Part shown: piece by piece, positions 1 through 63,134 of the stretch | Numbering within the stretch: the first letter of the stretch is position 1 | Layout of the letters: the number at the start of each line of letters is the position of its first letter | From: a virus | Taxonomy: Duplodnaviria > Caudoviricetes | IMG/VR virus record: IMGVR_UViG_3300044946_000158 | Location: 1 to 63,134 of that record | Length of the DNA stretch: 63,134 bases | Reading direction: 5' to 3' (one strand) | Position numbers and translations under genes: made by a program | The notes under the pieces: generated by a model | What the model was told of the DNA's origin: nothing | Databases searched by the model: none | The model's input: the letters and a program-made list of their open reading frames with translations, nothing else

Positions 1-127
1 TACCCCCAAAAACGGACTTTGAGGAGCGCAAGCGATGACCTTTGAAGAGACGCCGTTTAACAAGTGGTTCAAATCCTATGAGCCGATTAAGTTCTATCCT
101 GGTAGAGAAATAGACGCGCAAGCCGCT
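1..127. repeat. Terminal direct repeat copy 1 (assembly circularisation overlap)
   Basis: Identical to 63008-63134; 127 nt matches a common maximal assembler k-mer. Confidence 0.95.
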
Positions 128-415
128 TGGGACGCCGCCACCTACGCAGCCTCTTCTCAGGAGCACCCTGTGATGACAGGAGTAAACGAACAAATTATGG
201 TTTGCCAGTGCCATGCTTGCACGCAGGCCCGTCTGTCCCAATTGGAACGTGCCGCACTAGTAGAAAAGGCCTACGCAGCCAACGTGGCCGCGGGAGACGC
301 CAGCAACGAAGCCGAGAAGGATGCTAGGCGCAAGGAGGCCAGTGCCGCCAACCCTGATGGGGAATCGTATGCCAATGAGATTGAGAGCGCATTTGGACTA
401 AAGGAGCCCCAATGA
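35..415 (+). CDS. hypothetical early protein (AQAAWDAA motif, CxCxxC)
   Basis: SD GAGGAG at 21-26; ATG overlaps the stop of the 62803-63045 ORF across the circular junction. Confidence 0.75.
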   Translation: MTFEETPFNKWFKSYEPIKFYPGREIDAQAAWDAATYAASSQEHPVMTGVNEQIMVCQCHACTQARLSQLERAALVEKAYAANVAAGDASNEAEKDARRKEASAANPDGESYANEIESAFGLKEPQ

Positions 416-795
416 TTTTCGGAACCGTGCTATTCCTGTTCGTGGTCTTCGTGTTTAGCTTGGAAGTAGGACTTGGATTGGACCGTAATAGCTACTCCGC
501 CAAGTTCCAGGCCAGAATGAATGCGGTGGACGAGCGAACCTTCAACATCGTGAGCCAGCTCGGACACGCTGCGGGAGGTCTCGCGTGCGCGTGGGGCTCG
601 TACATGTTCTGGGGCCAGCACGGCGCGCTCTGGTCCATGCTGGTACTAGCGACCCTCGTAGGCATCAAAGAGTGGTGGTGGGATAATAAGTACGAATCCG
701 CCGAGGTCCGCGGCAGCAACCTGCTGGACTGGTCCATGTGGATGGCCGGCAGCGCGGTGGCCAACCTCGCGGTGTGGTTGCGTCTGAAATATTAG
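412..795 (+). CDS. multi-pass membrane protein
   Basis: SD AAGGAG, ATGA overlap; 3-4 hydrophobic helices; H...KE.WD...D polar motif. Confidence 0.75.
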   Translation: MIFGTVLFLFVVFVFSLEVGLGLDRNSYSAKFQARMNAVDERTFNIVSQLGHAAGGLACAWGSYMFWGQHGALWSMLVLATLVGIKEWWWDNKYESAEVRGSNLLDWSMWMAGSAVANLAVWLRLKY

Positions 796-815
796 TACCA
801 GCGTGTGATTGACGC

Positions 816-844
816 TTGACATACCGCGTGTTCGGGTGTACTGT
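816..844 (+). promoter_or_regulatory. sigma70-like promoter for the replication module
   Basis: TTGACA(816-821)-17 nt-TACTGT(839-844) in an intergenic gap. Confidence 0.65.
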
Positions 845-863
845 CACGCGGCTGGATACAACG

Positions 864-1052
864 ATGGATACAACTAAAAACGGTGGACGACCTCGGCGGG
901 TGCGTTGCAAGCGCTGCGGATATTCTTGGATACCCACTAAATTTGGCTCGCCACCATTGCGATGCGCTAAGTGCCGGACGCCATACTGGTGGAAACGGAA
1001 GACCCGCCCCGCGAGTGGGCACGATCACGAGGAGGTACGAGCCAATGGCTAG
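864..1052 (+). CDS. small C4 zinc-finger protein
   Basis: CKRCGYSW...PLRCAKCRTPYW; ATG at 864 lies downstream of the promoter. Confidence 0.7.
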   Translation: MDTTKNGGRPRRVRCKRCGYSWIPTKFGSPPLRCAKCRTPYWWKRKTRPASGHDHEEVRANG

Positions 1053-2082
1053 AAGTGGATGTCTGTACGGGGGAACTGGAAGTAGAAAAACGACTCAACT
1101 CAAGTACCTCGCCCACTACATCGCCAAGACGACCGGTAAGTCGATGCTCCTGCTCTCGTGCGACGGTGGCGGCTGGGCTCCGTGTCAGCCCGAAGTAGAC
1201 GCCGGGATGATCCTGCCGTATCGCGTCGAGACCTCGACCATTCCGCTCGCCATCCTACGTAACATCTCGCGTGGCTACTGGCCGAAGGACGCAAGCGAAA
1301 CGCGGCCGAGCAAGATCAACCTCCTCCCGATCGACTGGACCCAAGTCGGCGGCGTGGCGGTGGAAGGCTGGACCTCCATCTCGCAGGTGGTGATGCGCTA
1401 TCTCCCGGACGCCGGCATCTCGGTCGGCGGCGAGGAACGCAACAAGCTCGGCGGGTTCTCGCAGGACATGTACGTCGAGGGCGAAATCAAGCGCTCGGAA
1501 TTCCGCAGCAACACGCGCGGCGATTACGGCTTCGTGCAGAATTTCCTCTACGGCCTAGTGATGAACTTCGGCGCATTACCGTGTGCATACGTGTGTCACA
1601 CCGCGCTGGAGTCCAAGACCGAGGACGACGACCGCTCGACCACCTTCGGCCCCGCGATATCCGGCAAGAAAGCGACCGCACAATGCGGCGCGTGGGTAGG
1701 CGACCTCATCCACGCGCAGGATTATTCGCAGCCGCGCACCGTGCGCGTCCCAGACCCGGCGGACGCGACCAAAACGGTGGACCAGGTCATTATGGACATG
1801 ACCGTGCGCTTTCATTACAAGAAGCATCCCGACCCGGCTACCGGCGTGCCATTCCCGGCTAAGCCTCGCGTTACGCCGGAGCAGATGGCCGCGCTGGAGA
1901 AACGATTCCCAGGGGGATACTTTGAGCCCACGTCGGACGGCCAGAACACGTTCGCCACGTATCTAGAAGAGGTGGACCGCCTCAGTGCATCACAGGGCGA
2001 TACTTTGAAAGGCTGGCGCGAGAAGATGGATTCCAAGCTGGGCCGAGGCCCGGTAGTGGTGGCGAAGGAGGCAGCGAAATGA
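1045..2082 (+). CDS. AAA_24/Sak4-like P-loop ATPase (recombination/annealing)
   Basis: SD GGAGG at 1031; LYGGTGSRKTT Walker A-like, VAVEG Walker B-like, TA-E, GPAISGK motifs; neighbours an SSB-like gene. Confidence 0.75.
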   Translation: MARSGCLYGGTGSRKTTQLKYLAHYIAKTTGKSMLLLSCDGGGWAPCQPEVDAGMILPYRVETSTIPLAILRNISRGYWPKDASETRPSKINLLPIDWTQVGGVAVEGWTSISQVVMRYLPDAGISVGGEERNKLGGFSQDMYVEGEIKRSEFRSNTRGDYGFVQNFLYGLVMNFGALPCAYVCHTALESKTEDDDRSTTFGPAISGKKATAQCGAWVGDLIHAQDYSQPRTVRVPDPADATKTVDQVIMDMTVRFHYKKHPDPATGVPFPAKPRVTPEQMAALEKRFPGGYFEPTSDGQNTFATYLEEVDRLSASQGDTLKGWREKMDSKLGRGPVVVAKEAAK

Positions 2083-2459
2083 GGTTGAGTGACGCAATTG
2101 CAACCGGAAGAGTGCTGATTAAGGATTTGAAGCCTGCGACGCTGAAGGGTTGCGTAATTGGAATGGCCTGCATGGGTGTAGGAACCGAGGCTTTGCTTAA
2201 AGCCGTGCAGATAGAAAGTTACTACGAAATTTATCACTACTGGCCTTGGTTACGAAATGCAACTCTTAGCCCAGTAGACGGTGGCGTACATGATGGGATG
2301 GAAGTAATTTACTCAATTTTTGACTTCCATGTGATGCGTAAAGGTGATTGGACCCTCGACCAACTCATCGACTGGGTCCGCAGCGTCGAGCCCGCCGAGC
2401 GCGAAGTCATCAATATTTCCATAGCATCACCTAATCTAAAAGAGGAGGCAATCAGATAA
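2079..2459 (+). CDS. hypothetical protein
   Basis: SD AAGGAGG, ATGA overlap; C-terminal WTLDQLIDWVRSVE. Confidence 0.75.
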   Translation: MRLSDAIATGRVLIKDLKPATLKGCVIGMACMGVGTEALLKAVQIESYYEIYHYWPWLRNATLSPVDGGVHDGMEVIYSIFDFHVMRKGDWTLDQLIDWVRSVEPAEREVINISIASPNLKEEAIR

Positions 2460-3196
2460 TGGCTACACCATTCGGAAGTCCCATTCAAGATGAACCGGAA
2501 CACCACGATGACCCGCAGCAGCAACTGGACGCGGAGGTCGCGGATCTCGATCCCAACGACCCGCGCCTCACCTCGGAAGCGTTAGACGTTAACCCCGAGG
2601 GCGACGCTTACGCCCGCCAGCCCCTGCCGCCGGACGCCAAGTATCGCGCCAAGCTGAAGCTGCTGAAGGTGAAAGACGCCACCGGAGCGGAGCACGATTT
2701 CCTGCCGAAGATGCACAAGAAATCGGGTACCGCCTACGCGTTTACCAGCATCGTCGCGACCATCGAGGATGCGAGCGGCAAATATGACGGGGTACCCGTG
2801 TACGACTCGTGGGTCGGCACCTTCATGAACAAGGACAAGTCCCACAAGGTCGGCACCATCATCCGGCTGCTGAAAGACCCGGCTGGCCAGCCGTGGGTCA
2901 AGCCCGGCGAGCGCCTGAATCACAAGCAGTGGATGGAGCGATTTGTGAAGGTCCTCGCGGGCGAGCCGGAGGTCGGGATTGAAACGCAGTGGGAGTGGTC
3001 CTGCCAGGCCTGTGGCAAGGCGGCTAAGGATAAGAACGAGGCCTATCCGAAGTCGATCACCGGCATGCATCGCTTCCCGCCGCTGCGAGGCGGGGGATTC
3101 GACCCGGAGATGCGCTGTGCCGTCAACCCGGCGCATGGATTCTCGCGTGCGCGGGTGCGCATGTCGCGCGTATTACCCTTGTCCGAGGTCAAGTAA
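2459..3196 (+). CDS. putative single-stranded DNA-binding protein (DUF669-like) with Cys/His zinc insert
   Basis: SD GAGGAGG; acidic N-terminus, PLPPDAKY motif typical of phage OB-fold SSBs that follow AAA_24 genes; CxxC...C...H. Confidence 0.55.
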   Translation: MATPFGSPIQDEPEHHDDPQQQLDAEVADLDPNDPRLTSEALDVNPEGDAYARQPLPPDAKYRAKLKLLKVKDATGAEHDFLPKMHKKSGTAYAFTSIVATIEDASGKYDGVPVYDSWVGTFMNKDKSHKVGTIIRLLKDPAGQPWVKPGERLNHKQWMERFVKVLAGEPEVGIETQWEWSCQACGKAAKDKNEAYPKSITGMHRFPPLRGGGFDPEMRCAVNPAHGFSRARVRMSRVLPLSEVK

Positions 3197-3206
3197 GCGC
3201 AACAGG

Positions 3207-3295
3207 ATTCCGCTGATCCCATAGCAGCGGGATAAGCTGGCATCGCTCGCACAGAGACCCCACGTCTCTGGCGGGGACAGCGGTGCCAGCGGAAT
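3207..3295 (+). ncRNA. candidate structured intergenic RNA with alternative pairings
   Basis: ATTCCGCTG(3207-15) can pair with CAGCGGGAT(3225-33) or CAGCGGAAT(3287-95); GCTGGCATCGCT/AGCGGTGCCAGC stem encloses CAGAGAC/GTCTCTG. Confidence 0.4.
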
Positions 3296-3304
3296 TTCTC
3301 TAGG

Positions 3305-4186
3305 ATGGACGATGCAATGAGTCTGAAGAATCTAAAATACGTCGGCTACACGGAGGTCGCGAAGCCTGAGAATGATGGGTGGCGTTGCGACCCGGTGGAG
3401 GATGCCGTGCGTGCGTATCGTGAAGGCACCGCGCTCGCACCGGACCCGATGTTCTCGGATATGATTAAGCGGGGGATGGTGTGGGTACCCGCGCGCATGC
3501 AGGAGTTCTTTGGCGTGGATTTCGCGTACTCGACCATCACGAATGCTTTCCTAGAGTCATCGTCAATGTGGGCTCGGATTCATGGCATAACCGCTCCCGA
3601 ACCCGAGCCGGAACCGCCTCCGCCGCTTGAGCCGGAGTTCGAAGTGAACATGGTGGAGGCGCTGGTCGGCTGGAAAGCGTGGACCATCGACAAGGGGCAT
3701 CTGTTCAGCGTTAGCGTATCCAGTGCGCGATGGCTGCCGGACCAGCCGCTGGTGGCCCATTGCGCCGTAAGGCATACGTATCCTACGCATCCTAAGCACG
3801 CCGAGTGTCCCATCGAGAACTGCTCCTGCGGCATCTACGGAGCCGCCACCCGCGAGTCCGCCGAAGAGTACATCGACCAGGCCGAAGAGTTCGTGGGCCT
3901 CGTGTATGGTTGGGGCCGCTACGTTCGCAGCGACAAGGGCTGGCGTGCGCAGTATGCCTATCCGAAGGCTTTTTACTTGTCTGCGGACCAAGAGTCGCTC
4001 GTCGCTGCTCTCAAGCCCTTTCACGTGCCCATTCACATCGAGCAGCCTGTGCTCGCCTATTCCCCCGAGGAGGACGGTTATGAACATCGGAACGACGAAG
4101 CGGATTGGTATAGCGGAGCCTGTGAAGTCCCCGTTGCCAGCGAAGATTCCAACGACGCAAAAGACGCCAGCGACACGGAAGATTGA
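3305..4186 (+). CDS. hypothetical phage protein with VGWKAW...CSCGIY...GWRAQYA domain
   Basis: 293-aa ORF; motif set recurs in uncharacterised phage proteins. Confidence 0.75.
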   Translation: MDDAMSLKNLKYVGYTEVAKPENDGWRCDPVEDAVRAYREGTALAPDPMFSDMIKRGMVWVPARMQEFFGVDFAYSTITNAFLESSSMWARIHGITAPEPEPEPPPPLEPEFEVNMVEALVGWKAWTIDKGHLFSVSVSSARWLPDQPLVAHCAVRHTYPTHPKHAECPIENCSCGIYGAATRESAEEYIDQAEEFVGLVYGWGRYVRSDKGWRAQYAYPKAFYLSADQESLVAALKPFHVPIHIEQPVLAYSPEEDGYEHRNDEADWYSGACEVPVASEDSNDAKDASDTED

Positions 4187-4208
4187 AAAGGTACCCGCAC
4201 GAGTTTGA
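4080..4208 (+). CDS. small protein MNIGTTKRIGIAEP...
   Basis: Strong SD GAGGAGG 7 nt upstream of ATG 4080; overlaps the 3' end of the previous gene. Confidence 0.5.
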   Translation: MNIGTTKRIGIAEPVKSPLPAKIPTTQKTPATRKIEKVPARV

Positions 4209-4236
4209 GCAGTTCAAATCGCAATGAGGAGGCATC

Positions 4237-4506
4237 ATGAGCAGCACCACCAGCACCAGCCGTGGCAGCAAACTATCCCGCAGCATCCAGTTCTTCCGCG
4301 AGGCCAGCTACGATGAGGCCCGCGTGGCGCATATACTGGTCAATGAAATCATGGCCGAGCGCACTCGGCGACAGGGGGACAAGGAGGCTAAGACGCCCGC
4401 GCCTAGAGCGGTACGAGCCCGGAAGCCGAAAGTTGCGGTCGCGGCTGCGAAGCCCTTGGACCCGGCCAGTGACTTCGCGGCGAGTGAGTCGCTGGCGAAC
4501 GCTTAG
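4237..4506 (+). CDS. hypothetical protein
   Basis: SD GAGGAGG; basic tail. Confidence 0.75.
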   Translation: MSSTTSTSRGSKLSRSIQFFREASYDEARVAHILVNEIMAERTRRQGDKEAKTPAPRAVRARKPKVAVAAAKPLDPASDFAASESLANA

Positions 4507-4509
4507 CCA

Positions 4510-4959
4510 ATGGCGAATATACCGGATGGGCGTACGCCTTTCGACTTTCCTGCGTCCTACGAAACCTTCGACGCCGAGAAAGTGAGTCTGTACGTTCAGG
4601 CTGCTGTGAGCCAGGATTACGCGGGCCTTGGAAGCACCTTGAAGTTCAGGTCATTGTTGCAGGCTCACGTGGACAATATGGTCATGCAGATTACTGGCTG
4701 GTGCGCAGCTGGTCGGATTCCCAGTAACACAGTGACAGAGACCGTGGAGTATCCCGATGGCCCGTGGCAGGCCCTATGGGAAGTGTACGCACCGGAATGG
4801 TGCAAGAGCCGCTGGCCCACGAAGATGAAGTCCCATCATATAGACAAGGTAACTAATCACTATTTCGTGTGTCCCCACCTGCCTTTTCCTGACAGCGACA
4901 GGGACACGCATATACGATTCATGATGACGGCTCGCGGGTCAGCTAACAGGCCGTGGTGA
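4510..4959 (+). CDS. hypothetical protein
   Basis: Tightly packed ORF, 149 aa. Confidence 0.7.
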   Translation: MANIPDGRTPFDFPASYETFDAEKVSLYVQAAVSQDYAGLGSTLKFRSLLQAHVDNMVMQITGWCAAGRIPSNTVTETVEYPDGPWQALWEVYAPEWCKSRWPTKMKSHHIDKVTNHYFVCPHLPFPDSDRDTHIRFMMTARGSANRPW

Positions 4960-4976
4960 TATGGGAGGAGGCGGGG

Positions 4977-5111
4977 ATGGATAACTACAACTGGACGTTC
5001 TTAAGTAGGGTAGGAGAAGAACCGTGGAATGTTCTTAGTCCATTTATCCAAAGGTACTACGGAGAGATTGTTGCTGGGGCGATTGAGGCTTGGCTGGTGG
5101 TGATGGGATGA
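4977..5111 (+). CDS. small hypothetical protein (44 aa, MDNYNWTFLSR...)
   Basis: SD GGAGGAGG; TGA overlaps the helicase ATG; below the ORF-track cutoff. Confidence 0.55.
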   Translation: MDNYNWTFLSRVGEEPWNVLSPFIQRYYGEIVAGAIEAWLVVMG

Positions 5112-6445
5112 TACCGGAGCCCGACCAATTCGCCGCGCTGGACGCTCTGGTGGAAGACGACGCCGGAGAGACTCAGGCCGTTTCGTGCCATTTCATCAGC
5201 GGCAAAGCCGGGACCGGAAAAACGTTCAGCGTGGTGAAACGTTGCGCCGATGAGCCCGGCTGGGGCGTGCTATCCGCAACTACCGGCATCGCTTCGATTA
5301 ATCTCGGCAGCATTACGCTAAACAGTTTACTAAAGTACTTCAACACGGACAGTCTGCGCGATTCACTTCTCTCAGGGGCCTTGTCACGCATCATCCACCA
5401 GAAGTTGCAGCACGTGCGCAATATCGTAATCGACGAATTCAGCATGATGTCCGGTACGCAACTCGATTACCTGTATCGTGGAGTGGAAGCCGCGAACCGC
5501 TACACGTCGCGTCAAGGTAATCCACTTGGCATTGTGGGCGTCGGCGATTTCGGGCAACTTTGTCCTGTAAAGGAACCGTGGGCATTCGAAGCCCAGTGCT
5601 GGCTGCAGTTCGCCCGGAACACCACGCGTCTCGACAAGGTCTGGCGTCAGGACGGCGGCCCGTTTCTCGACGCGCTGAACCTCGTGCGCGAAGGCCACGG
5701 CGCGGACGCCGCCGATGTGTTGGACGCGGCAGGCATCACCTGGCACACCGCGCGCCACACCGATTTCGACGGCACCACCATCGTCCCGGTGAACTCGCTC
5801 GTGTCGACGCACAACGACGTGGCGCTGGACAGGGTGCCCGGCCCGCGATTCACGGTGACCTCCCGCCGCTGGGGGATGCAGCGCCGCGAGTGGGGCGAAA
5901 ATGTCAGGACGCACGAGTGGGGCATACCACCGCGCGCCGAGTTCAAGATTGGTGCCTATGTGATGATCCTCACGAATGACACGCCGCATTTCTCATATGT
6001 AAACGGCGATTGCGGGCATATTCGCGAGCACAACGATTACGGCTCTACCATCGAACTGGTGCGCAACGGCGAGGTCGTGTCGGTCCCGCGTCTGGTGCGC
6101 TCGGTCCCCGCCGACCGTCCCGACGATTACCCCCACGGCGGCCCCCGGCTCGATGACCGCGATTTCGTAGGACATCCGTTCGTGTCGACCAAGGGGAAGT
6201 ACATCGCGGGGCAGATTGAGTACGCACCGCTGCGGTTAGCGTATGCGTCGTCTTGTCATAAAAGCCAAGGGCTGTCTCTTGATCGGGCGCAGGTAGATAT
6301 ACGACATTCATTTTTCGGGTCGCCGGCCATGCTCTACGTCGCAATTTCCAGATGCCGCTCGCTCGCGGGTCTGCGTCTAGTGGGCTCGCGGGATAAATTT
6401 ATTCAACAATGTAAGGTAGATGAAAGGACGCGACCATGGCTCTGA
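5108..6445 (+). CDS. PIF1/RecD-like SF1B DNA helicase
   Basis: GKAGTGKT, IVIDEFSM, GDFGQLCPV, WRQ, NGDCG, PLRLAYA..HKSQG, YVAISR motifs. Confidence 0.92.
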   Translation: MIPEPDQFAALDALVEDDAGETQAVSCHFISGKAGTGKTFSVVKRCADEPGWGVLSATTGIASINLGSITLNSLLKYFNTDSLRDSLLSGALSRIIHQKLQHVRNIVIDEFSMMSGTQLDYLYRGVEAANRYTSRQGNPLGIVGVGDFGQLCPVKEPWAFEAQCWLQFARNTTRLDKVWRQDGGPFLDALNLVREGHGADAADVLDAAGITWHTARHTDFDGTTIVPVNSLVSTHNDVALDRVPGPRFTVTSRRWGMQRREWGENVRTHEWGIPPRAEFKIGAYVMILTNDTPHFSYVNGDCGHIREHNDYGSTIELVRNGEVVSVPRLVRSVPADRPDDYPHGGPRLDDRDFVGHPFVSTKGKYIAGQIEYAPLRLAYASSCHKSQGLSLDRAQVDIRHSFFGSPAMLYVAISRCRSLAGLRLVGSRDKFIQQCKVDERTRPWL

Positions 6446-6810
6446 GACTAACGTGGGACCTCATCATAATCCGCTGGCTGCTGATGTTCGTGGGAATCGC
6501 GACGATAATAATATGGCTGGTGTCGGCGCACGCGCAGGACAAGCCCCCCGCCGCGCCGACGCTCACCCCCACCGAGGTCCAATCGCTTCGCCTGCAGGTC
6601 CGCCAGAAGGACGCAGTAATAGCTAAACAGGCTCTCGACAGCGCGCAGGCCAAGTTCCAGCAGGCGCTCGCGGATCTCAACGCCGAGGCCGAACGTGTCA
6701 AGACCGAAAATAAGTGGGATAAAAGTGTGGCCTTTGACATGAACGACCTCCATTTTACCGCCGTGGCTAAGGAGCCTGCGAAGGATAAGGCGGCGGCGGT
6801 GAAGCCATGA
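6436..6810 (+). CDS. exported coiled-coil protein
   Basis: Hydrophobic N-terminus ending AHA|QD; heptad-like helical body. Confidence 0.7.
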   Translation: MALRLTWDLIIIRWLLMFVGIATIIIWLVSAHAQDKPPAAPTLTPTEVQSLRLQVRQKDAVIAKQALDSAQAKFQQALADLNAEAERVKTENKWDKSVAFDMNDLHFTAVAKEPAKDKAAAVKP

Positions 6811-7022
6811 GCGGCCAGTGGCCCAGCGACAACCCTCCGGTCATCCAGACGCCCAACGGCCCGGTCACCGAATGGTGTCGTAAGCAGGCCGCCTGGAATC
6901 AGCGCGACAACCCTGCCTTGCGCGAGCAGATCATCGCCATGATCGCCATCGAATTGCACCTCGGGTATGAGGACGCGCTACGGGAGCACAAGCGGCGATT
7001 TCCTGAAAGTTGGTCACTATGA
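6807..7022 (+). CDS. hypothetical protein
   Basis: ATGA overlaps at both ends. Confidence 0.6.
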   Translation: MSGQWPSDNPPVIQTPNGPVTEWCRKQAAWNQRDNPALREQIIAMIAIELHLGYEDALREHKRRFPESWSL

Positions 7023-7294
7023 GAGACGCAATCGGCAACAAACTCCACGAAGGCGCACTCCTGTGGATGCAGCAATGGGGCTGCATCGCCAAGGTCACGC
7101 GATTACACGAAGGCGGCCTGTCGGTTGTCTCCGGCAACTCGCGGGAGGTCTCGCCGGCGGTCATCACTGTGGAGATTCAGATTCCCATCTCCATCGAGCC
7201 GGGCAAGGCGGGGCAGGAACCGTTGCTCAATGGAATCCTGTGCGTGCGCGATCCGCAGAGCGAGCGGGTGCTAGAGAGTGTCGTCAAGCAATGA
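7019..7294 (+). CDS. hypothetical protein (RDAIGNKLHEG, SH3-like)
   Basis: ATGA overlaps at both ends. Confidence 0.65.
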   Translation: MRDAIGNKLHEGALLWMQQWGCIAKVTRLHEGGLSVVSGNSREVSPAVITVEIQIPISIEPGKAGQEPLLNGILCVRDPQSERVLESVVKQ

Positions 7295-10200
7295 CCGCGC
7301 GGTCTAAGCCGGATAGTTGTGTCGGATGCCCATGTTTTTCCATGGGCACGGATTTCAGCGAAATCGAAGGCACGGGCTCGCTCGGCGTGATGCTCGTGGG
7401 GGAGGCCAGTGGTGAGCATGAGCAACGCGATCAACTACCCTTTCGGCCATACGCACCGGCTGGTGGTGTACTCGAACGCGTCCTTCGTCGTATGGGGGTG
7501 GACCGCCAACAGTTGGCCACGACTAATTGCTTGCGCTGCCGCCCCCGGAATAATTGGCTTGAAGGTGCGCCGTGGGAGTTTTCGGCACTCACACAATGTC
7601 GTCCAAATCTGGATGCCGCAATTTCTAGTCGTAAGCCTCGTGCGATTGTTGCGCTGGGCGGCATCGCGACGCGAGAACTCACAGGACAAGCTGGCGAAGC
7701 GCGGGGCGTGACGCATCTCGCGGGATACGTGCTCCCGCTGATGGGAGGCCTACGCAAGGTCCGGCATCCCTGTACTGAGTCTAACGAAGCAGACGGCACG
7801 CATCATCCGCATTGCCTGCTGTGTGGCGGAGAGGGCTGGTGGGAAACCGAGGAGCCTGCTGCTGCCTCTAACGCTGTGCCCATTATCCCCAATTTTCATC
7901 CGGCATTTATCAGGCGCGGAAAAGCAAGTCACATCGGCGTCTTCTCGCGCATCCTGCAACGTGCCATCAATATCGCCAAGGGAACTGACAAGAATTGGAT
8001 ATGGAACGTGGACCCGGAGGTGCACAGTGCCCAGCTTGGATACCGAACTCGCCCGACTCGACAAGATGCCGAGGACTACGCAACTCGACTGGCTGCGCTA
8101 CCTGCGGAAGAACTTAGCTACGATATTGAAACATCTGAATCGGCTTCCCTTGACGAGGATGCCCGAGAAGGATTTACTAATACTCAACTGGAACTTGTGC
8201 AATTTTCTGCTGGGCCGCTCGGTAGCATCGCCATCCCCTGGCGCGACGAATTCAAGCCCACCATCCAGCGGCTCCTGCACTCCCCCAATCCCAAGTGTGG
8301 CCACAACGTCTGGCTGTTCGACAACAAAGTCCTCCGTGCGGCGGGCGTCCGTGAAGCGCTCGACCTCACGCCGAAGGGGATAATCCATGACACGCTCGCG
8401 ATGTTTCATCACTGGCAGCCTGACCTGCCTGCTCACCTTCAATTTGCTGCTTCGTTCGTCCAATTCCCGTTCCCTTGGAAACATCTCGCTGGCACTAACC
8501 TGCCTTTCTACGGCTGCGCTGATGTGGACGCTACTCTACGGCTATACGCCATGCTTGAGGCTACGCTGAAGCGCGACGGCATCTGGCAGGGCTACATGTC
8601 ACAGGTCTACGAGGTTAGGCCCGTGCTGGCCGCGATGGAATCCCGCGGCATGCCCATCGACGACGCTGCACGCGTGGCGCTCGGCCGTGAATTCGAAATC
8701 GCGCAGGCGGAAATCGGACGCAAAATCGCTGCGCAGGTCCCACCGGACTGTGGCCTGATAGACGTGTTCGCAGGCTTGAATCCCGAACTCCGCAAATGGT
8801 TCATCGACCACGGCACGCAGCCAAAGTTCTGGCAGAAACATCCGCAGGACGAAGTGTGTGAGATGATGGTCACTCCGCGCTACGACGATGAAGGCAAGTG
8901 CTATCACTACGAGTACCGCAAGGTAAAGGTCGCAGGCGTGGACGCAGCAGGCGAGCCGTGTGAGGTCGAGGAAAGCCGCTGGTGCCGGGTGTGGGACTTC
9001 AACCCCAACTCCCGCCCGCAAGTCATCGCCTACATGAACGCCAAAGGTCACCCGGTCCCGAAGGACCGCCATCGCGAGGACGACGATGGCAACAATCCCG
9101 AGACCACCGCCGAGAAGGAACTCCGCAGGCTCGCGAACAAGACCGGGGACACCTTCTACCTGGACGTGATCGAATATCGCGGGATGACCAAGCTCCGTGG
9201 GACCTACGTGGACGGCTTCGCGCCTGGACCCGACGGCTGCGTGCATACCACGTTTACGTTTGGCTCGGCCATCGCGCAACTGACCTCCCGTAATCCCAAC
9301 ACGCAGAACTTCCCGAAGCTGAAGCCGACCGTGGCGCTCGCGACGGCCATGCGCCGGATGGTAGCCGCGAAGCCAGGTAAGGTCATCACCGAGTGGGATT
9401 ACAAATCCTGTCACGTCCAGACCCTGGGCTTTCTCGCCGAGGACCTGAACTACATGCGCATGGGCCGTCTCGACATTCATTCCTTCGTCGCCGGCCATTT
9501 CCTGAACCTGTGGGATGGCCGCAAAATCATCCACGAATCCGACGACGAACTCCGCGCGCGCTTCAAATGGCTCAAGTCCGACCCCGAACGCAAGCGGGTG
9601 CGCGATGACCAAGCCAAGCACGCGATTCTCGGCATCGGCAACGGCCTCAAGGCTCGCGGCTTGTTCGAGCGCTACATGGAATCCTTCCCGCCGCGACCAT
9701 GTCCAGCATGCTCCGGCACTGGCAAGGTACCCGGCGTGCGCGGCCTGAAACATTGCCCGGCCTGCAAGGGCCTCGCGTTCATCCCCGGTCAGCGCATCGC
9801 GGAGGAAGTGCTGGAAATTTGCGAGCTATTATTCACGAAAGTGTTCGAGTTCCAGCGCCGCGAGGTCAAGGTCGCGCACGAGCAGCAATATCTCAAGACT
9901 GATTTCGGCCACCTGCGACGGTTCTATGAGGTATTCCGCTGGGACCCCCGCAAGGGCGCCATGGCTCCCGGCGACCAGCACGAGGAAGCCATCGCGTATC
10001 GCCTCGCGAACATTGCGCACGCGCATCTCCGCGAAGCCATGAAGGAACTTGGGCGACGTGGGCTCGACGAGAAGTATGGGATGTACAATCAAATCCACGA
10101 CGCTCTGCAATTCCATTTCGATGAGCGCCTCTTGGACGAGCACGTGCAGGAGATACGCGAGGTCCTAGTCGCGCCGTCGAAGGTCCTGCGGCATCCGACC

Positions 10201-10299
10201 ATCTGCCCCGATGGCTTGGTGATTGATGTGGAAGCCGCATACGGACGCACATGGGCAATGATGGAGCCGTTGAACGTGAAACAGGAGGCCGTCGCATGA
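7291..10299 (+). CDS. family-A DNA polymerase with N-terminal family-4 uracil-DNA-glycosylase-like domain and 3'-5' exonuclease
   Basis: UDG: CxxCxC, GEASGEHE..PF, TN..RCRP, VALGG.A, HPAF; Exo I-III: YDIET, GHN..FD, Y...D; Pol: NPNTQNFP, WDY, DIH, AK...G...G, QIHD. Start at 7291 chosen from the ATGA overlap. Confidence 0.9.
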   Translation: MTARSKPDSCVGCPCFSMGTDFSEIEGTGSLGVMLVGEASGEHEQRDQLPFRPYAPAGGVLERVLRRMGVDRQQLATTNCLRCRPRNNWLEGAPWEFSALTQCRPNLDAAISSRKPRAIVALGGIATRELTGQAGEARGVTHLAGYVLPLMGGLRKVRHPCTESNEADGTHHPHCLLCGGEGWWETEEPAAASNAVPIIPNFHPAFIRRGKASHIGVFSRILQRAINIAKGTDKNWIWNVDPEVHSAQLGYRTRPTRQDAEDYATRLAALPAEELSYDIETSESASLDEDAREGFTNTQLELVQFSAGPLGSIAIPWRDEFKPTIQRLLHSPNPKCGHNVWLFDNKVLRAAGVREALDLTPKGIIHDTLAMFHHWQPDLPAHLQFAASFVQFPFPWKHLAGTNLPFYGCADVDATLRLYAMLEATLKRDGIWQGYMSQVYEVRPVLAAMESRGMPIDDAARVALGREFEIAQAEIGRKIAAQVPPDCGLIDVFAGLNPELRKWFIDHGTQPKFWQKHPQDEVCEMMVTPRYDDEGKCYHYEYRKVKVAGVDAAGEPCEVEESRWCRVWDFNPNSRPQVIAYMNAKGHPVPKDRHREDDDGNNPETTAEKELRRLANKTGDTFYLDVIEYRGMTKLRGTYVDGFAPGPDGCVHTTFTFGSAIAQLTSRNPNTQNFPKLKPTVALATAMRRMVAAKPGKVITEWDYKSCHVQTLGFLAEDLNYMRMGRLDIHSFVAGHFLNLWDGRKIIHESDDELRARFKWLKSDPERKRVRDDQAKHAILGIGNGLKARGLFERYMESFPPRPCPACSGTGKVPGVRGLKHCPACKGLAFIPGQRIAEEVLEICELLFTKVFEFQRREVKVAHEQQYLKTDFGHLRRFYEVFRWDPRKGAMAPGDQHEEAIAYRLANIAHAHLREAMKELGRRGLDEKYGMYNQIHDALQFHFDERLLDEHVQEIREVLVAPSKVLRHPTICPDGLVIDVEAAYGRTWAMMEPLNVKQEAVA

Positions 10300-10544
10300 T
10301 ACGCACACTGCTACTTTCCGCACTATTATTTCTCATTCCCGTCACGCTGATGCTGGCCCCGTCGCTGGTGAGTCAAGAAAAACCCTCAGAGAATAAAATA
10401 CTTATCCTTTGCGCACCGACCGACCTTGAGTCACAAGAACATCCCGTGCGCTTGTCCAGCCAAAGAATAGAAGCCTGCCTTTATACCCTAAAAAGCGGAG
10501 AAACTGAGATTAACAAATGCGGACTTCCTACGGTAAAAAAATGA
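10296..10544 (+). CDS. small exported protein
   Basis: SD AGGAGG; N-terminal hydrophobic segment. Confidence 0.65.
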   Translation: MIRTLLLSALLFLIPVTLMLAPSLVSQEKPSENKILILCAPTDLESQEHPVRLSSQRIEACLYTLKSGETEINKCGLPTVKK

Positions 10545-11083
10545 AAACTCTACTTGTAATCGCATTGCTTGCTATGCTGGCCGGAACCGTCAAAGCGGAC
10601 CAAACCTGGACCTACGCCGGGAACGCTATCGACTACGCCATAGGCACGAATCCCGGTCCTATCGGCCTGAACCCCTGCGGCTGCGCTCTGGACGGCACGC
10701 TCACACTGGACGCCAATGACACGGTTACGTCCTACAGCTTCACGGTAGGCGCAGACACGCTGACGCAGTTCAATTCCACAGGCTTGCTGGGCAAGGACCC
10801 GTTCGCCGTCTTCAATCCAGCCGATAACTACTTCCGCTGGGCCTTAAATCTCATCGGCGCGGACGGCACCGTAATGCATTCGCAATTCGATGGCTCTGTG
10901 AGTGACGCGATGGATTGGTCATCCAGCGGACTGTTCGTCGAAGCTGATCCGGGCACGTGGGCGGACCCGCTCGCGACGCCTGAGCCCGGCACGCTCGCGG
11001 TCTCGGCAATTGCGCTGGCGCTATTCGTTCTGGTGTACTACCATTCCACTCGAAGGGAGTCTTACACATGCAGATGCAAATGA
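10541..11083 (+). CDS. PEP-CTERM-like sorted surface protein
   Basis: Signal peptide ending VKA|D; C-terminal TPEPGT + TM helix + basic residues (RR, RCK). Confidence 0.75.
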   Translation: MKTLLVIALLAMLAGTVKADQTWTYAGNAIDYAIGTNPGPIGLNPCGCALDGTLTLDANDTVTSYSFTVGADTLTQFNSTGLLGKDPFAVFNPADNYFRWALNLIGADGTVMHSQFDGSVSDAMDWSSSGLFVEADPGTWADPLATPEPGTLAVSAIALALFVLVYYHSTRRESYTCRCK

Positions 11084-11682
11084 ACCGTCGTGAATTCACG
11101 GGCCACTTGGCTATGGGAGCATTTGTAGCGACTGCTGCTGTAGCTACCGCAGGAGTAACTTGTAACGTACCGAACTGGGTAGATACGGCTGTTAACGATT
11201 TGCCCACTATCCTAAATATTGCTACAACGGTCGCTACTATTGTGGCTAACGCGGCCACAGGCGGAGCGCTTACCCCCGCGATTGCCGCAATCATCGCCAC
11301 GGCGACAGCAGCGGTGAATGTCGCTATTCCAGTGATTCAAGACTTGATAGCGAAATACAAAGCCAATCCCACCGCAGGCATCATCGACAACATCAAGACC
11401 GCGCTGCTCGACGTGCAGAACCAGCTCGGGCAGATCCTCACCGCCGCGCATGTGGTCAACGCCACCTTGCGAGCCGTGATTACTACCTCCATGGGCCTCG
11501 CGATTGGCGTAATCACCGCGATTCTGTCACTCTTACCCGCGCCCGCTGTCGTGGCTGGGGCACTCAAGGCTCAGGCGGCCGCGCAATCCGGCTGGGTAAA
11601 GAATCCTACCAGCCCGACCACGATCAATGCCCAGCTTAATGCCTTCTTGCAAGCGAATGGCTACGGGAAATTCGTCCATTGA
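11068..11682 (+). CDS. twin-arginine signal, putative lipoprotein/amphipathic membrane protein
   Basis: SD AAGGGAG; NRREF Tat-like motif, h-region, GVTC lipobox-like site, Ala/Ile-rich helices. Confidence 0.7.
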   Translation: MQMQMNRREFTGHLAMGAFVATAAVATAGVTCNVPNWVDTAVNDLPTILNIATTVATIVANAATGGALTPAIAAIIATATAAVNVAIPVIQDLIAKYKANPTAGIIDNIKTALLDVQNQLGQILTAAHVVNATLRAVITTSMGLAIGVITAILSLLPAPAVVAGALKAQAAAQSGWVKNPTSPTTINAQLNAFLQANGYGKFVH

Positions 11683-11888
11683 TAACGCTGACGCTCGCCG
11701 CCAGCCTGAACGATGACAAGTGTCTCGTGATGGAGGATGCCGTCCAGTTCTGTGCGACGGACTCCTCCCAGCCTAATACGGCCACGGTGATTTATTTCGA
11801 GTCCGGCGCGACGCTCTTGGTGAAGGAAACTCTGGAGGAGGTGCGCGATGCTATTTACAGGGAAACTACCCGCCCGGTTTCATCCTAA
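11679..11888 (+). CDS. small FlbD-like phage protein
   Basis: TVIYFESG.TLLVKETLEEVRDAI motif; TTGA overlap. Confidence 0.6.
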   Translation: MITLTLAASLNDDKCLVMEDAVQFCATDSSQPNTATVIYFESGATLLVKETLEEVRDAIYRETTRPVSS

Positions 11889-12615
11889 GACGCTCTGCGC
11901 CGAGCGCTACTTCGGGGAGGCTCTGCTGTCGCCTCCTACTGGCGCTCCTCCTGTACCTGAGAAAGTTTTCTGGGGCTATAAAATCCCCGCTGACCAGTGG
12001 CAAATGTTTGGGAACGACGTAGCGGGCGATTGCCCGATAGCCAAGACCTTCCACGCCATCATGAACTGGACCGCGCACACTGGCACGATGAAGACGTTTA
12101 CCAACCAGCAGGCTCTGGACATCTACACCGAACTGACCGGCTGGAATCCGCTTACTGGGGCCAATGATACCGGGCTAGTGCTGACCGACCTGTACGACCG
12201 CTGGCAGACCACTGGCATCTGCGGCGATAAAATCCTCGGCTGGATGGCCTTCAATCCCGCCGCGCCCAATCGCATTGAGCAGATCATTTGGGCGTGTGGG
12301 ATGGCCGATATTGGTATCCGCTTTCCCGACTCCGCGATGGTCCAGTTCAATGCTGGAGAAGCCTGGAGCGTGGTTCCTGGCACGCCGATGCCCGATGACG
12401 GCCACAATGTTCCGCTGTTCAACTTCGGCTCGGCAGGGTATCAGTGCGTAACCTGGTCCAAGCTACAAGCCATCCTGAAAGCGTTCATCGTGACCTATTG
12501 CGACGAAGCCTATGGTCCGATTCATGAAAGCTGGTTCGACATGACTACCGGCATGTCACCCAGTCATTTCAACCGCGACCAAGTGTGGGCGGATGTGAAG
12601 GCTCAGGCGGCATGA
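11848..12615 (+). CDS. papain-fold-like cysteine peptidase
   Basis: SD GGAGGAGG; MFGND..GDC (Cys), GHNV (His), CVTW motifs. Confidence 0.6.
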   Translation: MLFTGKLPARFHPKTLCAERYFGEALLSPPTGAPPVPEKVFWGYKIPADQWQMFGNDVAGDCPIAKTFHAIMNWTAHTGTMKTFTNQQALDIYTELTGWNPLTGANDTGLVLTDLYDRWQTTGICGDKILGWMAFNPAAPNRIEQIIWACGMADIGIRFPDSAMVQFNAGEAWSVVPGTPMPDDGHNVPLFNFGSAGYQCVTWSKLQAILKAFIVTYCDEAYGPIHESWFDMTTGMSPSHFNRDQVWADVKAQAA

Positions 12616-13031
12616 GCAGCAAATCGCTCGACGACCTGCAGCCGGACGTGCGCCTCCTGTGCATCAGCCTCATGCAGAAGGCAGCGCTGGGGGATATGCA
12701 TACCACACTCATCGACACCCTACGCACGGAACCCGAGCAGGTAGCGGACGTGGCCAAAGGCGTGTCATGGACAATGGACTCGCTGCATCTGCCGCAGCCA
12801 CCGGACGGTCGCGCGCGTGCGTTCGACCTAGCGCCGACAATTGTGCTCACAATTAAAAACTGGGGACCGGACCGCCCGGAATGGCAGCAGCTCGGAGCGT
12901 GGGGCGAGGAATTAGGTCTCGAATGGGGTGGGAGATTTCCGCACCCCGACCCGAGTCACTTCCAGTTACGTCATCCGTCAGCCGCAGTGCGGCAAGCGCA
13001 GGTTCCCGCCGTTACCGAACAGCAAGTATAG
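12612..13031 (+). CDS. M15-family endolysin (L-Ala-D-Glu peptidase type)
   Basis: LRT...Q, SLH...AFD, GLEWGG, DPSHFQ zinc-peptidase motifs. Confidence 0.85.
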   Translation: MSSKSLDDLQPDVRLLCISLMQKAALGDMHTTLIDTLRTEPEQVADVAKGVSWTMDSLHLPQPPDGRARAFDLAPTIVLTIKNWGPDRPEWQQLGAWGEELGLEWGGRFPHPDPSHFQLRHPSAAVRQAQVPAVTEQQV

Positions 13032-13154
13032 CACCAGCAGCACCAGCAGCAGTCCGCCGAGGCCGAAGCCTTGCGTGCGGTATGCGCCGTTGTTGTACCA
13101 GTACCCGCCACCGAAAAAGAACAGCAGGATGATGATTAATAGTATGAATAACAT
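12978..13154 (-). CDS. 58-aa two-TM glycine-rich membrane protein (DUF3309-like)
   Basis: Reverse strand reads MLFILLIIILLFFFGGGYWYNNGAYRTQGFGLGGLLLVLLVLYLLFG...; below the ORF-track cutoff. Confidence 0.7.
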   Translation of the reverse strand: MLFILLIIILLFFFGGGYWYNNGAYRTQGFGLGGLLLVLLVLYLLFGNGGNLRLPHCG

Positions 13155-13160
13155 GGTCGG

Positions 13161-13991
13161 TTAGCTCGTCTGCGTCAGCTTGAAGCTGAGCTTCCCGGCG
13201 GGTGCGGTCACGACCACCGTCGCGCTAGCGCTGGCCACCTTGCCCGACGCATCACTCACCGTCACCGTGTATGTCCCGGCCGCCGTGTAGCTGACGGTCA
13301 CCGTGGAATTATCCGCCGAAATGCTCCCGGTCGCGCCGGTAGTCCCGCCATTGCCGTCCACGACCGCGACACTTGGCGTCACTCCTGCTGGGAGAGGCTG
13401 CGTCGCGCCGGTCTGGTCCACCACCGTCAGCCCGAAGGTGCTAGGTGTACCGACTACGCCCGTGCCATCACTCCCCGAGGCTCCCCCCGCAGTTGTGAGG
13501 GTTCCGCCGGTGACCACCGCAGTGTCCGCGCCGGCCTGCGTGAACGTGAAATTACTCGGCCCGAATCCCGCCGACGCTACCACTGCCGCGCCTTGCGCCG
13601 AATTAAGCGTGGGATCGCTGACGCCTGAGATGGCGAAGCTGTCCCCCACGTTCAACCCGTGCGGCGTCGCGGTCATTACCCCGGTCGTGCCGCCTACTCT
13701 CTGAATGCTGCTGATTTGTATCGTAGCCATGGTATCTCCTTGTTGTAGTATCAATCTGAAAGCTAACTTGGCCCCGCCCTGCAACTTTTCGAGTATCGCC
13801 GCCAGTGCTGCCAAGACCTTGTGCTGGAACCGCCGCTCCTCATGTTCCTCATGCCAGTCCTCGCGGCCCTCGCGGATGCGCTCGTTGCGATACTCGCGAC
13901 CCAGTTCCGTGTTGTATTGCTGGCGCTTGGCTTCGATTTCATCCAGTGCCTGCCGCCGCCTGCGTTCCTCGTGCTCGCTCTCCATCGTCAT
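13161..13991 (-). CDS. beta-rich/Ig-like protein with charged N-terminal extension; strong internal start at 13730
   Basis: SD AAGGAGA before ATG 13730 inside an uninterrupted frame; Thr/Gly/Val-rich Ig-like C-terminus. Confidence 0.7.
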   Translation of the reverse strand: MTMESEHEERRRRQALDEIEAKRQQYNTELGREYRNERIREGREDWHEEHEERRFQHKVLAALAAILEKLQGGAKLAFRLILQQGDTMATIQISSIQRVGGTTGVMTATPHGLNVGDSFAISGVSDPTLNSAQGAAVVASAGFGPSNFTFTQAGADTAVVTGGTLTTAGGASGSDGTGVVGTPSTFGLTVVDQTGATQPLPAGVTPSVAVVDGNGGTTGATGSISADNSTVTVSYTAAGTYTVTVSDASGKVASASATVVVTAPAGKLSFKLTQTS

Positions 13992-14019
13992 GGCCCCCGC
14001 TATTACTATAGCCCCGATG

Positions 14020-14532
14020 TCAATGGCCCCGGCTGAAGAATGCAGCTACCGCGATTATTAGGGAAATAACCGTGCCAATGGCTGCAAACACTGCAAAAAA
14101 ACTATGCGTCCCAGCTTCCTTCTGCAATTCCTTACCTATGCCGCCACTGCGGAACTCCCGCAGCCCCACGATTTCCTTCTTCATCTCGTCAATCTTACTC
14201 TCAATAGCCTTAAACTTGGCGTCGGCTTCCTCGCGTGGCAAGAGCGTTGCGGCCTGGTCCTTGAGGCTACCCCGAAACTCATTTACACTGTCGAACCTCT
14301 TTTCTGTGGCTGTCTCTGCTTTGCTGACCGCCTTCTCACTGGCGGTCAGCGCGAGCGAGGTCTTTTCATCCATAGCCCGGAAACGTTCCTCATACCGACG
14401 GTCTCGTTCGTCGGCCAGCTTCGCTAAGCTGTCTACTTTTTCCTCCAAAAGTTCCTTGAGGTCATCCAGATGACTGACCAGTTCCTTGAGGTCCGGCACA
14501 TTGGCACGTCCAGCATTTTCAGATACCGGCAT
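14020..14532 (-). CDS. coiled-coil protein with C-terminal TM (lysis-region membrane protein)
   Basis: ASEKAVSKAETATEKRFDSVNEFR helix; C-terminal hydrophobic segment. Confidence 0.7.
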   Translation of the reverse strand: MPVSENAGRANVPDLKELVSHLDDLKELLEEKVDSLAKLADERDRRYEERFRAMDEKTSLALTASEKAVSKAETATEKRFDSVNEFRGSLKDQAATLLPREEADAKFKAIESKIDEMKKEIVGLREFRSGGIGKELQKEAGTHSFFAVFAAIGTVISLIIAVAAFFSRGH

Positions 14533-15062
14533 TAGGGCTTGACCTCTGGTGGCACTGTATCCGGCACCAAGTCTTGGGCCTTGGCCACCTGTTTCACGAC
14601 TTCCTTATTGGCCGCAGCAGCATCGGCAGCCGCGCCCGCAGCCCTATCTAGTTGCTTCTGCAACTTGTCGCCTTGCAGCTTCGGCACGTTCTCGGCAATC
14701 CAGTCGCGTAACCAACTAGGCAGCTTCTGTGACATGGCCAGCCAGTCCAACAGAGAATCCACTGAATATCCGACCAGCATGGAAATCAGCGGATTATCCG
14801 GCACGCTGAACCAACTAGGCGGCGTCCATCCTGTCCAACTTACGAGATGCACGAATCCGTAATGCCGGTAGCCGTAGAAAATCGGTATCTCGATGGCCGT
14901 GCGAATCAGGTAGGTATCCCAGTTCGCCTTGAAGTAATCACGCCGGCGAGTGATATTCGTCGACGGATTGCGCATGGCCGACCCCGCACGTTTCAGCAGG
15001 AACAGAAACTGGCCCAGCAGAAACGCAGCGTAATTTAGAGCATCACTCTCGATTGGCGTCAT
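14532..15062 (-). CDS. holin-like membrane protein
   Basis: 2-3 hydrophobic segments, GYSVDS motif, position at the end of the late arm near the endolysin. Confidence 0.5.
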   Translation of the reverse strand: MTPIESDALNYAAFLLGQFLFLLKRAGSAMRNPSTNITRRRDYFKANWDTYLIRTAIEIPIFYGYRHYGFVHLVSWTGWTPPSWFSVPDNPLISMLVGYSVDSLLDWLAMSQKLPSWLRDWIAENVPKLQGDKLQKQLDRAAGAAADAAAANKEVVKQVAKAQDLVPDTVPPEVKP

Positions 15063-15075
15063 CTACTGTATCCCC

Positions 15076-16044
15076 TTATGCTGCAACGTTACTGTACCCT
15101 ACAGCACGTATTTGATACAGTCCTAATTCACTAGGTTGCGTCTTGGCGTCTCCGTAACAGCAGCTCTGCCAAACACAGGGTGACCACAGGTCGCACGCTC
15201 CCCGCGACATCGGCCACGCTCGCCACGGGATGCTCTCGCGATCGCACTCCGCATCGCGCATGCTGATGGCCTCGCGCAGCACTTGGCCCACGGTTTCAGC
15301 GCATACCGCATCGTCCGGCACCGCCACTGGCACGTGATGCACGAGATTCGCCGCCACGCCGCCTTTGGTCATCTCTCCGACCCAGTCCTCGGGCGTCTCG
15401 TTCGGCAGGTCCACGAGCCACACCGGAACCGACGTGGGGGAGCGTGTAAAGCGATAGCGCAGACTCGGCATGGCCGGATTCTTGAACGCCCGCGCCCACG
15501 GACTCACGCGGCGGCCTTTGCTCTCGCGCCCAATTTCAATCACGTGCAGGGTCATGGGCCGCCGGGTCGCCGCGATATCGCCTATCACCGGCCAGCCGTG
15601 CAACTCCCGCGACATGTGGTCCGCAGTCCATTGGTCGGTGGTAATCCAGCGATGCAACTCTCCACTCGCGTCCGCATGCGCGCGCACCCGCCAGTCGAAC
15701 TGTGAATTGAGCCGCGCCGCAGGGACCTCCGTCAGCGCCGGAGGATTCAGAGCGAGCAGAATGGTATCGAACATGACGCACCACTCGCGAGCCAATGCAT
15801 ACGGATTCCCGCCGAGGATGTCCAGCCCCGGATTCGCTGCGGCCTGCATGAACTCGGTACGGGCCTCGGTGGCTGCCGCGTCCGGTGCCGTGTCCTGCGA
15901 CACCGCGACGATGGCCTTGCGCAGGCAGGCAAGAAATAGCGAGCGTGGCCGCCAGCGTAGCGGACGGTAATCCACGGACAGCAAATGGCGGCGGCGGCAG
16001 GACTGCCAGTCCGCGATGCTCCGTGCGTCGAGCGTGTAGCTCAC
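15076..16044 (-). CDS. degenerate paralog of the Cas4/PD-(D/E)XK-like exonuclease (4 Fe-S Cys kept, catalytic motif absent)
   Basis: SIADWQSCRRR and C....PC.....CYG align with 59933-61618. Confidence 0.7.
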   Translation of the reverse strand: MSYTLDARSIADWQSCRRRHLLSVDYRPLRWRPRSLFLACLRKAIVAVSQDTAPDAAATEARTEFMQAAANPGLDILGGNPYALAREWCVMFDTILLALNPPALTEVPAARLNSQFDWRVRAHADASGELHRWITTDQWTADHMSRELHGWPVIGDIAATRRPMTLHVIEIGRESKGRRVSPWARAFKNPAMPSLRYRFTRSPTSVPVWLVDLPNETPEDWVGEMTKGGVAANLVHHVPVAVPDDAVCAETVGQVLREAISMRDAECDRESIPWRAWPMSRGACDLWSPCVWQSCCYGDAKTQPSELGLYQIRAVGYSNVAA

Positions 16045-17468
16045 TGGTCGTCCACCTGCGGCGGTGGCTCGATGCGTCGCGCGGGGAATCCTATGGTCCC
16101 GAGCTTGGCGGCGCGGTCCGACAGACTCGGATTAAACGCCCGGCTGACCTGCGAATTAGCCTTGTCCAAAGGTCCGCCGTGGAACAGCGCATCCGCGACC
16201 CCCGCAAGATATCCATGCGGCAGCCCGCGCTGACTGATGCTGACGCCGCCACGCAGCCTCCCGAGCTTCCCGCCCTCGGCCTTGTACTCGCCTTGCTCGG
16301 CCTTCAGCTTATTGACCGCACCCTTGCTCCCATTAATGGCGTCGTCCAGCTTCCACAGTGCGCCGTGCTGTTCCTTCAATGCGCGCACATTCTTACCGGG
16401 ATTGGCTCGGCCCCACTCGGTGTACACAATATCCGCCGCGCCGCTACGCTCGGCTTCGCGTATCTCGGCCTCCACCGGATCTGCGTACTGACCCATGGAC
16501 GCTTTTTTATAGTGGGATGCCAATGCCTTATCCACGTTCATGCGACGGTGATTCAACTCGTCGAGCGACCAGTCCTTCTGATACTCAACAGCCGCGTCTT
16601 GTATCTTCTGAATGGCCGCACGACCCTCGGCGGTCTGTCGCATATCCGGCGTGATGAGTCTCAAGATGCGCCGTGAGATATCCATGGGCACGATGCGTCT
16701 CTGTGCAATCGGGGCGAATCCACGATCGAATTCATCGTTCACTGCCGTATGGGCCCGTTCCACGGATTTACCGAGATCCTGTACGTTTTTAATACCTGCA
16801 CTCTGAGCCTGCTCCACAATTTTTGGCATGCTCTTTTCAATCGCCGCGTGCTCCTCGGCTCCCGCGCCAATCGCCGTCGATATCCGCGCTTGACGCATGG
16901 CTGCATCCGGCGCGCCAGCCTTCTCGATTCCCTTGCGCATGGCCCCGAGCATCACAATCTGAGTTAGTGCTGATGCGAGTCCATGCGCGAACGCTTCTGG
17001 GTCCTTGTCCTTCATCCCCTTCCACGCCTCGCCCCCACCGGATTCAATCCCACGCGCGATATTCCCAACTGTCGGCCCGAGTGGCCCCATGACCGTGCGT
17101 TCCTTAGCTTGCGTAGGCGTGTCCTTGCCAATACCCAGCACCGATTTCCCTACATCTAGATAACCTTGGCCCACGTTTTTAATCGCTCCGCCCACGACCT
17201 CCGCTGGGTTGGTAGATTCCGGTATGCCTAATCCAGTTGCGCCGCCGAGCACCGCTCCACGTCCGAGCTTCGATGCCATGCTGCTAGGATCGTCCTCGTA
17301 CCATTTTGGTGGCGGAGATATCTTCGGCGTGGGCGACGTGGCTGCACTTGCTGCCTTCGCAGGCGCGGGATTCTCCTTGTAATGTTTCAGGACAGCAATC
17401 TGCTCGTCATCGCTCATTGAGAGAAACGCGGGGTCCTTAAGCGCCTTGTCCACCCGTTCATCCGGCAT
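16041..17468 (-). CDS. putative internal virion/ejection protein
   Basis: Helical Ala/Gly-rich protein in the podovirus ejection-gene position. Confidence 0.55.
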   Translation of the reverse strand: MPDERVDKALKDPAFLSMSDDEQIAVLKHYKENPAPAKAASAATSPTPKISPPPKWYEDDPSSMASKLGRGAVLGGATGLGIPESTNPAEVVGGAIKNVGQGYLDVGKSVLGIGKDTPTQAKERTVMGPLGPTVGNIARGIESGGGEAWKGMKDKDPEAFAHGLASALTQIVMLGAMRKGIEKAGAPDAAMRQARISTAIGAGAEEHAAIEKSMPKIVEQAQSAGIKNVQDLGKSVERAHTAVNDEFDRGFAPIAQRRIVPMDISRRILRLITPDMRQTAEGRAAIQKIQDAAVEYQKDWSLDELNHRRMNVDKALASHYKKASMGQYADPVEAEIREAERSGAADIVYTEWGRANPGKNVRALKEQHGALWKLDDAINGSKGAVNKLKAEQGEYKAEGGKLGRLRGGVSISQRGLPHGYLAGVADALFHGGPLDKANSQVSRAFNPSLSDRAAKLGTIGFPARRIEPPPQVDDQ

Positions 17469-19501
17469 CAGGGATTCGCCTCTAGGTAGGCTTTCACCTT
17501 GGGACTCAGCGGTCGCGCATTAACTTGAGGTGGTGGTTGCGGCGCACCTTTAGCTGGAGCCACGCGTCCACCGACCAGCTCCGCAAACGAGTCGTGTGAT
17601 AGTGCGGTCGTGACCTCATCCTTCAGCCGATTAATTCTCTCGATGGCGTCCTGCGAGCTGGTCGTGTTTGTGGGATTCGGCAACTCGGACAGCAGCCGAT
17701 TCACAGTAGCCTCGGTAATTCGGCCACCACGTGATAATTTACCAAGACCGGAGATGGTCCCTGCGAGTTGTCGATATATCCGCAAGAATTCCTGCTGCTC
17801 GGGACTCGTGCCCATGGCTGCGAGCTTGGTCATGGCCTTGCCGAATCCAGTCTTGCCCTCACCAGTTGCGCCAATCATCGGCAACTGCGCGAAGAATCCG
17901 CGGTCCAGTGACTTAAGCGCGGGACTGGCAGCCGCTTCATTCAGATATCGCGTGGCCAGCGCAATCTGTGTCTTTTCCAGCGGCGTGAACTTGTCCTGCG
18001 ACCAGCCCCAGGTGCGCCGAGCCAAGGCCTCCGCGAGCGGCTTGGATTTCGCGGTCCCGCCGATCTCTTTCATATCCTTGCCGTCGTGGAGCTGATTGGC
18101 GGCTTCAATAACCTGCGGCGCAGCACCTTTCCAGTCGGACGCAATATGACCCTGCTCGTCAAGTGGTGGCGTGATGGATTGCGTGGTGGGGCGTGTAGCC
18201 GAACTACCACTCCCGCCACCACTAGGAGGAGTAACTTGCGGGGGAGGCGTGGGGCGGCGCGTGCCGCCGATGGTCTGCGTGCCACCACCAGCACCCGTTG
18301 CTCCAGTCACATTCGGCGTGTGCTGACTAACCGTCGTCTGTCCGGTGCTCGGGTCCGTAGTACGTGTGGTGGTACCAATCCTTTGTGGTCCCAGCGCCGT
18401 GCCTTTAGTCGCTAAATCTGCCGTGTTATATTCAGGGATGGTGTATGTCACGCCTCCTACGGAGACTTGTTTCATTTTCTGGTTGGCGGTCCCGTAGCCT
18501 ACCACCCGCCCGTTCTGCTGTAAGGGGATGATCATCATGTCATCGCCATACTTGCCCAGATTTAGATTCCCGTCCTCATCGGCCTCAGCAGGGTCAGCGG
18601 CCTTGAACACAATACCTTGCTCCTGTAGCTTGCGGGCCTCGGCCATGGTTTTGGGTTGCATAGCGGTGGCGCGGCCTGTAGGATTAGCAGCCTTTAGTTT
18701 TAGGGCTTCAGCCTGCTCCTCCATTTTGAACTTGTGCGCGAGAGTATGTTCGGCGGTGTAGGCGTCCACTTTCTTTTTAAGTTCGCGCTGGTCCTGTCGC
18801 TCCTCTTCCTGCTTGGCCCGCAGCCGTGGAGCTTCCATCCGCGCGTCTAAGGGCGGGGGCGGCTGCGGCCTGCTAGATGCCGAAGGGTCCTGGCTGGGCA
18901 CTTTTGGGCTCGGCGGCTGGCCTGCACCCCCGCCGCTGGCTGCGAGATTCGTGGGATTCGTGCCTGCCACCGTGCTCGGGAGATTATTCGGCAGCGGCCC
19001 GCCCCCGGGACCCATGGCGCTAGCGTTTAGCTGCGGCGGAGGCGGAATCCCCGGCTGCGCAGCCTTTGCCCCCGGACCCTGTGAAATCGCATGGTCGATC
19101 AGCGTCACGTGTTTATTCACCATGTCCTTGGTGGCCGGGTCCTTGCCTCCGCTCTTGATATACGCGGCTTTCGACGCGTCATACATACCTTGAAACTGTT
19201 GCCTACGCTCAGGCGTGAGCGGGGGATGCTGGCCATTCGCGTCGGCCGGGAGATCCGGGTCCTGCCCGCTATGCAATATCGCGCCATAGGTGGCCATGTT
19301 GCGCTGATTCAACTGCACCTCCGCGAGCCGCTGAGCGTGCTGCTTGTCCATGGCGTCGGTCAGCGGATTTTTCGTGCCGTGTCCGCCGAGACCGGATATC
19401 ACCTGCCCCGCCGCGCCGAGCACGCGTTCCTTGGGCGTAGGGTCTATACTCGTCTGCGCACCATCATACTGCGGCGGCGGGGTCATCTGCGGATCGGGCA
19501 T
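17468..19501 (-). CDS. putative internal virion/ejection protein (Pro-rich)
   Basis: SD AAGGAG; low-complexity plus helical content; position. Confidence 0.55.
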   Translation of the reverse strand: MPDPQMTPPPQYDGAQTSIDPTPKERVLGAAGQVISGLGGHGTKNPLTDAMDKQHAQRLAEVQLNQRNMATYGAILHSGQDPDLPADANGQHPPLTPERRQQFQGMYDASKAAYIKSGGKDPATKDMVNKHVTLIDHAISQGPGAKAAQPGIPPPPQLNASAMGPGGGPLPNNLPSTVAGTNPTNLAASGGGAGQPPSPKVPSQDPSASSRPQPPPPLDARMEAPRLRAKQEEERQDQRELKKKVDAYTAEHTLAHKFKMEEQAEALKLKAANPTGRATAMQPKTMAEARKLQEQGIVFKAADPAEADEDGNLNLGKYGDDMMIIPLQQNGRVVGYGTANQKMKQVSVGGVTYTIPEYNTADLATKGTALGPQRIGTTTRTTDPSTGQTTVSQHTPNVTGATGAGGGTQTIGGTRRPTPPPQVTPPSGGGSGSSATRPTTQSITPPLDEQGHIASDWKGAAPQVIEAANQLHDGKDMKEIGGTAKSKPLAEALARRTWGWSQDKFTPLEKTQIALATRYLNEAAASPALKSLDRGFFAQLPMIGATGEGKTGFGKAMTKLAAMGTSPEQQEFLRIYRQLAGTISGLGKLSRGGRITEATVNRLLSELPNPTNTTSSQDAIERINRLKDEVTTALSHDSFAELVGGRVAPAKGAPQPPPQVNARPLSPKVKAYLEANP

Positions 19502-19513
19502 TGGCTCACTCCT

Positions 19514-20131
19514 TTAAGCAAATAACGAGAATACTCCCAGCAGCGCATCGCTCGTGTTCGCGAGCGTCGCCGCGTTCTGAGCCTGGTCGTTCTTGCGCGC
19601 GTCTATGGAATTGGTGGTCAGATTAGCGTTAGCCGTCTCGCCCACGCCGAGCAACTGCGCAGCGTCAGCGGTCTCCGCCGTGCCGGTGGACGCCAGCGCC
19701 TTGCTGGTATCCGCCACGCCCTTGGCGCCCTCACTCTGCGCGCCGAATAGTAAATTATCAATGTCGGCCATCTGCTTGGTCTTGGCATCCGCGTTGACAC
19801 TCGCAGTCCCGCCGCCGCGAGCCGTGCCGCTAGCGTCCGCTTGCTTGCGACTAGCGTCCGCCGCGCTGGCCTGCTGATTCGCGACCGGAGCGATCGCCTG
19901 CTGCGTCGCGGTGCGGTTGCCGCTCATGAGCTTCTGATAATAATCGAGCGACTGTCCGAGTCCGCTGGCACCCGCTGCGGTCGTGGCCGCACCCGTGGCT
20001 GCCCCGGCTTCGGCCGTGGGCAACGCGAAATTAAACAGGTTCTTCGAATTCGTGAAGCCTTGCAGGGTATTCGTGCGGTCGGTCTTGCTGGACCCGCCGC
20101 CGCCGAATATCGAATTGACCAGTCCGCTCAT
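19514..20131 (-). CDS. putative DNA pilot/ejection protein
   Basis: SD GGAGG; MSGLVNSIFGGGG start; Ala/Gln/Gly-rich. Confidence 0.6.
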   Translation of the reverse strand: MSGLVNSIFGGGGSSKTDRTNTLQGFTNSKNLFNFALPTAEAGAATGAATTAAGASGLGQSLDYYQKLMSGNRTATQQAIAPVANQQASAADASRKQADASGTARGGGTASVNADAKTKQMADIDNLLFGAQSEGAKGVADTSKALASTGTAETADAAQLLGVGETANANLTTNSIDARKNDQAQNAATLANTSDALLGVFSLFA

Positions 20132-20529
20132 TCGACCTCCAACCCACCGGGGTCGCCCATGACATATACAGGCTCGTCTAGTCGCTTCATTCCGCGTGCC
20201 TCGCACAACTTTTCCGAATGGCGATTGGCGGCGGTGGTAATCCATCCCCGTGCTTTCGCGTCAGTGAGAAACGTAAGCATCTCATCCGCGAGTTCTCCGG
20301 CGATAGTCGTGCCGCGATATTCCGGCCTCACATACAGAGGGCCGCAAAATGGGACCAGCTGGAACACATGGAACCCGATAATCTGGCCCGCTTCTTCCTT
20401 GACGAGAATGCGCGACGTGGCTCGATTAAGGCTCATCCATCCCCGCGACGCGAGCATCTCCTCGATAGCATCCCAGTCTTCCTGCGATGCGGTCGGCCCG
20501 TCTATCCAGCGCGTGGTTATGTCATTCAT
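20128..20529 (-). CDS. GNAT-fold acetyltransferase-like protein
   Basis: GPLYVRPEYRGTTIA acetyl-CoA motif A; lies between tail and ejection genes. Confidence 0.7.
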   Translation of the reverse strand: MNDITTRWIDGPTASQEDWDAIEEMLASRGWMSLNRATSRILVKEEAGQIIGFHVFQLVPFCGPLYVRPEYRGTTIAGELADEMLTFLTDAKARGWITTAANRHSEKLCEARGMKRLDEPVYVMGDPGGLEVE

Positions 20530-23315
20530 TTTATGGTCACCGTGATTTCCAGTCCCCCCGGCACAGTCAGCACATAATCCCCCTTGGCCAGTCCGGGAAG
20601 AGACACCATGGCCGCAGATAGCGGCATCTTGCACTTGGTCACGCCCGGCCCGTAGCTGCTGCAGGCCATCGCGAATACCCACGGCAACGGCGCCGGCACA
20701 GGACTCACCGCTACGCCTGTGCCGGTGAGCGTAGTGGAAGCCGTGGCGCTACTGGACCCATTGACCGTGAGTGTGGCGGTCTCGGCTCCCGCGAGGCTCG
20801 GCTTGAACGTCAGGATGATAATACACGTCTGACCCGCCGTCAGCACTAGTCCATTCGTGCAAGTTCCGGTCGCGGTATCGGTCCAGTCCGCAGCGTTCGT
20901 CCCCGACAGTACACTCTTCGGCGTGGCCAGCGTGACGCTCCCGGTGCCCGCGTTGGTCACCGTCGCAGTCGTGGCCGCGCTCACTTGCCCCACGGTTACC
21001 GCGCCGAATAACATGGTCGGCGTCGGCGCGATGGTCAGCACGAACGTGGGCGCTTGTCCGTTTACCGTCAGGCTGGCGCTGGCGGTCGCACTGGTAGCCG
21101 ACAGCGTCACTGTTGCTGATTCCGCTCCACCAGTACTGGGCGTAACCTGCACGCCTTTGTTGCAGGTCTGCCCCGGCGTAAGCACCTGTCCACCTTGGCA
21201 ATTGTTGGTCGCGGCACCTAATGAGAAATCCGCCGCATTGGGACCCGAGAACGTGGTCGTAACTGGCGCGGCCAAGGTCACGTTTATATTTCCCGTGTTG
21301 GTCAGCACGAAAACCTCGACCGCGCTGGTGGTACCCTGCGGCACCGTGCCGTAGCTCCAAGTCCCCGGTGTGAGGCTCATGGACGCGCTTCCCGCGCTGG
21401 TGCCCGTGCCCGTGAGGCTCACCGATCCCGAGGCGTTTCCGTTTATCGTTAGCGTGGCCGATTCCGCTGCCGTCGTCACCGGAGTGAACACCACTAGCAC
21501 CGTACAACTCCCACCGGGCGTCACCGTTCCGTTATTGGCGCAGGTCCCGCCCGAGCGCACGAAGTCTGCCGCGTTCGCACCGGAGAAGGTATAAAACGAT
21601 GCCGACAGCGTCAAGTTGGCGGTGCCAGAGTTCGTGACTGTGACCGTCAGTGGCGATGACGAGGTATTCTGTGTCTGGTTGCCGAACGCGACCGGACTAG
21701 GTGTGATGCTGACCGCCGGGGAGCCGCCACCGCTGCCGTAATTCACCGCTCCCACGGTAACCGTTCCGCTGCCACGAGCGTTTCCATTGATGTCCAGCGG
21801 CAGATACGTCGCCACCGCCGGGATGCCAGAGCCGCTCGCTAAGGAATTTAGATTCGTGCCCATGACTACCGCTGAGTTTCCAGGCACGAAGGTGGTGAGG
21901 TTCACGGAAGGATTGGTGCCGCTTAGTGAGTTGGCATCACAGGAACAGAAACTCTTCCAAGTGGTAAAGCTGGTAGTGAATCCGCCAGTATAAGCCCACT
22001 GCGCCAAAGGACTAGAGTAGTACAGATTGTAGTTAGCGGTCGGAGCGTTAGTGTTGCCACCATTATAAAAATAGTATCCGCCGCCGCTTTGCAGGATGTT
22101 GTTTTCCTCCGTCCAGCCGGTGCCGAATTCCATATTGAATAGCGGCCATGCGTTGTTGTTATTCCCGCCCGACCCGGCGTCGATGATGGTATTGTTGAGC
22201 AGGTATCCGTTATTGATTCCCAGCGGAGCCACGACGCCGTTGGCCGTCGCCACATCCGTATTGGTTTTGTAGAAAACGTTGTTGAATACCCACCACGGAG
22301 CCATTGTTCCGCCGCTGCCACCGTTGTTGTTTTCCAAGTAAATCATCGAGGTGGGATGCAGGCCCACGTCCCCGATACTGAAATTGTCGAAGAAGGTCAG
22401 ATTCCCGGCGAACGCCGCCCCTGGATGTCCGGTGAAGGGATGGAAGAAATTGTGGTGGTAATTATTGGTGACATCGTCCCAGTTGCGCGAGGCGTTGTAG
22501 GTGTTGTGGTCCACCTGCATGTTGGTCAGTACTTTCGTGCCGGTGTCGGTCGGTCCGCCCTCGATGGCTTGGTTGGCGTTATTGAAAGTGTTCCCGGTAA
22601 TGACCAGATTGGATTCGCCGCCTGTGAACGCGAAGAATATGCATACGTCGCAATCGGTAAAAGTATTTCCGGGTCCGACAGTAACGTTGCTGCCGCCTTG
22701 CAGGACCCGAACTCCCATGCAGTCGTCGCTGCCGTTGGAGCACACGCTGTCGGAAGTGGTGTTGTTGTGCACGTACACGGGGCCAAGATGTAGATGTTCA
22801 ATTTGAATGTTCGATGAGCCAAAGGCATCAACCATAGAGCTAATTTGCTGATTGGCGAGGCCCGTGCCGTTGGCGGTATTTCGGACGATACCGTTCGTGC
22901 CGCCGTCGATCACCACCCAGTTGTGCCCGTTGGTCTCGATAGCTCCTGGCGTGCCGTTACTAGTAGAGAAATACGGGGCCTGTACGATGGCGTTGGTGTC
23001 CCATTTGAGGGTAATCAGGTGTCCACTAGTGCCATCACCCTGAAAAGAAAATACGTTGGTAGCTCCTGCCGCAAAGGTGAATGTTCCGCAGATAAGTACT
23101 GTTGTGCCCGGCCCGATCTGCCCCGCACCAGTGCCCCAATTCGCAGACGTGTTGAAGAACGCTGGCGTTTGCACGCTAGTGGTACACGCGCCGGATGCCG
23201 CACCGGACTGCGTAATATAAATGTTCGCGGCCTGCCCACGCGCTCCCGCCGCCGCTGCGAGTGCCACTGCAACGAGTACGAAGGCCTTAAGACTGCAGGA
23301 AGCAGCTTGACTCAT
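20526..23315 (-). CDS. right-handed beta-helix protein with three ASH/choice-of-anchor-D Ig domains and a signal peptide
   Basis: Signal ...AAAAGARG|Q; Asn-ladder beta-helix; 3x FG...VTN.G...SG.NAADF...C...PG..C. Confidence 0.8.
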   Translation of the reverse strand: MSQAASCSLKAFVLVAVALAAAAGARGQAANIYITQSGAASGACTTSVQTPAFFNTSANWGTGAGQIGPGTTVLICGTFTFAAGATNVFSFQGDGTSGHLITLKWDTNAIVQAPYFSTSNGTPGAIETNGHNWVVIDGGTNGIVRNTANGTGLANQQISSMVDAFGSSNIQIEHLHLGPVYVHNNTTSDSVCSNGSDDCMGVRVLQGGSNVTVGPGNTFTDCDVCIFFAFTGGESNLVITGNTFNNANQAIEGGPTDTGTKVLTNMQVDHNTYNASRNWDDVTNNYHHNFFHPFTGHPGAAFAGNLTFFDNFSIGDVGLHPTSMIYLENNNGGSGGTMAPWWVFNNVFYKTNTDVATANGVVAPLGINNGYLLNNTIIDAGSGGNNNNAWPLFNMEFGTGWTEENNILQSGGGYYFYNGGNTNAPTANYNLYYSSPLAQWAYTGGFTTSFTTWKSFCSCDANSLSGTNPSVNLTTFVPGNSAVVMGTNLNSLASGSGIPAVATYLPLDINGNARGSGTVTVGAVNYGSGGGSPAVSITPSPVAFGNQTQNTSSSPLTVTVTNSGTANLTLSASFYTFSGANAADFVRSGGTCANNGTVTPGGSCTVLVVFTPVTTAAESATLTINGNASGSVSLTGTGTSAGSASMSLTPGTWSYGTVPQGTTSAVEVFVLTNTGNINVTLAAPVTTTFSGPNAADFSLGAATNNCQGGQVLTPGQTCNKGVQVTPSTGGAESATVTLSATSATASASLTVNGQAPTFVLTIAPTPTMLFGAVTVGQVSAATTATVTNAGTGSVTLATPKSVLSGTNAADWTDTATGTCTNGLVLTAGQTCIIILTFKPSLAGAETATLTVNGSSSATASTTLTGTGVAVSPVPAPLPWVFAMACSSYGPGVTKCKMPLSAAMVSLPGLAKGDYVLTVPGGLEITVTIK
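20716..21720 (-). repeat. three tandem ~110-aa ASH-type Ig domain repeats (coding)
   Basis: Repeated SGxNAAD(F/W), CxxGxxLxxGxxC and ExATLT motifs. Confidence 0.75.
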
Positions 23316-24549
23316 AATTTGTGCCTGTCCCGTCCAGATAAATAAAACATGTGCGATTCTGTGCCATAGCCAAGGTGGCCCCGCCGTCGATAGTGGATGT
23401 GGCAGGCGTGATCGTCACGGTCCCCGCGCCCTTGTTCTTAATCATGAATATGAAGCCCTGCGCGAACCCGGTGGTCCCGGCTTGCGGTAGCGCGACGGCC
23501 ACCGCGCCCACGTTGTTATAGGTAACCCGCCCGCCACGGTCCGCCGCGAGGATCGTGTCGCTCGTAACCGTGACGACACGCACCGGCACGCCGCCCACGA
23601 TAAATTGGGTGAGCGTCCCGACGCCCCCGGATGGCGTGGACGCCAGATACTGCGGCACGCCGTTGACTCCGGTCGGTGCGGCGATGCCCGACAATTGATT
23701 GTTCACGCCCGCACCCGAGTAATACGCAATGGCGAACTGCTGCGCAGTGTTCAAGGTTCCGGTGAGGCACGCGGCGCTGCCCTGCTGGCCCACGGTGCCG
23801 GACCACGTCGCACACTGACCGTTCACTGGCACGCCGGAGGTCACCCACGGCAATACTCCGGTTGCGCCGTTGATGCCCGCGACCAGCCGATTCCCGGTGG
23901 TGTCATAGGCCAGCAGCGCGCTAGTGGTCGGGGCGGCCCCAGCGGAGTTCGGCAATTTCAGAGTCGCAAGGGTGAAATCCTGCAGCCCGGTCGAGTACGC
24001 GTTGGCTTGGTCGGTGTAGACATGGGTAGCCAGTTCGCGGGACTTCGCGAGCGTGCCGGTCCAGCCCAGTGTGAGCGTCTGAGCAGCGATGCTGCCGGTG
24101 ACATTGGTGTCGTTGGCGACCGCGTTCACCACGGTGCTCGGGAGCATGGCCGCGACGATGGAGCAGAAGCTAGGCGTGGCGGACCCAGTGGTGCAATTGG
24201 CGAATACCGTATCCGCCGTCGCATTCGAGAGCGCGAAGCTGAGCGCGGGCGTGGTAGTCGCGGTGGCCACGCTGGTGGTAAACAAGGGTGAGAGATTCCC
24301 GGCGCTGAAACTAGTAACGGTGCCACCTACGCCGCCACCGACAGCCGTCCAAGTGTTAGTAGCGGTACAGGTCTTGAGGCTCGCGGAGGTGGTGTCCCAG
24401 ATAATCGGCTCCGGCTGGCCCGCGACTGCTGGCGTGCAGCTCGGCAGCGGCTCTTGCCAGGAGCGCACCAGCGTGAGAGTGCCCTGCGCGTGCGCGAGCG
24501 ATGGGAGCAGCAGCACGACAATCACGATGATAAAGATTGATTTACGCAT
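23287..24549 (-). CDS. tail-fibre-like protein with signal peptide
   Basis: MRKSIFIIVIVVLLLPSLAHA|Q; GGTVTS, TTTPAL fibre motifs; C-terminal LP..G...IKNKG...IDG domain. Confidence 0.7.
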   Translation of the reverse strand: MRKSIFIIVIVVLLLPSLAHAQGTLTLVRSWQEPLPSCTPAVAGQPEPIIWDTTSASLKTCTATNTWTAVGGGVGGTVTSFSAGNLSPLFTTSVATATTTPALSFALSNATADTVFANCTTGSATPSFCSIVAAMLPSTVVNAVANDTNVTGSIAAQTLTLGWTGTLAKSRELATHVYTDQANAYSTGLQDFTLATLKLPNSAGAAPTTSALLAYDTTGNRLVAGINGATGVLPWVTSGVPVNGQCATWSGTVGQQGSAACLTGTLNTAQQFAIAYYSGAGVNNQLSGIAAPTGVNGVPQYLASTPSGGVGTLTQFIVGGVPVRVVTVTSDTILAADRGGRVTYNNVGAVAVALPQAGTTGFAQGFIFMIKNKGAGTVTITPATSTIDGGATLAMAQNRTCFIYLDGTGTNYESSCFLQS

Positions 24550-24552
24550 TTG

Positions 24553-24957
24553 CTAATTATTACCTATGACATCGTAGCTCGTGCCGTTATTTTGCACTCT
24601 TACATACTGATATTGATTCAGGAGCACGTAACCCGCCAGCCCGTCGATGGTCGCGATTACATCAATGACTCCGACCGCCGCGTCCACCTTTTTCACCGTG
24701 AATATCTTGCCCACCGGGATGCTCCCCGGCGCGGGCAGCGTGAGCGTGACCGTTCCAGTGCCGGAGCTGCCGCGATACACCACCTCGGGGAATATGCTGG
24801 CGATTGCGGCGGTATTGACGTTGAAAGCCACGTTGGTGGCCGCGCCGAGGCTGTCAAGAATCGCGAGGTCGGCGTTCAGCTCGCCGCCCCAGATATTCAA
24901 ATCACCCCCCACGGTAGGTACTACTAAGTTAAGTATCGGAGTCGGTGGACCCGGCAT
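24553..24957 (-). CDS. small tail-associated protein
   Basis: SD GGGAG; LNLVVPTVG...WG..LN....LD N-terminus typical of phage fibres. Confidence 0.65.
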   Translation of the reverse strand: MPGPPTPILNLVVPTVGGDLNIWGGELNADLAILDSLGAATNVAFNVNTAAIASIFPEVVYRGSSGTGTVTLTLPAPGSIPVGKIFTVKKVDAAVGVIDVIATIDGLAGYVLLNQYQYVRVQNNGTSYDVIGNN

Positions 24958-24967
24958 CTCGTCTCCC

Positions 24968-25399
24968 CTAGAAAATCAGCAGGGTAATCTGCCCCGCGTC
25001 ATTGGCGTTGTCCGCATCCAGCGAGTAGCGATACGGATTAAACGCATTTTTTACCAGTGCCGCCGAGCCTAGCACACCGGTCTGCCCCGGTGGGATGGTC
25101 AGCACGATAGCGCCGTTGTCCGCGCGATTCCCGGTGCCCGCGCCCACTCCCTTACGTACCAGATACACGTTGCCGGCGTTGTTGACCATCGGCGAGTTCC
25201 CTTTCATGCCCTGTACCACGATCTGGTTGCAGGCGACGGTGTACTCGTCCGTGGTCGTGCTAGTGGGCGTGGACGGCGAGCCTGCCGCAGCCGGGTCCAC
25301 CAGCGACATAATCGGCACGGGCGTACCCGGCGTGGGGACCACGATGCTGCCGAGCGGCCAGTCGGGGCCTTGTTTATCGAGATGAACGGAGTTAGCCAT
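24968..25399 (-). CDS. putative structural protein
   Basis: SD GAGGAG; beta-rich, N.GNVY motif. Confidence 0.65.
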   Translation of the reverse strand: MANSVHLDKQGPDWPLGSIVVPTPGTPVPIMSLVDPAAAGSPSTPTSTTTDEYTVACNQIVVQGMKGNSPMVNNAGNVYLVRKGVGAGTGNRADNGAIVLTIPPGQTGVLGSAALVKNAFNPYRYSLDADNANDAGQITLLIF

Positions 25400-25452
25400 C
25401 GTGTCTCCTCGCGAACAGCAGCAAACTCAAGAATAGATTTTTCATGTGACTC

Positions 25453-27729
25453 TCAATTAATAATCCAATAATTCCAGCAGGTCTGTCCGGTGGTAGAAGT
25501 CTCTGTGAGCGTGAAGCTGGTTCCCGCTACAATTGCCGACACCACAGGCTCGGCGGTGATCGTCGGGACCACGCAGGTGGGCGCAGATGGCAGATTCCCC
25601 ACATAGGTACGCGGGGTGATGATAATAACGCTGTTGAGCGTTACTGCTGTGGTGTTGACCGTATAAGTTGCAGTAGTGGTAGGGATGACAAATGCACCGC
25701 TGGCTGCAGAGCCACAAGCTGCAGGAGACACTGAGTTAACAGCACAAGCAGTCAGTGTGCTGTAAGTGTTACTGACAAAATCCCCAGGGATGGCCCGATT
25801 AGGACTGCCAACGCTATTGGTCGTCTCTGCGGTAAGATTTCCACCCACCCAATTCGAAACGGAAGTCCGGTTTAGCACATTGGACTGTGCACTGATGCCG
25901 GGATAGCCGCCGCTAAGCGTAGCATCCACCGCAGTGAGGTCCTTGATGCGCGTGCCGCCGCTGGGCGTGTAATAAGCGTTGAGCGTTGTCCCTACGTGGT
26001 CTAATTCGATGATGTCACCAACTCCGCAACCGCTGGCGGCTGGTGTCTGTATCAAGAGTGTTGCGGCATTGGCGACGATTTTATAGATAGCCCGGTTAGG
26101 AACCGCTCCGCCGGAGGTACTGCATACGTATTTGTAAGCGGTACGGGTGGATGGGAAGCCGCTTGCGCCAGCCGGAACATTGGTCAGGACTCCGACGGTA
26201 TCTGCGGCATTTATTCCGGTAACTTTGACTTGTGAGAATTGGTCGTTGTTGACAATCAGCCCTTGATAAGCGGCCATATTGTCGGAAGCCGTTGCAGTGA
26301 CCGGAGTGACTGTCGCGGAATTTACCCCCAGTAACGCTCCGCAATTACTGGAACAGCTTACCCATGCGGGTGCGAGTGTCGCCGCGTTGCCACCAAGGAA
26401 ATTGTCAAACACGGTGGGATTCGGCGTAGTCAGCGGAGTATTGGATTGCTGTTTGACGAATCCTGATCCGCCACCCGATGCCGCGTTGGAGAAGAGTGCG
26501 CCCGGATAAATGTTCGTTCCACCTATACCAGCGTTGACGGATTCGTAGTTGATCGTTCCCGAGCAGTAGCCAGGATTCGTTTCCGTGAAATTGTTGACGC
26601 GCGCGAAGGCTGTAGAGGTCAGTTGTTCGATGTCGTAGGTAATAAAATTGATCGTACAGCCTCGCGACATGTTCGCGCCAAAGGTCCACCCATTGATACT
26701 CTCTTGATCGGTGAACTTGGTCCAAGTGCCGGGGTGGGTAATCGGATGGGAAGCCTGTACAATGCGGCCAAGGATGCCGACGTTGGAGCACAATAACCCC
26801 GAAGCGGCAAATCCTACCGAATGTTCAGACTCGACGTCATAGCAAATGTCCGCGCCTTCCGCCCAAGTCTCTTGGAACCATTGCCAGTTGTTGTGGTTGT
26901 TCTGTGTGGACGTGAACGCGATAAGCCGATTGGTTCCGGCTACGGCTGGAGAAATCAAGGGAGTATTGGGAGGACCCCACCCAGGAGCCATGACCGCTAA
27001 AACGTTTTGATAGTGAACTGTAGCAGCTTCATACATGCAAAACCCGCACTCGTTTCCGCGCTGGTTGTCCACGCCCTGAAAGCCGATGTTCTCGAAAAAT
27101 ACATCATTACCGATACTGTTCGTGGTATCAGGGCGATGCCAGAAATAGGCAATCATGTTGGTGCTGGCCCCGGCAGCGGTGCGGGCCGCAGCGGTAGCTT
27201 TGAAAATGACTCCCTGCGCGTTTTGCACTCCACCGATAGCCGCCACAAATGGGGCCTGCTCACCGATTAGACGCCATTGGCAATATTGATTCGCGCTCCC
27301 GGCGTTGGCGGGGAAGGCGATGCTGTAATAGAGGCTTCCGGCTTGAAGAATGTTAGTTGCAGACGATTCCAGTGTGGCCGAACTTATAAGGTAGGTTCCG
27401 TTTTTGAAGAACAGTGTGCCGCACGTTGAAGCATTCGCATTGATGACATTATTTAAGACAACCGCGATGTCGGTCCCGGTGTAATCGACGGTTCCGGTTT
27501 TGTTGTTTACCGCGCTGATGGTGCCTGCGGATACGGTAAAGGTATATAGGGAGCTGGGGCTGCCGCCAAACGTACCTCCAACTACACCGCTCCCAGAGCC
27601 GCCGCCTGACACATTAGACTGTCCCCCGCCCCCGACGCCCGTCTGACCATACGACAGTGCACTGGTCAGCATCGCCAACAGGATTATTAGGACAATGGGC
27701 CAAGCGCGTTTCATAATTGGTCTGAGCAT
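25453..27729 (-). CDS. tail-spike-like beta-helix/lectin protein with signal peptide
   Basis: MKRAWPIVLIILLAMLTSALSYG|Q; GTLFFKNGTY pectate-lyase-3-like start; many Cys pairs. Confidence 0.7.
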   Translation of the reverse strand: MLRPIMKRAWPIVLIILLAMLTSALSYGQTGVGGGGQSNVSGGGSGSGVVGGTFGGSPSSLYTFTVSAGTISAVNNKTGTVDYTGTDIAVVLNNVINANASTCGTLFFKNGTYLISSATLESSATNILQAGSLYYSIAFPANAGSANQYCQWRLIGEQAPFVAAIGGVQNAQGVIFKATAAARTAAGASTNMIAYFWHRPDTTNSIGNDVFFENIGFQGVDNQRGNECGFCMYEAATVHYQNVLAVMAPGWGPPNTPLISPAVAGTNRLIAFTSTQNNHNNWQWFQETWAEGADICYDVESEHSVGFAASGLLCSNVGILGRIVQASHPITHPGTWTKFTDQESINGWTFGANMSRGCTINFITYDIEQLTSTAFARVNNFTETNPGYCSGTINYESVNAGIGGTNIYPGALFSNAASGGGSGFVKQQSNTPLTTPNPTVFDNFLGGNAATLAPAWVSCSSNCGALLGVNSATVTPVTATASDNMAAYQGLIVNNDQFSQVKVTGINAADTVGVLTNVPAGASGFPSTRTAYKYVCSTSGGAVPNRAIYKIVANAATLLIQTPAASGCGVGDIIELDHVGTTLNAYYTPSGGTRIKDLTAVDATLSGGYPGISAQSNVLNRTSVSNWVGGNLTAETTNSVGSPNRAIPGDFVSNTYSTLTACAVNSVSPAACGSAASGAFVIPTTTATYTVNTTAVTLNSVIIITPRTYVGNLPSAPTCVVPTITAEPVVSAIVAGTSFTLTETSTTGQTCWNYWIIN

Positions 27730-27744
27730 ACCCTTTTCCTCGTA

Positions 27745-28026
27745 CTAGGACACCTTAAAAGTACCATTGACCTTGTCCCATTTTAGTGTCGCGCCGTTCG
27801 CGAGCTGCGACGTGTCGATGGGAGCCACGTTCACGCCGAGAAATTTCGTGGTCGCGGGGCCGGAAGTGGATGCAGCAGGCGCAGCGGGGGATGCTGGAGC
27901 GTTCGCGGGCAGTGCGGCGTTCACGCGGTCCACCAGCGCGTAATGCTGGTCGAGCACCTGCTTCAGTACGCGATGCGCGTCCTCGGGAGTTTTCAGGTCG
28001 GATACGTTCGGGTAGTAACGATTCAT
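27745..28026 (-). CDS. hypothetical tail-region protein
   Basis: ATGA overlap with the nozzle-like gene. Confidence 0.65.
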   Translation of the reverse strand: MNRYYPNVSDLKTPEDAHRVLKQVLDQHYALVDRVNAALPANAPASPAAPAASTSGPATTKFLGVNVAPIDTSQLANGATLKWDKVNGTFKVS

Positions 28027-31000
28027 ATGCGGGCCTCATCGCCGCCAGCGTCCCCGATCAGCGGCTTGTTCATGTACGCGTCCTCGCGGCCCCACGCTCC
28101 GACCAGCACTTCACTCTTATCGGCGTAGCACTGGAATGGCAGCGCAGACGACATCCTGTAGGCGTACAACTGGCCCTTGTTAGCGGTCACTGGAAACACA
28201 ATCTTGACCACGCCGCCGCCCGTGGACGGCAACGTGATCGGCGCGGGCGACACGCCATCATACGCGGTGATGGTAAATGTAACGGGCGCGACCGCCGCGT
28301 AGGTGATGCTGGTCTGACGAATGTGCATGTACCCGCGCAGGCCATGGGTGCTTGGTTGCGTCTGCCAAGTCTCGGCTACCTCGGGCGTCTCTTCGTAGAG
28401 CCATTTCACGCCGAACAATTTCCACAGCAGCAAATCCGTCGGCTCAATCCGCACCTGATGCGCGATGAACGGCGGGTCGAACGAATACGCGCGCTCGCTC
28501 TCGCCGTTATGCTGCACCGCCGTGCTGAACGGGTGCGCCGTAAGGCCGTCGGAATCCCGCACCAGCAGGCCTTTAATCGCGTTGAAGGTGTCCGCCACCA
28601 TGATGAATCCTTGGAACCATTTTGCGCCAGTGTATCCCGCGTCGTCCCAGTCGGTGAAGCGGTCGGCGATGATTTCCGGCTGCGTGATAAACGACGGCTG
28701 CCACGTATGCAGCCGGGTCGCGGTGGCTTGCCGAGTGAAGTCATCCGTCCAGGTAAACAGGAGGCCCATGTACACGGCGTATAACGCGCCTCCGAGTGAT
28801 ATCGGCTGCTGCTTGCGGGTGAACGATTGCGTGATGATTTGTGCGGGCGCGACTGCCACTCCGAGCGACATCGGCGTGATGGTCAGCGACGCGGACGCAG
28901 CCGCAGGGATGGCGTCAAAGAACATATCCCCCCACTGGTCGCCCACGCGCAGGTCGCCAGCGTCGAATTCCCTTGTGTACACGGCACAGGCAATCGGCCC
29001 GCCGATATCATTCGCGAGGTCCTGCTGGCCCGCCACCTGCCCGGACACATTGCCCATGAGGATCTCGTCATAGAGTTGGGGATTCGATGGCGTTAGGTTG
29101 CTGGGCACTTGGTCCACGCGCACGACCGAGGTTACCGCCGGAGTATAATTGTCGATACTCCACGCGCCGGTGCGGGTGTCGAGCACCAGCATGCGATAGG
29201 TAGCGAATATGTCGATGTACGTTGCATAGAGATAGCCGTTTGAATAGGCCAAGCGGAAAGACGCAGCTTGCGAGTAAGCCGGCGGGTAGATGGTTACTGG
29301 GCCGCGCACAATGGTCTCGCCGAGCACGCCCTCGTGCGGAAAGAGATTCGAGAGGTCGGCGGAAGTGAGCGAGCCGGTGCTGCTACCGACGATGCCGTCC
29401 TTGGCCCAGAAGTATACCTGCTTGCCATCGTTACAGTGTCCCAGCGGGGCCGCGAGCCCGCGGTCAATCGGCTGGTCCTGAATAGCGTAGCGCTGCGATG
29501 GATTGTCAGGCTGCGGAATCAGTCCCCACCAGCGGTCCGAGGAGCCTACGAACGAGCGACCGTCGACGATTTCGCCACCGAGCAGCGGCTCCGACGGCTG
29601 GCAGATTTCAAGGTTGTATTTGTCGGGCGCGGCGTCTGGCGCAAAGTTTTTACTGAAATACAGGGTGCCGGGCCGCAGCGGATCGCCGCACGCGAAAATA
29701 GTCCCATTGGCGTCCGGTCCCCACACATACGGAAGAAACTGCTTCGCGATAGCGGGCTCATAGATGGACAGGAACGAGTTCTGGCTGAATCCCGCATTCT
29801 CAACGAATTGGAACAGGTACACGCCGGGCTGCCCCGCGACCTCCGTAGGTCGGGTCCATAACGTATACACATTCTGGTTGTCGATACGCACGAGGTTACC
29901 TGGTAGAAACCGCGTCACGTTGGCTTGCGCAGACGCGGGAACAGCCACTAGTGCGGTGGTGCCGGTGACCGCAATGGCGATGCTGGTGTTGAACACGAAC
30001 GGCACGTCTATCGAGGGCCACGGCTCGAAGTTATCGGTTTCGAGTGCGTCCCCGGCGCGCGCCGCCGCGTCGTCATAGTTATCAACGAAGATGGTATTCG
30101 AGATGGTCAGCCGATGGGAGCCAATGAATCGCCATTCGGTGACGCTGCCGCCGTAGCGGAAGATGTCCCAAGTGTCGAAGCCGGCGACGGTGGTGGTGCC
30201 GGGAACCGATACGTTCACCGATTGCCGCCGCGGGGAGATGCCATAGCGCGGAATCGGCGAGGCGTTGCCCTTCGCGCCGGTGACCGATGACCGCGGCCGG
30301 ATGCGATACATATACGGCGCGCCTGCGTTGCCCACGTCTGGCAACGAGCCGCCGAGGACCGCGATGGTGAAATCATGCTCGATGGCCCCGGCAGCCGGAC
30401 CGATGATATTCCATTGGAAGCGCACCGACACGAGGTTCTGCAAGGTCAGCGCTTCGGCTGAGCCCACACGGGTCAGCGCGCTGATCGGGATAAATAGCTG
30501 GGTCCACGCGGAGTTGCCGACGTTCATCTGCTGCGACGGGGCGGCTACGGTCTGTCCGTCCGCGCTCGCGGCGGATTCGGCGTCGATAATCGCGCGCTGC
30601 TCGATGGTCTGGATAATGGATAGTTGCGTGACCGTGTTGGCAACCGCGCCGGTGAGGTCCGAGGGCCGGATGGTGTAGTAGTAATAATCGCTGTCGTAAT
30701 TCCCGTCGGACACGTCGAACAGGATCTTGGCCTCGATGAGATTGGTCGGGTCGTTTACCAAGACCGCGAACGAAATGTAGTCATCGGGGCGGAAGGACCG
30801 GCCCGCGATGGTGAAGAGTCCGGTCAAGGGGGCGGTGGCGGTGCCGATGCCAGCAGCTACCGAATAGCTGATTTCCGTTTCGCTAATGACCGCGCCGCCC
30901 GTGGGGGCGACTGCGCCTGCAATTTGCTCCACTTGAATCGCGCCGAGAATGGTAAAGGTGGCTCCCGCGAGGTAGGTGTTCGCGGTGGAGGTCTCGATGG

Positions 31001-31961
31001 CGATGGAACCGTCCGGCCCGGCGGTCACCGAGAGTACGTAGACGATTTCACCAGTGGATTGGAACTGGATAAGCGCCCCGCGCCGCAAGGACGCGAGAGT
31101 CTCGGGAGAGTAGAGGCTCTCACCGCTTTTCCCGGCTGAGAGATTCGGGGTGACCAGCACGCAGCGTCCCGAGGACCCGGCATAGTAGGCCACGGCTACG
31201 ATGGCAATCGGCGTAGGCAGCGACGAGTACACGTCCTCCACCCAGAATTTATTTCCCGCCGCGCCGATTTGTATCACCATGCCGCGATCATAGAGCGAGG
31301 TGGTCTGAATGGGGATGGTGTATTGATAGCCATTGGGGTCGGCGATGACGCCCGTGTGCACGAAATCTAGTGTGCGATAGCTGGAGGTAAGCGCGGATGC
31401 GGTGCCGCCGAGCGTCCACGAGCCCTGCGCGATGCTGGCCACGTTCGCAATGGGCGGCAGGGCCACGGCCTCGCTGGGTATCTGTGGCTCGGGAATGCCC
31501 ACGGGCTCGACATCCACGAAGTTCGCGAGACCTCCGAAGCCCGGAGCCGATACCTTCTGATAGTCCGCGCCGTTGGCAATGTACATGTACGGATTCGGCG
31601 ATTCATTGGGGCGAAACGGCAGCATGCTGGCGCCCCCGATGGCGGTGGGGCCGGTGGCGAGGGTCGCAACCTGCACGCCGATGTCAAGCCACACCGCGCC
31701 GAGAGCGTCGACTGCAAGCGTGCGCGGCTGGTCCTGCGTCTTGATGGCCGCGTAGGTGCGAAGGTTTAGTATCGGCTGGCCTCCGGTGGCGAACCGCAAG
31801 GCCTGCCCCGGCCGCGTCTTGATGTTATTGTCGCTGGTCCCGCGCACGTTCTGGACGATGGCGTATTTATCCGGCGGGAGCGCATCCGGGGATACGTTGG
31901 TCTTGAGGCCGCCGAGGTGGAAGCGGAATGCATCGTTGGGGCGCTGGAATTGTTGGGCCAT
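28023..31961 (-). CDS. putative tail nozzle/tubular protein B (beta-propeller)
   Basis: 1312 aa; GGL.T...P..LPP....VQNVR...I.TRPG N-terminus typical of podovirus stabilisation/nozzle proteins. Confidence 0.6.
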   Translation of the reverse strand: MAQQFQRPNDAFRFHLGGLKTNVSPDALPPDKYAIVQNVRGTSDNNIKTRPGQALRFATGGQPILNLRTYAAIKTQDQPRTLAVDALGAVWLDIGVQVATLATGPTAIGGASMLPFRPNESPNPYMYIANGADYQKVSAPGFGGLANFVDVEPVGIPEPQIPSEAVALPPIANVASIAQGSWTLGGTASALTSSYRTLDFVHTGVIADPNGYQYTIPIQTTSLYDRGMVIQIGAAGNKFWVEDVYSSLPTPIAIVAVAYYAGSSGRCVLVTPNLSAGKSGESLYSPETLASLRRGALIQFQSTGEIVYVLSVTAGPDGSIAIETSTANTYLAGATFTILGAIQVEQIAGAVAPTGGAVISETEISYSVAAGIGTATAPLTGLFTIAGRSFRPDDYISFAVLVNDPTNLIEAKILFDVSDGNYDSDYYYYTIRPSDLTGAVANTVTQLSIIQTIEQRAIIDAESAASADGQTVAAPSQQMNVGNSAWTQLFIPISALTRVGSAEALTLQNLVSVRFQWNIIGPAAGAIEHDFTIAVLGGSLPDVGNAGAPYMYRIRPRSSVTGAKGNASPIPRYGISPRRQSVNVSVPGTTTVAGFDTWDIFRYGGSVTEWRFIGSHRLTISNTIFVDNYDDAAARAGDALETDNFEPWPSIDVPFVFNTSIAIAVTGTTALVAVPASAQANVTRFLPGNLVRIDNQNVYTLWTRPTEVAGQPGVYLFQFVENAGFSQNSFLSIYEPAIAKQFLPYVWGPDANGTIFACGDPLRPGTLYFSKNFAPDAAPDKYNLEICQPSEPLLGGEIVDGRSFVGSSDRWWGLIPQPDNPSQRYAIQDQPIDRGLAAPLGHCNDGKQVYFWAKDGIVGSSTGSLTSADLSNLFPHEGVLGETIVRGPVTIYPPAYSQAASFRLAYSNGYLYATYIDIFATYRMLVLDTRTGAWSIDNYTPAVTSVVRVDQVPSNLTPSNPQLYDEILMGNVSGQVAGQQDLANDIGGPIACAVYTREFDAGDLRVGDQWGDMFFDAIPAAASASLTITPMSLGVAVAPAQIITQSFTRKQQPISLGGALYAVYMGLLFTWTDDFTRQATATRLHTWQPSFITQPEIIADRFTDWDDAGYTGAKWFQGFIMVADTFNAIKGLLVRDSDGLTAHPFSTAVQHNGESERAYSFDPPFIAHQVRIEPTDLLLWKLFGVKWLYEETPEVAETWQTQPSTHGLRGYMHIRQTSITYAAVAPVTFTITAYDGVSPAPITLPSTGGGVVKIVFPVTANKGQLYAYRMSSALPFQCYADKSEVLVGAWGREDAYMNKPLIGDAGGDEARI

Positions 31962-33808
31962 CAGGCGGCTCCATCCGTTGCGGATGCGGGCGCGGGCGCG
32001 AATCGCGGATGCATCTCCGCGTCCCGCTGCGATTGCGCGAAGATGACCGAGGTGTATTCGCCTAGTTCCGCGAGCTTCAGGCCGTAGGAGGCTGCGGCGG
32101 CGAGAAATCGCTGGAACAGGGGCAACGTCGCGGTGAATTCGAGTCCGCCCATCTTAAAGGCCGCGAGATGCTGGGCATAGTCGAGAATGGCGTCAAGGTC
32201 CCCACGCGATACCTGCAGGAAATCCGCGTCGCTAGCAGGCACAGGCGCGTTCTGCACCACCGTGGCGGTTATGGTATAAGGTCCGACATCCGACACAGGT
32301 GACACTGCGACGAGATTCAATCCCGCGTGATACGCGACTGTGGGCTGGCCCGGTGTATCGCGTTCCCAGCCGGTGTGGTAGAGGTCCCCGGCGGTGATGG
32401 AGTCGATTTGCAGCGGCACGTTCGCGACGCGCAGGGCCAAGAGTACGGAGGCCTTCGAGAGCAGGGCGAGGCCCATCTTGTAACGCTGGTTACAGTAGGT
32501 TGCGCGCGCGGGGTCCTTGGCGTTTGATTCGCGGGACAGCAGATCCGCGAGCGCTCCCCATTTGATGACGTGCGTCCAATCGTCGGGGACGGACAGAAGC
32601 GACGGATTGCCGACGGATAACGCGGGTCCCGCCTCTACGGTCAGCAGTTCGTAGCTGCCCGCGTAGCTCGGCGGCTGGTCGGTGTCGAACGATATCGGAG
32701 GCTCGGTCGATTGCAGGTACACGCTGGGCGCAGCGGGCGGCGTGCCAGCTGGCGTGAGCGTGTACTGGCGATTGAACGATGTCTCGGCGAAGCTATCCTC
32801 GGGCCACAGCACCGAGGCGTTGGCGCCCACGCGAATGTTGCCGCCGTATGGTCCGCCCGGAACGCCTGCGCTGCTGAAGCCGCCAGTGGAGACGTTTTGG
32901 GAAATGGTGAACGTGCCCGCGAGCATGGTCGGAGCGGATTCCGGGCCGCTGTAGAGCTGGGGTCCAGAATAATTAAAATCCTTTGGACCTATGACGGGTT
33001 GCGCTCGCAGCGACCCCAGCAGCGCGATGTTATAAAAGAAAAGGTAGTCATTGTTGACCGAGATGCCGTTGATAATGAGGTTCGGGATAGGCGGATTCAA
33101 ATAAAAGCTCTGGCCCAACGTGAAGCTGCTCGGTACCGGATTTATAGGAATGGTCCAAGAGGCCGTCAGCGGGAACAGACTAGAATTGGAGGTCAGCACG
33201 TAGTTCATGTTCGAGCCGGATATAGTAGCCACCAGCGTATAGGTCACCACAATCGGCTCGATGGTGCCTTGCGGAGTTGCGCCGCCATAGAGCCCGATGC
33301 CATAAGGCGTGCCTATGTTGATAGTGGGGAGGTACGCCACCCGGCGGATGTCGATGACTGAATCCGGCAGGAGCGTGCGTCCGGCGGCAGCAGGCACGAG
33401 GCGCACGGTCAGCGTGCAGCCAGTGACCGCCAGTATCTCGTCACGCCGCCGAGCGACTGCGTTCATGAAATCGTCCTGCGTGAATTGCAGGGAGGCTATA
33501 CCGGATGGCGGCTCCAGCAGGTGATAGGCCATGACGGAATAGAGGTCGGTGTCGTGCAGGGTCGGCAGACGCAGGGAGCCGGGCATCGCCACCGGGTCGG
33601 TGAAGTCGAAAAAGGTTACGTTCTGTTGCAGGGGAAAGGTGAAATCGTTGCGCCAATAGGAGGTGAGCGCATTCCATGTGCGCAATGCTTCCTGAATAAG
33701 CCCCGTGAGTTCGGCAGGCTGCCAAAAAGTTTGCGTACTATCAAACAGACGATTGGCGAGCTGTTGCCGCGCCGTGCCGAGAGTCGTGTATGTATATGCT
33801 GGTGCCAT
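31961..33808 (-). CDS. putative head-tail adaptor with ~150-aa inserted domain
   Basis: TL...RQQLANRLFD...FW...EL...I.EAL N-terminus and WGALADLLS motif typical of phage adaptors. Confidence 0.6.
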   Translation of the reverse strand: MAPAYTYTTLGTARQQLANRLFDSTQTFWQPAELTGLIQEALRTWNALTSYWRNDFTFPLQQNVTFFDFTDPVAMPGSLRLPTLHDTDLYSVMAYHLLEPPSGIASLQFTQDDFMNAVARRRDEILAVTGCTLTVRLVPAAAGRTLLPDSVIDIRRVAYLPTINIGTPYGIGLYGGATPQGTIEPIVVTYTLVATISGSNMNYVLTSNSSLFPLTASWTIPINPVPSSFTLGQSFYLNPPIPNLIINGISVNNDYLFFYNIALLGSLRAQPVIGPKDFNYSGPQLYSGPESAPTMLAGTFTISQNVSTGGFSSAGVPGGPYGGNIRVGANASVLWPEDSFAETSFNRQYTLTPAGTPPAAPSVYLQSTEPPISFDTDQPPSYAGSYELLTVEAGPALSVGNPSLLSVPDDWTHVIKWGALADLLSRESNAKDPARATYCNQRYKMGLALLSKASVLLALRVANVPLQIDSITAGDLYHTGWERDTPGQPTVAYHAGLNLVAVSPVSDVGPYTITATVVQNAPVPASDADFLQVSRGDLDAILDYAQHLAAFKMGGLEFTATLPLFQRFLAAAASYGLKLAELGEYTSVIFAQSQRDAEMHPRFAPAPASATDGAA

Positions 33809-34008
33809 CAGCCGCGTTTCGCTCCCGACTTGCGCCCAGACTTCTTGCTGCGTTTCTTCACGACGCCATTCGCGATACGCACGGCCTTACCTTCGTCGCC
33901 GGTCTTCGCGAGCACACTATTCGCTACGGAAGACCATTGCCTCTGCGACACGGCGCTAGAGGCTTTCTTCGTGTGCCTGCGCGATTCCTCGGGGTCCCAC
34001 GGCATCAT
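33808..34008 (-). CDS. small basic protein (MPW...HTKKA...W..VAN...A.R.ANGV)
   Basis: Tight packing; motif common in phage head modules. Confidence 0.7.
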   Translation of the reverse strand: MMPWDPEESRRHTKKASSAVSQRQWSSVANSVLAKTGDEGKAVRIANGVVKKRSKKSGRKSGAKRG

Positions 34009-34220
34009 TCATCCCCGAGATTACGCCCAGCGTGTCCAGCCCGCAGTTCGCGATTGAACCGCTCCACCACCGACTCGCCGTCGTGATGCTCGATGACATC
34101 GTCCATCGGCTCGTCGAGACAGTGCGGACGGGTGTCGAGGAACGGGCGCTTGGATGCGAACTCCGCCGCATATTCCTTGTCGCGAACGCCCGGACGATTC
34201 TGGTTCTTGGTATAAGCCAT
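34005..34220 (-). CDS. hypothetical protein
   Basis: SD AAGGAGG. Confidence 0.7.
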   Translation of the reverse strand: MAYTKNQNRPGVRDKEYAAEFASKRPFLDTRPHCLDEPMDDVIEHHDGESVVERFNRELRAGHAGRNLGDE

Positions 34221-34237
34221 GTTGCCTCCTTGAAATT

Positions 34238-36409
34238 CTATCCGCGCCCGCTACACATGATATTCGCGGTGTACTGCGTGCTGACCACGGGCGTTCCGAT
34301 GAAACTGATTATTGCCTGTGTCTGGGTGGTCGCAATATCCCAATAAGTCAGACCGGATGCGCCGTCACCACGTGAAATAGAACAGATCGGATTGGTGTTA
34401 ACCCACGCGCCGTCCTTGAACGTGACGGTAATGGTGGGATTGGCGGTGGGCGTTCCGGTACCAGCGGTTATCACTAAAACGAAAAGTGGGTCGTAACCAG
34501 AGACGGTTAGAGACGGAGAGGTGCCCCAGCCTGCGCTTAGTACCCCATCGATGTTGGCGAGTGCGGTTCCTTGGTTATAATAGGGTCGCTTGACCTTGGT
34601 CTGCGCGCCTGTATCAGTGATGCCTACAGCAGAAAGCGTGCTTGAGAAGGCTCCGGTAGTCGCTCCCAGAACCGGACCATTCACGGTAATTCCGCAGAAG
34701 CTAGCGGTGGCTCCCGCATATTTCACAACGCACCAGTTCGCGGTACCGTTCGTGTCGGTATTCGTGGGATATCCCAGGGAGGTGAGATTCTGGTTATTAA
34801 TCCACGCAACCGTGGCCTTAGTGCTGTTCGCAGTGATTCCACCAGACGCAAAGCAGCACATCCAATTTCGCTCGGCGGTCAAGGTTACCGCGGTATTGGC
34901 GTTGGAAGTACCGGAGATGGCGATATTGAATGGATAGGTGCTGGCACAAGTCCCCGCCGGACAACTAAGAGTATTGTCGCTAAAGATGAGATTACGCAGG
35001 GTCAGTTGATTGGTGCTGGTGTTGCTGATATGCAGGACCTGTTGATGCGGGTAAGCCACCGAGCCGCCGTCGAACACAATGGTGTTGTGATGAAAATTAA
35101 CATTATCGCCGAAAGTCAGCGTGGCAGTCGGATTGGCGTCGTCCCAATCTACCAGATAATCCTGCCGCTCCATGTTGGGGCAGTCGTGAACGTCGATGCC
35201 AACATTGTTGCCGCCCATCAAAAACGCAATAGTGTTTTGGAAGAACTGGCAATCGGCAATGTCCACGTTAGTCGCGCCTACGAGTTTCACAGCCACGCCA
35301 CCATTATCCGCGTACATGCTGTGACTGACTACCCCACCAGAGTTGCTGAAGTCATAGACCGTGGCGAAACCAGGACTGGTCGTGCTGGTAACAAAGACAT
35401 TGTCGAGTTCCACTTGGCTGCAATAGGTACATGCGATTCCCACGCCCTGGTTGCTCACGACAGTCCCGTTGATTAGGAAATTGCGTAGATGCACCCCGTA
35501 GATTGCACTCGTGCCATTGTTGATACTAAGAGCCGTGCCTGTGCCGGTGTATTTCAGCGAGGATACCGGAGCCGAGCCCGCACCGCCCTGCTCGACAGCA
35601 CCCTCGATCTGAACGGCTTGGGTGAAAGCGAGACCAGTCGCGTAGGCACAGGTTTGCGGGGGGAGTTTAAGGATGCCGCCAGCAGAAATGGCAAAGTTAC
35701 CCGCTGCTTGCAAAGCGGTGGAATCATTGGTGGTGCCGTCGCATACTGCACCGAATGCAGCAGCAGTAGGGTCCACCCACGGGTTAGGTCCCTTGAATGA
35801 CACGCTAGCGAGGAAGGAATTGGTGCCTGTGAATGTATTATTGAAGCCGAGAAACGCGGCGGTGGTGGCACAGGACCCAGCGGAGGAGGTGATCGGGCCG
35901 GTAAGCGCGGGCGTCTGTGCACAAGCGAGTAAGCCAGTGAGGTCCGCGAAATTAGGCTGCACGAACGCAAGCGTAGCCGGGGAAGAGGTATTGTTGCCGA
36001 AATAGAGATGCGGGCCGACTGTGCCGCCCACAAAGGTGCCCGTGTCAAACAGGGGGATGTCCGAGTAGGTTACGGGTAACGGGAAGCCCGCACCGGAGAG
36101 GGTAATATCGTAGCGTCCATTGGCGGCGTAAAACTGCCAGTGGCCGTTGGTCTGGGCAGTGAACGGGTTAGCGAGTATGGTGCCGACGTTGTCCGAGTAG
36201 ATGGGATTCGCCAGCCCGCCACCATGGACATAAATTGAGACGGTACAAGCTGGATAGGAGACCTGCACCTGCGTCGTAGAGTTCAGGCCAGCGGTCAGCA
36301 CGGGCTGCGCGCCGGACTCGCACCAGCCTTGATAATTCGGCAGCGCCGACGCGAGCGCCGGGCACGCGAGCGCCACGAGTACTAGCAGCAGGTATCGCGG
36401 GCGCATCAT
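34238..36409 (-). CDS. tail spike with signal peptide, virion-binding N-domain and beta-helix
   Basis: MMRPRYLLLVLVALACPALASA|; IYSD.....ANPF......FYAANGRYD; FGAVCDGTTNDSTALQAA spike motif. Confidence 0.8.
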   Translation of the reverse strand: MMRPRYLLLVLVALACPALASALPNYQGWCESGAQPVLTAGLNSTTQVQVSYPACTVSIYVHGGGLANPIYSDNVGTILANPFTAQTNGHWQFYAANGRYDITLSGAGFPLPVTYSDIPLFDTGTFVGGTVGPHLYFGNNTSSPATLAFVQPNFADLTGLLACAQTPALTGPITSSAGSCATTAAFLGFNNTFTGTNSFLASVSFKGPNPWVDPTAAAFGAVCDGTTNDSTALQAAGNFAISAGGILKLPPQTCAYATGLAFTQAVQIEGAVEQGGAGSAPVSSLKYTGTGTALSINNGTSAIYGVHLRNFLINGTVVSNQGVGIACTYCSQVELDNVFVTSTTSPGFATVYDFSNSGGVVSHSMYADNGGVAVKLVGATNVDIADCQFFQNTIAFLMGGNNVGIDVHDCPNMERQDYLVDWDDANPTATLTFGDNVNFHHNTIVFDGGSVAYPHQQVLHISNTSTNQLTLRNLIFSDNTLSCPAGTCASTYPFNIAISGTSNANTAVTLTAERNWMCCFASGGITANSTKATVAWINNQNLTSLGYPTNTDTNGTANWCVVKYAGATASFCGITVNGPVLGATTGAFSSTLSAVGITDTGAQTKVKRPYYNQGTALANIDGVLSAGWGTSPSLTVSGYDPLFVLVITAGTGTPTANPTITVTFKDGAWVNTNPICSISRGDGASGLTYWDIATTQTQAIISFIGTPVVSTQYTANIMCSGRG

Positions 36410-37380
36410 GCCGGACCCGCCGTGCCGGAGAGCGTCGAGTAATGCGGCACCCACATGCGCTGCAGGTGATGGATGGAATAGTAATTGTCCACCAGTTCCT
36501 TGTCCTGACGGCGATACTGGATGAGCAGCTTTTTGTATTCGGAATCGGCCGCGCCCATGAGGAACCGGAAATCCGGCCCCGAGGATCGCGGGGACATGTC
36601 CTTGTTGGCCTCCGCCCATTCGTAGGCGAAGTAGCGGGCCTTCGCGAGTACCAGGGCCTCGTCGATGGATGGCGGCAGCGCGTCCGTCAGGTTCACGAGG
36701 TCCGTGCCGCGGCGCAGGCCGTAACACTGATACGTGTAAGGTGAGATGGGCTGGCCCCAGAGTTCGAACATCGGCCAGCCCAGCGTTGGCGAGCCGGGAC
36801 GCTGGTCGGTGCCGAGGGACACGATAGCGGTCGGCTGCGCGACCCACGAGCGCTGCGGGTCCGACTCGTCGAGCATCGCCCGAGTCATGGTCAGGTCCAG
36901 GTAATCGGCCCACGCGAGATTGCGCACCGAGATCCAAGTGAGAAAGTCGGACATCGGCGGCGTGTAGTAGGCCTGGTACACGGAATAGGCGATTGCGGTC
37001 CCGCCAAGATCGTCCATCGGGCGGTCCAGCGTGGCGGTCGAGACTTGGTCCCATGCGATGATGGAGTAGATGCCTGCGATGCCGGGCGACGCGCTGGGAC
37101 GGAACTGGCGCTGGGTGACGAGCGACACGAGTGATGAGGAAGCGTTCAGCGCGGCGGTCGCGGTCGCATCGAAGATGACTGTGTTCGCGCCCTGCGTGGT
37201 CGTGACCGTGCCTGCGTTAACCAGCGGCGGCGATACTAGGGATGATTGAAAGAGGTTAAAAGACCACAGGTGCGATTCGCGGACGGCCCGCCATGCGCGA
37301 TTTATTAATGTGCGCGAAAATGCGAATGGAATCTTAGGTACGCTGCCACGTAGCTCAGCTTGCATATCCCCGAATGCCAC
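36406..37380 (-). CDS. putative adaptor/neck protein
   Basis: INRAW..V.....WSF...GTVT motif; located after the capsid genes. Confidence 0.6.
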   Translation of the reverse strand: MAFGDMQAELRGSVPKIPFAFSRTLINRAWRAVRESHLWSFNLFQSSLVSPPLVNAGTVTTTQGANTVIFDATATAALNASSSLVSLVTQRQFRPSASPGIAGIYSIIAWDQVSTATLDRPMDDLGGTAIAYSVYQAYYTPPMSDFLTWISVRNLAWADYLDLTMTRAMLDESDPQRSWVAQPTAIVSLGTDQRPGSPTLGWPMFELWGQPISPYTYQCYGLRRGTDLVNLTDALPPSIDEALVLAKARYFAYEWAEANKDMSPRSSGPDFRFLMGAADSEYKKLLIQYRRQDKELVDNYYSIHHLQRMWVPHYSTLSGTAGPA

Positions 37381-37395
37381 ACGCTCACCATTCCC

Positions 37396-37539
37396 TCAGC
37401 CTCGTTTGACGCCAGTCTTCAGATGGCGCTTGGGGCGTTTCGAGTGTGAGTGTACCAGCGGCGCACGTCCGCGCTCGCCCTTGTGGAACTGGGGAGGTTC
37501 CTTCTCGTGACCCATGTGATGTCCGCGGCTACGTGCCAT
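37396..37539 (-). CDS. 47-aa His/Arg/Lys-rich protein
   Basis: SD AGGAGG; MARSRGHHMGHEKEPPQFHKGERGRAPLVHSHSKRPKRHLKTGVKRG. Confidence 0.6.
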   Translation of the reverse strand: MARSRGHHMGHEKEPPQFHKGERGRAPLVHSHSKRPKRHLKTGVKRG

Positions 37540-37547
37540 GCTGCCTC

Positions 37548-37907
37548 CTAGACTAATCGTAAGCGAACTCGGATGCTCTTACCGGAAAGGTTAACCGCGT
37601 TGGCCACTTCGAGGCCCGTGGCTAGAACGAACCAGCGCAGCACGACGGATGGTAGCGCGTTGGCCATGGGACCGCTGGTCGACTGGTTCAGATTCATGAT
37701 GTACACGTAATTGATGCCGTCGCTTGAGACCGCATCCGCCTCCGCATACTCAATGCCGCCGAAGCCGAGGTCCGACGCATTGATCGTTTCGCCGGATGTT
37801 AGCGTCACGCCAGTATTGTTGTAGGACGCTGGACCATCGTGGTCAATGACCATTTCATACTTCGCCCCCACGGGCTGCGGGTATCCTGCCATTGGTCGGT
37901 TGGCCAT
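37548..37907 (-). CDS. putative capsid-associated protein
   Basis: SD AAGGAG; GPASY....G...LG and EVA...NLS motifs. Confidence 0.65.
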   Translation of the reverse strand: MANRPMAGYPQPVGAKYEMVIDHDGPASYNNTGVTLTSGETINASDLGFGGIEYAEADAVSSDGINYVYIMNLNQSTSGPMANALPSVVLRWFVLATGLEVANAVNLSGKSIRVRLRLV

Positions 37908-37916
37908 GCTTGCTCC

Positions 37917-38564
37917 TTACAGTCGCCCGATGCTACGGGTGATGAACACTGGGCTGATGGTCGAAATTACCGGAGTGCCGACCGCCACACCGAAGATGTT
38001 CCCTAGGGTAATGGTGGTGAGGGCCACGCCTGCGTCGGCAGTGGACGCCACGGCGGCGGATACTTTCGCGGATACTGAGGATCCGACGGCGGCGGCGGTC
38101 AGCGCGGAGTCGAACAGCACCGAGGCCAGCCCCTGGACCTGCACCCAGCCGTAGTTCCCCTTGGTAATCGCGTTGATGAAAATGCCCGCGAAGTACACCG
38201 GGAGCAGGGTGGTCGGCTGCACGTCGGCGGTCACGCGGTACTGCGGCGTGGCACCTGAGCCGAGGTCGGTGGCTTGATAGAACGCAATGGTCCCGCGCGC
38301 CGGCGCGGCGGTGGAAGTCGCGAGCGTCTGGAAGTAGGTGTAGATTCCGCCGTAGAGCGTGCCGGTGCCGACTGTGTCCGAGAGGGCCAGTGCGGTCGCA
38401 TCGTCGAGACAGATGCGGTCTCCGGGCGTGGTCGCGGAAACGATAGGTCCGGTGATGCCCGCTGGCAGCGAGACGACCAAGCCACCTTGCGCGGCGTCGT
38501 TGATATTGTTCAGGTAGCGGGCCGAGAGCTGCTCGGCTTGTTTGGTGTAGTATCCTGCGGCCAT
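37917..38564 (-). CDS. putative capsid cement/decoration protein
   Basis: SD AAGGAG; immediately after the MCP; G.YGW.QV.G motif. Confidence 0.65.
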   Translation of the reverse strand: MAAGYYTKQAEQLSARYLNNINDAAQGGLVVSLPAGITGPIVSATTPGDRICLDDATALALSDTVGTGTLYGGIYTYFQTLATSTAAPARGTIAFYQATDLGSGATPQYRVTADVQPTTLLPVYFAGIFINAITKGNYGWVQVQGLASVLFDSALTAAAVGSSVSAKVSAAVASTADAGVALTTITLGNIFGVAVGTPVISTISPVFITRSIGRL

Positions 38565-38573
38565 GGTCGCTCC

Positions 38574-39716
38574 TTAGAATCCCGCTCCGACCACGCCAAC
38601 GTTGTCACGTGGCGAGGTGGTATAAAAGTTGATCCCTAATTTGAGAAACATGACTATCAAATCCGCGTTCGTTTGCGAGCGAATCGGCGGCGTGAAGTTA
38701 AAGTTATACTCCGGGTCCGCACTGGGGCGAATCTTCCAGCCCTTGACCCGCAGCCAGAAGAACGGCTCGCCGGGGTTGCACAAGGTAGATGACGGATAAT
38801 TGGAAATCGCCCGCTGCCCCGCAGACAGTGACGGGGTCGTGAAGGTCGTGGGCTTGATGGAGGTGGTCTGCGACAAACCGGACGGGAGAATCTGGCCGTA
38901 TTTCGTGGACGGGCAGAGTTTCTCTTCGAAAATCATGGCGTCCAGAATCTTGATGCCGGACATCCCGATGTCCACGTCCTTTTCCTGCGCGAACCGCTGC
39001 TTGGGCTCTTGGCGTTCGAGGAGGTAGGCGTACAGGGCTTTGTTGCACAGGCCGATGTCCGGGCGCTGACTGCAATTGAGATAGGCTTCGAGCAGCAGCT
39101 TGTAGGAGACTTGGCCGGGATTGCCCGCTTGGTCACCGGCCCAGATGGGGATGGAGTTCAGAGCGTTCAGCGTGGCGCCGTTGCGCAGGATGCCGCCGTA
39201 GGTGGTGAACACGTTGCCGTCCCACGAGGGATTGATGCCGTCGTTCAGGGCTTCCGACAGACCGTTCACGAAAATGAGGCGGTTTGATCCGGTGATGGAT
39301 TGGCCGTGGCGGAAGAAGTCGATGCCGAGGTCGGTATTGAGAGCCTGCACCGCGTTGACCATGTACGCGTCAATGAGCTTGACCTTCACGGCTGGCCCGG
39401 AGCCTTGCAGCACGTTGGTCTGCCAGAGGTTCAGCGGGACCTGCTCGTTGTAGTCTTTCGGTACGAAGCCCATTGCGGAGATGATGTTCTTTTGAAAGAC
39501 GGCTACGTCTTGACCGGGAGCGACAGCTCCCCCGTTCACGCGGTCATACATGAACGGAATCTGCATGAGCGAGCCGCCCAGGAATTCGTCGACCGCGCCC
39601 ATGGAGCGCATCTTGCGCTGCCAGGCGGAGTCGTAAAAGAAGTTGTCATAGAGTATATCTTCGCGCAGCTCGGCCAACGTGGTTGCCGCGATCATATCGA
39701 ACAGTGGATCTGCCAT
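38574..39716 (-). CDS. major capsid protein
   Basis: SD AGGAG; 380 aa following the scaffold; ATTL...DNFF, GL..A..DG, YGGI.R motifs. Confidence 0.75.
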   Translation of the reverse strand: MADPLFDMIAATTLAELREDILYDNFFYDSAWQRKMRSMGAVDEFLGGSLMQIPFMYDRVNGGAVAPGQDVAVFQKNIISAMGFVPKDYNEQVPLNLWQTNVLQGSGPAVKVKLIDAYMVNAVQALNTDLGIDFFRHGQSITGSNRLIFVNGLSEALNDGINPSWDGNVFTTYGGILRNGATLNALNSIPIWAGDQAGNPGQVSYKLLLEAYLNCSQRPDIGLCNKALYAYLLERQEPKQRFAQEKDVDIGMSGIKILDAMIFEEKLCPSTKYGQILPSGLSQTTSIKPTTFTTPSLSAGQRAISNYPSSTLCNPGEPFFWLRVKGWKIRPSADPEYNFNFTPPIRSQTNADLIVMFLKLGINFYTTSPRDNVGVVGAGF

Positions 39717-39747
39717 TTTACTGCTCCTTAACTATCCGCTGCGAATA

Positions 39748-40581
39748 CTAATTGGTAAGATTCTTCTCCATCAATTTCTTGGTAGCCCGCATCACGCGGT
39801 CATTCGCGAGCGTGTTCTCGTTGGAATCCCACGGCTGCTTGGTGCGGTCGCCCTGCGCTCGCGGAGTGAACGGCGATGACGATGGCACGAACGGTCGCGT
39901 GTCCGGGTTGCCGTACTGCGACGCGAACTTTTCACGCGCTTGGGCCTCGCCCTGCTCGATAAGGCGCTTTTCGTAGGCGGCTTTGTCGGCGGCGTCGCGC
40001 GCGGCGATGGCGTCGTCCACCTTGTACTTTTCCTTCCACACTGCCTCGACCGATAGCTTGCGCGACACGGCTTCTTGACGCAGCGCACGAAAGTTCAGCA
40101 TCTTGTCGGGGAACAGGCGCTGGTGCTGGTAGGCGATGTCCTGCGCGGTGGCGATGGCTTCGCCCTCTTTATCGGCGATGCGCAGAATCTCATCACTGGT
40201 AAAATATTTCGAGGCGTCGAATCCATTCGCAGGCAGCGGCGTATCTTTGGGAGGCACGTTAAAGCCTGCTTTCTCGGCCAGTTCAATGAGGCCTTGGTCC
40301 TGCGCGGCTTTGACGAGAGCGATAGCGCGCGCCTTCTCACTTTCAGCGGACATGTACTTTTTCTCCATGTCCTTGTACGCGGCGGCGGTCGTGTCGAACC
40401 ATTCGTTGGCCTTGTCGTTATACTCACGGGCCTTGCGCTTCTCCGTCGCGGCTTCTTCGGCGGCCTGAGCTGCCTTGGCTTCGGAGGCGAGCCACGCTTT
40501 TTCGGCGACCGGGTGATTGAGGGCCTTGATGTCCTCATCGGACGCGCCCTGCGACTTCAGATAATCTGTGTAGGCGGACAT
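39748..40581 (-). CDS. putative scaffolding protein
   Basis: SD GGAGG; charged coiled coil directly upstream of the MCP. Confidence 0.6.
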   Translation of the reverse strand: MSAYTDYLKSQGASDEDIKALNHPVAEKAWLASEAKAAQAAEEAATEKRKAREYNDKANEWFDTTAAAYKDMEKKYMSAESEKARAIALVKAAQDQGLIELAEKAGFNVPPKDTPLPANGFDASKYFTSDEILRIADKEGEAIATAQDIAYQHQRLFPDKMLNFRALRQEAVSRKLSVEAVWKEKYKVDDAIAARDAADKAAYEKRLIEQGEAQAREKFASQYGNPDTRPFVPSSSPFTPRAQGDRTKQPWDSNENTLANDRVMRATKKLMEKNLTN

Positions 40582-40584
40582 GTG

Positions 40585-41025
40585 TTACCTCCCCCAACGC
40601 GAGCGCGTGGATTCCTGCGCGGGTACGTTATGTGGTGCAGGCGCGGGCGTAACAGGTGTATTAACCGGAGCCGGTGCTCGCAAAAAGGGTGACGGCGCGG
40701 GACCAGTACGCACGACCGCATCCGGCACGTCGCCTACGACGCAGGACATCGCCATGTCCATCTGCCGCGCGGCTTCGTCGGTGTGCTTCGCGGTTTCGGG
40801 GAAACGCTTCACGAGAGCAGCCAGCCCACGCTTGACCGCCGCGAACATGCGAATAGTGGTCGAGTAGTCCTCATGTGCGGCAGCGGCGTCTTGCGCTCGC
40901 GCAGCAGCGAGGTCGGTCGCGGCCAGTTGCGAATCAGCCCCGCGACGGAACGCCTCGTTGTGCAGGAGCGGGGCTACGTACCCCGCGTCCTCGGCTCCGA
41001 TGAGTTCGTTAAGATTGCGTGCCAT
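40585..41025 (-). CDS. hypothetical protein
   Basis: SD AAGGAGA. Confidence 0.7.
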   Translation of the reverse strand: MARNLNELIGAEDAGYVAPLLHNEAFRRGADSQLAATDLAAARAQDAAAAHEDYSTTIRMFAAVKRGLAALVKRFPETAKHTDEAARQMDMAMSCVVGDVPDAVVRTGPAPSPFLRAPAPVNTPVTPAPAPHNVPAQESTRSRWGR

Positions 41026-41034
41026 TGTATCTCC

Positions 41035-41340
41035 TTATCCCGCACTAGGCGGGGCTGCAGGTTCACCGGGCTGCTGGTGCTCCATCATTCCGGCCATTAC
41101 CTTGCGCATAAGATCGTTGATTTGCTCGACGAAGGGGGCGGTACCGGGGTAGGCCTTCGCAATGGTACGGAGATTCTGCACGATGGAGATGGCCATCTGT
41201 GTCCCTTGCTGCATCGCGGGCGCCGGGGCGGCGGGCGACGGAGAGGCTGCGGCGGGCGAGGTCGGGGATTGAGGCGAGGACTGCGGGGACGCGCCATCGG
41301 CTGACGGCGGAGGCTGGAGGGCTGAAGGTGAGCTGGCCAC
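41035..41340 (-). CDS. hypothetical Pro/Ser-rich head-module protein
   Basis: GTG start; helical core between Pro-rich tails. Confidence 0.6.
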   Translation of the reverse strand: MASSPSALQPPPSADGASPQSSPQSPTSPAAASPSPAAPAPAMQQGTQMAISIVQNLRTIAKAYPGTAPFVEQINDLMRKVMAGMMEHQQPGEPAAPPSAG

Positions 41341-41353
41341 GGGTCACGGGGGT

Positions 41354-41518
41354 TCAGGCGCGCTTGTGCGCTTGCTTCGACGCTTTCTTCATGCTGCCGG
41401 AGACGAGATTCTCGGAGCGCATGTCGGATTTCAGCGAGAGCTTGCGCTTGCTGCCGCCCAGCTTCACGAGGTTGCCTACGAATCCGCCGCGCTTGCTGCG
41501 TGACTTGCCATATGCCAT
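41354..41518 (-). CDS. 54-aa Lys/Arg-rich protein
   Basis: SD AGGGAG before ATG 41518. Confidence 0.65.
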   Translation of the reverse strand: MAYGKSRSKRGGFVGNLVKLGGSKRKLSLKSDMRSENLVSGSMKKASKQAHKRA

Positions 41519-41681
41519 TGCGAATCTCCCTAATGAACTCTGAATCGTAAAACTGGGGGCGGGAGGAACGGCTGCCATCCGCGGCGTCCGTTCCGTCCCT
41601 GCTCCGGGATTACCCTGTCGGGGAGCCTGCCGTACCAGCCGGGTTCAGGGGCGGGGCCGGGGCTCGTCGGGTCAGGGACAG

Positions 41682-41747
41682 TTATTTCTTGTGTCCGCGC
41701 TTCCGGCCACGCTTGCGGTCGGCTACGAACCTGTCGTTGGTATTCAT
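41682..41747 (-). CDS. 21-aa basic micro-ORF MNTNDRFVADRKRGRKRGHKK
   Basis: SD GGAGG 8 nt upstream; flanked by structured RNA. Confidence 0.5.
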   Translation of the reverse strand: MNTNDRFVADRKRGRKRGHKK

Positions 41748-41752
41748 TCTGA

Positions 41753-41904
41753 TTGCCTCCGTGAGATTCGGTCCCTGAACGTGAAAAAGCCCGCGACCGA
41801 CTTGGTAATCAGGAGAGGAGGCAAAAAAGGAATGCCGGGGCCTGATTACTGTCTATCGCGGGCCATTCGATTCGCTACGGATTTCGTGGCGTCGTTTAGG
41901 AACC
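41753..41904 (-). ncRNA. candidate structured leader RNA of the capsid operon
   Basis: Stems GGUUCCUAAACG/CGUUCAGGGACC, GCCCGCGAU/GUCGCGGGC, GUAAUCAGG/CCUGAUUAC; loop UUGCCUCC complementary to the downstream SD. Confidence 0.55.
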
Positions 41905-41949
41905 CGTTCGAGATGAGTGGAACACACGATGGGGGGAGCGTGTCAACAC

Positions 41950-42162
41950 TTATTTTTCGTCGGGGTAGATGCGGTGTTGCTCGCGGAAGGTTACCGAGCC
42001 AACCGAGCCCTGCGTCATGTTCACGATTAGCGTGCCCGTGGCGTGTTCGAGGTGCAGCAGGGCGAGAATAGTTTCGGTATCCATGCACGTGTTGAAATTG
42101 CGTTCGCGCACGAGTTGGTGGGATTCGGCAGGTGGCGTGGGAATGCGAGTGTGGGTAGACAT
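41950..42162 (-). CDS. hypothetical protein
   Basis: TAATG overlap with the portal stop; TG.L.VN..QG motif. Confidence 0.6.
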   Translation of the reverse strand: MSTHTRIPTPPAESHQLVRERNFNTCMDTETILALLHLEHATGTLIVNMTQGSVGSVTFREQHRIYPDEK

Positions 42163-44309
42163 TATTTCGATGAGGTGATAGTGGAGCGCGTGCCGCCATC
42201 CTTGTTACGGAGCGCGAACGGCGCGGCATTCGTCGCTGGCCTGCCCTCTGGTTGCTTGCCCGGCGCGGCTGCACCAGGCGGCTGACCCGGCGCACCAGAC
42301 GACGACCCACCGCCAGCATCCGCCTGCAACGCCGCTTTCATCGCTTCCATGCGCGCCGCGAACTCCAGCATCTCTTCCTGCTCGGCGGCGAAACGCTCGC
42401 GGACGGTGTTGCCGGGGATGGAACCGTAATTGGGAATGTTCCACGCTTCCGCGATGGTCTGCGAGTCGATTTGCACGCCGGCCTTTTTAAGCTGAATCAG
42501 CCCGAGCTTCATGGACATCTGCTGCATCTCGTGGAGGGAGTTAGGCATGATGAAGAAGCGCAGGTTGTCGGCGAAGGTGCGCGCGCGCTGGATAGTCGAG
42601 TGTTCAGAGGGTATCGCGGTGGATTTCCCAGTCATCTGGTCCGTCCGTTCTACCGGCTCCCCCGGCATGTGACTCGGTATCAAGGTCGCTGGGTCATAGT
42701 CGAATACTTCCGGCGTGACGCCATCCGGCCCCACCCACTGCATCACCCGCGAGGTCGTGTAGTACTGCAGGATGAGATATTTAATCATGATGCCGAGATC
42801 CCGCATCGGCGGCTCCATCGAGCGCGACTGGTCCTCCACGATGGGGCCATTGGCTTCCATTATTTTTTCTAAATCGTCCATCGAGCCGACCGCGCGCATT
42901 TTAGTGAGCGTCTGGATGTCCGCGATGCCCTGCTGGTGGTCGAGAGTGTTCTCGAACTTCTCCCACAGGGCCATGGACTCGGGGGAGATTTTCAGGATCT
43001 CGGGATTGATCGTTTCTTGGAATACCTTGCCGTCCACGGCGGTGCCATCGTAACCAACGCGTGCGCGGGGCTGCATCGGGTCGTAGCGCTTGGCCTCGGA
43101 CGATGACACGGCGTTCGTGTCGTAGGCGAGGCCGGGGTCCAGTTGCGCGCGGGCCTTGTCCATGTTGCCGCGAGCCAGTTCGTTGATGGCGGACTGGATT
43201 TCGTGCCCGTCGTGAGCCATCGAGAATCCGAGGGGCTCCCACGGCCATTCGTCCACGCCGAACGATACGCCGGGGAACATGCCGTGCCAATCGAACGATG
43301 GACCGTCGTAGAGTTTCACAGTGTCGGTGGAGATGATCAGGCGGCGGTATGGGTAGAGGCGCGCGTCGTTTTCGTTAGCGACGCGGAATAGAGACTGCCC
43401 GGTCTTGATGTCCACGCCCGCTGGGATGCGCTGGCCCACAAATGGCACGGTGTAGGACCACGATGACCCCGGCTCGCCCATCGGGATTTCGGCCTGGGTA
43501 GTGTTGATGGTGAGGTCGATGACGTAGGTCTTGCGCATCGGCACCAGTAGGTCGGCCATGCCGGGAGCGGTCGAGCGCGGCCTGGCGTTGCCGAAGATGC
43601 GCTGGAGGATGTTGCCGCCGCTGGCCGCGCGCACGTCGTCGTTCATGTACCAGTAGCGCGAGGACGAGGGGCGCAGGCGATGCTGGAATGCCGGGAACAT
43701 TCCATGAGCCATGGCCACTGGCATTTCGTCGAGGATCGTGACCGCGTAGGCTTCTTGGTAATTGCCGGAACTGGGGAGCTGCACCGGGAGCACGCACGGG
43801 GCGCCGTAGGTGAGGAGGGTGATTTCCCCGCGCCCGGTGCCGTACATGGCGCGGCGGTACACCGGATGGAGCCAGCCGCGACAGGTAACCGCCGCGTATG
43901 CCAGGGCTTCCTTGACCTTGCGGTCCGCGAACGATTCAAGGTACCAGGCTTTGGTCACCTTGTTCATCATCTCGGCTTGGTCCTTGTAGCTACTGTTGTC
44001 CGAGTGATACCCCCACATGGGCCGGAGCTTGGCGAGCGCTCCGACGGTCTCGCGGATGTTACGTTTGAGGCGGTTGGTGGAAACGTGCGAACGGTAGTCG
44101 GCGGTGCGGTGGGTGGACACGTCGCGGCCGGAGATGATATCGAGGGCCTTGCGCATGTCCGCGTAGCCGCGCTGCGATTTGAGCCAGGATTGGCCCTCCC
44201 CTACGCAATCATCACAAAAACTAATTATCTGCGATTCACTAGCAGCTGCAGGTGGGCATTGCCATGAGCGATAATCCGACGGAGCGCCTTCATGAAGGTC
44301 TAGTGCCAT
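42162..44309 (-). CDS. portal protein
   Basis: 715 aa between terminase and scaffold/MCP; N.LKR....V..L N-terminal helix, Gln/Pro-rich tail. Confidence 0.75.
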   Translation of the reverse strand: MALDLHEGAPSDYRSWQCPPAAASESQIISFCDDCVGEGQSWLKSQRGYADMRKALDIISGRDVSTHRTADYRSHVSTNRLKRNIRETVGALAKLRPMWGYHSDNSSYKDQAEMMNKVTKAWYLESFADRKVKEALAYAAVTCRGWLHPVYRRAMYGTGRGEITLLTYGAPCVLPVQLPSSGNYQEAYAVTILDEMPVAMAHGMFPAFQHRLRPSSSRYWYMNDDVRAASGGNILQRIFGNARPRSTAPGMADLLVPMRKTYVIDLTINTTQAEIPMGEPGSSWSYTVPFVGQRIPAGVDIKTGQSLFRVANENDARLYPYRRLIISTDTVKLYDGPSFDWHGMFPGVSFGVDEWPWEPLGFSMAHDGHEIQSAINELARGNMDKARAQLDPGLAYDTNAVSSSEAKRYDPMQPRARVGYDGTAVDGKVFQETINPEILKISPESMALWEKFENTLDHQQGIADIQTLTKMRAVGSMDDLEKIMEANGPIVEDQSRSMEPPMRDLGIMIKYLILQYYTTSRVMQWVGPDGVTPEVFDYDPATLIPSHMPGEPVERTDQMTGKSTAIPSEHSTIQRARTFADNLRFFIMPNSLHEMQQMSMKLGLIQLKKAGVQIDSQTIAEAWNIPNYGSIPGNTVRERFAAEQEEMLEFAARMEAMKAALQADAGGGSSSGAPGQPPGAAAPGKQPEGRPATNAAPFALRNKDGGTRSTITSSK

Positions 44310-44843
44310 TTAGTTCCAACTTGCTCCACGACGCACCGCTTTGATTGCGCAGCGACTGACTCCATAAATACGCATGAGGTCGCGGGTAGGTGCAGTGGAA
44401 TTTCGTATCGCATCCGCGGACTCAAACGATAGCTTGGCTTTGGCCCCACGACGTGAGTTTATCTTGCGCGTGACGGCTTCCAAATGAAATGGATTAATAC
44501 AGCGACGATTGCGGCAGAGATGGTCTATTTCTTTACCTTCAGGGATAGGGCCGAAGGTTAGAGTGTAGGAGATACGATGTGCTTGTACCTCTTCTAATAT
44601 CGCAGTGAAACTGCCATAGCCTTCAGGTGAGATATACCCAGCCCAATCCAAGCAATCTATTTTTCCCACACTAGGAGCCAAACTAACCTTGCTCCAAAAC
44701 TGTGCGATTTTTCGCAGCAATGGGACTTTACCGTTATGCCCGTGAACAAATCGAAGAGGCTTACCCTTCCTTGTCCAACCATCATCCCCACGATTACGAG
44801 TTGCGATAGATGTCTCTTGCCCACATCCGCATTCGCAAAGCAT
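44310..44843 (-). CDS. HNH endonuclease
   Basis: CECGCG; AHR.SY....GPIP.G.EIDHLCRNRRCINP.HL; lower GC. Confidence 0.9.
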   Translation of the reverse strand: MLCECGCGQETSIATRNRGDDGWTRKGKPLRFVHGHNGKVPLLRKIAQFWSKVSLAPSVGKIDCLDWAGYISPEGYGSFTAILEEVQAHRISYTLTFGPIPEGKEIDHLCRNRRCINPFHLEAVTRKINSRRGAKAKLSFESADAIRNSTAPTRDLMRIYGVSRCAIKAVRRGASWN

Positions 44844-45316
44844 TAGGATTTCACCGATATCCTGTCCGCGTGGAAGATTTCCTCACCCGCGCCGCGATTG
44901 CCGATGTCATTGTGCCGCGCCCACAGATACATATCGCGCTGGAGTTTTAGGTTGCGGTATTTCTCCTTGGCGCGCTCGTCGCGGAGCTGCAGGTAGCCGC
45001 GGATGAATTCCTTATCATATTCGCTGGTGGAGTCGGAAATCATCTTGGCGTACAGGCGGTCGCGGACTGCTTGTCGATGCGCCTGCACCTGTTCCATGTC
45101 ACGCAGCATTTCCTGCTCGCAGGCGTCGCGTTCCTGCTGTTGCAAGCGAGCCTCCAACTTGTCTACGTCCTTCAATGTGTCGGCGTATTCGCGGCGGTAA
45201 CCGGAGGGCGTGGGGAAATCGGAGTAGGGCGCCAGCATGACGAAGCCGGACGGGTGCGCGGGGTCTGCGCCGTTGACGAAATAAATTACAGCCTCGATGG
45301 TTCCGGGCTTGAGCAT
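44843..45316 (-). CDS. hypothetical protein
   Basis: 157-aa helical ORF abutting the HNH gene. Confidence 0.7.
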   Translation of the reverse strand: MLKPGTIEAVIYFVNGADPAHPSGFVMLAPYSDFPTPSGYRREYADTLKDVDKLEARLQQQERDACEQEMLRDMEQVQAHRQAVRDRLYAKMISDSTSEYDKEFIRGYLQLRDERAKEKYRNLKLQRDMYLWARHNDIGNRGAGEEIFHADRISVKS

Positions 45317-45398
45317 GCTAAGGGGGAGACTAACACGAAACGTTGCGGGGGACTACTACGCACTCGTTAGTTTACTGGCCGCTCGGTGCGTTCCCGGC

Positions 45399-45467
45399 CT
45401 ACTGCGCAGGTCCAGGGCATATATGAGTTCCAGTGAACATCACACCGCATCTGCTACATACCATCAC
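45399..45467 (-). CDS. 22-aa micro zinc-finger MMVCSRCGVMFTGTHICPGPAQ
   Basis: SD GGAGGTG 7 nt before GTG; CxxC-x7-HxC. Confidence 0.45.
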   Translation of the reverse strand: MMVCSRCGVMFTGTHICPGPAQ

Positions 45468-45480
45468 TTGGCATCACCTC

Positions 45481-47736
45481 CTATCGGAAGCGTTCCAATC
45501 GCGAATCGCTGTACACGAGGTCCAGCAAATCTACGCTCTTGCCCTCGCTCAGTTGCGAGGCCGAGTACATATGCGCGCCGGTATTCGGCGTCAGGTCAAT
45601 CGGCGGGAGCGCCTGACTGGCCGCCGGGCCGCGCTTTAAGGAACGTTGCGCCAAGATGTCTTGGTCATGAGGGCAGAACACCGCCATCGCAGCCGCGAAA
45701 ATGCGGTCATCATGTTCGCCTTCTTCGTGTTCCATCTTTTCCTTGCCGGAGGCAGTGATAGTGACCTCGAACGTCTTCATTTCCTCAATGAGCCATGGAG
45801 AGTTAATCTTCATCCAGCCGTTCTGCGCGGAGTTCTTGAAATTGCCAAGGAGAATAGGTCGCGACCATGACCATGTATACCAGCCGAGTTTAGTGGCGCG
45901 AGATTTTGACACGCGCTTCTGGTCGTATCGCGTGAAGCGATGAAAGTTCGAATAGCCCATCTTACGCATCTGATGCTGCGCAGTGTCGCCCACGGCTGCT
46001 ACCTGCTCAATGGATACGTAAGGCTCTTTCCAGCGGGTAGTGCCGACCTCCATGAACTGGCCATAGTACGCCGCAATAGCCAAGATAAACGAGAACGCCT
46101 CTACATGATTTACGTAGGGCGAGCCGAACTCGGCGCATTGGATGTCGGGATCACCGCGCCGACCAATGGCCCACACTGAAATAGCAGTAGCATCCAAGCC
46201 TCGGCCCTCGGAGGTATCAACACCGATGCTATAAGACATGTTCGGGCGCGGCGGGTGGAAGACGATGAGTTTGCCGACGGCATGATCGAGGTTGGTGGGA
46301 TCAAGGGGATGATGCGCGAGCGGGTCCCCTTTGTAGCCGTCGAAAATCAGGGGGATAAGTTCCCAGCGATAGGTTTCCTTGTGGGACACATACTTAACCG
46401 GCACACGCGCGGCGCTATAGTCGATATCCGCAGGGTCCGGCTCGTGCGCTTCCTCAATGGACTGGCCGCTGATTCCGTAAGCGGTATATTGGCGTACCCG
46501 CTCGGTCTCAATGACTTCAATGGTCTCGTGGCCGAATGCCGATTCCGCGCTGCGTTGAAGGGCGTCAATGTCATCACCAGCCATTTCCTGTAGAAATTTT
46601 CCCTCCACTCCCTTGTACTTGGCCTCAGCGTGATTCCACTCCCAGAACCACTGCTGGTCTAGAGGCATCTCCCAATACGGACCCTTAAATATGCCACGAC
46701 GCTTCTGGTCCGCAATGAGATACTTTTCAAGCAGGGGATTGGAGCGCACGTACAAGGTGGCCTTCGCAACGTGCGCAGCGGTATCGCGGTCGGGATGCCA
46801 GTGCGAGGGAATAGGCCGAGTGCGCCGATCTGTTTCAGTTGGGTATATATCGACTCCTGAAAACCATGGCAGGAACATCGGGAACATGCGCGAGTGTGGC
46901 CATTCTTTCTTGGAGTAATACCACGTACCCGCCCACCAGCCTTTGTCGCCGCGTCCAGTGGATTCAAGAACGCCGAATACGCGTGGTGAGGCATGGACAG
47001 CCTTCCACAGGCCCTCGTCGATGAGCATGCTTGCGGCGTCGCCATAGAGTGCAACCTCCGAGAGGTGATAGGAGATAGGTGTGCTGCCAGTGGCGATACC
47101 AAACTTTTGCGAGCCGTGCTGAAAGCTGATGGAAGAGGCCGTGGCTCCGAAGATGAGGCGTCCACGGTCGCCTTCGACGCGTGTTGTAGGAGTCGGACGC
47201 AACCACACCGGGAGCATATCGAGGCACAGCAGCATCATGCGCGACATCTCACCAGTTTTCGTCTGGTCCGCCGAGCCGATGACCGCGCCCACACCGGAAT
47301 AGAAGAACACGCGATGTGAGATTAGGAGTTCCGAGAAGATGGAGACGCCGAGTTGCCGCGCCTTCAGGGCCATGATTTCAATGGCAAATCCACGCTCCTC
47401 AAGGTCGCAGATGATATCGAAGTAGATACGTTGCGGAACTCGGAACTGGAAGCGTTGAATCACACCTTGTTCGTCACGTAGGAAAGCGTAGCGCGTGAGG
47501 AAATATGCACAGTCGCATGCACAGAGGGCTTGTTCATTCTGAATCCACCTTACTTCCGTCGCGGTGAGATTCTGCGTCGTGGCAGGGCGGCCCTGCGCGT
47601 CCAGCGCGTACTTGCCCTCTTTCAGGAGGTGGGCTTCGAAACGGATGACTTCGTCGACGGACTTGTAATCGAGGGGGAAGCCCAGCTCGCGCTCGGCGAG
47701 TTCGATGCGTTCGCGGACGCGGGATTCAGAGTACAT
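45481..47736 (-). CDS. terL: terminase large subunit
   Basis: LKARQLGVS Walker A, HLSEVA Walker B, EST motif C, IGVD...G and HDDR RNaseH-type nuclease residues. Confidence 0.9.
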   Translation of the reverse strand: MYSESRVRERIELAERELGFPLDYKSVDEVIRFEAHLLKEGKYALDAQGRPATTQNLTATEVRWIQNEQALCACDCAYFLTRYAFLRDEQGVIQRFQFRVPQRIYFDIICDLEERGFAIEIMALKARQLGVSIFSELLISHRVFFYSGVGAVIGSADQTKTGEMSRMMLLCLDMLPVWLRPTPTTRVEGDRGRLIFGATASSISFQHGSQKFGIATGSTPISYHLSEVALYGDAASMLIDEGLWKAVHASPRVFGVLESTGRGDKGWWAGTWYYSKKEWPHSRMFPMFLPWFSGVDIYPTETDRRTRPIPSHWHPDRDTAAHVAKATLYVRSNPLLEKYLIADQKRRGIFKGPYWEMPLDQQWFWEWNHAEAKYKGVEGKFLQEMAGDDIDALQRSAESAFGHETIEVIETERVRQYTAYGISGQSIEEAHEPDPADIDYSAARVPVKYVSHKETYRWELIPLIFDGYKGDPLAHHPLDPTNLDHAVGKLIVFHPPRPNMSYSIGVDTSEGRGLDATAISVWAIGRRGDPDIQCAEFGSPYVNHVEAFSFILAIAAYYGQFMEVGTTRWKEPYVSIEQVAAVGDTAQHQMRKMGYSNFHRFTRYDQKRVSKSRATKLGWYTWSWSRPILLGNFKNSAQNGWMKINSPWLIEEMKTFEVTITASGKEKMEHEEGEHDDRIFAAAMAVFCPHDQDILAQRSLKRGPAASQALPPIDLTPNTGAHMYSASQLSEGKSVDLLDLVYSDSRLERFR

Positions 47737-48020
47737 TAATCTTCCCAGTCCGGCATTTCAACGTTCTGGCCTGCAAGCTGGTGGTGTGAATCAGCGCAGA
47801 ATTGGATGCGTCCGTCCGTAACGATTAAATGACAACGCGAGGCAGGATGGTGCTGATTCACAAGTAGTGATGGCGTAAACGTTGGCTTGTCCAGCGACCC
47901 GTTCCATGCCCACTGCGGTCTGCTCGCGTCTCCGTTCACACGAAAGGAGTGACCATAACCACAGCCGGGACAGTGAAACGCCCAGTCGCCAGAGCCGTAA
48001 TTGTGAATCTTCGCGCCCAC
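47736..48020 (-). CDS. DUF6527-like zinc-binding protein
   Basis: HCPGC...H...W.WNG...PTF.PS...CH..VTDG.I.FC.DS.H.LAGQ. Confidence 0.75.
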   Translation of the reverse strand: MGAKIHNYGSGDWAFHCPGCGYGHSFRVNGDASRPQWAWNGSLDKPTFTPSLLVNQHHPASRCHLIVTDGRIQFCADSHHQLAGQNVEMPDWED

Positions 48021-48814
48021 TACTCAGCCTCGTCTTCGCCCTCGTCCTCTTCATCCACAATCTCAGCGTCCGTCGCCACCGGAACATTCGGCGCCGGCGC
48101 CACCAGCCTCGGAGCCTCGTTGAACCTGTCACTCAGGCGGCGAATCGTAGACTCCGGCGGCGGCGCGGGCACAGCCGCAGCCTGCGCCGTGGAACTGGCC
48201 TGCACCGCCTGCGTCACCGTGATATTGGTCTGGGCGGACTTCGGCGTGGGCGTCCAGCCGGAGGCCTTGTGGAATAGCGCGCGGTCCTGGGTGCCGTCGT
48301 CACGCAGGGCCATCTCCACCGTTTTCTGCACCACGCGCGGCTGGTTCAGGCCGGTGATGACGGTGGCCGCGTTCGCGCCCTGGCGGACCACCTGGATGAT
48401 GAGCTGTTCGAGCACACGGGTGGACGAGACCCCAGCCGCGCAGCAGAAGGCTTCGATGGGGATGCGCGCGCGCAGGCCGCGTGCACAGGAGCGATACGCG
48501 GCGAGGACCTTGCGCGCGTCGGGGTCCTCGCTCGCGTCGAGGAACCGCGGCCAGGCGGAGTCGAGGTTCCAGCCGACGGGACGGAGCGGCGCGGGCTCGG
48601 CGGGGACCGCGTCGACAATTACGTTGCCGTCGTCGTCGGTGACGGCTGGGGTGGCCGCACGCCTGCGGATACCCATGCCCCGTAGCACGCCTGCGATATG
48701 CCGGAGCTGGAGGGTAATTTGGGGCATCTCGTAAAATTGTTCGGGGGTCACGCCGAGGTGCGCGAGTTCGGCTAGGAGGTTGTCGGGGAGCGTTACGATG
48801 GCGGTGGTGCTCAT
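48020..48814 (-). CDS. putative terminase small subunit
   Basis: SD GGAGG; position upstream of terL; acidic DAEIVDEE tail. Confidence 0.5.
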   Translation of the reverse strand: MSTTAIVTLPDNLLAELAHLGVTPEQFYEMPQITLQLRHIAGVLRGMGIRRRAATPAVTDDDGNVIVDAVPAEPAPLRPVGWNLDSAWPRFLDASEDPDARKVLAAYRSCARGLRARIPIEAFCCAAGVSSTRVLEQLIIQVVRQGANAATVITGLNQPRVVQKTVEMALRDDGTQDRALFHKASGWTPTPKSAQTNITVTQAVQASSTAQAAAVPAPPPESTIRRLSDRFNEAPRLVAPAPNVPVATDAEIVDEEDEGEDEAE

Positions 48815-49041
48815 GCGGATTCCTCCCCCTCGCCCTCTTCCATCGCGGCCTTGCGGTCCGCGTGCCATTGCTTGTTCACCGCCGCGAGGTCGAGCATGGA
48901 GAATTCCGTGGGCTTCGGCTTAGGGCGCTCGACGCGGGTTGAGGCGGCGGCGAGGAGCGTTTGCGCGTCGGCTATCTTTTCGAGCGCGATGACACCACGT
49001 CGAGCAAGGCCGAGCACGCGCAACTGGGCGTACCAGTTCAT
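48811..49041 (-). CDS. hypothetical protein
   Basis: Stop/start overlaps. Confidence 0.65.
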   Translation of the reverse strand: MNWYAQLRVLGLARRGVIALEKIADAQTLLAAASTRVERPKPKPTEFSMLDLAAVNKQWHADRKAAMEEGEGEESA

Positions 49042-49574
49042 CAGGGTATCACATCATCCAACTGCCCCCACTTGGCCCGCTGCTCCTGCGTCGTGTCAGT
49101 GATGGTCACGTCGCCGTCGCCGAACGCTTCGTCGGGAGGGTATATCGCCGACTCCTGCCGCGTGGTGCCGTCGTGGTCGCGCACTTCCATCGGCACCGGG
49201 AGGCCCACGCGCAAGCGTTCCGCGTTGGGGGATTGAATCATGCGGTCCAGACGCGTGGCGGCCACTTCGGCCTGCGTGCCGTCGTCGTTGCGGGACAGTG
49301 GCGCGGTGAATAGTTGGCCTTTGCCCGGCGTCGCGTCGGGGACATTGTGCGCCAGCGGCTTCGAATGGAGTTCAATGTAGGACTCCGGGTTAAGGTGATT
49401 ATCGAGGTGCAGAGCGAGCGAGATGGTATAGCCCACGCGAGGGAAGGACATACCGCTGCCCGAGAGCATCCCTTCGCCTTCGAGCAGGCGCATGAAATCA
49501 TCGAGGAGGATCTGTTTCAGTTCCGGCGCAGACAGCGCTCGATTCGGAACGGATTCATTGTGCGTGGGGCTCAT
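49041..49574 (-). CDS. hypothetical protein
   Basis: SD GGAGG; overlaps neighbours. Confidence 0.7.
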   Translation of the reverse strand: MSPTHNESVPNRALSAPELKQILLDDFMRLLEGEGMLSGSGMSFPRVGYTISLALHLDNHLNPESYIELHSKPLAHNVPDATPGKGQLFTAPLSRNDDGTQAEVAATRLDRMIQSPNAERLRVGLPVPMEVRDHDGTTRQESAIYPPDEAFGDGDVTITDTTQEQRAKWGQLDDVIP

Positions 49575-49783
49575 TCTCGTCCCTCCCGATGCTCTCTTTT
49601 ATTGACGGCGCATAGGGCATGTGCGCCGACAGGCTCAAGGTGCAGGCGATTCGTACTGACACGAACAATCCTGAAGTCGTAATTCTTTACGGTCACTACT
49701 TCCCCAATGGCGAACTCGATGAAGTTCGCAGGCGCGGGCTTGTCCGCTGGCAACGTCTCGAAGCGATTCGTGTCGGGATTCAT
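49571..49783 (-). CDS. hypothetical protein
   Basis: TGATG overlap. Confidence 0.65.
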   Translation of the reverse strand: MNPDTNRFETLPADKPAPANFIEFAIGEVVTVKNYDFRIVRVSTNRLHLEPVGAHALCAVNKREHREGRE

Positions 49784-49989
49784 CAGAGCTTCCCATCTAG
49801 TGCAATCGACGCGTTCGCAGTCATAACGGCTTCACGCAGCAAGCGAATCGCTGCGGTCTGGTCGGCACTGGCTGGAGTGTTCTCGATGATCACATGGCCC
49901 AATTCCTTAGCCTTCGCGCGAATCGCTTCGTACTTCGGAAGCTGCTCGGGCGACGGCGAGTGATAGGTGAAGATATTATTTATGTCCAT
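49783..49989 (-). CDS. Acb2/Tad1-like helical-hairpin protein
   Basis: SD GAGGAGG; FTYH.P...Q..KY..IR...P.S.....A...L.EA.M.ANA.IA. Confidence 0.6.
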   Translation of the reverse strand: MDINNIFTYHSPSPEQLPKYEAIRAKAKELGHVIIENTPASADQTAAIRLLREAVMTANASIALDGKL

Positions 49990-50197
49990 TGTGCTGCCTC
50001 CTCGGATAGGACACTACGTTGATACTTTGTACTTCCCCTTCCATGCCCATCCACATGAAATCCTTTTGACTCTGCGCTTCCCTGCGACTAAAGAAGCGAG
50101 TGGGCCTATCGCCCATCCCATCGCACAGATATTCCTCTTCGCCATCCAAGCCGATCACCAGAAGCGCGTAGCCGGGAGCGCGTAGTCGCTCGCTCAT
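49976..50197 (-). CDS. hypothetical protein
   Basis: SD AGGAGG. Confidence 0.65.
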   Translation of the reverse strand: MSERLRAPGYALLVIGLDGEEEYLCDGMGDRPTRFFSRREAQSQKDFMWMGMEGEVQSINVVSYPRRQHNGHK

Positions 50198-50577
50198 GGC
50201 TTCCTCCTGGATTTAACTCTCACCGGATTCCTGACTCGGCCCTTGACCCGCCCCATGCGCGCCGCGCGGCGCTCGATGGCCTCCCGAATCATCCGGGCAC
50301 GCTCCTCCGCGCTCACGAACGGCGAATCGAGGTCCTGTCGCGTGATGGTCCGCCACGGCAGCCCGGCACGCAGGCAGGATAGCACGGCTTCGCGATGCAG
50401 GAGGCTGCGGTGCAGCATGGAGCCGTCGAAGTTGAAAGCGAAGTCGCGGCGCGCGCGGATGGTGGCGGCCGGGACGTAGTATTGCCAGCGTCGGGCGATG
50501 TGCCGTTCGGTCGCGGAGGTGATGAGGCGGCTGGCCATGGGGGATGTGGTGTGGGCGAGGCCGAGTCCCGCGCTCAT
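50194..50577 (-). CDS. hypothetical basic protein
   Basis: ATGA overlaps. Confidence 0.55.
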   Translation of the reverse strand: MSAGLGLAHTTSPMASRLITSATERHIARRWQYYVPAATIRARRDFAFNFDGSMLHRSLLHREAVLSCLRAGLPWRTITRQDLDSPFVSAEERARMIREAIERRAARMGRVKGRVRNPVRVKSRRKP

Positions 50578-50936
50578 CGACAGACGCACTTTCCATCGAG
50601 AAATTTCATGTAATCGCTGTGGTCATCGACGGTGAGTATTTCGTCTTCAGCTAAATCCAGCTTCACTAGAAGCGCTATGTGGGTCTCAGGGTCTTTTGGG
50701 GTAGATGGCTTATCGACGCCACGATCCAGCCGAGCGTTGCGCTCGTAGGATGATTCGATATCTCCACCCTTGCGCAATTCGGCCAGATAGCCCTCAACGT
50801 TCATGATGTGACGCTCACGAGCCTTGCCCATTTTAGCTCGGTATTTCTCCATCTCGCGCTCGTAACGTTTGCGGTCCTGCTCCACGTGCTTGTGAATCGC
50901 AGCCTGTAGCTTGCTGACTTTCACTTTCATCTTCAT
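50574..50936 (-). CDS. hypothetical coiled-coil protein
   Basis: SD GAGGAGG. Confidence 0.7.
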   Translation of the reverse strand: MKMKVKVSKLQAAIHKHVEQDRKRYEREMEKYRAKMGKARERHIMNVEGYLAELRKGGDIESSYERNARLDRGVDKPSTPKDPETHIALLVKLDLAEDEILTVDDHSDYMKFLDGKCVCR

Positions 50937-50952
50937 GGCATGCCTCCTCATT

Positions 50953-51279
50953 TTACGAACTCCCAACAGCCTTCTGCCCCTCACGTCGCGACACCATATA
51001 CAGCTTCCGCCGGCGCTCGCCGTTCTTCGCTCCCCACGCGCGCGATGGCGTGCTGGCCACCACCTCCACCACCACCTGGGGCTGCTTGCGGAGCTTCGTG
51101 ACCACCAGTTCCTTGCGCTCGGGCTTGCCGGAGTAGACGTATTTCGTGCCGGGGTCCCTGGCCTGCGCGGCCTCGAACTGCTCGCGGTTGCGGCGGGTCA
51201 CGAACGCGGCCAGTTGCACGCTCGTTTGCGGGCCGGAGCGGGCGCAGAGGGTCAGGACGTCTTCGATCCATTGCTTCAT
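50953..51279 (-). CDS. hypothetical protein (possible winged helix)
   Basis: SD GAGGAGG. Confidence 0.65.
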   Translation of the reverse strand: MKQWIEDVLTLCARSGPQTSVQLAAFVTRRNREQFEAAQARDPGTKYVYSGKPERKELVVTKLRKQPQVVVEVVASTPSRAWGAKNGERRRKLYMVSRREGQKAVGSS

Positions 51280-51845
51280 GTAGCCTCCTCAATATATTCA
51301 GATTCACGAATATCGGCCTCAGCAGCAAGGTCCGCAGCGGGCTCCGGAGGCTCCGACGGCTCAGTCGGGACCAGTGCCTCCACAATATTATCCACTAGTT
51401 CCTCAGTGCGGTCGGGCGCAGGCTTGCTGGGCCCGGGCTTCGCAAACGACTCCGGCGCAGGCTCGTCGAACCGTGGCGGCGGCATGGGCGCGGCCGGAAA
51501 CGTCACATTCATCACCTTGCGATCGCCATTGTCGGCGAAATCGGCGAGCTGTGGCGGCGGGGGGAGGCCGCGCGGGGACGTGACATCTCGCGGACGAGCA
51601 GGGCGCATCGCCGTAACTATTTCCTTCACTACCCTGGCCACCCGCGGCGCCATCACCTTCCACTTCGGATTCGGCGGGTCACTGGGCTTGCGCGCGAGGC
51701 TCGGCTTCTCCGGCTCGCGGTCCCAGTAGAACGAGCGGCACCGTAGGCAGCGCGCCGGCGGGTGCGCGAGCGAGTTGCCGACCCAGTCGTAGCCGCAGCG
51801 CAGGCAGTGCCAGGTGGGGCGGGGGGCTTGGGGCCTACGTGGCAT
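51276..51845 (-). CDS. C4 zinc-finger protein, paralog of 864-1052, with Pro/acidic tail
   Basis: SD GGAGG; CLRCGYDW...PARCLRCRSFYW. Confidence 0.7.
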   Translation of the reverse strand: MPRRPQAPRPTWHCLRCGYDWVGNSLAHPPARCLRCRSFYWDREPEKPSLARKPSDPPNPKWKVMAPRVARVVKEIVTAMRPARPRDVTSPRGLPPPPQLADFADNGDRKVMNVTFPAAPMPPPRFDEPAPESFAKPGPSKPAPDRTEELVDNIVEALVPTEPSEPPEPAADLAAEADIRESEYIEEAT

Positions 51846-52062
51846 CCGGGACCTCCCGCACGATGTCCCCCGGTGCCAGCATGTACTGGTGTAGCAGCAT
51901 CTTATGGCCCTCGACAACGGCCTCCACGCCCGACGAATACATCCCGTCGACCTGTTTGTGCGGCTCGACAAGACCATTGCCAGACACGAACAGGTGCACG
52001 CAAGTAAACTCGATTGCGATGTGGATGCTGGCACCTGCGCGGATAATTTGATACCTCGGCAT
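51835..52062 (-). CDS. hypothetical protein
   Basis: TGATG overlap with the upstream ORF. Confidence 0.55.
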   Translation of the reverse strand: MPRYQIIRAGASIHIAIEFTCVHLFVSGNGLVEPHKQVDGMYSSGVEAVVEGHKMLLHQYMLAPGDIVREVPDAT

Positions 52063-52190
52063 CACCCAAACCTCTTCACAATCCGGCGCAAGCAGGCCAT
52101 CTCCAGCGGGTCCTTGCGCAGCAGCACGCAGTGGAGGCACATGCATTTCTGCGGCGGCGGCGCGGCGGGCTTGTCCTTGAACTCGGGCAT
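52062..52190 (-). CDS. small Cys-rich protein (first gene of the - arm)
   Basis: SD AAGGA; CMCLHC...C. Confidence 0.5.
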   Translation of the reverse strand: MPEFKDKPAAPPPQKCMCLHCVLLRKDPLEMACLRRIVKRFG

Positions 52191-52265
52191 GCTAGTTCCT
52201 TGGAGGGGGCTCCACAACAGGCGGTTGGCAGCCGCCAGCCCCCTCATTACACACTACTTACAGGC

Positions 52266-52295
52266 AGCCTAGCATAGTATTCGCGAAAATGTCAA
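52266..52295 (-). promoter_or_regulatory. sigma70-like leftward promoter
   Basis: On the - strand: TTGACA-18 nt-TAGGCT with TG extension. Confidence 0.55.
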
Positions 52296-52452
52296 GTGAA
52301 AGGTTAACCTCCAGCATGCCAATTGCGGTCGCGATGGTAGCGGGAAGGGTAAAAATATAAAAAATGTGCGCGTACAGACCGGCGGGGCGTGGCGCCGCCA
52401 TCTCGCCCCCTCATCCCGGACAACTCGCGGCCTATGACTATCAGGACCATTG

Positions 52453-52497
52453 GTACGCATAGTACGCATAGTAGGACCAGTACCATCAGTACCGATT
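52453..52497. repeat. 9-nt-period degenerate tandem repeat (GTA[C/G]xxxxA)
   Basis: GTACGCATA GTACGCATA GTAGGACCA GTACCATCA GTACCGATT. Confidence 0.7.
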
Positions 52498-52790
52498 GCG
52501 TGTGTGCGCGGGGGATCGCGGGGGCGCGTCGCGTCGGTGACGCCGGGCGCGGGTGACCCGGCCGGCGCTGGGGGACAAGCGGTCAGCCACGGACGGACCT
52601 AGCACACATGGTACTAGTACTACCGTGCCCACTAATGGGCATGATCACAATTTGCGGACACGTCCCCTCCCATCCCACACAACTTGTCATACCGTGTCTT
52701 TTACACCACAAGTTTGTTGTATTGTTACCACACTGGCGGTGACACTTTGCGTCTACATGCATTATTATTGTACTTATTCGCATTTTGTGC

Positions 52791-52820
52791 TTGACACGCC
52801 GTATGTGGTGAGCGCATTAT
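52791..52820 (+). promoter_or_regulatory. sigma70-like early promoter
   Basis: TTGACA(52791-96)-18 nt-CATTAT, with an AT-rich upstream tract. Confidence 0.55.
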
Positions 52821-52886
52821 GTGGGAGTACGGTAATTGCAGTCCTTGATTGTACGCGGTTCATGATAAGCAGCACTTGGAGGCACA

Positions 52887-52916
52887 ATGACACGCTCTGT
52901 TATTTGGGGACGCTAG
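52887..52916 (+). CDS. 9-codon leader ORF MTRSVIWGR
   Basis: SD GGAGG 4 nt upstream; stop precedes hairpin 1. Confidence 0.3.
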   Translation: MTRSVIWGR

Positions 52917-52919
52917 GCC

Positions 52920-52969
52920 GAGTTAGCAGCATACGCCATGCGTGCGCGTGTGGCGTGCGAAGTTAACTC
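52920..52969 (+). promoter_or_regulatory. conserved intergenic RNA hairpin 1 (RNase III-site-like)
   Basis: GAGUUAGC-AG-stem-AA-GUUAACUC. Confidence 0.7.
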
Positions 52970-52982
52970 TGGAGGCGCAATC

Positions 52983-53266
52983 GTGATAAGCATACATGAC
53001 AAACTATTACACGCGGTAACGGAGTACGATCGCAAGCAAAGCACGAAACGCGGCTATAACGTGTGGGCCTTGCCTCAGTACTTGGGGGCAATCAATGAAC
53101 GTGTTATTCCCGCAATCGAGCAAGGCGTGCCAATTCGCAAGGCCATTCTGCGGGGATTCTGCGGGGATTCTGCGGGCGATTGGCTACGGTATGCCTGAAA
53201 GCGGTAGGTGAGACGGCTATCACTATCGAGGAATCGCGCGGGAGCCTATCGGATTACGGCTATTGA
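52983..53266 (+). pseudogene. early gene frameshifted by an extra 11-nt tandem unit
   Basis: GTG start after GGAGG; 3x ATTCTGCGGG(G/C) at 53145-53177; removing one unit extends the frame to TGA 53264-66 at hairpin 2. Confidence 0.6.
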
Positions 53267-53322
53267 GTTAGCAGCATCGTGTCCCTCGCGCGCGGGTGCG
53301 GGGGATAGGGTGAAGTTAACTC
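53265..53322 (+). promoter_or_regulatory. conserved intergenic RNA hairpin 2
   Basis: GAGUUAGC-AG-17-position stem with G-U pairs-AA-GUUAACUC. Confidence 0.75.
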
Positions 53323-53338
53323 TTTTGAGGAGGCGACA

Positions 53339-53737
53339 ATGTACGATTCACTAGGAACGATTCGCGAGTTTAAGACACGCAACTTTCGCGTGGTAGTGGA
53401 TGCCATACCAGAGGAGTACCTAGACCTGTCGTTTGATGACACCGGCGAAGTGGCACGCAAACTGGATAATGGCACGTTTATCGCGTTTGTGGCGCGTGCA
53501 CGCGTGTTTCTGCGTGGGAGCGAGGTCGGAAGCGATTATCTTGGAGGGTGCATCTACGAATCGCTGGACGCATTCCAAGACCATATCGAATGTGGCAAGC
53601 AGAATCGCAAATGGGAGAGGCAAGGTAAGGAAGGGCGTTGTGGGAGCTACTTCCACCAAATGATTAACGAAGCGTGCGCGGAGGCAAGGAAACACGTCGC
53701 GGAACTGGCAAGCGTGCGTGTACGCAAGGCGAGTTAA
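53339..53737 (+). CDS. hypothetical early protein (GSDYLGGCIY motif)
   Basis: SD GAGGAGG. Confidence 0.8.
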   Translation: MYDSLGTIREFKTRNFRVVVDAIPEEYLDLSFDDTGEVARKLDNGTFIAFVARARVFLRGSEVGSDYLGGCIYESLDAFQDHIECGKQNRKWERQGKEGRCGSYFHQMINEACAEARKHVAELASVRVRKAS

Positions 53738-53787
53738 CCGCTTCACGCGCCCGCGCACGGTCGGGGGGCGCGTGGGGAAGTTAACCC
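53731..53787 (+). promoter_or_regulatory. conserved intergenic RNA hairpin 3
   Basis: GAGUUAAC-CG-12-bp stem-AA-GUUAACCC. Confidence 0.7.
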
Positions 53788-53826
53788 AAAGGGCCGTGCC
53801 CACCTAACGGGCACAGAGGAGATAAC

Positions 53827-54627
53827 ATGGTCTCAAATCAACCGATGGATAATTACCAGATACAGCGGTTCGCGCCGTCAGTATTCGCGGGTCAACCGTC
53901 ATTACGCCAGTCTGATCGTTATGCGTTCATCCCTACTATCGACGTGGTGGAAGCGATGCGTGCAGCCAGCTGGAACGTGGTGATGGCTAGCGAATCGCGC
54001 ACGCGGGATGAGCAACGCAAGGGGTACACCAAGCATATGTTGCGGTTCCGGCCCGCGAACGTATCACTCGCTACCGTTGGGGATTCGATCATCGAAGTGG
54101 TGTTGATTAACTCTCACGACGGCTCTAGTCAATATTCGCTGCAAGCTGGCGTGTTCCGCCTAGTTTGCTCTAACGGCATGGTAGTGGCCGATTCGCTGGT
54201 GGATGCGATTAAGGTCAGGCACACGGGGAATGTTATCGACATGGTGGTGGATGGCTCCGCGCGGATTTTGGAGAATGCGCCAGTCGTACAGAACACTATC
54301 CAATCCTGGAAGCAAATCACACTCACAGCGGGCGAACAGCAATTGCTCGCGGAGGGTGCTCACACGTTGCGATTCGAGGATGAGACCGCAATTCAGCCCG
54401 CACAACTGCTTAGGCCACGACGCTACGGTGATAACGGTTCGTCGCTCTGGAACACGTTCAACCGGATTCAAGAGCATGTTATCAAGGGTGGCGACCGTGC
54501 GTACGATTCGCAGGCGCATCGTCGCGTGCGCAGTCGCGAGGTCAAGAATATCGACGGCAACACGAAGCTCAACAAGGCTCTGTGGTCGCTAGCAGAGGGT
54601 ATGGCTAAGTTGAAATTGGCCGCATAG
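53827..54627 (+). CDS. DUF932-family protein
   Basis: APSVFA...SDRY.FIPT, KHMLRFR, NSHDGSS, AGVFRLVCSNGM, LW..FN.IQE. Confidence 0.88.
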   Translation: MVSNQPMDNYQIQRFAPSVFAGQPSLRQSDRYAFIPTIDVVEAMRAASWNVVMASESRTRDEQRKGYTKHMLRFRPANVSLATVGDSIIEVVLINSHDGSSQYSLQAGVFRLVCSNGMVVADSLVDAIKVRHTGNVIDMVVDGSARILENAPVVQNTIQSWKQITLTAGEQQLLAEGAHTLRFEDETAIQPAQLLRPRRYGDNGSSLWNTFNRIQEHVIKGGDRAYDSQAHRRVRSREVKNIDGNTKLNKALWSLAEGMAKLKLAA

Positions 54628-54683
54628 TGACCAGTCTCCGGCCCATGCCGCATCCCTGAGCGTGGGCCGGGGGAAGTTCACTC
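54625..54683 (+). promoter_or_regulatory. conserved intergenic RNA hairpin 4
   Basis: AGUGACC-AG-14-bp stem-AA-GUUCACU. Confidence 0.65.
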
Positions 54684-54703
54684 GCGGTACTGAGGAGGCA
54701 AAC

Positions 54704-55600
54704 GTGAATCTATCGAGCGTCACGAGGTACGCGCGAGGCAAGGCGCCGTTTATCGGCATTCCTTACCTCAGCGTGGCAGAAGGGAAGTATCAGACGGCGG
54801 TGTTTCACCGTCAGCACCTGTCCGCGTTTCTGACCTGTCCGCAACTGACCACGGCGAAGTATGACGAACGCGAGCACCTGCTAGTTTTGAGTGGGAGCAA
54901 GGGACGGTTACGCGCGGAGTACCGCCTGAAGGACCTGCGGGCGTTCGATGGCGGGCGGGTGTGGCAGGTCCGTAGTGCACACGAAACATGGGCGAGGGGC
55001 CAGCGCACGTCGGCGGTCAAACGCAACCTGTCGCCGGAAGCGCGCAAGGTCATCAAGTTGGAATTTGAGATTGGCAAGCTGGAACGCAAGCGTGAGCGGG
55101 AGTTTTTCAACCTGAGCGTGCCGCGTAGTCCCATGCTGCCCAGATTATACGGGCCAGCGTCCGACAGTCACCGTAAGCAAGAGCGGCGATGGCATGATGA
55201 GAAGCCCGTGCGCCAGCGTCTCGGATGGCTGGCCCATCGCACCCGCAAGACTTGGGCAGAGTTCTACTGCGACGCGGAGGCCATTCTCGGGCGTCCGATT
55301 GATTCCTTGCGGCGGCATGATCGGGTGTGCGGTCGCAAGTGCGGGCCGGACCGTCTCGACTACCTGAAACACTTCGCAAAGTATCTGGGCATGGCTGACA
55401 AGCCGTATCGCTCGAATCAGTGGGACCCACTCGAACGTGAGAAGTACGGGGAGCACTTCGGCAAGACTCAGGTGGAAGTTCACCGTCACGCGCAGATTGA
55501 ATATCTAGATAAGTTACACAGGCGGGCCGCGCTAGACGATGAGATTGCCAATATCCGCAGCATGATCGCGGACCTGCAAGTTACGGAGGTAACACAATGA
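54704..55600 (+). CDS. hypothetical basic protein
   Basis: SD GAGGAGG before GTG 54704. Confidence 0.75.
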   Translation: MNLSSVTRYARGKAPFIGIPYLSVAEGKYQTAVFHRQHLSAFLTCPQLTTAKYDEREHLLVLSGSKGRLRAEYRLKDLRAFDGGRVWQVRSAHETWARGQRTSAVKRNLSPEARKVIKLEFEIGKLERKREREFFNLSVPRSPMLPRLYGPASDSHRKQERRWHDEKPVRQRLGWLAHRTRKTWAEFYCDAEAILGRPIDSLRRHDRVCGRKCGPDRLDYLKHFAKYLGMADKPYRSNQWDPLEREKYGEHFGKTQVEVHRHAQIEYLDKLHRRAALDDEIANIRSMIADLQVTEVTQ

Positions 55601-55797
55601 GCGACACACAGGCGGCGGGGCATCGCATTAAATTATCAGGGGCACAGGTCACGCGCGTGCAGGAAGCGCTCACGCGCTATCACGAAAATTGTCGGACCAC
55701 TGACTATGACACGAAGGCCGCGTACATCCCCCCGCAGATCGCTACGGAAGACTTGGTAAACGACATTCTCGACGTGGTGATGGCGGTGCAATCGTGA
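55597..55797 (+). CDS. hypothetical protein
   Basis: SD GGAGG; ATGA overlap. Confidence 0.7.
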   Translation: MSDTQAAGHRIKLSGAQVTRVQEALTRYHENCRTTDYDTKAAYIPPQIATEDLVNDILDVVMAVQS

Positions 55798-55946
55798 CCG
55801 CCGACCTGCTAGCCGTCGCGTTGCTCGCCATGGGCCTAGGGTATGCGCTGCGCCGCTGGTGGCGGGAGTCGCATCCGTACTCGTGGCAGCGGAATCGCAT
55901 GGTGCGGGCCAGGATGCGGGCGTATCGCGAGGGGAGGGGGCGATGA
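55794..55946 (+). CDS. small membrane-anchored basic protein (50 aa)
   Basis: GTGA and ATGA overlaps; N-terminal TM then Arg-rich. Confidence 0.5.
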   Translation: MTADLLAVALLAMGLGYALRRWWRESHPYSWQRNRMVRARMRAYREGRGR

Positions 55947-56164
55947 GCCTCGATAAAAGTATACCGGATCTGAGCGATTCACTAGACCGTCTGACCGTTA
56001 CCGCACTGCGCGTCAAAGCGGAGCGCGATGAGTTTCTCCGCGTTCTAGATTTAACCTACCCAATACTCGCACAGTTGGCTATCGGCGGGGGTGTGGAAAT
56101 TGAGTACGCAGAGAAAGTCTTTGCGCAAGTCGGCTCCGCATTGGCCAAAGTAGGTGTGCGATGA
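55943..56164 (+). CDS. hypothetical protein
   Basis: SD GGAGG. Confidence 0.65.
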   Translation: MSLDKSIPDLSDSLDRLTVTALRVKAERDEFLRVLDLTYPILAQLAIGGGVEIEYAEKVFAQVGSALAKVGVR

Positions 56165-56484
56165 GCCAGCACACACCTGCACCATGGACAGTCAACGGTC
56201 CCAGCAAGCCCGATAACACAGGCGGGCGTGACTACTGCGTTGTCGACATGGACGACAAAATTATCGCAGAGTGTTTCGAGCATGTGGGCCGTCTGCCAGA
56301 TAATACCTATGACACGCGGCCCGCGTATGATAACGCACGGCTGATCGCCGCTGCGCCGGACCTGCTCGACGCGCTCAAGCTGGCAATCCCGTTGATGGTT
56401 GGTGCGCTTGCATTCGTAGATTGTAAAGCACAACTACAAACCGCACGCGAGGCCATCGCCAAGGCCACGGCGGTGCAACCATGA
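56161..56484 (+). CDS. conserved phage protein (HTPxPW...NARLIAAAPDLL)
   Basis: Well-known phage early-gene motif. Confidence 0.8.
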   Translation: MSQHTPAPWTVNGPSKPDNTGGRDYCVVDMDDKIIAECFEHVGRLPDNTYDTRPAYDNARLIAAAPDLLDALKLAIPLMVGALAFVDCKAQLQTAREAIAKATAVQP

Positions 56485-56678
56485 GCACGCATCCCATCCC
56501 CGCAACCCTGCGGCGCATCCCCCGCGAATCCCTGTACCTGTCCTGCCACGGCGCGAATCTCGGCCGCGAACTGGCCGCGTGCGACCATGAGGACGGGGAG
56601 GTGTACGCGAGGCTCAACCGGCCCGAGGACCTGATGGAATACCGCCACGCGATTCGGGAGGTGGACGATGTTTCGTGA
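56481..56678 (+). CDS. hypothetical protein
   Basis: ATGA overlap. Confidence 0.6.
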   Translation: MSTHPIPATLRRIPRESLYLSCHGANLGRELAACDHEDGEVYARLNRPEDLMEYRHAIREVDDVS

Positions 56679-57162
56679 TTACGAACCACCCGACGAACGC
56701 TCCCAGACTCCTGAAAACTGGGGCCGCACGCCGGAGGAAACGGACTGGCTCCTGCACTCTGAGCTGCCGGAGTACGAGCCGCCCGACGAGTGCGGCATTC
56801 CCGAACGCGACATGTTCGACTACCCGCCCGACGAATACGACGCTTGGCTCGACGGCCTCCACGACGCCCGCGACGTGGAACCCATCGCGGAGCCGCCGGA
56901 TGACTTGTACGACCCCCAGCGGGAACGCGCCGAGGACCGCCAGGACGCGATCGCGGCCCTGGACGACGCACAGGTCACCGCCGACCCGTTCGATGCGCTG
57001 CTCGCAGAGGCGTATGCAGCGAGGCTCCACAGTCACGATTGCCACGAGTGCGGGCGGAAACAGTTCCCATGCGCCAGCGTGCCGTGTGAGTTCCGGCCGT
57101 TCGACCGGGCTGGCGACGGCCGCAGGTGGCGGTGTCACGATTGTAAGGGGGCGACGACATGA
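56668..57162 (+). CDS. highly acidic protein with (Y)EPPD repeats and a C-terminal Cys cluster
   Basis: SD GGAGG; composition. Confidence 0.7.
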   Translation: MFRDYEPPDERSQTPENWGRTPEETDWLLHSELPEYEPPDECGIPERDMFDYPPDEYDAWLDGLHDARDVEPIAEPPDDLYDPQRERAEDRQDAIAALDDAQVTADPFDALLAEAYAARLHSHDCHECGRKQFPCASVPCEFRPFDRAGDGRRWRCHDCKGATT

Positions 57163-57347
57163 GCGACAAGAAAGTTTATTTGGGAGACGCTGTATATGCT
57201 CGGCATGACGGCTACTCACTAATTCTCACAACAGAGGACGGCATCCGGGCCACCAACGAAATATATCTTGAGCCACAGGTGGTTCATGAACTGCTCGCGT
57301 ACCTACAGAACCTTGGGGTACCGTACATTGGATTGGTGCGACCGTGA
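57159..57347 (+). CDS. conserved small phage protein (YLGDAVY...DG...IYLEP.V)
   Basis: Recognisable motif; ATGA overlap. Confidence 0.75.
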   Translation: MSDKKVYLGDAVYARHDGYSLILTTEDGIRATNEIYLEPQVVHELLAYLQNLGVPYIGLVRP

Positions 57348-57409
57348 CCCTCGGACGCCTCATCTTCATCCTGCTGATCATCGCCGTGGGCCTGCTGGAA
57401 GCCTTGTGA
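57344..57409 (+). CDS. 21-aa hydrophobic micro-ORF
   Basis: GTGA overlaps at both ends; single TM. Confidence 0.35.
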   Translation: MTLGRLIFILLIIAVGLLEAL

Positions 57410-57630
57410 TAATCCATACCGTGTTCACTTGCGGCAAGAAATGTGACGGCTGTCGTCATGAGGATTACCCAGACCAAGATGCGGTCAAGCCTGGAGATGC
57501 GGTAGCCATTGATGTGTCTGCTTTCAAAAAGGCTCCGTGTGGCGGGCGTATGTGGTTAATTGTGGGTGGTCCACATATCGGCAGTGGTGGGAACGGCGTC
57601 TGCGAGTACAACATCCTCATCGGGGACTAG
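57406..57630 (+). CDS. small Cys-rich protein
   Basis: GTG start overlapping the previous stop. Confidence 0.5.
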   Translation: MIIHTVFTCGKKCDGCRHEDYPDQDAVKPGDAVAIDVSAFKKAPCGGRMWLIVGGPHIGSGGNGVCEYNILIGD

Positions 57631-58085
57631 CGCACTCTGAACGTGCGCCAAGCGGCGTCATACCTCGGGAACGTCGGCGTGGTCTGATTGCTGCGCCCGA
57701 CCGCCACATTCCACCCGGACCACGCGGCCACCGGGGCATCGTTCAGGAGTTCGTTGCGCCACCCGCCGCGCCAGTGCTCGCGACCGTAGATGGAGAGTAT
57801 GGCGGTGCCCAGTGACACGCCGCCGCGCAATTCCTCGCGCGCACGGAACTCGCCGTATCCGCCATCCGGGCAATGTATGAGGTCGTTGCGCTGCCGGCAG
57901 GCGTGGATCTCGTGCGTGGCGTACAGCGAGGAGCCGACCGCCACCGCGAGGATGGCCCAGTTGACCCGATCGCGATACCAATGATGCCGCGCGGCTGGGG
58001 GCGCCGGGGATAGCGATTGCCCGCACACGCAGGCGGGCAGGGCGACGAACAGCGCGAGCGGGAGTATCCGGGCCAGGATTCTCAT
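57627..58085 (-). CDS. exported/membrane protein
   Basis: Signal-like N-terminus and additional hydrophobic helices. Confidence 0.6.
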   Translation of the reverse strand: MRILARILPLALFVALPACVCGQSLSPAPPAARHHWYRDRVNWAILAVAVGSSLYATHEIHACRQRNDLIHCPDGGYGEFRAREELRGGVSLGTAILSIYGREHWRGGWRNELLNDAPVAAWSGWNVAVGRSNQTTPTFPRYDAAWRTFRVR

Positions 58086-58191
58086 GTCCCAGACGATGCC
58101 GCGCGGCGTTGCGGGTGTCAAGGGGAAATATCGCGCGTTGGAGACGAGCCTGCCCGTGAAGTGTGAAATTCGTCCCAGTTTTGGTTTGAAA

Positions 58192-59058
58192 TTAGTACGG
58201 AACCCAATACTGCTTACTCAATCTCTCCAGCGAAAAGGCCCCGCAGAAGGTCTGAGTGTGGTAATTGACCGCGTGACCGCACTTTTTGCACCTCGGTCGA
58301 CGCGTCTTAATCGTCTTGGTGGGGTCATTCGGGTCCGGTTCGACGACCAAAATGGTTAATGGGCATTCCCTATTAACCAATTTGCTCGGCAGGGTCACGA
58401 CGTACTGGTGGCAGCCTCGCAGGATGAACTCGTATTCGGCACGCAGGCGGTGATCGTCCTTCGGCAGTTCCGACAGGGTTACATGCTCTAAGACTTTCGC
58501 GAAGTCGGCCTTGTGCCGAATCGCCACTAGCATCCTGACCTCAACCTTGGCGTGAATCGCCTGCAGGATGTTGATTCGCAACGCATTGGTAAGCACGCGA
58601 GCATAAATCACCTTGGTTACTAGCTGGCCACGCCGGGGCACGGTCTTGGCGAACACACAATCCGGCAGCATGGTCCGAATCACGTGATGAATGTGTTTGA
58701 TGTTCCGGGTGGAGTGTTCGAGCGAAAATTCGTGAAATATCTCTAGGTGGGTGAAATGATCCGTAACCAGCGTCTCCATGAGCCTGTACCGCGAGAACTG
58801 CTTCATGGCCTGGATGTCCCCGCATCCCACACAGCAACGTAATTTACATTGCGAGATATTCTGACGCTGCACCGGGTGTTCGTCATGGCGCACGAAACAA
58901 TACTTGTCCCCGCAGGCGTCGAGCCGACGAGCCTTTGTTTCGTCGCCCAAGAGTTCAGCCAGAACCTGGGCTTCAGGGGACAGCGGCGGCAAGGATGGTT
59001 CTTGGTCGAGTTGGGCTAGTTGCTGGGGGGTTAGAACTAAACTTGGGGACGTGGCCAC
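58192..59058 (-). CDS. rolling-circle Rep-like protein with N-terminal Zn-binding module, HUH motifs degenerate
   Basis: SD AAGGAG before GTG 59058; RRL.ACG...C..R.C..CG like Rep_1/IS91 Zn domain; C-terminal CKKCG. Confidence 0.5.
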   Translation of the reverse strand: MATSPSLVLTPQQLAQLDQEPSLPPLSPEAQVLAELLGDETKARRLDACGDKYCFVRHDEHPVQRQNISQCKLRCCVGCGDIQAMKQFSRYRLMETLVTDHFTHLEIFHEFSLEHSTRNIKHIHHVIRTMLPDCVFAKTVPRRGQLVTKVIYARVLTNALRINILQAIHAKVEVRMLVAIRHKADFAKVLEHVTLSELPKDDHRLRAEYEFILRGCHQYVVTLPSKLVNRECPLTILVVEPDPNDPTKTIKTRRPRCKKCGHAVNYHTQTFCGAFSLERLSKQYWVPY

Positions 59059-59382
59059 AAGGATTTCTCCTTCGGTGATTTCAATAGGATTTATTTGCTG
59101 TACTGGGATAAGGGGAGGTTCAGGAACCGCGGGGGGAGCGCTTTGAAAGTAAGAATGGGTAGGTGGCAGTCCATCCCGACCGCCACCCGCCACGCAAACA
59201 AACCCGCGAAATCCCTGGGGAGGACCCCAAGTACGAGGGTAACTTGGCCACAGTACCACACTCTTTGTCAAGAGGTAAATACATTTATTTTATGAGAATT
59301 ATTCAATAAATCCTGTATAGTCATCCATATAGACATCCATTCCATCCATTCCATGTATAATAGTTATCCTCAAAGATACCTG

Positions 59383-59411
59383 TTGACATCAGGCGGGGAG
59401 TGTGGTATTCC
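59383..59411 (+). promoter_or_regulatory. sigma70-like promoter
   Basis: TTGACA-17 nt-TATTCC with TG extension, followed by SD GAGGAGG. Confidence 0.45.
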
Positions 59412-59438
59412 GGTACGGACCACTGAGGAGGTATCCAC

Positions 59439-59711
59439 ATGGGCGACATGGCCGACATGGAACGGGATAGATGCTTAGACGACGATGATTTCGAAAACTT
59501 TCTCGAAGTCAGTTTTAATCGTCCTGATCCTACACGATCTGTGTGGGTTACGCGTGAGGGCGTCAGGGTCCCGATCGTGAAAATGTCCAATCGTCACCTC
59601 CTGAACACGATCCGCATGCTCCGGCGCAAGGGCATCGGCGAGCGCGAGCCGGGGACACCGTTTTTCGATACAATGTTAAAGGTTGCACGTAAACGTAAGT
59701 TAACAAAGTAA
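59439..59711 (+). CDS. conserved phage protein (W.T..G....I..M...HL.N.I.ML)
   Basis: SD GAGGAGG; motif. Confidence 0.75.
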   Translation: MGDMADMERDRCLDDDDFENFLEVSFNRPDPTRSVWVTREGVRVPIVKMSNRHLLNTIRMLRRKGIGEREPGTPFFDTMLKVARKRKLTK

Positions 59712-59726
59712 TTGAGGAGGACTCCG

Positions 59727-59936
59727 ATGTGCCCTTCTAAGCTACAGACGCCTACGCCTACGACGCTGGTCGACACCCTGACCTATTCCTCCTACGCCCA
59801 CAACCGCCAGCTGACCCCATACGTAACGCCCGAGCAATGGCGGGTAGTGTTCGGTGAGCGCACCGCGGCACTGGAGGCGAGGTATCAGGACGAATGCCGC
59901 GAGGTGATGTCGCGGGCGCTGGAGGGACGGCTGTGA
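59727..59936 (+). CDS. hypothetical protein
   Basis: SD GAGGAGG. Confidence 0.7.
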   Translation: MCPSKLQTPTPTTLVDTLTYSSYAHNRQLTPYVTPEQWRVVFGERTAALEARYQDECREVMSRALEGRL

Positions 59937-61618
59937 CGACCAAGATATTCGTGGACCGATCGCGCGTTTTGGATTTCCAAAGTTGCCCGCGGCGTCGGTT
60001 CTTGGCGTATCACCAAGATAACCTTGGGATTACCAGTGTTAACAAACCTCTTCCCTTGGCTGTGGGCTCGGCGGTGCATTCCGGCCTCGCAGTGCTGTTA
60101 CAGGCCGCGTCCGTGGTCCCCGGCGCCCACAACGATCTTATGGCGATGGCCGCGTTCGAACAGGATGCAGTGAATGCCGCACTCGCTGACTTCGCCCAGT
60201 ACGCGGGCCACCTAGACCTCGACCTCGCCGAATCGACCGCCCTAGCGCAGCCGGGCGCGTCACTGGGCGACCATCTGGCCGCGTCCCTCGGCATGTCCCC
60301 GGAAGACGCGGGCCTCGGCGAGCTGACCGAGCGCGTCGGCCGGGCGCGGAGTGAGTTTGACCAATTCCTGTACGTGGAACAGTCGGCGCTGGTGGAGGCG
60401 ATGGTCCGAGCGTACGCCCGCCGTCGCCTGCGTCCCCTGCTCGAACAGTTCGAGGTACTGGAAGTGGAGCGCGAGGGGGAGTGGCTGCTGTCACAATGGG
60501 AGACAAATGCGTCCTTATTGGGGCCAGAGTTCGAGGGATGGTGCAATTGCGGCCATTCCCACGATTTGCACGCGTCTGGTGCCCCCTACGCCTGTACTGT
60601 CTTGATGTGCGAGTGTGAAGCGTATGACAAGGACATCACGTCGCTGTGGTTCATGTCCCGCCCCGACGCCCTCTTACTCGAACGCGACACCCGCCAGCTC
60701 TACCTCCTCTCGTTCAAGACCGCCGCGACCTGGGACATCCGCAAGGAGCGCGACGCGCAGCATGACATGCAGGGATTGTCGGAGGGCGTCGAGGTGGAAC
60801 GCAGGCTCGCGAACGCGTGGACGGCCTTGCGCAAAGAAGTAGTCATGGACAGGGGGGACTTGACGCTAGAGGTTTGCAAGGCATACGATCTGAAGCCTGC
60901 GACAGCTAATTTTCTATTCGCGTCCCCGGCCCCGCCCCGCATCCACGCCATCCGCTACGAGTTCATGCTCAAAGGCCCCCGACGCCGCGACAAGGATCTC
61001 TCGCAGCGACTCTCACTCGACGCCTATTCGCAGGCCAGCCATCTGGTGCGCGCCTACTACTCCCCCGGCATGACCTCCGCCGACGAACAATGGAACTGGT
61101 CGTGGCAATATCTCAAGCCCGGCGGCGAAACCTCCAACCTCTATTACAAGGCGTGGAAGGCGGCGCCAGTGTGGGAGCATATGCCCATTCGCGCGTGGAT
61201 CGACCGCCTCGATGCGCACGTGGAAACAATGGGCGAGGAGGGCTCGTCGCTTGGCTGGACGGGACCCGCGCAGGCCACCGGCGGCACCAGTGAGCATCCC
61301 TTGGACTCCGTGTTTCTGCCTCCCCTCGTCATCTATCGCAACGATGACGACCTCCGCGACTGGCTGGAGCAGACGGAAGCGCAGGAGCGCCGGGTGGCGG
61401 AAGGCGTGGCGGCGGTGCAGGCGGCGGGGGACGAAGGCGAGCGCCGGCACCTGCTCAACATCCATTTCGAGCAGCACCGCAAGGAGTGCGTATATCCGTC
61501 GCCGTGCCAGTTCGAAAAAATATGTTATGGTGGCGAATCGCTGCGAGCCGACCCGCTCGGCTCGGGACTGTTTGAATTGCGGGTGCCGAATCATCCGGTA
61601 GAATTGAGCAAGCCGTGA
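59933..61618 (+). CDS. Cas4/AddB-like PD-(D/E)XK exonuclease with Fe-S staple and Zn-finger insert
   Basis: SR...FQSCPRR, GSAVH, EVLEVE, RPD, SFKT, Q, C....PC.F..IC. Confidence 0.8.
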   Translation: MTTKIFVDRSRVLDFQSCPRRRFLAYHQDNLGITSVNKPLPLAVGSAVHSGLAVLLQAASVVPGAHNDLMAMAAFEQDAVNAALADFAQYAGHLDLDLAESTALAQPGASLGDHLAASLGMSPEDAGLGELTERVGRARSEFDQFLYVEQSALVEAMVRAYARRRLRPLLEQFEVLEVEREGEWLLSQWETNASLLGPEFEGWCNCGHSHDLHASGAPYACTVLMCECEAYDKDITSLWFMSRPDALLLERDTRQLYLLSFKTAATWDIRKERDAQHDMQGLSEGVEVERRLANAWTALRKEVVMDRGDLTLEVCKAYDLKPATANFLFASPAPPRIHAIRYEFMLKGPRRRDKDLSQRLSLDAYSQASHLVRAYYSPGMTSADEQWNWSWQYLKPGGETSNLYYKAWKAAPVWEHMPIRAWIDRLDAHVETMGEEGSSLGWTGPAQATGGTSEHPLDSVFLPPLVIYRNDDDLRDWLEQTEAQERRVAEGVAAVQAAGDEGERRHLLNIHFEQHRKECVYPSPCQFEKICYGGESLRADPLGSGLFELRVPNHPVELSKP

Positions 61619-61881
61619 CCGACTCATCCCTAAGACAAGCACTAGCAGGGCTGGTGGCGAAGTGGCGTAGGTTTGCTGCTTCAACATTTCCCTACGGTTC
61701 GCGTGTTGAATCGCGTGCCATCGAAGCTTCTTGGCGTATGCAAGCGAAAGACGACGCTGCCGAACTTGAAGCCGTCCTCGCCGCGCATCCAGCGGCCCCG
61801 CAAGGGGGTGTTTTTGACAAAACAGTGGAGGACCAGACTTCGATGGCTAGCGCAACAATAAATCTAGGGGGCAGCGCATGA
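61615..61881 (+). CDS. hypothetical protein
   Basis: GTGA overlap; LV.KWR...A.ELEA.L motif. Confidence 0.65.
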   Translation: MTDSSLRQALAGLVAKWRRFAASTFPYGSRVESRAIEASWRMQAKDDAAELEAVLAAHPAAPQGGVFDKTVEDQTSMASATINLGGSA

Positions 61882-62117
61882 AATACATAGCAAATCCAGT
61901 TGAAGTAGAAGCTGAGAGAATTGCGGCGGTCGTCTCGCAGGCAACTGACGAACATCCGATGATTCTCAAGCTTGAAAGCGGAAAGCTGTATTCGCCAAAC
62001 GCCGGGATGCTTGCACGCATGTCGCCAGTTCCCGGCGATTACGTAGTCACTCAATCCGATGGCTACGTCTACCTCAATCCCAAAGATGTTTTCGAGCGAA
62101 AGTACCGACCAGCGTGA
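61878..62117 (+). CDS. small protein with PVEVEA...PGDY...DGY...PKDVFE.KY motif
   Basis: ATGA overlap; motif. Confidence 0.75.
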   Translation: MKYIANPVEVEAERIAAVVSQATDEHPMILKLESGKLYSPNAGMLARMSPVPGDYVVTQSDGYVYLNPKDVFERKYRPA

Positions 62118-62121
62118 TTGA

Positions 62122-62634
62122 GTGCTAACCATTTCCATTCCACGCCCGATACTTGAAGGAATCTTCGACGAATGCGAGCGCTTCGCCCTCGAAGAGACTG
62201 GCGGGAGATTGCTTGGTTTTTACACATGGCGGGGCACTGACTTACATATCGACGTGAAGGCATTACTTCCTGCTGGTCCAAATGCTCGGCGGAGTCAGGT
62301 AAGTTTCTTCCAAGATGGCGAGTATCAAGAGAAATTATTCAGAGCCGTTGAAAAGAAACACCCGTCAATAAACCACCTCGGCAACTGGCACACGCATCAT
62401 TGCAACGGACTGCGAACGCTTAGCCAAGGGGACTGCGAAACATACCGGAAGAACGTAAACAGCCCAAATCATGCTATAGATTTCTTCTACGCACTGCTCA
62501 TTACTCATGGCACCCCGGATGAGCAGATGAGATATGGGATTCGTCACTTTGTTTTCGTGCGTCATGCAAATGACTTTGTTGAGGTTCCGACGCATCACGT
62601 AAACACGACAGGCTTGGAGGTACTTCAACTGTGA
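62122..62634 (+). CDS. JAB/MPN+ metalloprotease (Prok-JAB)
   Basis: ETGG.LLG (Glu), LGNWHTHH-x6-S-x2-D JAMM motif. Confidence 0.85.
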   Translation: MLTISIPRPILEGIFDECERFALEETGGRLLGFYTWRGTDLHIDVKALLPAGPNARRSQVSFFQDGEYQEKLFRAVEKKHPSINHLGNWHTHHCNGLRTLSQGDCETYRKNVNSPNHAIDFFYALLITHGTPDEQMRYGIRHFVFVRHANDFVEVPTHHVNTTGLEVLQL

Positions 62635-62734
62635 CCGCGCTAAAAGCCGCTATTGGCGGTAGCTCGGTTGAAACGCCACCACAAACCGGGGTACCCCTAA
62701 AAAGAAACTTTGAGGAGCGCAAGCGATGACCTTT
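62635..62734 (+). repeat. 100-nt imperfect direct repeat, copy 1
   Basis: Colinear with 62951-63050; last 28 nt identical. Confidence 0.85.
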
Positions 62735-62802
62735 ATGACAAAGCGAGTTGTTGTGGCGACCATGGCTAGCGCGGCATTACCGCGAGAGAAGGAACCGCCA
62801 CG

Positions 62803-63045
62803 ATGAGCGAGCACACGACAAAGCTGGAAAGCGGAGCCGTAAAGGTGATTCTTGATCTCAACTTTTTAGAGTTGTTTGGGGATGACCGCGAATTGGTGTG
62901 CGGAATCATTGATTTGATTCAGGCTTATGAGAAGAAACACCAGCAGAAGTCCGCACTAGAAGCCGCTGATGGCGATAGTGACCAACGCTCGACGGCACAG
63001 ACCGATTTACCCCCAAAAACGGACTTTGAGGAGCGCAAGCGATGA
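62803..63045 (+). CDS. hypothetical protein
   Basis: SD AAGGA; stop overlaps the ATG of the ORF continuing at 35. Confidence 0.7.
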   Translation: MSEHTTKLESGAVKVILDLNFLELFGDDRELVCGIIDLIQAYEKKHQQKSALEAADGDSDQRSTAQTDLPPKTDFEERKR

Positions 63046-63050
63046 CCTTT
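62951..63050 (+). repeat. 100-nt imperfect direct repeat, copy 2
   Basis: Colinear with 62635-62734. Confidence 0.85.
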
Positions 63051-63134
63051 GAAGAGACGCCGTTTAACAAGTGGTTCAAATCCTATGAGCCGATTAAGTT
63101 CTATCCTGGTAGAGAAATAGACGCGCAAGCCGCT
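63008..63134. repeat. Terminal direct repeat copy 2 (assembly overlap)
   Basis: Identical to 1-127. Confidence 0.95.

What the first reader, a model, noticed from the sequence alone, without database searches (positions are those of the whole stretch)
9250..10110. Family-A polymerase with a completely rewired nascent-base-pair pocket
Seen by manual alignment to E. coli Pol I. TGRLSS becomes IAQLTS (R668Q, codon 9277). DYSQIELR becomes DYKSCHVQ (steric gate E710H, 9412). KAINFGLIYG becomes KHAILGIGNG (N761I, F762L, Y766N at 9640, plus one extra residue between R and K). AINAPMQG becomes AIAYRLAN (N845A, Q849A). HDE becomes HDA. The metal ligands D705/D882, K758, H734, H881 and all three Exo motifs are retained. 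Established: R668, E710, Y766 and Q849 are near-invariant and form one network that checks the minor groove and excludes 2'-OH sugars. Inference: concerted change with an intact catalytic core suggests a new specificity rather than decay, such as rNTP use or self-priming (no primase is visible), a modified sugar or base, or lesion/abasic-site filling coupled to the fused UDG. This is the best candidate for an undescribed system.
Basis: partly seen in the sequence, partly recalled or inferred. Interest (0 to 1): 0.9.

Follow-up and report, generated by a model that had tools for sequence, protein, structure and literature searches.

The report
Phage DNA polymerase, rewired active site
A complete 63-kb phage genome encodes a uracil-glycosylase/proofreading/DNA-polymerase fusion from a large group of uncultured-phage polymerases, for which I found no description, in which several amino acids regarded as universal in this enzyme family are replaced by a different, equally conserved set.

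Summary
The gene at 7291-10299 (+) is a family-4 UDG + 3'-5' exonuclease + family A polymerase fusion.

Profile alignments to Taq and E. coli Pol I confirm these changes:
- R668->Q771
- E710->H816
- F762->L888
- Y766->N892
- E883->A1046
- one extra residue between R754 and K758

The catalytic Asp residues, K758, H734, H881 and the exonuclease motifs are kept. N845 aligns with Y1011 and Q849 with N1015, a conservative change.

The changes are not decay. In 256 relatives with all key columns (about 31-78% identical by the search listings), His replaces the steric-gate Glu in 256 and Gln replaces the Arg in 250. These proteins form one clade with SH-aLRT 100. All 9 in-clade viral loci are Q+H. 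None of 67 other phage PolA loci is.

Known UDG-PolAs (N4, SP-10) keep R and E. I found no description of this clade.

What the altered pocket does is untested. No primase or base-modification gene was found, and canonical relatives also mostly lack a detectable primase. My reading is a new PolA subfamily that is probably still a dNTP-dependent replicase.

The parts
7291..10299 (+). UDG-exonuclease-PolA fusion gene. The ORF is open from 6967, but the likely start is ATG 7291 (MTARSKPDSCVGC...).
   Evidence: ORF and translation. The family consensus begins MxxxKPxxCxGC. Pfam PF03167 + PF00476; phrog_17 DNA polymerase, E 6.7e-45. AF2 model of residues 109-1110: pLDDT 92.1, pTM 0.89.
7291..7986 (+). 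Family-4 uracil-DNA glycosylase domain, with GEASG (GEAPG-type) and HPA (HPS-type) motifs and four aligned Fe-S cysteines
   Evidence: PF03167, 58.1 bits against a cut-off of 24.3. phmmer to solved family-4 UDGs, 4zbx E 9.7e-14, with aligned CxxC, CRP, C and HP[AS] positions. Consensus VGEAxGxxE and HPS across the family.
8089..8646 (+). 3'-5' exonuclease domain with DEDDy residues D386, E388, D452, Y515 and D519
   Evidence: These residues are invariant in the 82-sequence alignment A3 (D278, E280, D344, Y407, D411 in its numbering). Codons located. Foldseek match to Klenow fragment across exo + pol.
9265..9315 (+). TGR-type motif SAIAQLTSRNPNTQNFP; Q771 (nt 9277-9279) takes the place of R668
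   Evidence: Aligned to Taq TATGRLSSSDPNLQNIP and to E. coli TATGRLSSTDPNLQNIP. Gln in 263 of 273 rows and in 250 of 256 complete proteins.
9397..9420 (+). Motif A, DYKSCHVQ; D811 is the metal ligand D705, and H816 (nt 9412-9414) takes the place of the steric-gate E710
   Evidence: Asp in 264 of 264 rows and His in 264 of 266. His in 256 of 256 complete proteins.
9601..9645 (+). Motif B / O-helix, RDDQAKHAILGIGNG. R879 = R754 with one extra residue, K884 = K758, L888 = F762, N892 = Y766.
   Evidence: hhalign. AF2 helix 765-783 in model numbering ends just before N892. The Y766 position reads N 135, F 95, L 23, Y 3 in 256 proteins.
9700..9771 (+). Two CxxCxGxG (DnaJ-type) zinc-finger motifs inserted in the fingers subdomain between motif B and motif 6
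   Evidence: Weak Pfam hits: Anti-TRAP E 6e-4 and DnaJ_CXXCXGXG E 0.017, both below their cut-offs. C912 and C930 located. Two CxxC are present in 109 of 131 tabulated proteins with Asn at the Y766 position, against 2 of 94 tabulated with Phe (30 commonest classes).
9982..10011 (+). Motif 6, EEAIAYRLAN. Y1011 is opposite N845, N1015 opposite Q849 and E1007 opposite R841.
   Evidence: the register is anchored by the Pro in the AFLPAN subclade. Asn in 217 of 261 rows at 1015.
10096..10104 (+). Motif C, HDA (H881, D882, E883->A)
   Evidence: His in 260 of 261 rows and Asp in 261 of 261. The third position reads S 175, A 59, E 12, D 11.
5090..6445 (+). Dda/PIF1-like helicase, conserved upstream neighbour
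   Evidence: phrog_325, E 1.3e-56. PF13604 and PF05970. Found upstream of the polymerase gene in 7 of 10 related loci.
883..2082 (+). Sak4-like ssDNA-annealing ATPase, part of the conserved replication/recombination module
   Evidence: phrog_124, E 9.1e-7. tblastn hits in 7 of 10 related loci.
2459..3196 (+). Conserved 245-aa protein of unknown family in the module. An N4-gp45-like SSB is only a guess from gene order.
   Evidence: No Pfam or PHROG hit. tblastn hits in 6 of 10 related loci. N4 gene order.
59894..61618 (+). Probable PD-(D/E)XK (Cas4-like) nuclease; lies next to the module across the terminal repeat
   Evidence: ESM Atlas feature search: first hits score 0.95 to PDDEXK_1 clusters. 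No Pfam or PHROG hit. tblastn hits in 6 of 10 related loci.

Best explanation
The gene encodes the only DNA polymerase detected in a complete 63-kb phage genome with terminal repeats. [quoted passage not shown]

It belongs to a large, monophyletic, so far uncultured clade of phage UDG-PolAs. In this clade the polar network around the primer terminus and incoming nucleotide has been exchanged as a set. In Klenow that network is R668, E710, Y766, N845 and Q849, with R841 nearby. Here it reads Gln, His, Asn/Phe/Leu, Tyr/Phe and Asn. The two metal-binding aspartates, the triphosphate ligands (R754, K758, H734) and H881 are kept.

Shown:
- the domain architecture and fold;
- the residue equivalences;
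- clade-wide conservation and a single origin of the signature.

Inferred:
- The enzyme is an active, template- and primer-dependent dNTP polymerase that replicates the phage together with the neighbouring Dda-like helicase, Sak4-like protein and nuclease.
- His816 takes over the steric-gate role of Glu, since its imidazole is bulky enough to clash with a 2'-OH.
- The paired loss of a positive charge (Arg->Gln) and a negative charge (Glu->His) is a compensated swap within one electrostatic cluster.
- Gln771 and Asn1015 still read the minor groove, with shorter reach.
- The Glu710-Tyr766 hydrogen-bond pair is replaced or dropped (His816 with Asn892 in the window's subclade; Phe or Leu elsewhere).
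- The UDG domain excises uracil from the template ahead of the active site, as shown for SP15-like UDG-PolAs.
For: Architecture and fold:
- PF03167 and PF00476 both score over their cut-offs.
- The AF2 model has pLDDT 92.1 and pTM 0.89.
- Foldseek's best hits are Klenow (1kfs, E 2.7e-23) and the Bst large fragment (TM 0.80 on the target).

Residue equivalences.

Conservation across about 31-78% identity (identities from the listings):
- His at the gate in 256 of 256 proteins.
- Gln at the TGR position in 250 of 256.
- D811, H838, R879, K884, H1044, D1045 and the DEDDy residues are invariant in 82 sequences.

Single origin:
- All 35 in-clade rows sit on one branch (SH-aLRT 100, length 0.67) with the six signature columns removed.
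- 9 of 9 in-clade viral loci are Q+H. Of 67 other loci, 57 are R+E and none is Q or H.

Essential role:
- The genome is complete, with direct terminal repeats and CheckV 100%.
- A six-frame PF00476 search finds only this gene.
- 60 ORFs scanned gave no other polymerase.
- 30 intein-like insertions in 266 relatives sit in the TGR-type motif, motif A, motif B and the exonuclease domain. Inteins typically sit at critical sites of essential enzymes (my own knowledge).

Network idea:
- A Bst polymerase review states that Q797, R615, E658 and D830 (Klenow Q849, R668, E710, D882) lie close together and interact electrostatically (PMC10520511, passages read).
- Klenow Y766F behaves like wild type, and the E710-Y766 hydrogen bond plays a minor role in closed-complex stability (PMC3715850, passages read).

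UDG mechanism by analogy: PMC13697223 (abstract, sections 15, 16 and 21 read).
Against: - No biochemistry exists for any member, so activity and dNTP specificity are inferred.
- In Klenow, E710A and E710Q are mutators, and E710Q incorporates slowly (PMC3715850). A non-Glu gate is therefore not neutral in the canonical background.
- Hohlbein et al. call E710 and Y766 universally conserved in A-family polymerases (same paper). A functional consequence of replacing both, plus R668, is quite possible.
- I could not inspect model coordinates. The proposed His816-Asn892 and Gln771-His816 contacts are not verified, even in silico.
- The His side chain could also hydrogen-bond to a 2'-OH rather than exclude it.
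Confidence: 0.6

Rival explanations
1. Relaxed or inverted sugar selection. With Glu710, Tyr766 and Arg668 gone, the enzyme incorporates ribonucleotides, or starts chains de novo as a primase-polymerase. In the window's subclade the fingers zinc-finger insert would help hold single-stranded template, as zinc-binding domains do in primases.
For: - The gate, its Tyr partner and the O4'/minor-groove Arg are all replaced.
- No primase was detected in the window. The 60 ORFs scanned gave none. Six-frame searches for Prim-Pol and Toprim_2 in five relatives, and for DNAG_N in the window plus four relatives, were all 0 of 5.
- Two CxxCxGxG motifs sit in the fingers.
- An A-family polymerase can act as a primase with a partner protein (CCPol-MP; PMC7581432, abstract and passages).
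Against: - The lack of a detectable primase is shared by related UDG-PolA phages with canonical R/E: 0 of 5 have Prim-Pol, 0 of 5 have DNAG_N and 1 of 5 has Toprim_2.
- CCPol keeps E710 and F762, so priming does not require losing the gate.
- The zinc finger is absent from the Phe and Leu subclades, which carry the same Q/H signature.
- A conserved proofreading exonuclease and a UDG fit a DNA replicase.
- His is bulkier than the Gly or Ala that open the gate in known rNTP-accepting variants (my own knowledge).
Confidence: 0.12
2. Adaptation to a non-canonical nucleotide. The altered pocket accepts a modified base or sugar that the phage uses in its DNA, as DpoZ does for 2-aminoadenine or the SPO1/SP15-like enzymes do for 5-hydroxymethyl-dUTP.
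For: - Other UDG-PolA groups (SPO1, SP-10, SP-15, YerA41) belong to phages with modified thymidine (PMC10201439, passages; PMC13697223, section 15).
- Most genes of this phage have no recognisable family, so an unknown modification pathway cannot be excluded.
- The replaced residues read the minor groove and the sugar, a side of the nucleotide that no known phage modification touches (my own knowledge).
Against: - No thymidylate-synthase/hydroxymethylase-like gene (0 of 5 relatives; window not included).
- No PurZ-like gene (0 of 5) and no TGT/DpdA-like gene (0 of 5) in the window plus four relatives.
- SP15-like polymerases handle their modified DNA while the ddGTP sugar packs against the canonical O-helix Phe, described there with reference to the E710 steric gate; protein contacts are in the minor groove, leaving the major groove free.
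- Hundreds of clade members were assembled from ordinary metagenomes. That argues against hypermodification of the kind that blocked sequencing of YerA41 and RP13. This last point is an inference.
Confidence: 0.12
3. Specialisation for synthesis across the abasic sites that its own UDG domain makes. The pocket would have lost the geometric checks (Arg668, Tyr766, Asn845) so that the replicase can pass template AP sites without stalling.
For: - The UDG catalytic motifs and Fe-S cysteines are conserved.
- SP15-like UDG-PolAs excise template dU and bypass the AP site, preferentially with dA (PMC13697223, abstract and discussion).
- Mutations of R668, E710 and N845 lower Klenow fidelity (PMC10520511).
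Against: - SP15-like enzymes carry out this bypass; their paper describes the O-helix Phe with reference to the E710 steric gate and reports no change to these motifs.
- The nearest outgroup UDG-PolAs keep R and E, so the Q/H set is not needed for a UDG fusion.
- Unlike SP15-like phages, this phage and four relatives have no PolX or ligase to finish repair (0 of 5 each).
Confidence: 0.12
4. Decay or alignment artefact. The polymerase domain is inactive, or the canonical residues are present but were misaligned.
For: - HMMER alone could not align motif B to Taq or E. coli Pol I.
Against: - Three alignment methods agree on R668Q and E710H.
- hhalign covers motif B at probability 99.85.
- The replacement residues are themselves nearly invariant across 256 proteins.
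- The catalytic Asp, Lys, Arg and His residues are invariant.
- It is the only polymerase found in a complete genome.
Confidence: 0.02

Closest known systems
N4-like UDG-PolA (cluster #17 of Czernecki et al. 2023, PMC10201439; N4 gp39)
   Same: - N-terminal family-4 UDG-like domain + 3'-5' exonuclease + PolA in one chain.
- Similar replication neighbours: a DNA helicase (annotated so in N4), a Sak4-like protein and an exonuclease.
   Different: - N4 gp39 keeps the TGR Arg and the gate Glu (SGRLSS, DFASLED).
- Its UDG has lost the catalytic residues (paper passage), whereas they are kept here.
- N4 falls in a separate 15-row clade on the tree.
- N4 has a primase and a virion RNA polymerase.
SPO1/SP-10-like and SP15-like UDG-PolAs (YerA41, phiLo; Missoury et al. 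2026, PMC13697223)
   Same: - UDG domain with catalytic motifs kept, fused to a proofreading PolA.
- The likely mechanism is the same: uracil is removed from the template ahead of the polymerase site.
   Different: - The SP-10 polymerase has TGRLSS and DYSQLELR.
- SP15-like enzymes are about 1200-1300 aa, with Inserts 1 and 2 and a C-terminal domain. They co-occur with PolX, ligase and thymidine-modification genes. None of these was found here.
- The family HMM scores these groups far below clade members (SP10 at E 3.6e-31 against at least 555 bits for clade members).
Bacterial DNA polymerase I large fragment (Klenow, Bst, Klentaq)
   Same: - Best structural matches.
- Same exo + pol fold, and the same metal ligands, K758/R754/H734/H881 equivalents and DEDDy exonuclease residues.
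   Different: - R668Q, E710H, Y766N, N845Y, Q849N, R841E, E883A, and +1 residue in the O-helix.
- An added UDG domain, and a zinc-finger insert in the fingers.
DpoZ polymerases of Z-genome phages (clusters #18 and #19)
   Same: A phage PolA clade defined partly by an unusual residue at the Y766 (B4) position. It is Phe in DpoZ (paper passage) and Phe in 95 of 256 proteins here.
   Different: - The passage I read names only the B4 Phe as the substitution unique to the DpoZ clusters.
- No PurZ-like gene was found here.
- DpoZ has no UDG fusion, as far as I recall.

Membership tests
Family A DNA polymerase (PF00476) | Profile match over the curated cut-off | tested here: met
   72.1 bits against a cut-off of 34.3, E 5.3e-20. 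The six-frame search is also over the cut-off.
Family A DNA polymerase (PF00476) | Klenow-like exo + palm/fingers/thumb fold | tested here: met
   AF2 pLDDT 92.1. Foldseek: 1kfs E 2.7e-23; Bst large fragment TM 0.80 on the target.
Family A DNA polymerase (PF00476) | Catalytic Asp of motif A and motif C; Lys and Arg of motif B | tested here: met
   D811, D1045, K884 and R879 are invariant in 82 sequences and aligned. The Arg sits one residue further from the Lys than in Pol I.
Family A DNA polymerase (PF00476) | Steric-gate Glu (E710) hydrogen-bonded to motif B Tyr (Y766), described as universally conserved (PMC3715850) | tested here: not met
   H816 and N892 in the window. His in 256 of 256 proteins; the Tyr position reads N 135, F 95, L 23, Y 3.
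Family A DNA polymerase (PF00476) | Arg of the TGR motif (R668) and Gln of motif 6 (Q849) reading the minor groove | tested here: not met
   Q771 (250 of 256 proteins) and N1015 (217 of 261 rows). Both keep an amide group.
Family 4 uracil-DNA glycosylase (PF03167) | Profile match over the cut-off, GE[AG]xG and HP[SA] motifs, four Fe-S cysteines | tested here: met
   58.1 bits against 24.3. The alignment to 4zbx and 1l9g shows GEASG, HPA and the four Cys positions. The motifs are conserved in the family consensus. Activity is not testable here.
N4-like UDG-PolA (cluster #17) | Groups with N4 gp39; UDG catalytic residues lost; canonical PolA motifs | tested here: not met
   Separate clades on the tree. 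UDG motifs are kept here. N4 keeps R and E.
SP15-like UDG-PolA | Inserts 1 and 2 and a C-terminal domain; co-occurring PolX, ligase and thymidine-modification genes | tested here: not met
   - The protein is 1002 aa against 1306 aa for YerA41 and 134.5 kDa expected for phiLo.
- PolX: 0 of 5 genomes.
- Ligase: 0 of 5.
- Thymidylate-synthase family: 0 of 5 relatives.
- The inserts were not compared residue by residue.
CCPol-MP type A-family primase-polymerase | Exonuclease-less A-family polymerase with a small partner protein that confers de novo priming | not testable with these tools
   An exonuclease domain is present here. CCPol keeps E710 and F762. Priming would need an assay.

The most novel reading that the evidence does not exclude
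A whole clade of phage replicases (at least the 150 listed clusters at 50% identity, perhaps about 450) has abandoned the sugar and minor-groove checks of family A polymerases. These are the gate Glu, its Tyr partner, the TGR Arg, and the motif 6 Asn and Gln. They would have done so because they polymerise something other than plain dNTPs onto a primer. Possibilities are ribonucleotide-containing or sugar/minor-groove-modified DNA, or self-primed chains, which in the window's subclade would be aided by the fingers zinc finger.
Probability: 0.15. Interest if true: 0.9.

Novelty: new variant of a known kind. Interest (0 to 1): 0.65.

Why it matters
E710, Y766 and R668 are textbook fixed points of family A polymerases. 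They are used to explain sugar discrimination, fidelity checkpoints and minor-groove proofreading, and they guide polymerase engineering.

A large natural clade keeps the catalytic core and proofreading but uses Gln/His/Asn-Phe-Leu/Tyr-Phe/Asn instead. That shows a second viable solution for this pocket.

It also gives ready-made natural variants for testing what each contact contributes. Because residues that read the minor groove and the sugar are changed, these enzymes may be useful starting points for polymerases that accept unnatural substrates.

The clade adds a further UDG-PolA subfamily to the N4-like, SPO1-like and SP15-like groups. It also flags a class of abundant uncultured phages, possibly of Acidobacteriota, whose replication module has no recognisable primase.

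Tried and rejected
- Plain phmmer and hmmsearch could not align motif B to Taq or E. coli Pol I. hhalign was needed.
- tblastn against 50,697 deposited phage genomes found 119 records, none at 60% identity or more and at most 29.5% among the 40 listed. There is therefore no cultured member to lean on.
- Exact look-up of six family proteins returned no names or accessions.
- The genome-collection scan gave only three hits. Two are contigs of 1-1.6 kb binned with Terracidiphilus and Terriglobia MAGs and one is in a Salinisphaerales MAG. This is a weak host hint, not a result.
- Primase hypothesis. PHROG and Pfam scans of 60 window ORFs found no primase. Six-frame searches for Prim-Pol and Toprim_2 in five relatives (window not included) and DNAG_N in the window plus four relatives also found none. 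The control on five canonical-motif UDG-PolA phages was nearly as empty, so I dropped 'no primase' as evidence for self-priming.
- The 574-aa ORF at 59894-61618, a primase candidate by size, looks like a PD-(D/E)XK nuclease.
- Modification hypothesis. Thymidylate synthase (five relatives, window not included), PurZ-like, TGT/DpdA, PolX and ligase (window plus four relatives each) were all 0 of 5.
- divPolA1 and divPolA2 of Yutin et al. (PMC11348598, passages) were considered and rejected. divPolA1 has an inactivated exonuclease and a truncated thumb. divPolA2 belongs to 80-85 kb barbaviruses.
Residue contacts in the AF2 model could not be measured, and no DNA/dNTP complex was modelled.
- Figures and supplements of the papers were not visible. 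The motif logos of Czernecki et al. Figure 3 and the SP15-like alignment (their Supplementary Fig. S1) could bear on whether any described cluster shares the Q/H signature. My statement that none does rests on three things: the text passages read, N4 and SP-10 checked directly, and 67 outgroup loci.
- That I found no description of this clade rests on the searches only.

Full report
WHAT IS THERE

The window is a complete virus record of 63,134 bp with direct terminal repeats and a CheckV completeness of 100%. An ORF is open from 6967 to 10299 on the + strand. Relatives begin at the equivalent of ATG 7291 (consensus MxxxKPxxCxGC), so the protein is most likely 1002 aa.

Pfam finds a family-4 UDG domain (PF03167, 58.1 bits, cut-off 24.3) and a family A polymerase domain (PF00476, 72.1 bits, cut-off 34.3). 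PHROGs places it in phrog_17, 'DNA polymerase' (E 6.7e-45).

An AlphaFold2 model built on 82 relatives is confident (pLDDT 92.1, pTM 0.89). Its best Foldseek matches are Klenow fragment (1kfs, E 2.7e-23) and the Bst large fragment (TM 0.80 on the target). The protein is therefore a three-domain UDG / 3'-5' exonuclease / polymerase chain.

CHECK OF THE OBSERVATION

I aligned the family to canonical enzymes in three ways:
- a 26-sequence profile against all PDB chains (Taq E 4.9e-19);
- a broader family HMM against E. coli Pol I taken from the K-12 record (E 8.7e-43);
- hhalign of 116 family rows against E. coli Pol I (probability 99.85, E 7.6e-30, 375 columns).

The equivalences follow; all three alignments show the first two and the last, add R841/N845/Q849, and motif B rests on hhalign alone:
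- TATGRLSS / SAIAQLTS, so R668 -> Q771.
- DYSQIELR / DYKSCHVQ, so D705 = D811 and E710 -> H816.
- DIH, so H734 = H838.
- QR-RSAKAINFGLIYG / VRDDQAKHAILGIGNG, so R754 = R879 with one inserted residue, K758 = K884, F762 -> L888 and Y766 -> N892.
- ERAAINAPMQG / EEAIAYRLANI, so R841 -> E1007, N845 -> Y1011 and Q849 -> N1015.
- VHDE / IHDA, so H881 and D882 are kept and E883 -> A1046.

The subclade that reads AFLPAN keeps the Pro of AINAPMQ, which fixes the register. The exonuclease residues D386/E388, D452 and Y515/D519 are present and invariant in 82 relatives.

IS IT CHANCE OR DECAY?

It is neither. A word-indexed search returned 274 relatives, and the 120 listed are 55-78% identical apart from the protein itself. 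An exhaustive HMMER scan of 1.84 billion cluster representatives returned 446 clusters at E <= 1e-30, and the 150 listed go down to 31% identity.

In the 256 of these 266 proteins that cover all key columns:
- The gate position is His in 256.
- The TGR position is Gln in 250 (Ser 4, Gly 1, Arg 1).
- The Y766 position reads N 135, F 95, L 23, Y 3.

Column counts over all aligned rows agree: Q 263 of 273, H 264 of 266, D811 264 of 264, K884 262 of 264, R879 260 of 263, N1015 217 of 261, H1044 260 of 261, D1045 261 of 261.

In IMG/VR, 76 loci encoding PolA relatives were fetched. Nine score 555-1062 bits with the family HMM and the other 67 score at most 169 bits. All nine are Q+H. Of the 67:
- 57 are R+E.
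- 6 have R with the gate unaligned.
- 2 show a one-column shift of GR, with E.
- 1 is S+E.
- 1 is unaligned.
- None has Gln or His at these positions.

I built a maximum-likelihood tree of 96 polymerase-domain rows with the six signature columns removed. It puts all 35 clade rows on one branch (SH-aLRT 100, length 0.67). The tree used the quick method with LG+G4. One row (L082) was dropped for too few columns, and several outgroup rows are long or gappy. N4 gp39 sits in a different 15-row clade, and SP-10 pairs with another outgroup locus. The sister group of the clade is unresolved.

The nearest outgroups are also UDG-exo-PolA fusions (HMM coverage from the UDG region onward). The UDG fusion therefore appears to be older than the Q/H switch, though with the sister group unresolved this order is an inference.

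SUBTYPES

The window belongs to an 'Asn type'. This type has Asn at the Y766 position and His right after K884. It also has two CxxCxGxG motifs (C912, C930; nt 9700-9771) in a fingers insert of about 112 aa between motif B and motif 6. Among the 30 commonest signature classes tabulated, 109 of the 131 Asn-position proteins have the two CxxC motifs.

A 'Phe type' has KP/R-x-ILG-x-GFG, AFLPAN, no zinc motif in 92 of the 94 tabulated, and an insert of about 65 aa. A smaller 'Leu type' shares the Q/H core.

CONTEXT

Related genomes share a module made of:
- a probable PD-(D/E)XK nuclease (59894-61618; ESM Atlas 0.95);
- a Sak4-like protein (883-2082);
- a 245-aa protein (2459-3196);
- a Dda-like helicase (5090-6445; phrog_325 E 1.3e-56);
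- the polymerase.

The rest of the genome is mostly unrecognisable. I could name a terminase, a portal, a major head protein, an HNH endonuclease, an endolysin and DUF932.

None of the following was found in the genomes searched (searches covered five relatives without the window; searches covered the window plus four relatives; the window's 60 scanned ORFs gave none of them either):
- a second polymerase;
- a primase (Prim-Pol, Toprim_2, DNAG_N);
- a thymidylate-synthase-like enzyme;
- a PurZ-like enzyme;
- TGT/DpdA;
- PolX;
- an ATP-dependent ligase.

As a control, five UDG-PolA phages with canonical motifs were nearly as empty for primases: 1 of 5 for Toprim_2 and 0 of 5 each for Prim-Pol and DNAG_N. 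Absence of a recognisable primase therefore says nothing specific about the altered pocket.

HOW IT PROBABLY WORKS

Shown:
- A conserved, confidently folded replicase-type enzyme with all catalytic and triphosphate-binding residues.
- An intact proofreading site and an apparently intact Fe-S UDG.
- It is the only polymerase found in a complete genome.
- Thirty intein-like insertions among 266 relatives sit in the exonuclease domain, directly after GQLS, after SRNPN, in motif A and in motif B. Pfam intein/Hint domains were flagged on two of these proteins.

Inferred: it is the phage's replicative, primer- and template-dependent DNA polymerase.

The replaced residues belong to one interacting set. 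A Bst review notes that the equivalents of Q849, R668, E710 and D882 lie together and interact electrostatically, and that R668/Q849 read the minor groove (PMC10520511, passages). Hohlbein et al. describe E710 and Y766 as universally conserved and hydrogen-bonded. They report that Y766F is wild-type-like and that E710A and E710Q are mutators (PMC3715850, passages).

Arg->Gln removes a positive charge and Glu->His removes a negative one, so the pair looks like a compensated exchange. Gln771 and Asn1015 keep amide donors. With the Glu gone, the Tyr hydroxyl is no longer needed, which explains Phe or Leu at that position, or Asn as a new partner for His.

I expect His816 to act as the steric gate. 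The UDG most likely works on the template ahead of the active site, as in the SP15-like enzymes (PMC13697223; abstract, sections 15, 16 and 21).

I give this reading 0.6. Relaxed sugar choice or self-priming, a non-canonical nucleotide, and AP-site bypass specialisation each get about 0.12. Decay gets 0.02.

COMPARISON WITH WHAT IS KNOWN

Czernecki et al. sorted PolAs into 19 clusters and state that the crucial catalytic residues are strictly conserved in every subfamily. The only UDG-fused cluster among them is N4-like, with an inactivated UDG. SPO1, SP-10 and SP-15 are noted as unclustered UDG-PolAs (PMC10201439, passages).

Missoury et al. add the SP15-like group, with cryo-EM structures. 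N4 gp39 and the SP-10 polymerase, checked here directly, keep R and E. CCPol keeps E710 and F762. divPolA1 and divPolA2 are different proteins.

No deposited phage genome holds a clade member. I found no paper describing a PolA clade with a His gate or a Gln in the TGR motif. Figures and supplements were not visible, so a logo or table showing it could have escaped me.

VERDICT

The 'new specificity' part remains open and has no positive evidence.

I classify this as a new variant of a known kind, namely a new UDG-PolA subfamily with a non-canonical but conserved nucleotide pocket. Interest is 0.65. It contradicts a 'universally conserved' statement for a model enzyme family and is directly testable at the bench. 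The most likely outcome, however, is an ordinary DNA replicase built with a different set of contacts.

Noticed in passing
family proteins P0050, P0070, P0088, P0100, P0113, P0124, P0131, P0181, P0220 and others (not in the window): There are 30 intein-like insertions of 136-357 aa among 266 relatives, starting with Cys or Ser and ending in HN + Cys/Ser. They recur at a few sites: the exonuclease domain, directly after GQLS of the TGR-type motif, after SRNPN, in motif A, and in motif B before ILGIG. The window's gene has none.
   Followed up: partly
window 9700-9771: Two CxxCxGxG (DnaJ-type) zinc-finger motifs are inserted in the polymerase fingers. They are almost confined to the subclade with Asn at the Y766 position. 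Their role is unknown.
   Followed up: partly
window 10517-11083 (+): A 188-aa ORF has an N-terminal signal-like segment and a C-terminal PEP-CTERM-like tail (PEPGTLAV..., a hydrophobic stretch, then RRE), directly downstream of the polymerase. This would fit a host with an exosortase system. It had no PHROG hit.
   Followed up: no
L083, L084 (genome contigs): The only close genome-collection hits are contigs of 1.0 and 1.6 kb, binned in Terracidiphilus and Terriglobia MAGs (52% and 47% identity). Together with 59% GC, this is a weak hint that the host is an Acidobacteriota member.
   Followed up: no
window 6967-7290: The polymerase ORF is open for 108 codons upstream of the likely start at ATG 7291. 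This Arg/Gly-rich extension has no counterpart in the family consensus. The stored gene call (985 aa) starts later still, inside the UDG CxxC region, so the published gene start is probably wrong.
   Followed up: partly
window 53827-54627 (+): A DUF932 protein (PF06067, E 1.6e-41; phrog_12094, E 3.2e-80) lies in the early region. Its function is unknown.
   Followed up: no
L037, L052, L056 (IMG/VR loci): A separate group of phage PolAs reads DY(S/K)Q(L/I)EQC in motif A and PRT(S/G)(R/S)(W/Y)S in the TGR region. L037 appears to have Ser in place of the TGR Arg while keeping the gate Glu.
   Followed up: no
window 20526-23315 (-): A 929-aa protein carries several Ig-like/ASH-type domains (Cep192_D4, HYDIN/VesB-like Ig) and a hydrolase-like PHROG hit. 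It is probably a tail fibre or host-surface-binding protein.
   Followed up: no

Follow-up and report, generated by a model that had tools for sequence, protein, structure and literature searches.

Probable export and disulfide folding of four tail-module proteins in a podophage related to Acidobacteriota phages

Four proteins encoded in the tail module of a soil-bacterium podophage, designated A to D, carry predicted Sec leaders and paired cysteines. They therefore probably leave the cytoplasm, the compartment in which the rest of the virus assembles, and form disulfides as they fold outside it. The window analysed, the whole stretch of 63,134 nucleotides, is a complete 63-kb podophage genome whose distant kin are the Acidobacteriota phages Tunturi_1 and Tunturi_2. 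Periplasmic export and disulfide folding, as proposed in the initial annotation, are well supported in silico by the leaders, the boundary at the predicted +1 residue, an even-cysteine bias and the DsbA and VKOR genes of the host genus. That the four proteins join virions after lysis may reasonably be supposed, and we place about even weight on the combined reading that A-D are receptor-binding or depolymerase tail proteins with working Sec/signal peptidase I leaders, docking after lysis.

Leader anatomy, start codons and conservation

All four ORFs were confirmed at the coordinates of the initial annotation, on the minus strand. Protein A (34238..36409; 723 aa) consists of a leader, a conserved tail-anchor-like N-domain and a variable body that is rich in Cys and may be a beta-helix. 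Its leader (residues 1-22, 36344..36409, minus strand) reads MMRPRYLLLVLVALACPALASA and is followed by LPN, with predicted cleavage between ASA and L, and the N-domain (residues 23-122, 36044..36343, minus strand) is a beta-sandwich with a Cys30-Cys55 pair and a putative role in tail docking. Protein B (25453..27729; 758 aa) comprises a leader (residues 1-28, 27646..27729, minus strand; ..LTSALSYG before QTG), a Gly-rich linker and a Cys-rich body with 16 Cys. Protein C (23287..24549; 420 aa) has a leader (residues 1-21, 24487..24549, minus strand; ..LPSLAHA before QGT), an N-module with a Cys pair, fibre-like repeats and a C-terminal domain. Protein D (20526..23315; 929 aa) has a leader (residues 1-27, 23235..23315, minus strand; ..AAAGARG before QAA), a Cys-rich N-body, three HYDIN/ASH-type Ig-like domains and a small C-terminal domain.

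Leaders were scanned with our own heuristic for n/h/c regions and -3/-1 residues, backed by alignments and distinct from a trained predictor. The heuristic flagged 8 of the 76 ORFs in the window, and a score of at least 5 was reached by three of the four proteins (B, C and D) and by three further ORFs. Protein A was missing from the automatic matches because the scan took the longest ORF; read from 36409, it has the same n/h/c pattern. With A counted as a match, leaders were found in 4/4 of the tail-module ORFs vs 3/72 of the others (Fisher p = 2.7e-5). By the heuristic scan and by reading of the sequence, all four leaders show Sec-type n/h/c anatomy and fit the Sec/SPI pattern of a positive n-region, an h-region of 7-15 residues and small residues at -3/-1, the h-region of B being long (~17 residues) and the n-region of D having a single Lys. 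AF2 modelled a helix across residues 4-19 of the A leader. The four sequences lacked a lipobox ([LVI][ASTVI][GAS]C) with a +1 Cys: no Cys lies close to the cleavage site in B, C or D, and Cys16 of A sits in an A-L-A-C context that is not kept in the family. An LSGC lipobox is present in one relative (L003, 19080-21485).

The core proteins gave no such signal. None of the portal, the capsid, the two adaptor-like proteins and the nozzle was flagged, and the initial annotation, which had described them as leaderless, can be extended to the relatives, where 0/119 core-like ORFs across 25 related loci were flagged and 0/51 structural CDS of Tunturi_3 and Tunturi_4 scored at least 5. The core includes a 615-aa adaptor-like protein (31961..33808, minus strand; leaderless, 2 Cys), which is conserved in relatives and has a PF24175 match under the family cut-off, and a 1312-aa nozzle-like protein (28023..31961, minus strand; leaderless, 6 Cys) with 37% identity to Tunturi_1 gp31. 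Just upstream of A lies a 324-aa adaptor-like protein (36406..37380, minus strand), a homologue of the Tunturi_1 gp11 'tail protein' with a SU10_adaptor lead from the ESM Atlas. Promoter and terminator counts over 20-38 kb showed no excess vs shuffled sequence.

The start codons leave little freedom. The ATG of A overlaps the stop of the gene for the 324-aa protein (ATGA), stop codons lie 17 nt upstream of the B start and 4 nt upstream of the C start, and D overlaps C by 29 nt. A true start downstream of the hydrophobic stretch, which would have undone the leader assignment, fits none of the four proteins, since no downstream start in A-D loses the leader yet keeps the conserved N-terminal sequence. 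As internal starts for leaderless isoforms, A and D have no suitable codon, and Met20 in B and GTG28 in C both come without a clear ribosome-binding site. The stored gene call of B begins at Met20 and clips the leader.

Across relatives the leaders keep their character but not their sequence, and all four proteins resemble their relatives only from the predicted +1 residue onward. For A, this boundary came from an alignment of 80 homologues, in which leaderless relatives open with Met at the same place, which is what removal of the leader at that point would predict. Among 194 sampled members of the A-domain family, 170 (~88%) carry a leader, 15 have a Met start within two residues of the boundary, and the remaining nine have short or cut N-termini. 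Leaders were present in 13 of 15 B homologues; P0209, a different protein, bears the identical leader, while sequence is shared with B from +1 on in P0206 and P0208. For C, the alignment with the homologues P0212 and P0213 begins at +1, and an L036 relative of D reads QAANVYVTPTG after an unrelated leader, vs QAANIYITQSG in D. Leaders were also read by eye on Tunturi_1 gp12, gp13, gp14, gp16 and gp17. The survey of related genomes thus found widespread leaders. N-domain genes with a leader occur in two Acidobacteriaceae chromosomes as well.

The nozzle-like protein led to 26 related loci. In related genomes, most fibre sets were of one of two kinds, leader-bearing with many Cys or leaderless with few. 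The A-type protein had a leader in 9/9 leader-type relatives having one and was leaderless in 3/3 leaderless-type relatives. On the nozzle tree, leader state changed at least three times, or twice without two truncated loci. Tunturi_3, a podophage of the same host strain, has leaderless fibres, and export is therefore not required by the host. At the level of sequence, leader anatomy, its conservation and the +1 boundary are documented here for all four proteins, and the anatomy, the constrained starts and the homology from +1 point to cleavable-type Sec leaders, as first suggested.

Cysteine pairing and the oxidising machinery of the host genus

The mature proteins contain 18 (A), 16 (B), 8 (C) and 16 (D) cysteines. 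The closely spaced pairs described in the initial annotation are present, with CPAGTC and ACAQ..SCA in A, CSSNC in B and a C-x11-C pair in each of the three Ig-like domains of D. The counts are even, and sequential pairs lie closer together than under random placement in every protein (A, p = 0.004; B, 0.016; C, 0.008; D, 3e-5).

Cysteine parity followed the leaders in the families. Mature counts in the A family were 132 even and 27 odd among leader-bearing members vs 9 even and 9 odd among leaderless members, and in the C family 45 even and 12 odd vs 15 even and 17 odd, with a Cys density of 1.5% vs 0.48%. Related loci gave 28 even and 6 odd counts. The Cys30/Cys55 pair was found in 162/170 leader-bearing A-domain members vs 4/15 leaderless ones; a test of this association that took the tree into account had just 3 independent pairs on supported branches and was underpowered. 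An even-Cys bias is an accepted mark of exported disulfide-bonded proteins (PMC2823432). The genome of Tunturiibacter gelidiferens, a species of the host genus rather than the phage's own host, encodes matches to VKOR (75 bits) and DSBA (111 bits).

The idea that the +1 Gln might be pyroglutamylated found no support. Gln occupies +1 in three of the four proteins (Leu in A), a search of the Tunturiibacter genome for the glutaminyl cyclase family PF05096 found nothing, and +1 Gln occurred in 6/30 leader-like host N-termini, a small and crude sample. The suggestion that export hides the proteins from cytoplasmic defence sensors likewise has no support.

Spike and fibre character and the link to the virion

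The proposed spike and fibre motifs were borne out in part. Protein C has a phrog_15797 match, its C-terminus matches an annotated T7-like tail fiber, and its small N-module is common to L003 and L005 proteins. D contains HYDIN/Cep192 Ig-like domains above cut-off (PF22073 and PF22544) and matches phrog_18474. The pectate-lyase-like match of A (PF12708) fell below cut-off, at 25.6 bits vs 27. B and D had no match in the phage collection, and no recognisable tail-anchor domain was seen in either.

A structural lead came from the N-domain of A, which AF2 modelled with a mean pLDDT of 91.8; the full-length model (pLDDT 56) was confident in this domain only. The best PDB match of the modelled domain was a Pan3 tail-complex chain (Z 8.2, rmsd 2.3 over 78 residues), followed by a Pam1 tail-complex chain (Z 7.8, rmsd 3.5 over 88 residues). 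The matched chains, 9vyg_o and 7eeq_A, are assigned at the level of the tail complex, and generic beta-sandwiches (CnaB-, transthyretin-like) scored Z 6-7.4, the fold being common. In BFVD, the domain matched phage tail spike and pectate-lyase N-termini, down to E = 8e-7. A PDB sequence search gave no match for the N-domain profile or the 324-aa protein, and a complex prediction of the 324-aa protein with the mature N-domain scored 0.00, a run without controls that speaks neither for nor against binding. The domain has 80 homologues in the family alignment and 3459 clusters in all, and heads proteins of 127-2038 aa, fragments among them, with highly variable C-termini, keeping 50-75% identity across proteins with unrelated C-termini. 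Among cultured phages in the collection it occurs only in Tunturi_1 and Tunturi_2. The terms 'signal peptide' and 'mass spectrometry' are absent from the Tunturi paper (PMC11924767).

A-D occupy positions equivalent to those of leaderless fibres: the leaderless, Cys-poor A-type gene of sister genomes adjoins the adaptor and nozzle genes. The N-domain likeness, the variable C-termini and these leaderless sister fibre genes indirectly support A-D as virion parts rather than morons. They also bear on the leading alternative, which we consider unlikely, namely that A-D, though exported and given disulfides, stay out of the virion and work either as free enzymes, periplasmic or secreted, or as proteins on the surface of the infected cell. 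Such proteins could possibly strip exopolysaccharide or receptors for release, block superinfection or keep progeny off debris, and host binding would then fall to other, leaderless proteins, e.g. the 143-aa and 134-aa products at 24553-25399, the first of which is homologous to Tunturi_1 gp33, annotated 'tail fiber protein'. HYDIN/ASH Ig-like domains, which D carries, are frequent in secreted bacterial proteins. The undetected anchor domain in B and D, the leader-bearing N-domain genes in bacterial chromosomes and the secreted bacterial enzyme WceF of Pantoea, which has a tailspike fold (PMC7949094), would also suit a role outside the virion. Against it, there is no evident reason why a free enzyme should keep an N-domain so well conserved across unrelated C-termini, and that domain resembles tail-complex chains. 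In addition, the sister-genome protein with this N-domain is leaderless, Cys-poor and encoded between the adaptor and nozzle genes, and related genomes are mostly all leader-type or all leaderless-type instead of pairing a leaderless set with leader-bearing extras.

An improbable variant keeps A-D in the virion but makes their leaders uncleaved or slowly cleaved signal anchors, so that the fibres would be held on the inner membrane, as signal-anchor-release (SAR) endolysins are, until the holin collapses the potential and they join virions. A SAR domain is a membrane segment rich in Gly/Ala/Ser, weakly hydrophobic and lacking a cleavage site. The hydrophobic region of D is Ala-rich (AFVLVAVALAAAAG), like a SAR domain, the stretch in B is long at ~17 residues, and holin-triggered release would account for the timing of docking. 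The leaders of A, B and C are instead rich in Leu/Ile/Val, with an AxA site closing those of A and C. However, A, C and most leaders of the families combine 12-15 Leu/Ile/Val-rich residues with a canonical AxA site; moreover, leaderless relatives have their Met no more than two residues from the point where cleavage is predicted. More improbable still is that the hydrophobic N-termini go unused, with cytoplasmic assembly through wrong starts, phage Sec shut-off or fast folding and oxidation of the cysteines after release: the stored B call at Met20 and leaderless family members, in which the N-domain can evidently function without a leader, would suit this, but upstream stops or overlaps fix the starts of A, C and D, the full-length B leader is also called, identical, in P0209, leaders persist in hundreds of diverged homologues despite sequence drift, and the even-Cys bias tracks leader presence.

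A two-compartment assembly pathway and its meaning

Export of A-D followed by docking onto the tail can be set out as a sequence of steps, for which we infer actual export, leader cleavage, disulfides, virion presence and the timing of docking. In late infection, A-D would pass to the periplasm, where the leader would be cut after AxA and host DsbA/VKOR would oxidise the sequentially paired cysteines. Heads and the tail core (portal, adaptors, nozzle and ejection proteins), none of them leader-bearing, would meanwhile assemble in the cytoplasm. The endolysin (Peptidase_M15_4; 12585..13031, plus strand) is leaderless and would therefore depend on a holin-type breach of the inner membrane for access to the wall; at lysis, this breach would mix the cytoplasmic and periplasmic pools. 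The pre-folded fibres could then attach to the tail, A by way of its conserved N-terminal beta-sandwich.

Assembly of tailed phages is taken to be wholly cytoplasmic, and to our knowledge podophage fibres have no signal peptide and fold in the cytoplasm. The tailspikes of P22 are the last parts to attach and can be joined to heads in vitro. Podophage fibres and tailspikes (T7 gp17, P22 gp9, the fibres of the cyanophages Pam1 and Pan3) combine a conserved N-terminal docking domain with variable receptor-binding or depolymerase bodies, and their genes adjoin those for the adaptor and nozzle; A follows this layout, with a putative docking domain. The present proteins differ in that the large majority of sampled A-family members have a Sec-type leader, with a conserved Cys pair and even Cys. 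The receptor-binding protein g3p of the filamentous Ff phages has a cleavable Sec leader and is disulfide-bonded in the periplasm before virion entry; A-D are likewise predicted to be receptor-binding, leader-bearing and disulfide-paired. Ff virions, however, are extruded through the envelope, whereas here an icosahedral tailed particle that packages its DNA in the cytoplasm would need to meet the exported fibres.

Other tailed-phage proteins do pass through Sec before lysis, namely the signal-peptide endolysin Lys44 of fOg44, the SAR endolysins and the spanins (PMC6116005); that review uses the term 'signal peptide' only where it deals with endolysin export. These are lysis effectors, whereas A-D are proposed virion parts. 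WceF of Pantoea stewartii is a signal-peptide enzyme with a tailspike-like fold that acts on exopolysaccharide (PMC7949094), but it is a chromosomal bacterial enzyme with no virion role, unlike A-D, which lie in a phage tail module and of which A has a tail-anchor-like domain. A full-text literature search, with subscription journals mostly outside its coverage, found no account of Sec leaders on tailed-phage fibres.

A broader proposal, which we hold tentatively and with a little less than even weight, is that a large group of soil podophages combines a cytoplasmic core with a whole fibre and spike set that is Sec-exported, oxidised by DsbA/VKOR and docked only after the holin breach, with at least two to three lineage switches between cytoplasmic and periplasmic fibre production and a domain family of thousands. 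Because Tunturi_1 and Tunturi_2 can be grown on a cultured host strain, T. psychrotolerans X5P2, the idea is directly testable. If it is true, recombinant fibres and depolymerases from such phages would need periplasmic or oxidising expression. The annotation of viral "carbohydrate-active auxiliary genes" in soil metagenomes would also be affected, as exported tail spikes may account for many of them. Exported, disulfide-stabilised fibres would, if true, constitute a new step in the tailed-phage assembly pathway and would explain oxidation-hardened adhesins suited to acidic soils.

Leaders and start codons of the four candidate tail proteins

The four minus-strand genes highlighted in the initial annotation, encoding the candidate tail fibre or spike proteins A (34238-36409), B (25453-27729), C (23287-24549) and D (20526-23315), were all present, and the observation that they begin with Sec-type leaders was confirmed and generalised. 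In each N-terminus a charged n-region preceded a hydrophobic h-region and a c-region of small residues, with cleavage predicted after ASA in A, SYG in B, AHA in C and ARG in D; the first mature residue (+1) would be Leu in A and Gln in the others. We checked for true starts further downstream and found the start codons tightly constrained: the ATG of A overlaps the stop of the upstream gene (ATGA), stop codons lie 17 nt upstream of B and 4 nt upstream of C, and C and D share a 29-nt overlap. For B, the stored gene call begins at Met20, within the leader.

Leaders were called with a purpose-written heuristic based on n/h/c anatomy, which was positive for 8 of the 76 ORFs in the window; B, C, D and three further ORFs scored at least 5, and A scored as leader-bearing when read from its true start. 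The portal, capsid, adaptor and nozzle proteins all lacked a heuristic leader, which upholds the proposed contrast with core proteins, and across 25 related loci no leader was called in 119 core-like ORFs under strict or loose rules.

The whole virus record is the 63,134-base window, and its minus strand encodes TerL, the portal and the major capsid protein, together with a 'tail protein' of 324 aa and adaptor-like and nozzle-like proteins of 615 and 1312 aa, respectively. The TerL-to-nozzle genes were collinear with those of Tunturiibacter phage Tunturi_1 (29-37% identity). Tunturi_1 and Tunturi_2 are podoviruses infecting Acidobacteriota from tundra soil (PMC11924767), and the text of that paper contains neither 'signal peptide' nor 'mass spectrometry'. 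An HNH endonuclease gene (44310-44843, minus strand) separates the portal gene from the terminase gene, and the Tunturi_1 head module likewise has one. In a 1110-aa protein (6967-10299, plus strand), a uracil-DNA-glycosylase-superfamily domain is joined to a family A DNA polymerase domain.

Conservation of leaders and cysteines

The initial annotation had proposed surveying related genomes, and this survey revealed that relatives of A-D keep their leaders as leaders. Read by eye, Tunturi_1 gp12, gp13, gp14 (annotated as tail spike), gp16 and gp17 carry the same leader type, with 20, 10, 21, 2 and 32 Cys, respectively, and gp12 matches A residues 28-121 immediately past its own leader. Searching with A residues 1-130 retrieved 80 proteins of 398-1237 aa. 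The mature A domain alone, a query without the leader and hence without bias towards leader-bearing matches, retrieved 3459 clusters at E <= 1e-3, and the domain started at residue 20-35 in nearly all of the best 150 of these. In the pooled A-domain family, 170 of 194 members had a leader, 15 started with a Met no more than 2 residues from the predicted boundary, and 9 had short or cut N-termini. Leader sequences varied freely in the alignment, conservation beginning a few residues ahead of a GWC motif. The same boundary pattern was seen for B (P0206, P0208, P0209), C (P0212, P0213, L003) and D (a relative in L036). P0209, a different 562-aa protein on another contig, shares B's leader and Gly-rich linker at 100% identity, indicating that the two move as one module. 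The G+C content of B (0.540) and A (0.564) is lower, and that of C (0.633) higher, than that of the genome (0.592), which fits horizontal exchange of fibre modules. In two C-type homologues (L003 19080-21485; L045 18998-21394) the leader ends in a lipobox-like LSGC; some relatives may be lipoproteins instead of signal peptidase I substrates.

The mature proteins contain 18 (A), 16 (B), 8 (C) and 16 (D) Cys, and the reported pairing was borne out, sequential pairs being closer than under random placement (p = 0.004, 0.016, 0.008 and 3e-5, respectively). The conserved Cys30/Cys55 pair in the N-domain of A occurred in 162/170 leader-bearing versus 4/15 leaderless family members (Fisher p = 5e-10); because a tree-aware test held just 3 independent pairs on supported branches, the association is suggestive, not proven. 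Cys counts over whole mature proteins were even in 132 and odd in 27 leader-bearing A-family members (p = 4e-18), and 9 even to 9 odd in leaderless ones. The C family gave 45 even/12 odd versus 15 even/17 odd, with Cys densities of 1.5% and 0.48%, and 28 of 34 leader-bearing proteins of related loci had even counts. An even-Cys bias is an accepted mark of exported, disulfide-bonded proteins (PMC2823432). In a Tunturiibacter genome we found genes for VKOR and DsbA-family proteins. We consider export with disulfide folding of A-D likely. The suggestion of pyroglutamate formation remained weak: Gln occupies +1 in three of the four, but no PF05096 cyclase was found in the Tunturiibacter genome, and a host sample had Gln at +1 in 6 of 30 leader-like N-termini.

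Leader-bearing and leaderless fibres in related tails

An AF2 model of A residues 1-130 (pLDDT 91.8) showed a helix over the leader and, after it, a beta-sandwich (residues 23-122). Its top PDB matches were tail-complex chains of cyanopodophages Pan3 (Z 8.2) and Pam1 (Z 7.8), with generic sandwiches close behind, and its BFVD matches were phage proteins named pectate-lyase, tail spike and EPS-depolymerase (best E 8e-7). A nozzle profile search retrieved 26 related contigs. Sixteen related loci encoded 1-4 leader-bearing accessory tail proteins of at least 300 aa, and nine encoded none, three of the nine being truncated or cut by the contig end (L002, L053, L055). The A-type protein was leader-bearing in all 9 leader-type loci having one, and leaderless in L046, L048 and L050 (1, 2 and 10 Cys), where its gene adjoins the adaptor and nozzle genes. 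Leader state changed at least 3 times on the nozzle tree, or twice if two truncated loci are dropped.

B and D could be free enzymes, since neither has a recognisable anchor domain; a secreted bacterial enzyme with a tailspike fold is on record (PMC7949094). That the exported proteins are simply morons, outside the virion, is argued against at least for A: leaderless A-type genes beside adaptor and nozzle genes indicate, from gene order and homology, that the leader-bearing and leaderless fibres are exchangeable forms of one tail part.

Genes with a leader and an A-type N-domain occur in Acidobacteriaceae chromosomes (L007 9995-12442, Granulicella sp. S156; L008 9953-11212, Tunturiibacter gelidiferens), where they may belong to prophages, remnants or host loci. 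In the leaderless-type L046 (9713-14730) and L048 (9995-14823), the nozzle homologue is apparently split into ORFs of ~430-520 and ~1150 aa. A 134-aa leaderless protein (24553-24957) resembles, by eye, the C-terminus of C in a beta-rich ...TIDG...Y... motif, and the two may have a common fibre-tip domain. Other genes lie directly upstream of the A-type gene in several leader-type relatives (L037 534-5737, L044 3291-5430, L042 1512-2486, L003 4513-5499), some with N-termini resembling, by eye only, those of sugar-nucleotide or methyltransferase enzymes, and a ~325-aa family (MKFLLPxGIGDSVWALHK...) recurs there. Glycosylation of virion or exported proteins is one possibility for these upstream genes.

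Assembly and lysis

No description of Sec leaders on tailed-phage fibres was found in the full-text literature searched on precedents and Acidobacteriota phages. The nearest precedents are Ff g3p and, among tailed phages, endolysins and spanins that are exported. Ff g3p is an exported, disulfide-bonded receptor-binding protein, as proposed for A-D, whereas the Ff virion is an extruded filament. Exported endolysins and spanins have been reported for tailed phages (PMC6116005). Tunturi_3, a podovirus that infects the host strain of Tunturi_1, and Tunturi_4, a siphovirus, both have fibres that are Cys-poor and leaderless; leader-bearing fibres are therefore not a host requirement. None of the 51 structural CDS of these two phages reached a heuristic score of 5.

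A possible lysis cassette (10251-13031, plus strand) includes, beside the Peptidase_M15_4 endolysin (12585-13031, plus strand), three proteins without a Pfam match: a 97-aa membrane protein, one of 188 aa whose leader is clear (MKTLLVIALLAMLAGTVKA, with D at +1), and one of 204 aa with an N-terminal twin-arginine-like NRREF motif.

This endolysin has no leader, so a holin should be needed to breach the inner membrane, upon which cytoplasm and periplasm would mix. Podophage assembly generally ends with the attachment of fibres or spikes, which for P22 can be achieved in vitro, and this makes late docking of pre-folded exported fibres physically plausible. Two-compartment assembly, in which the fibres would be exported, oxidised and docked onto particles at or after lysis, is the best single explanation, and we give it about an even chance.
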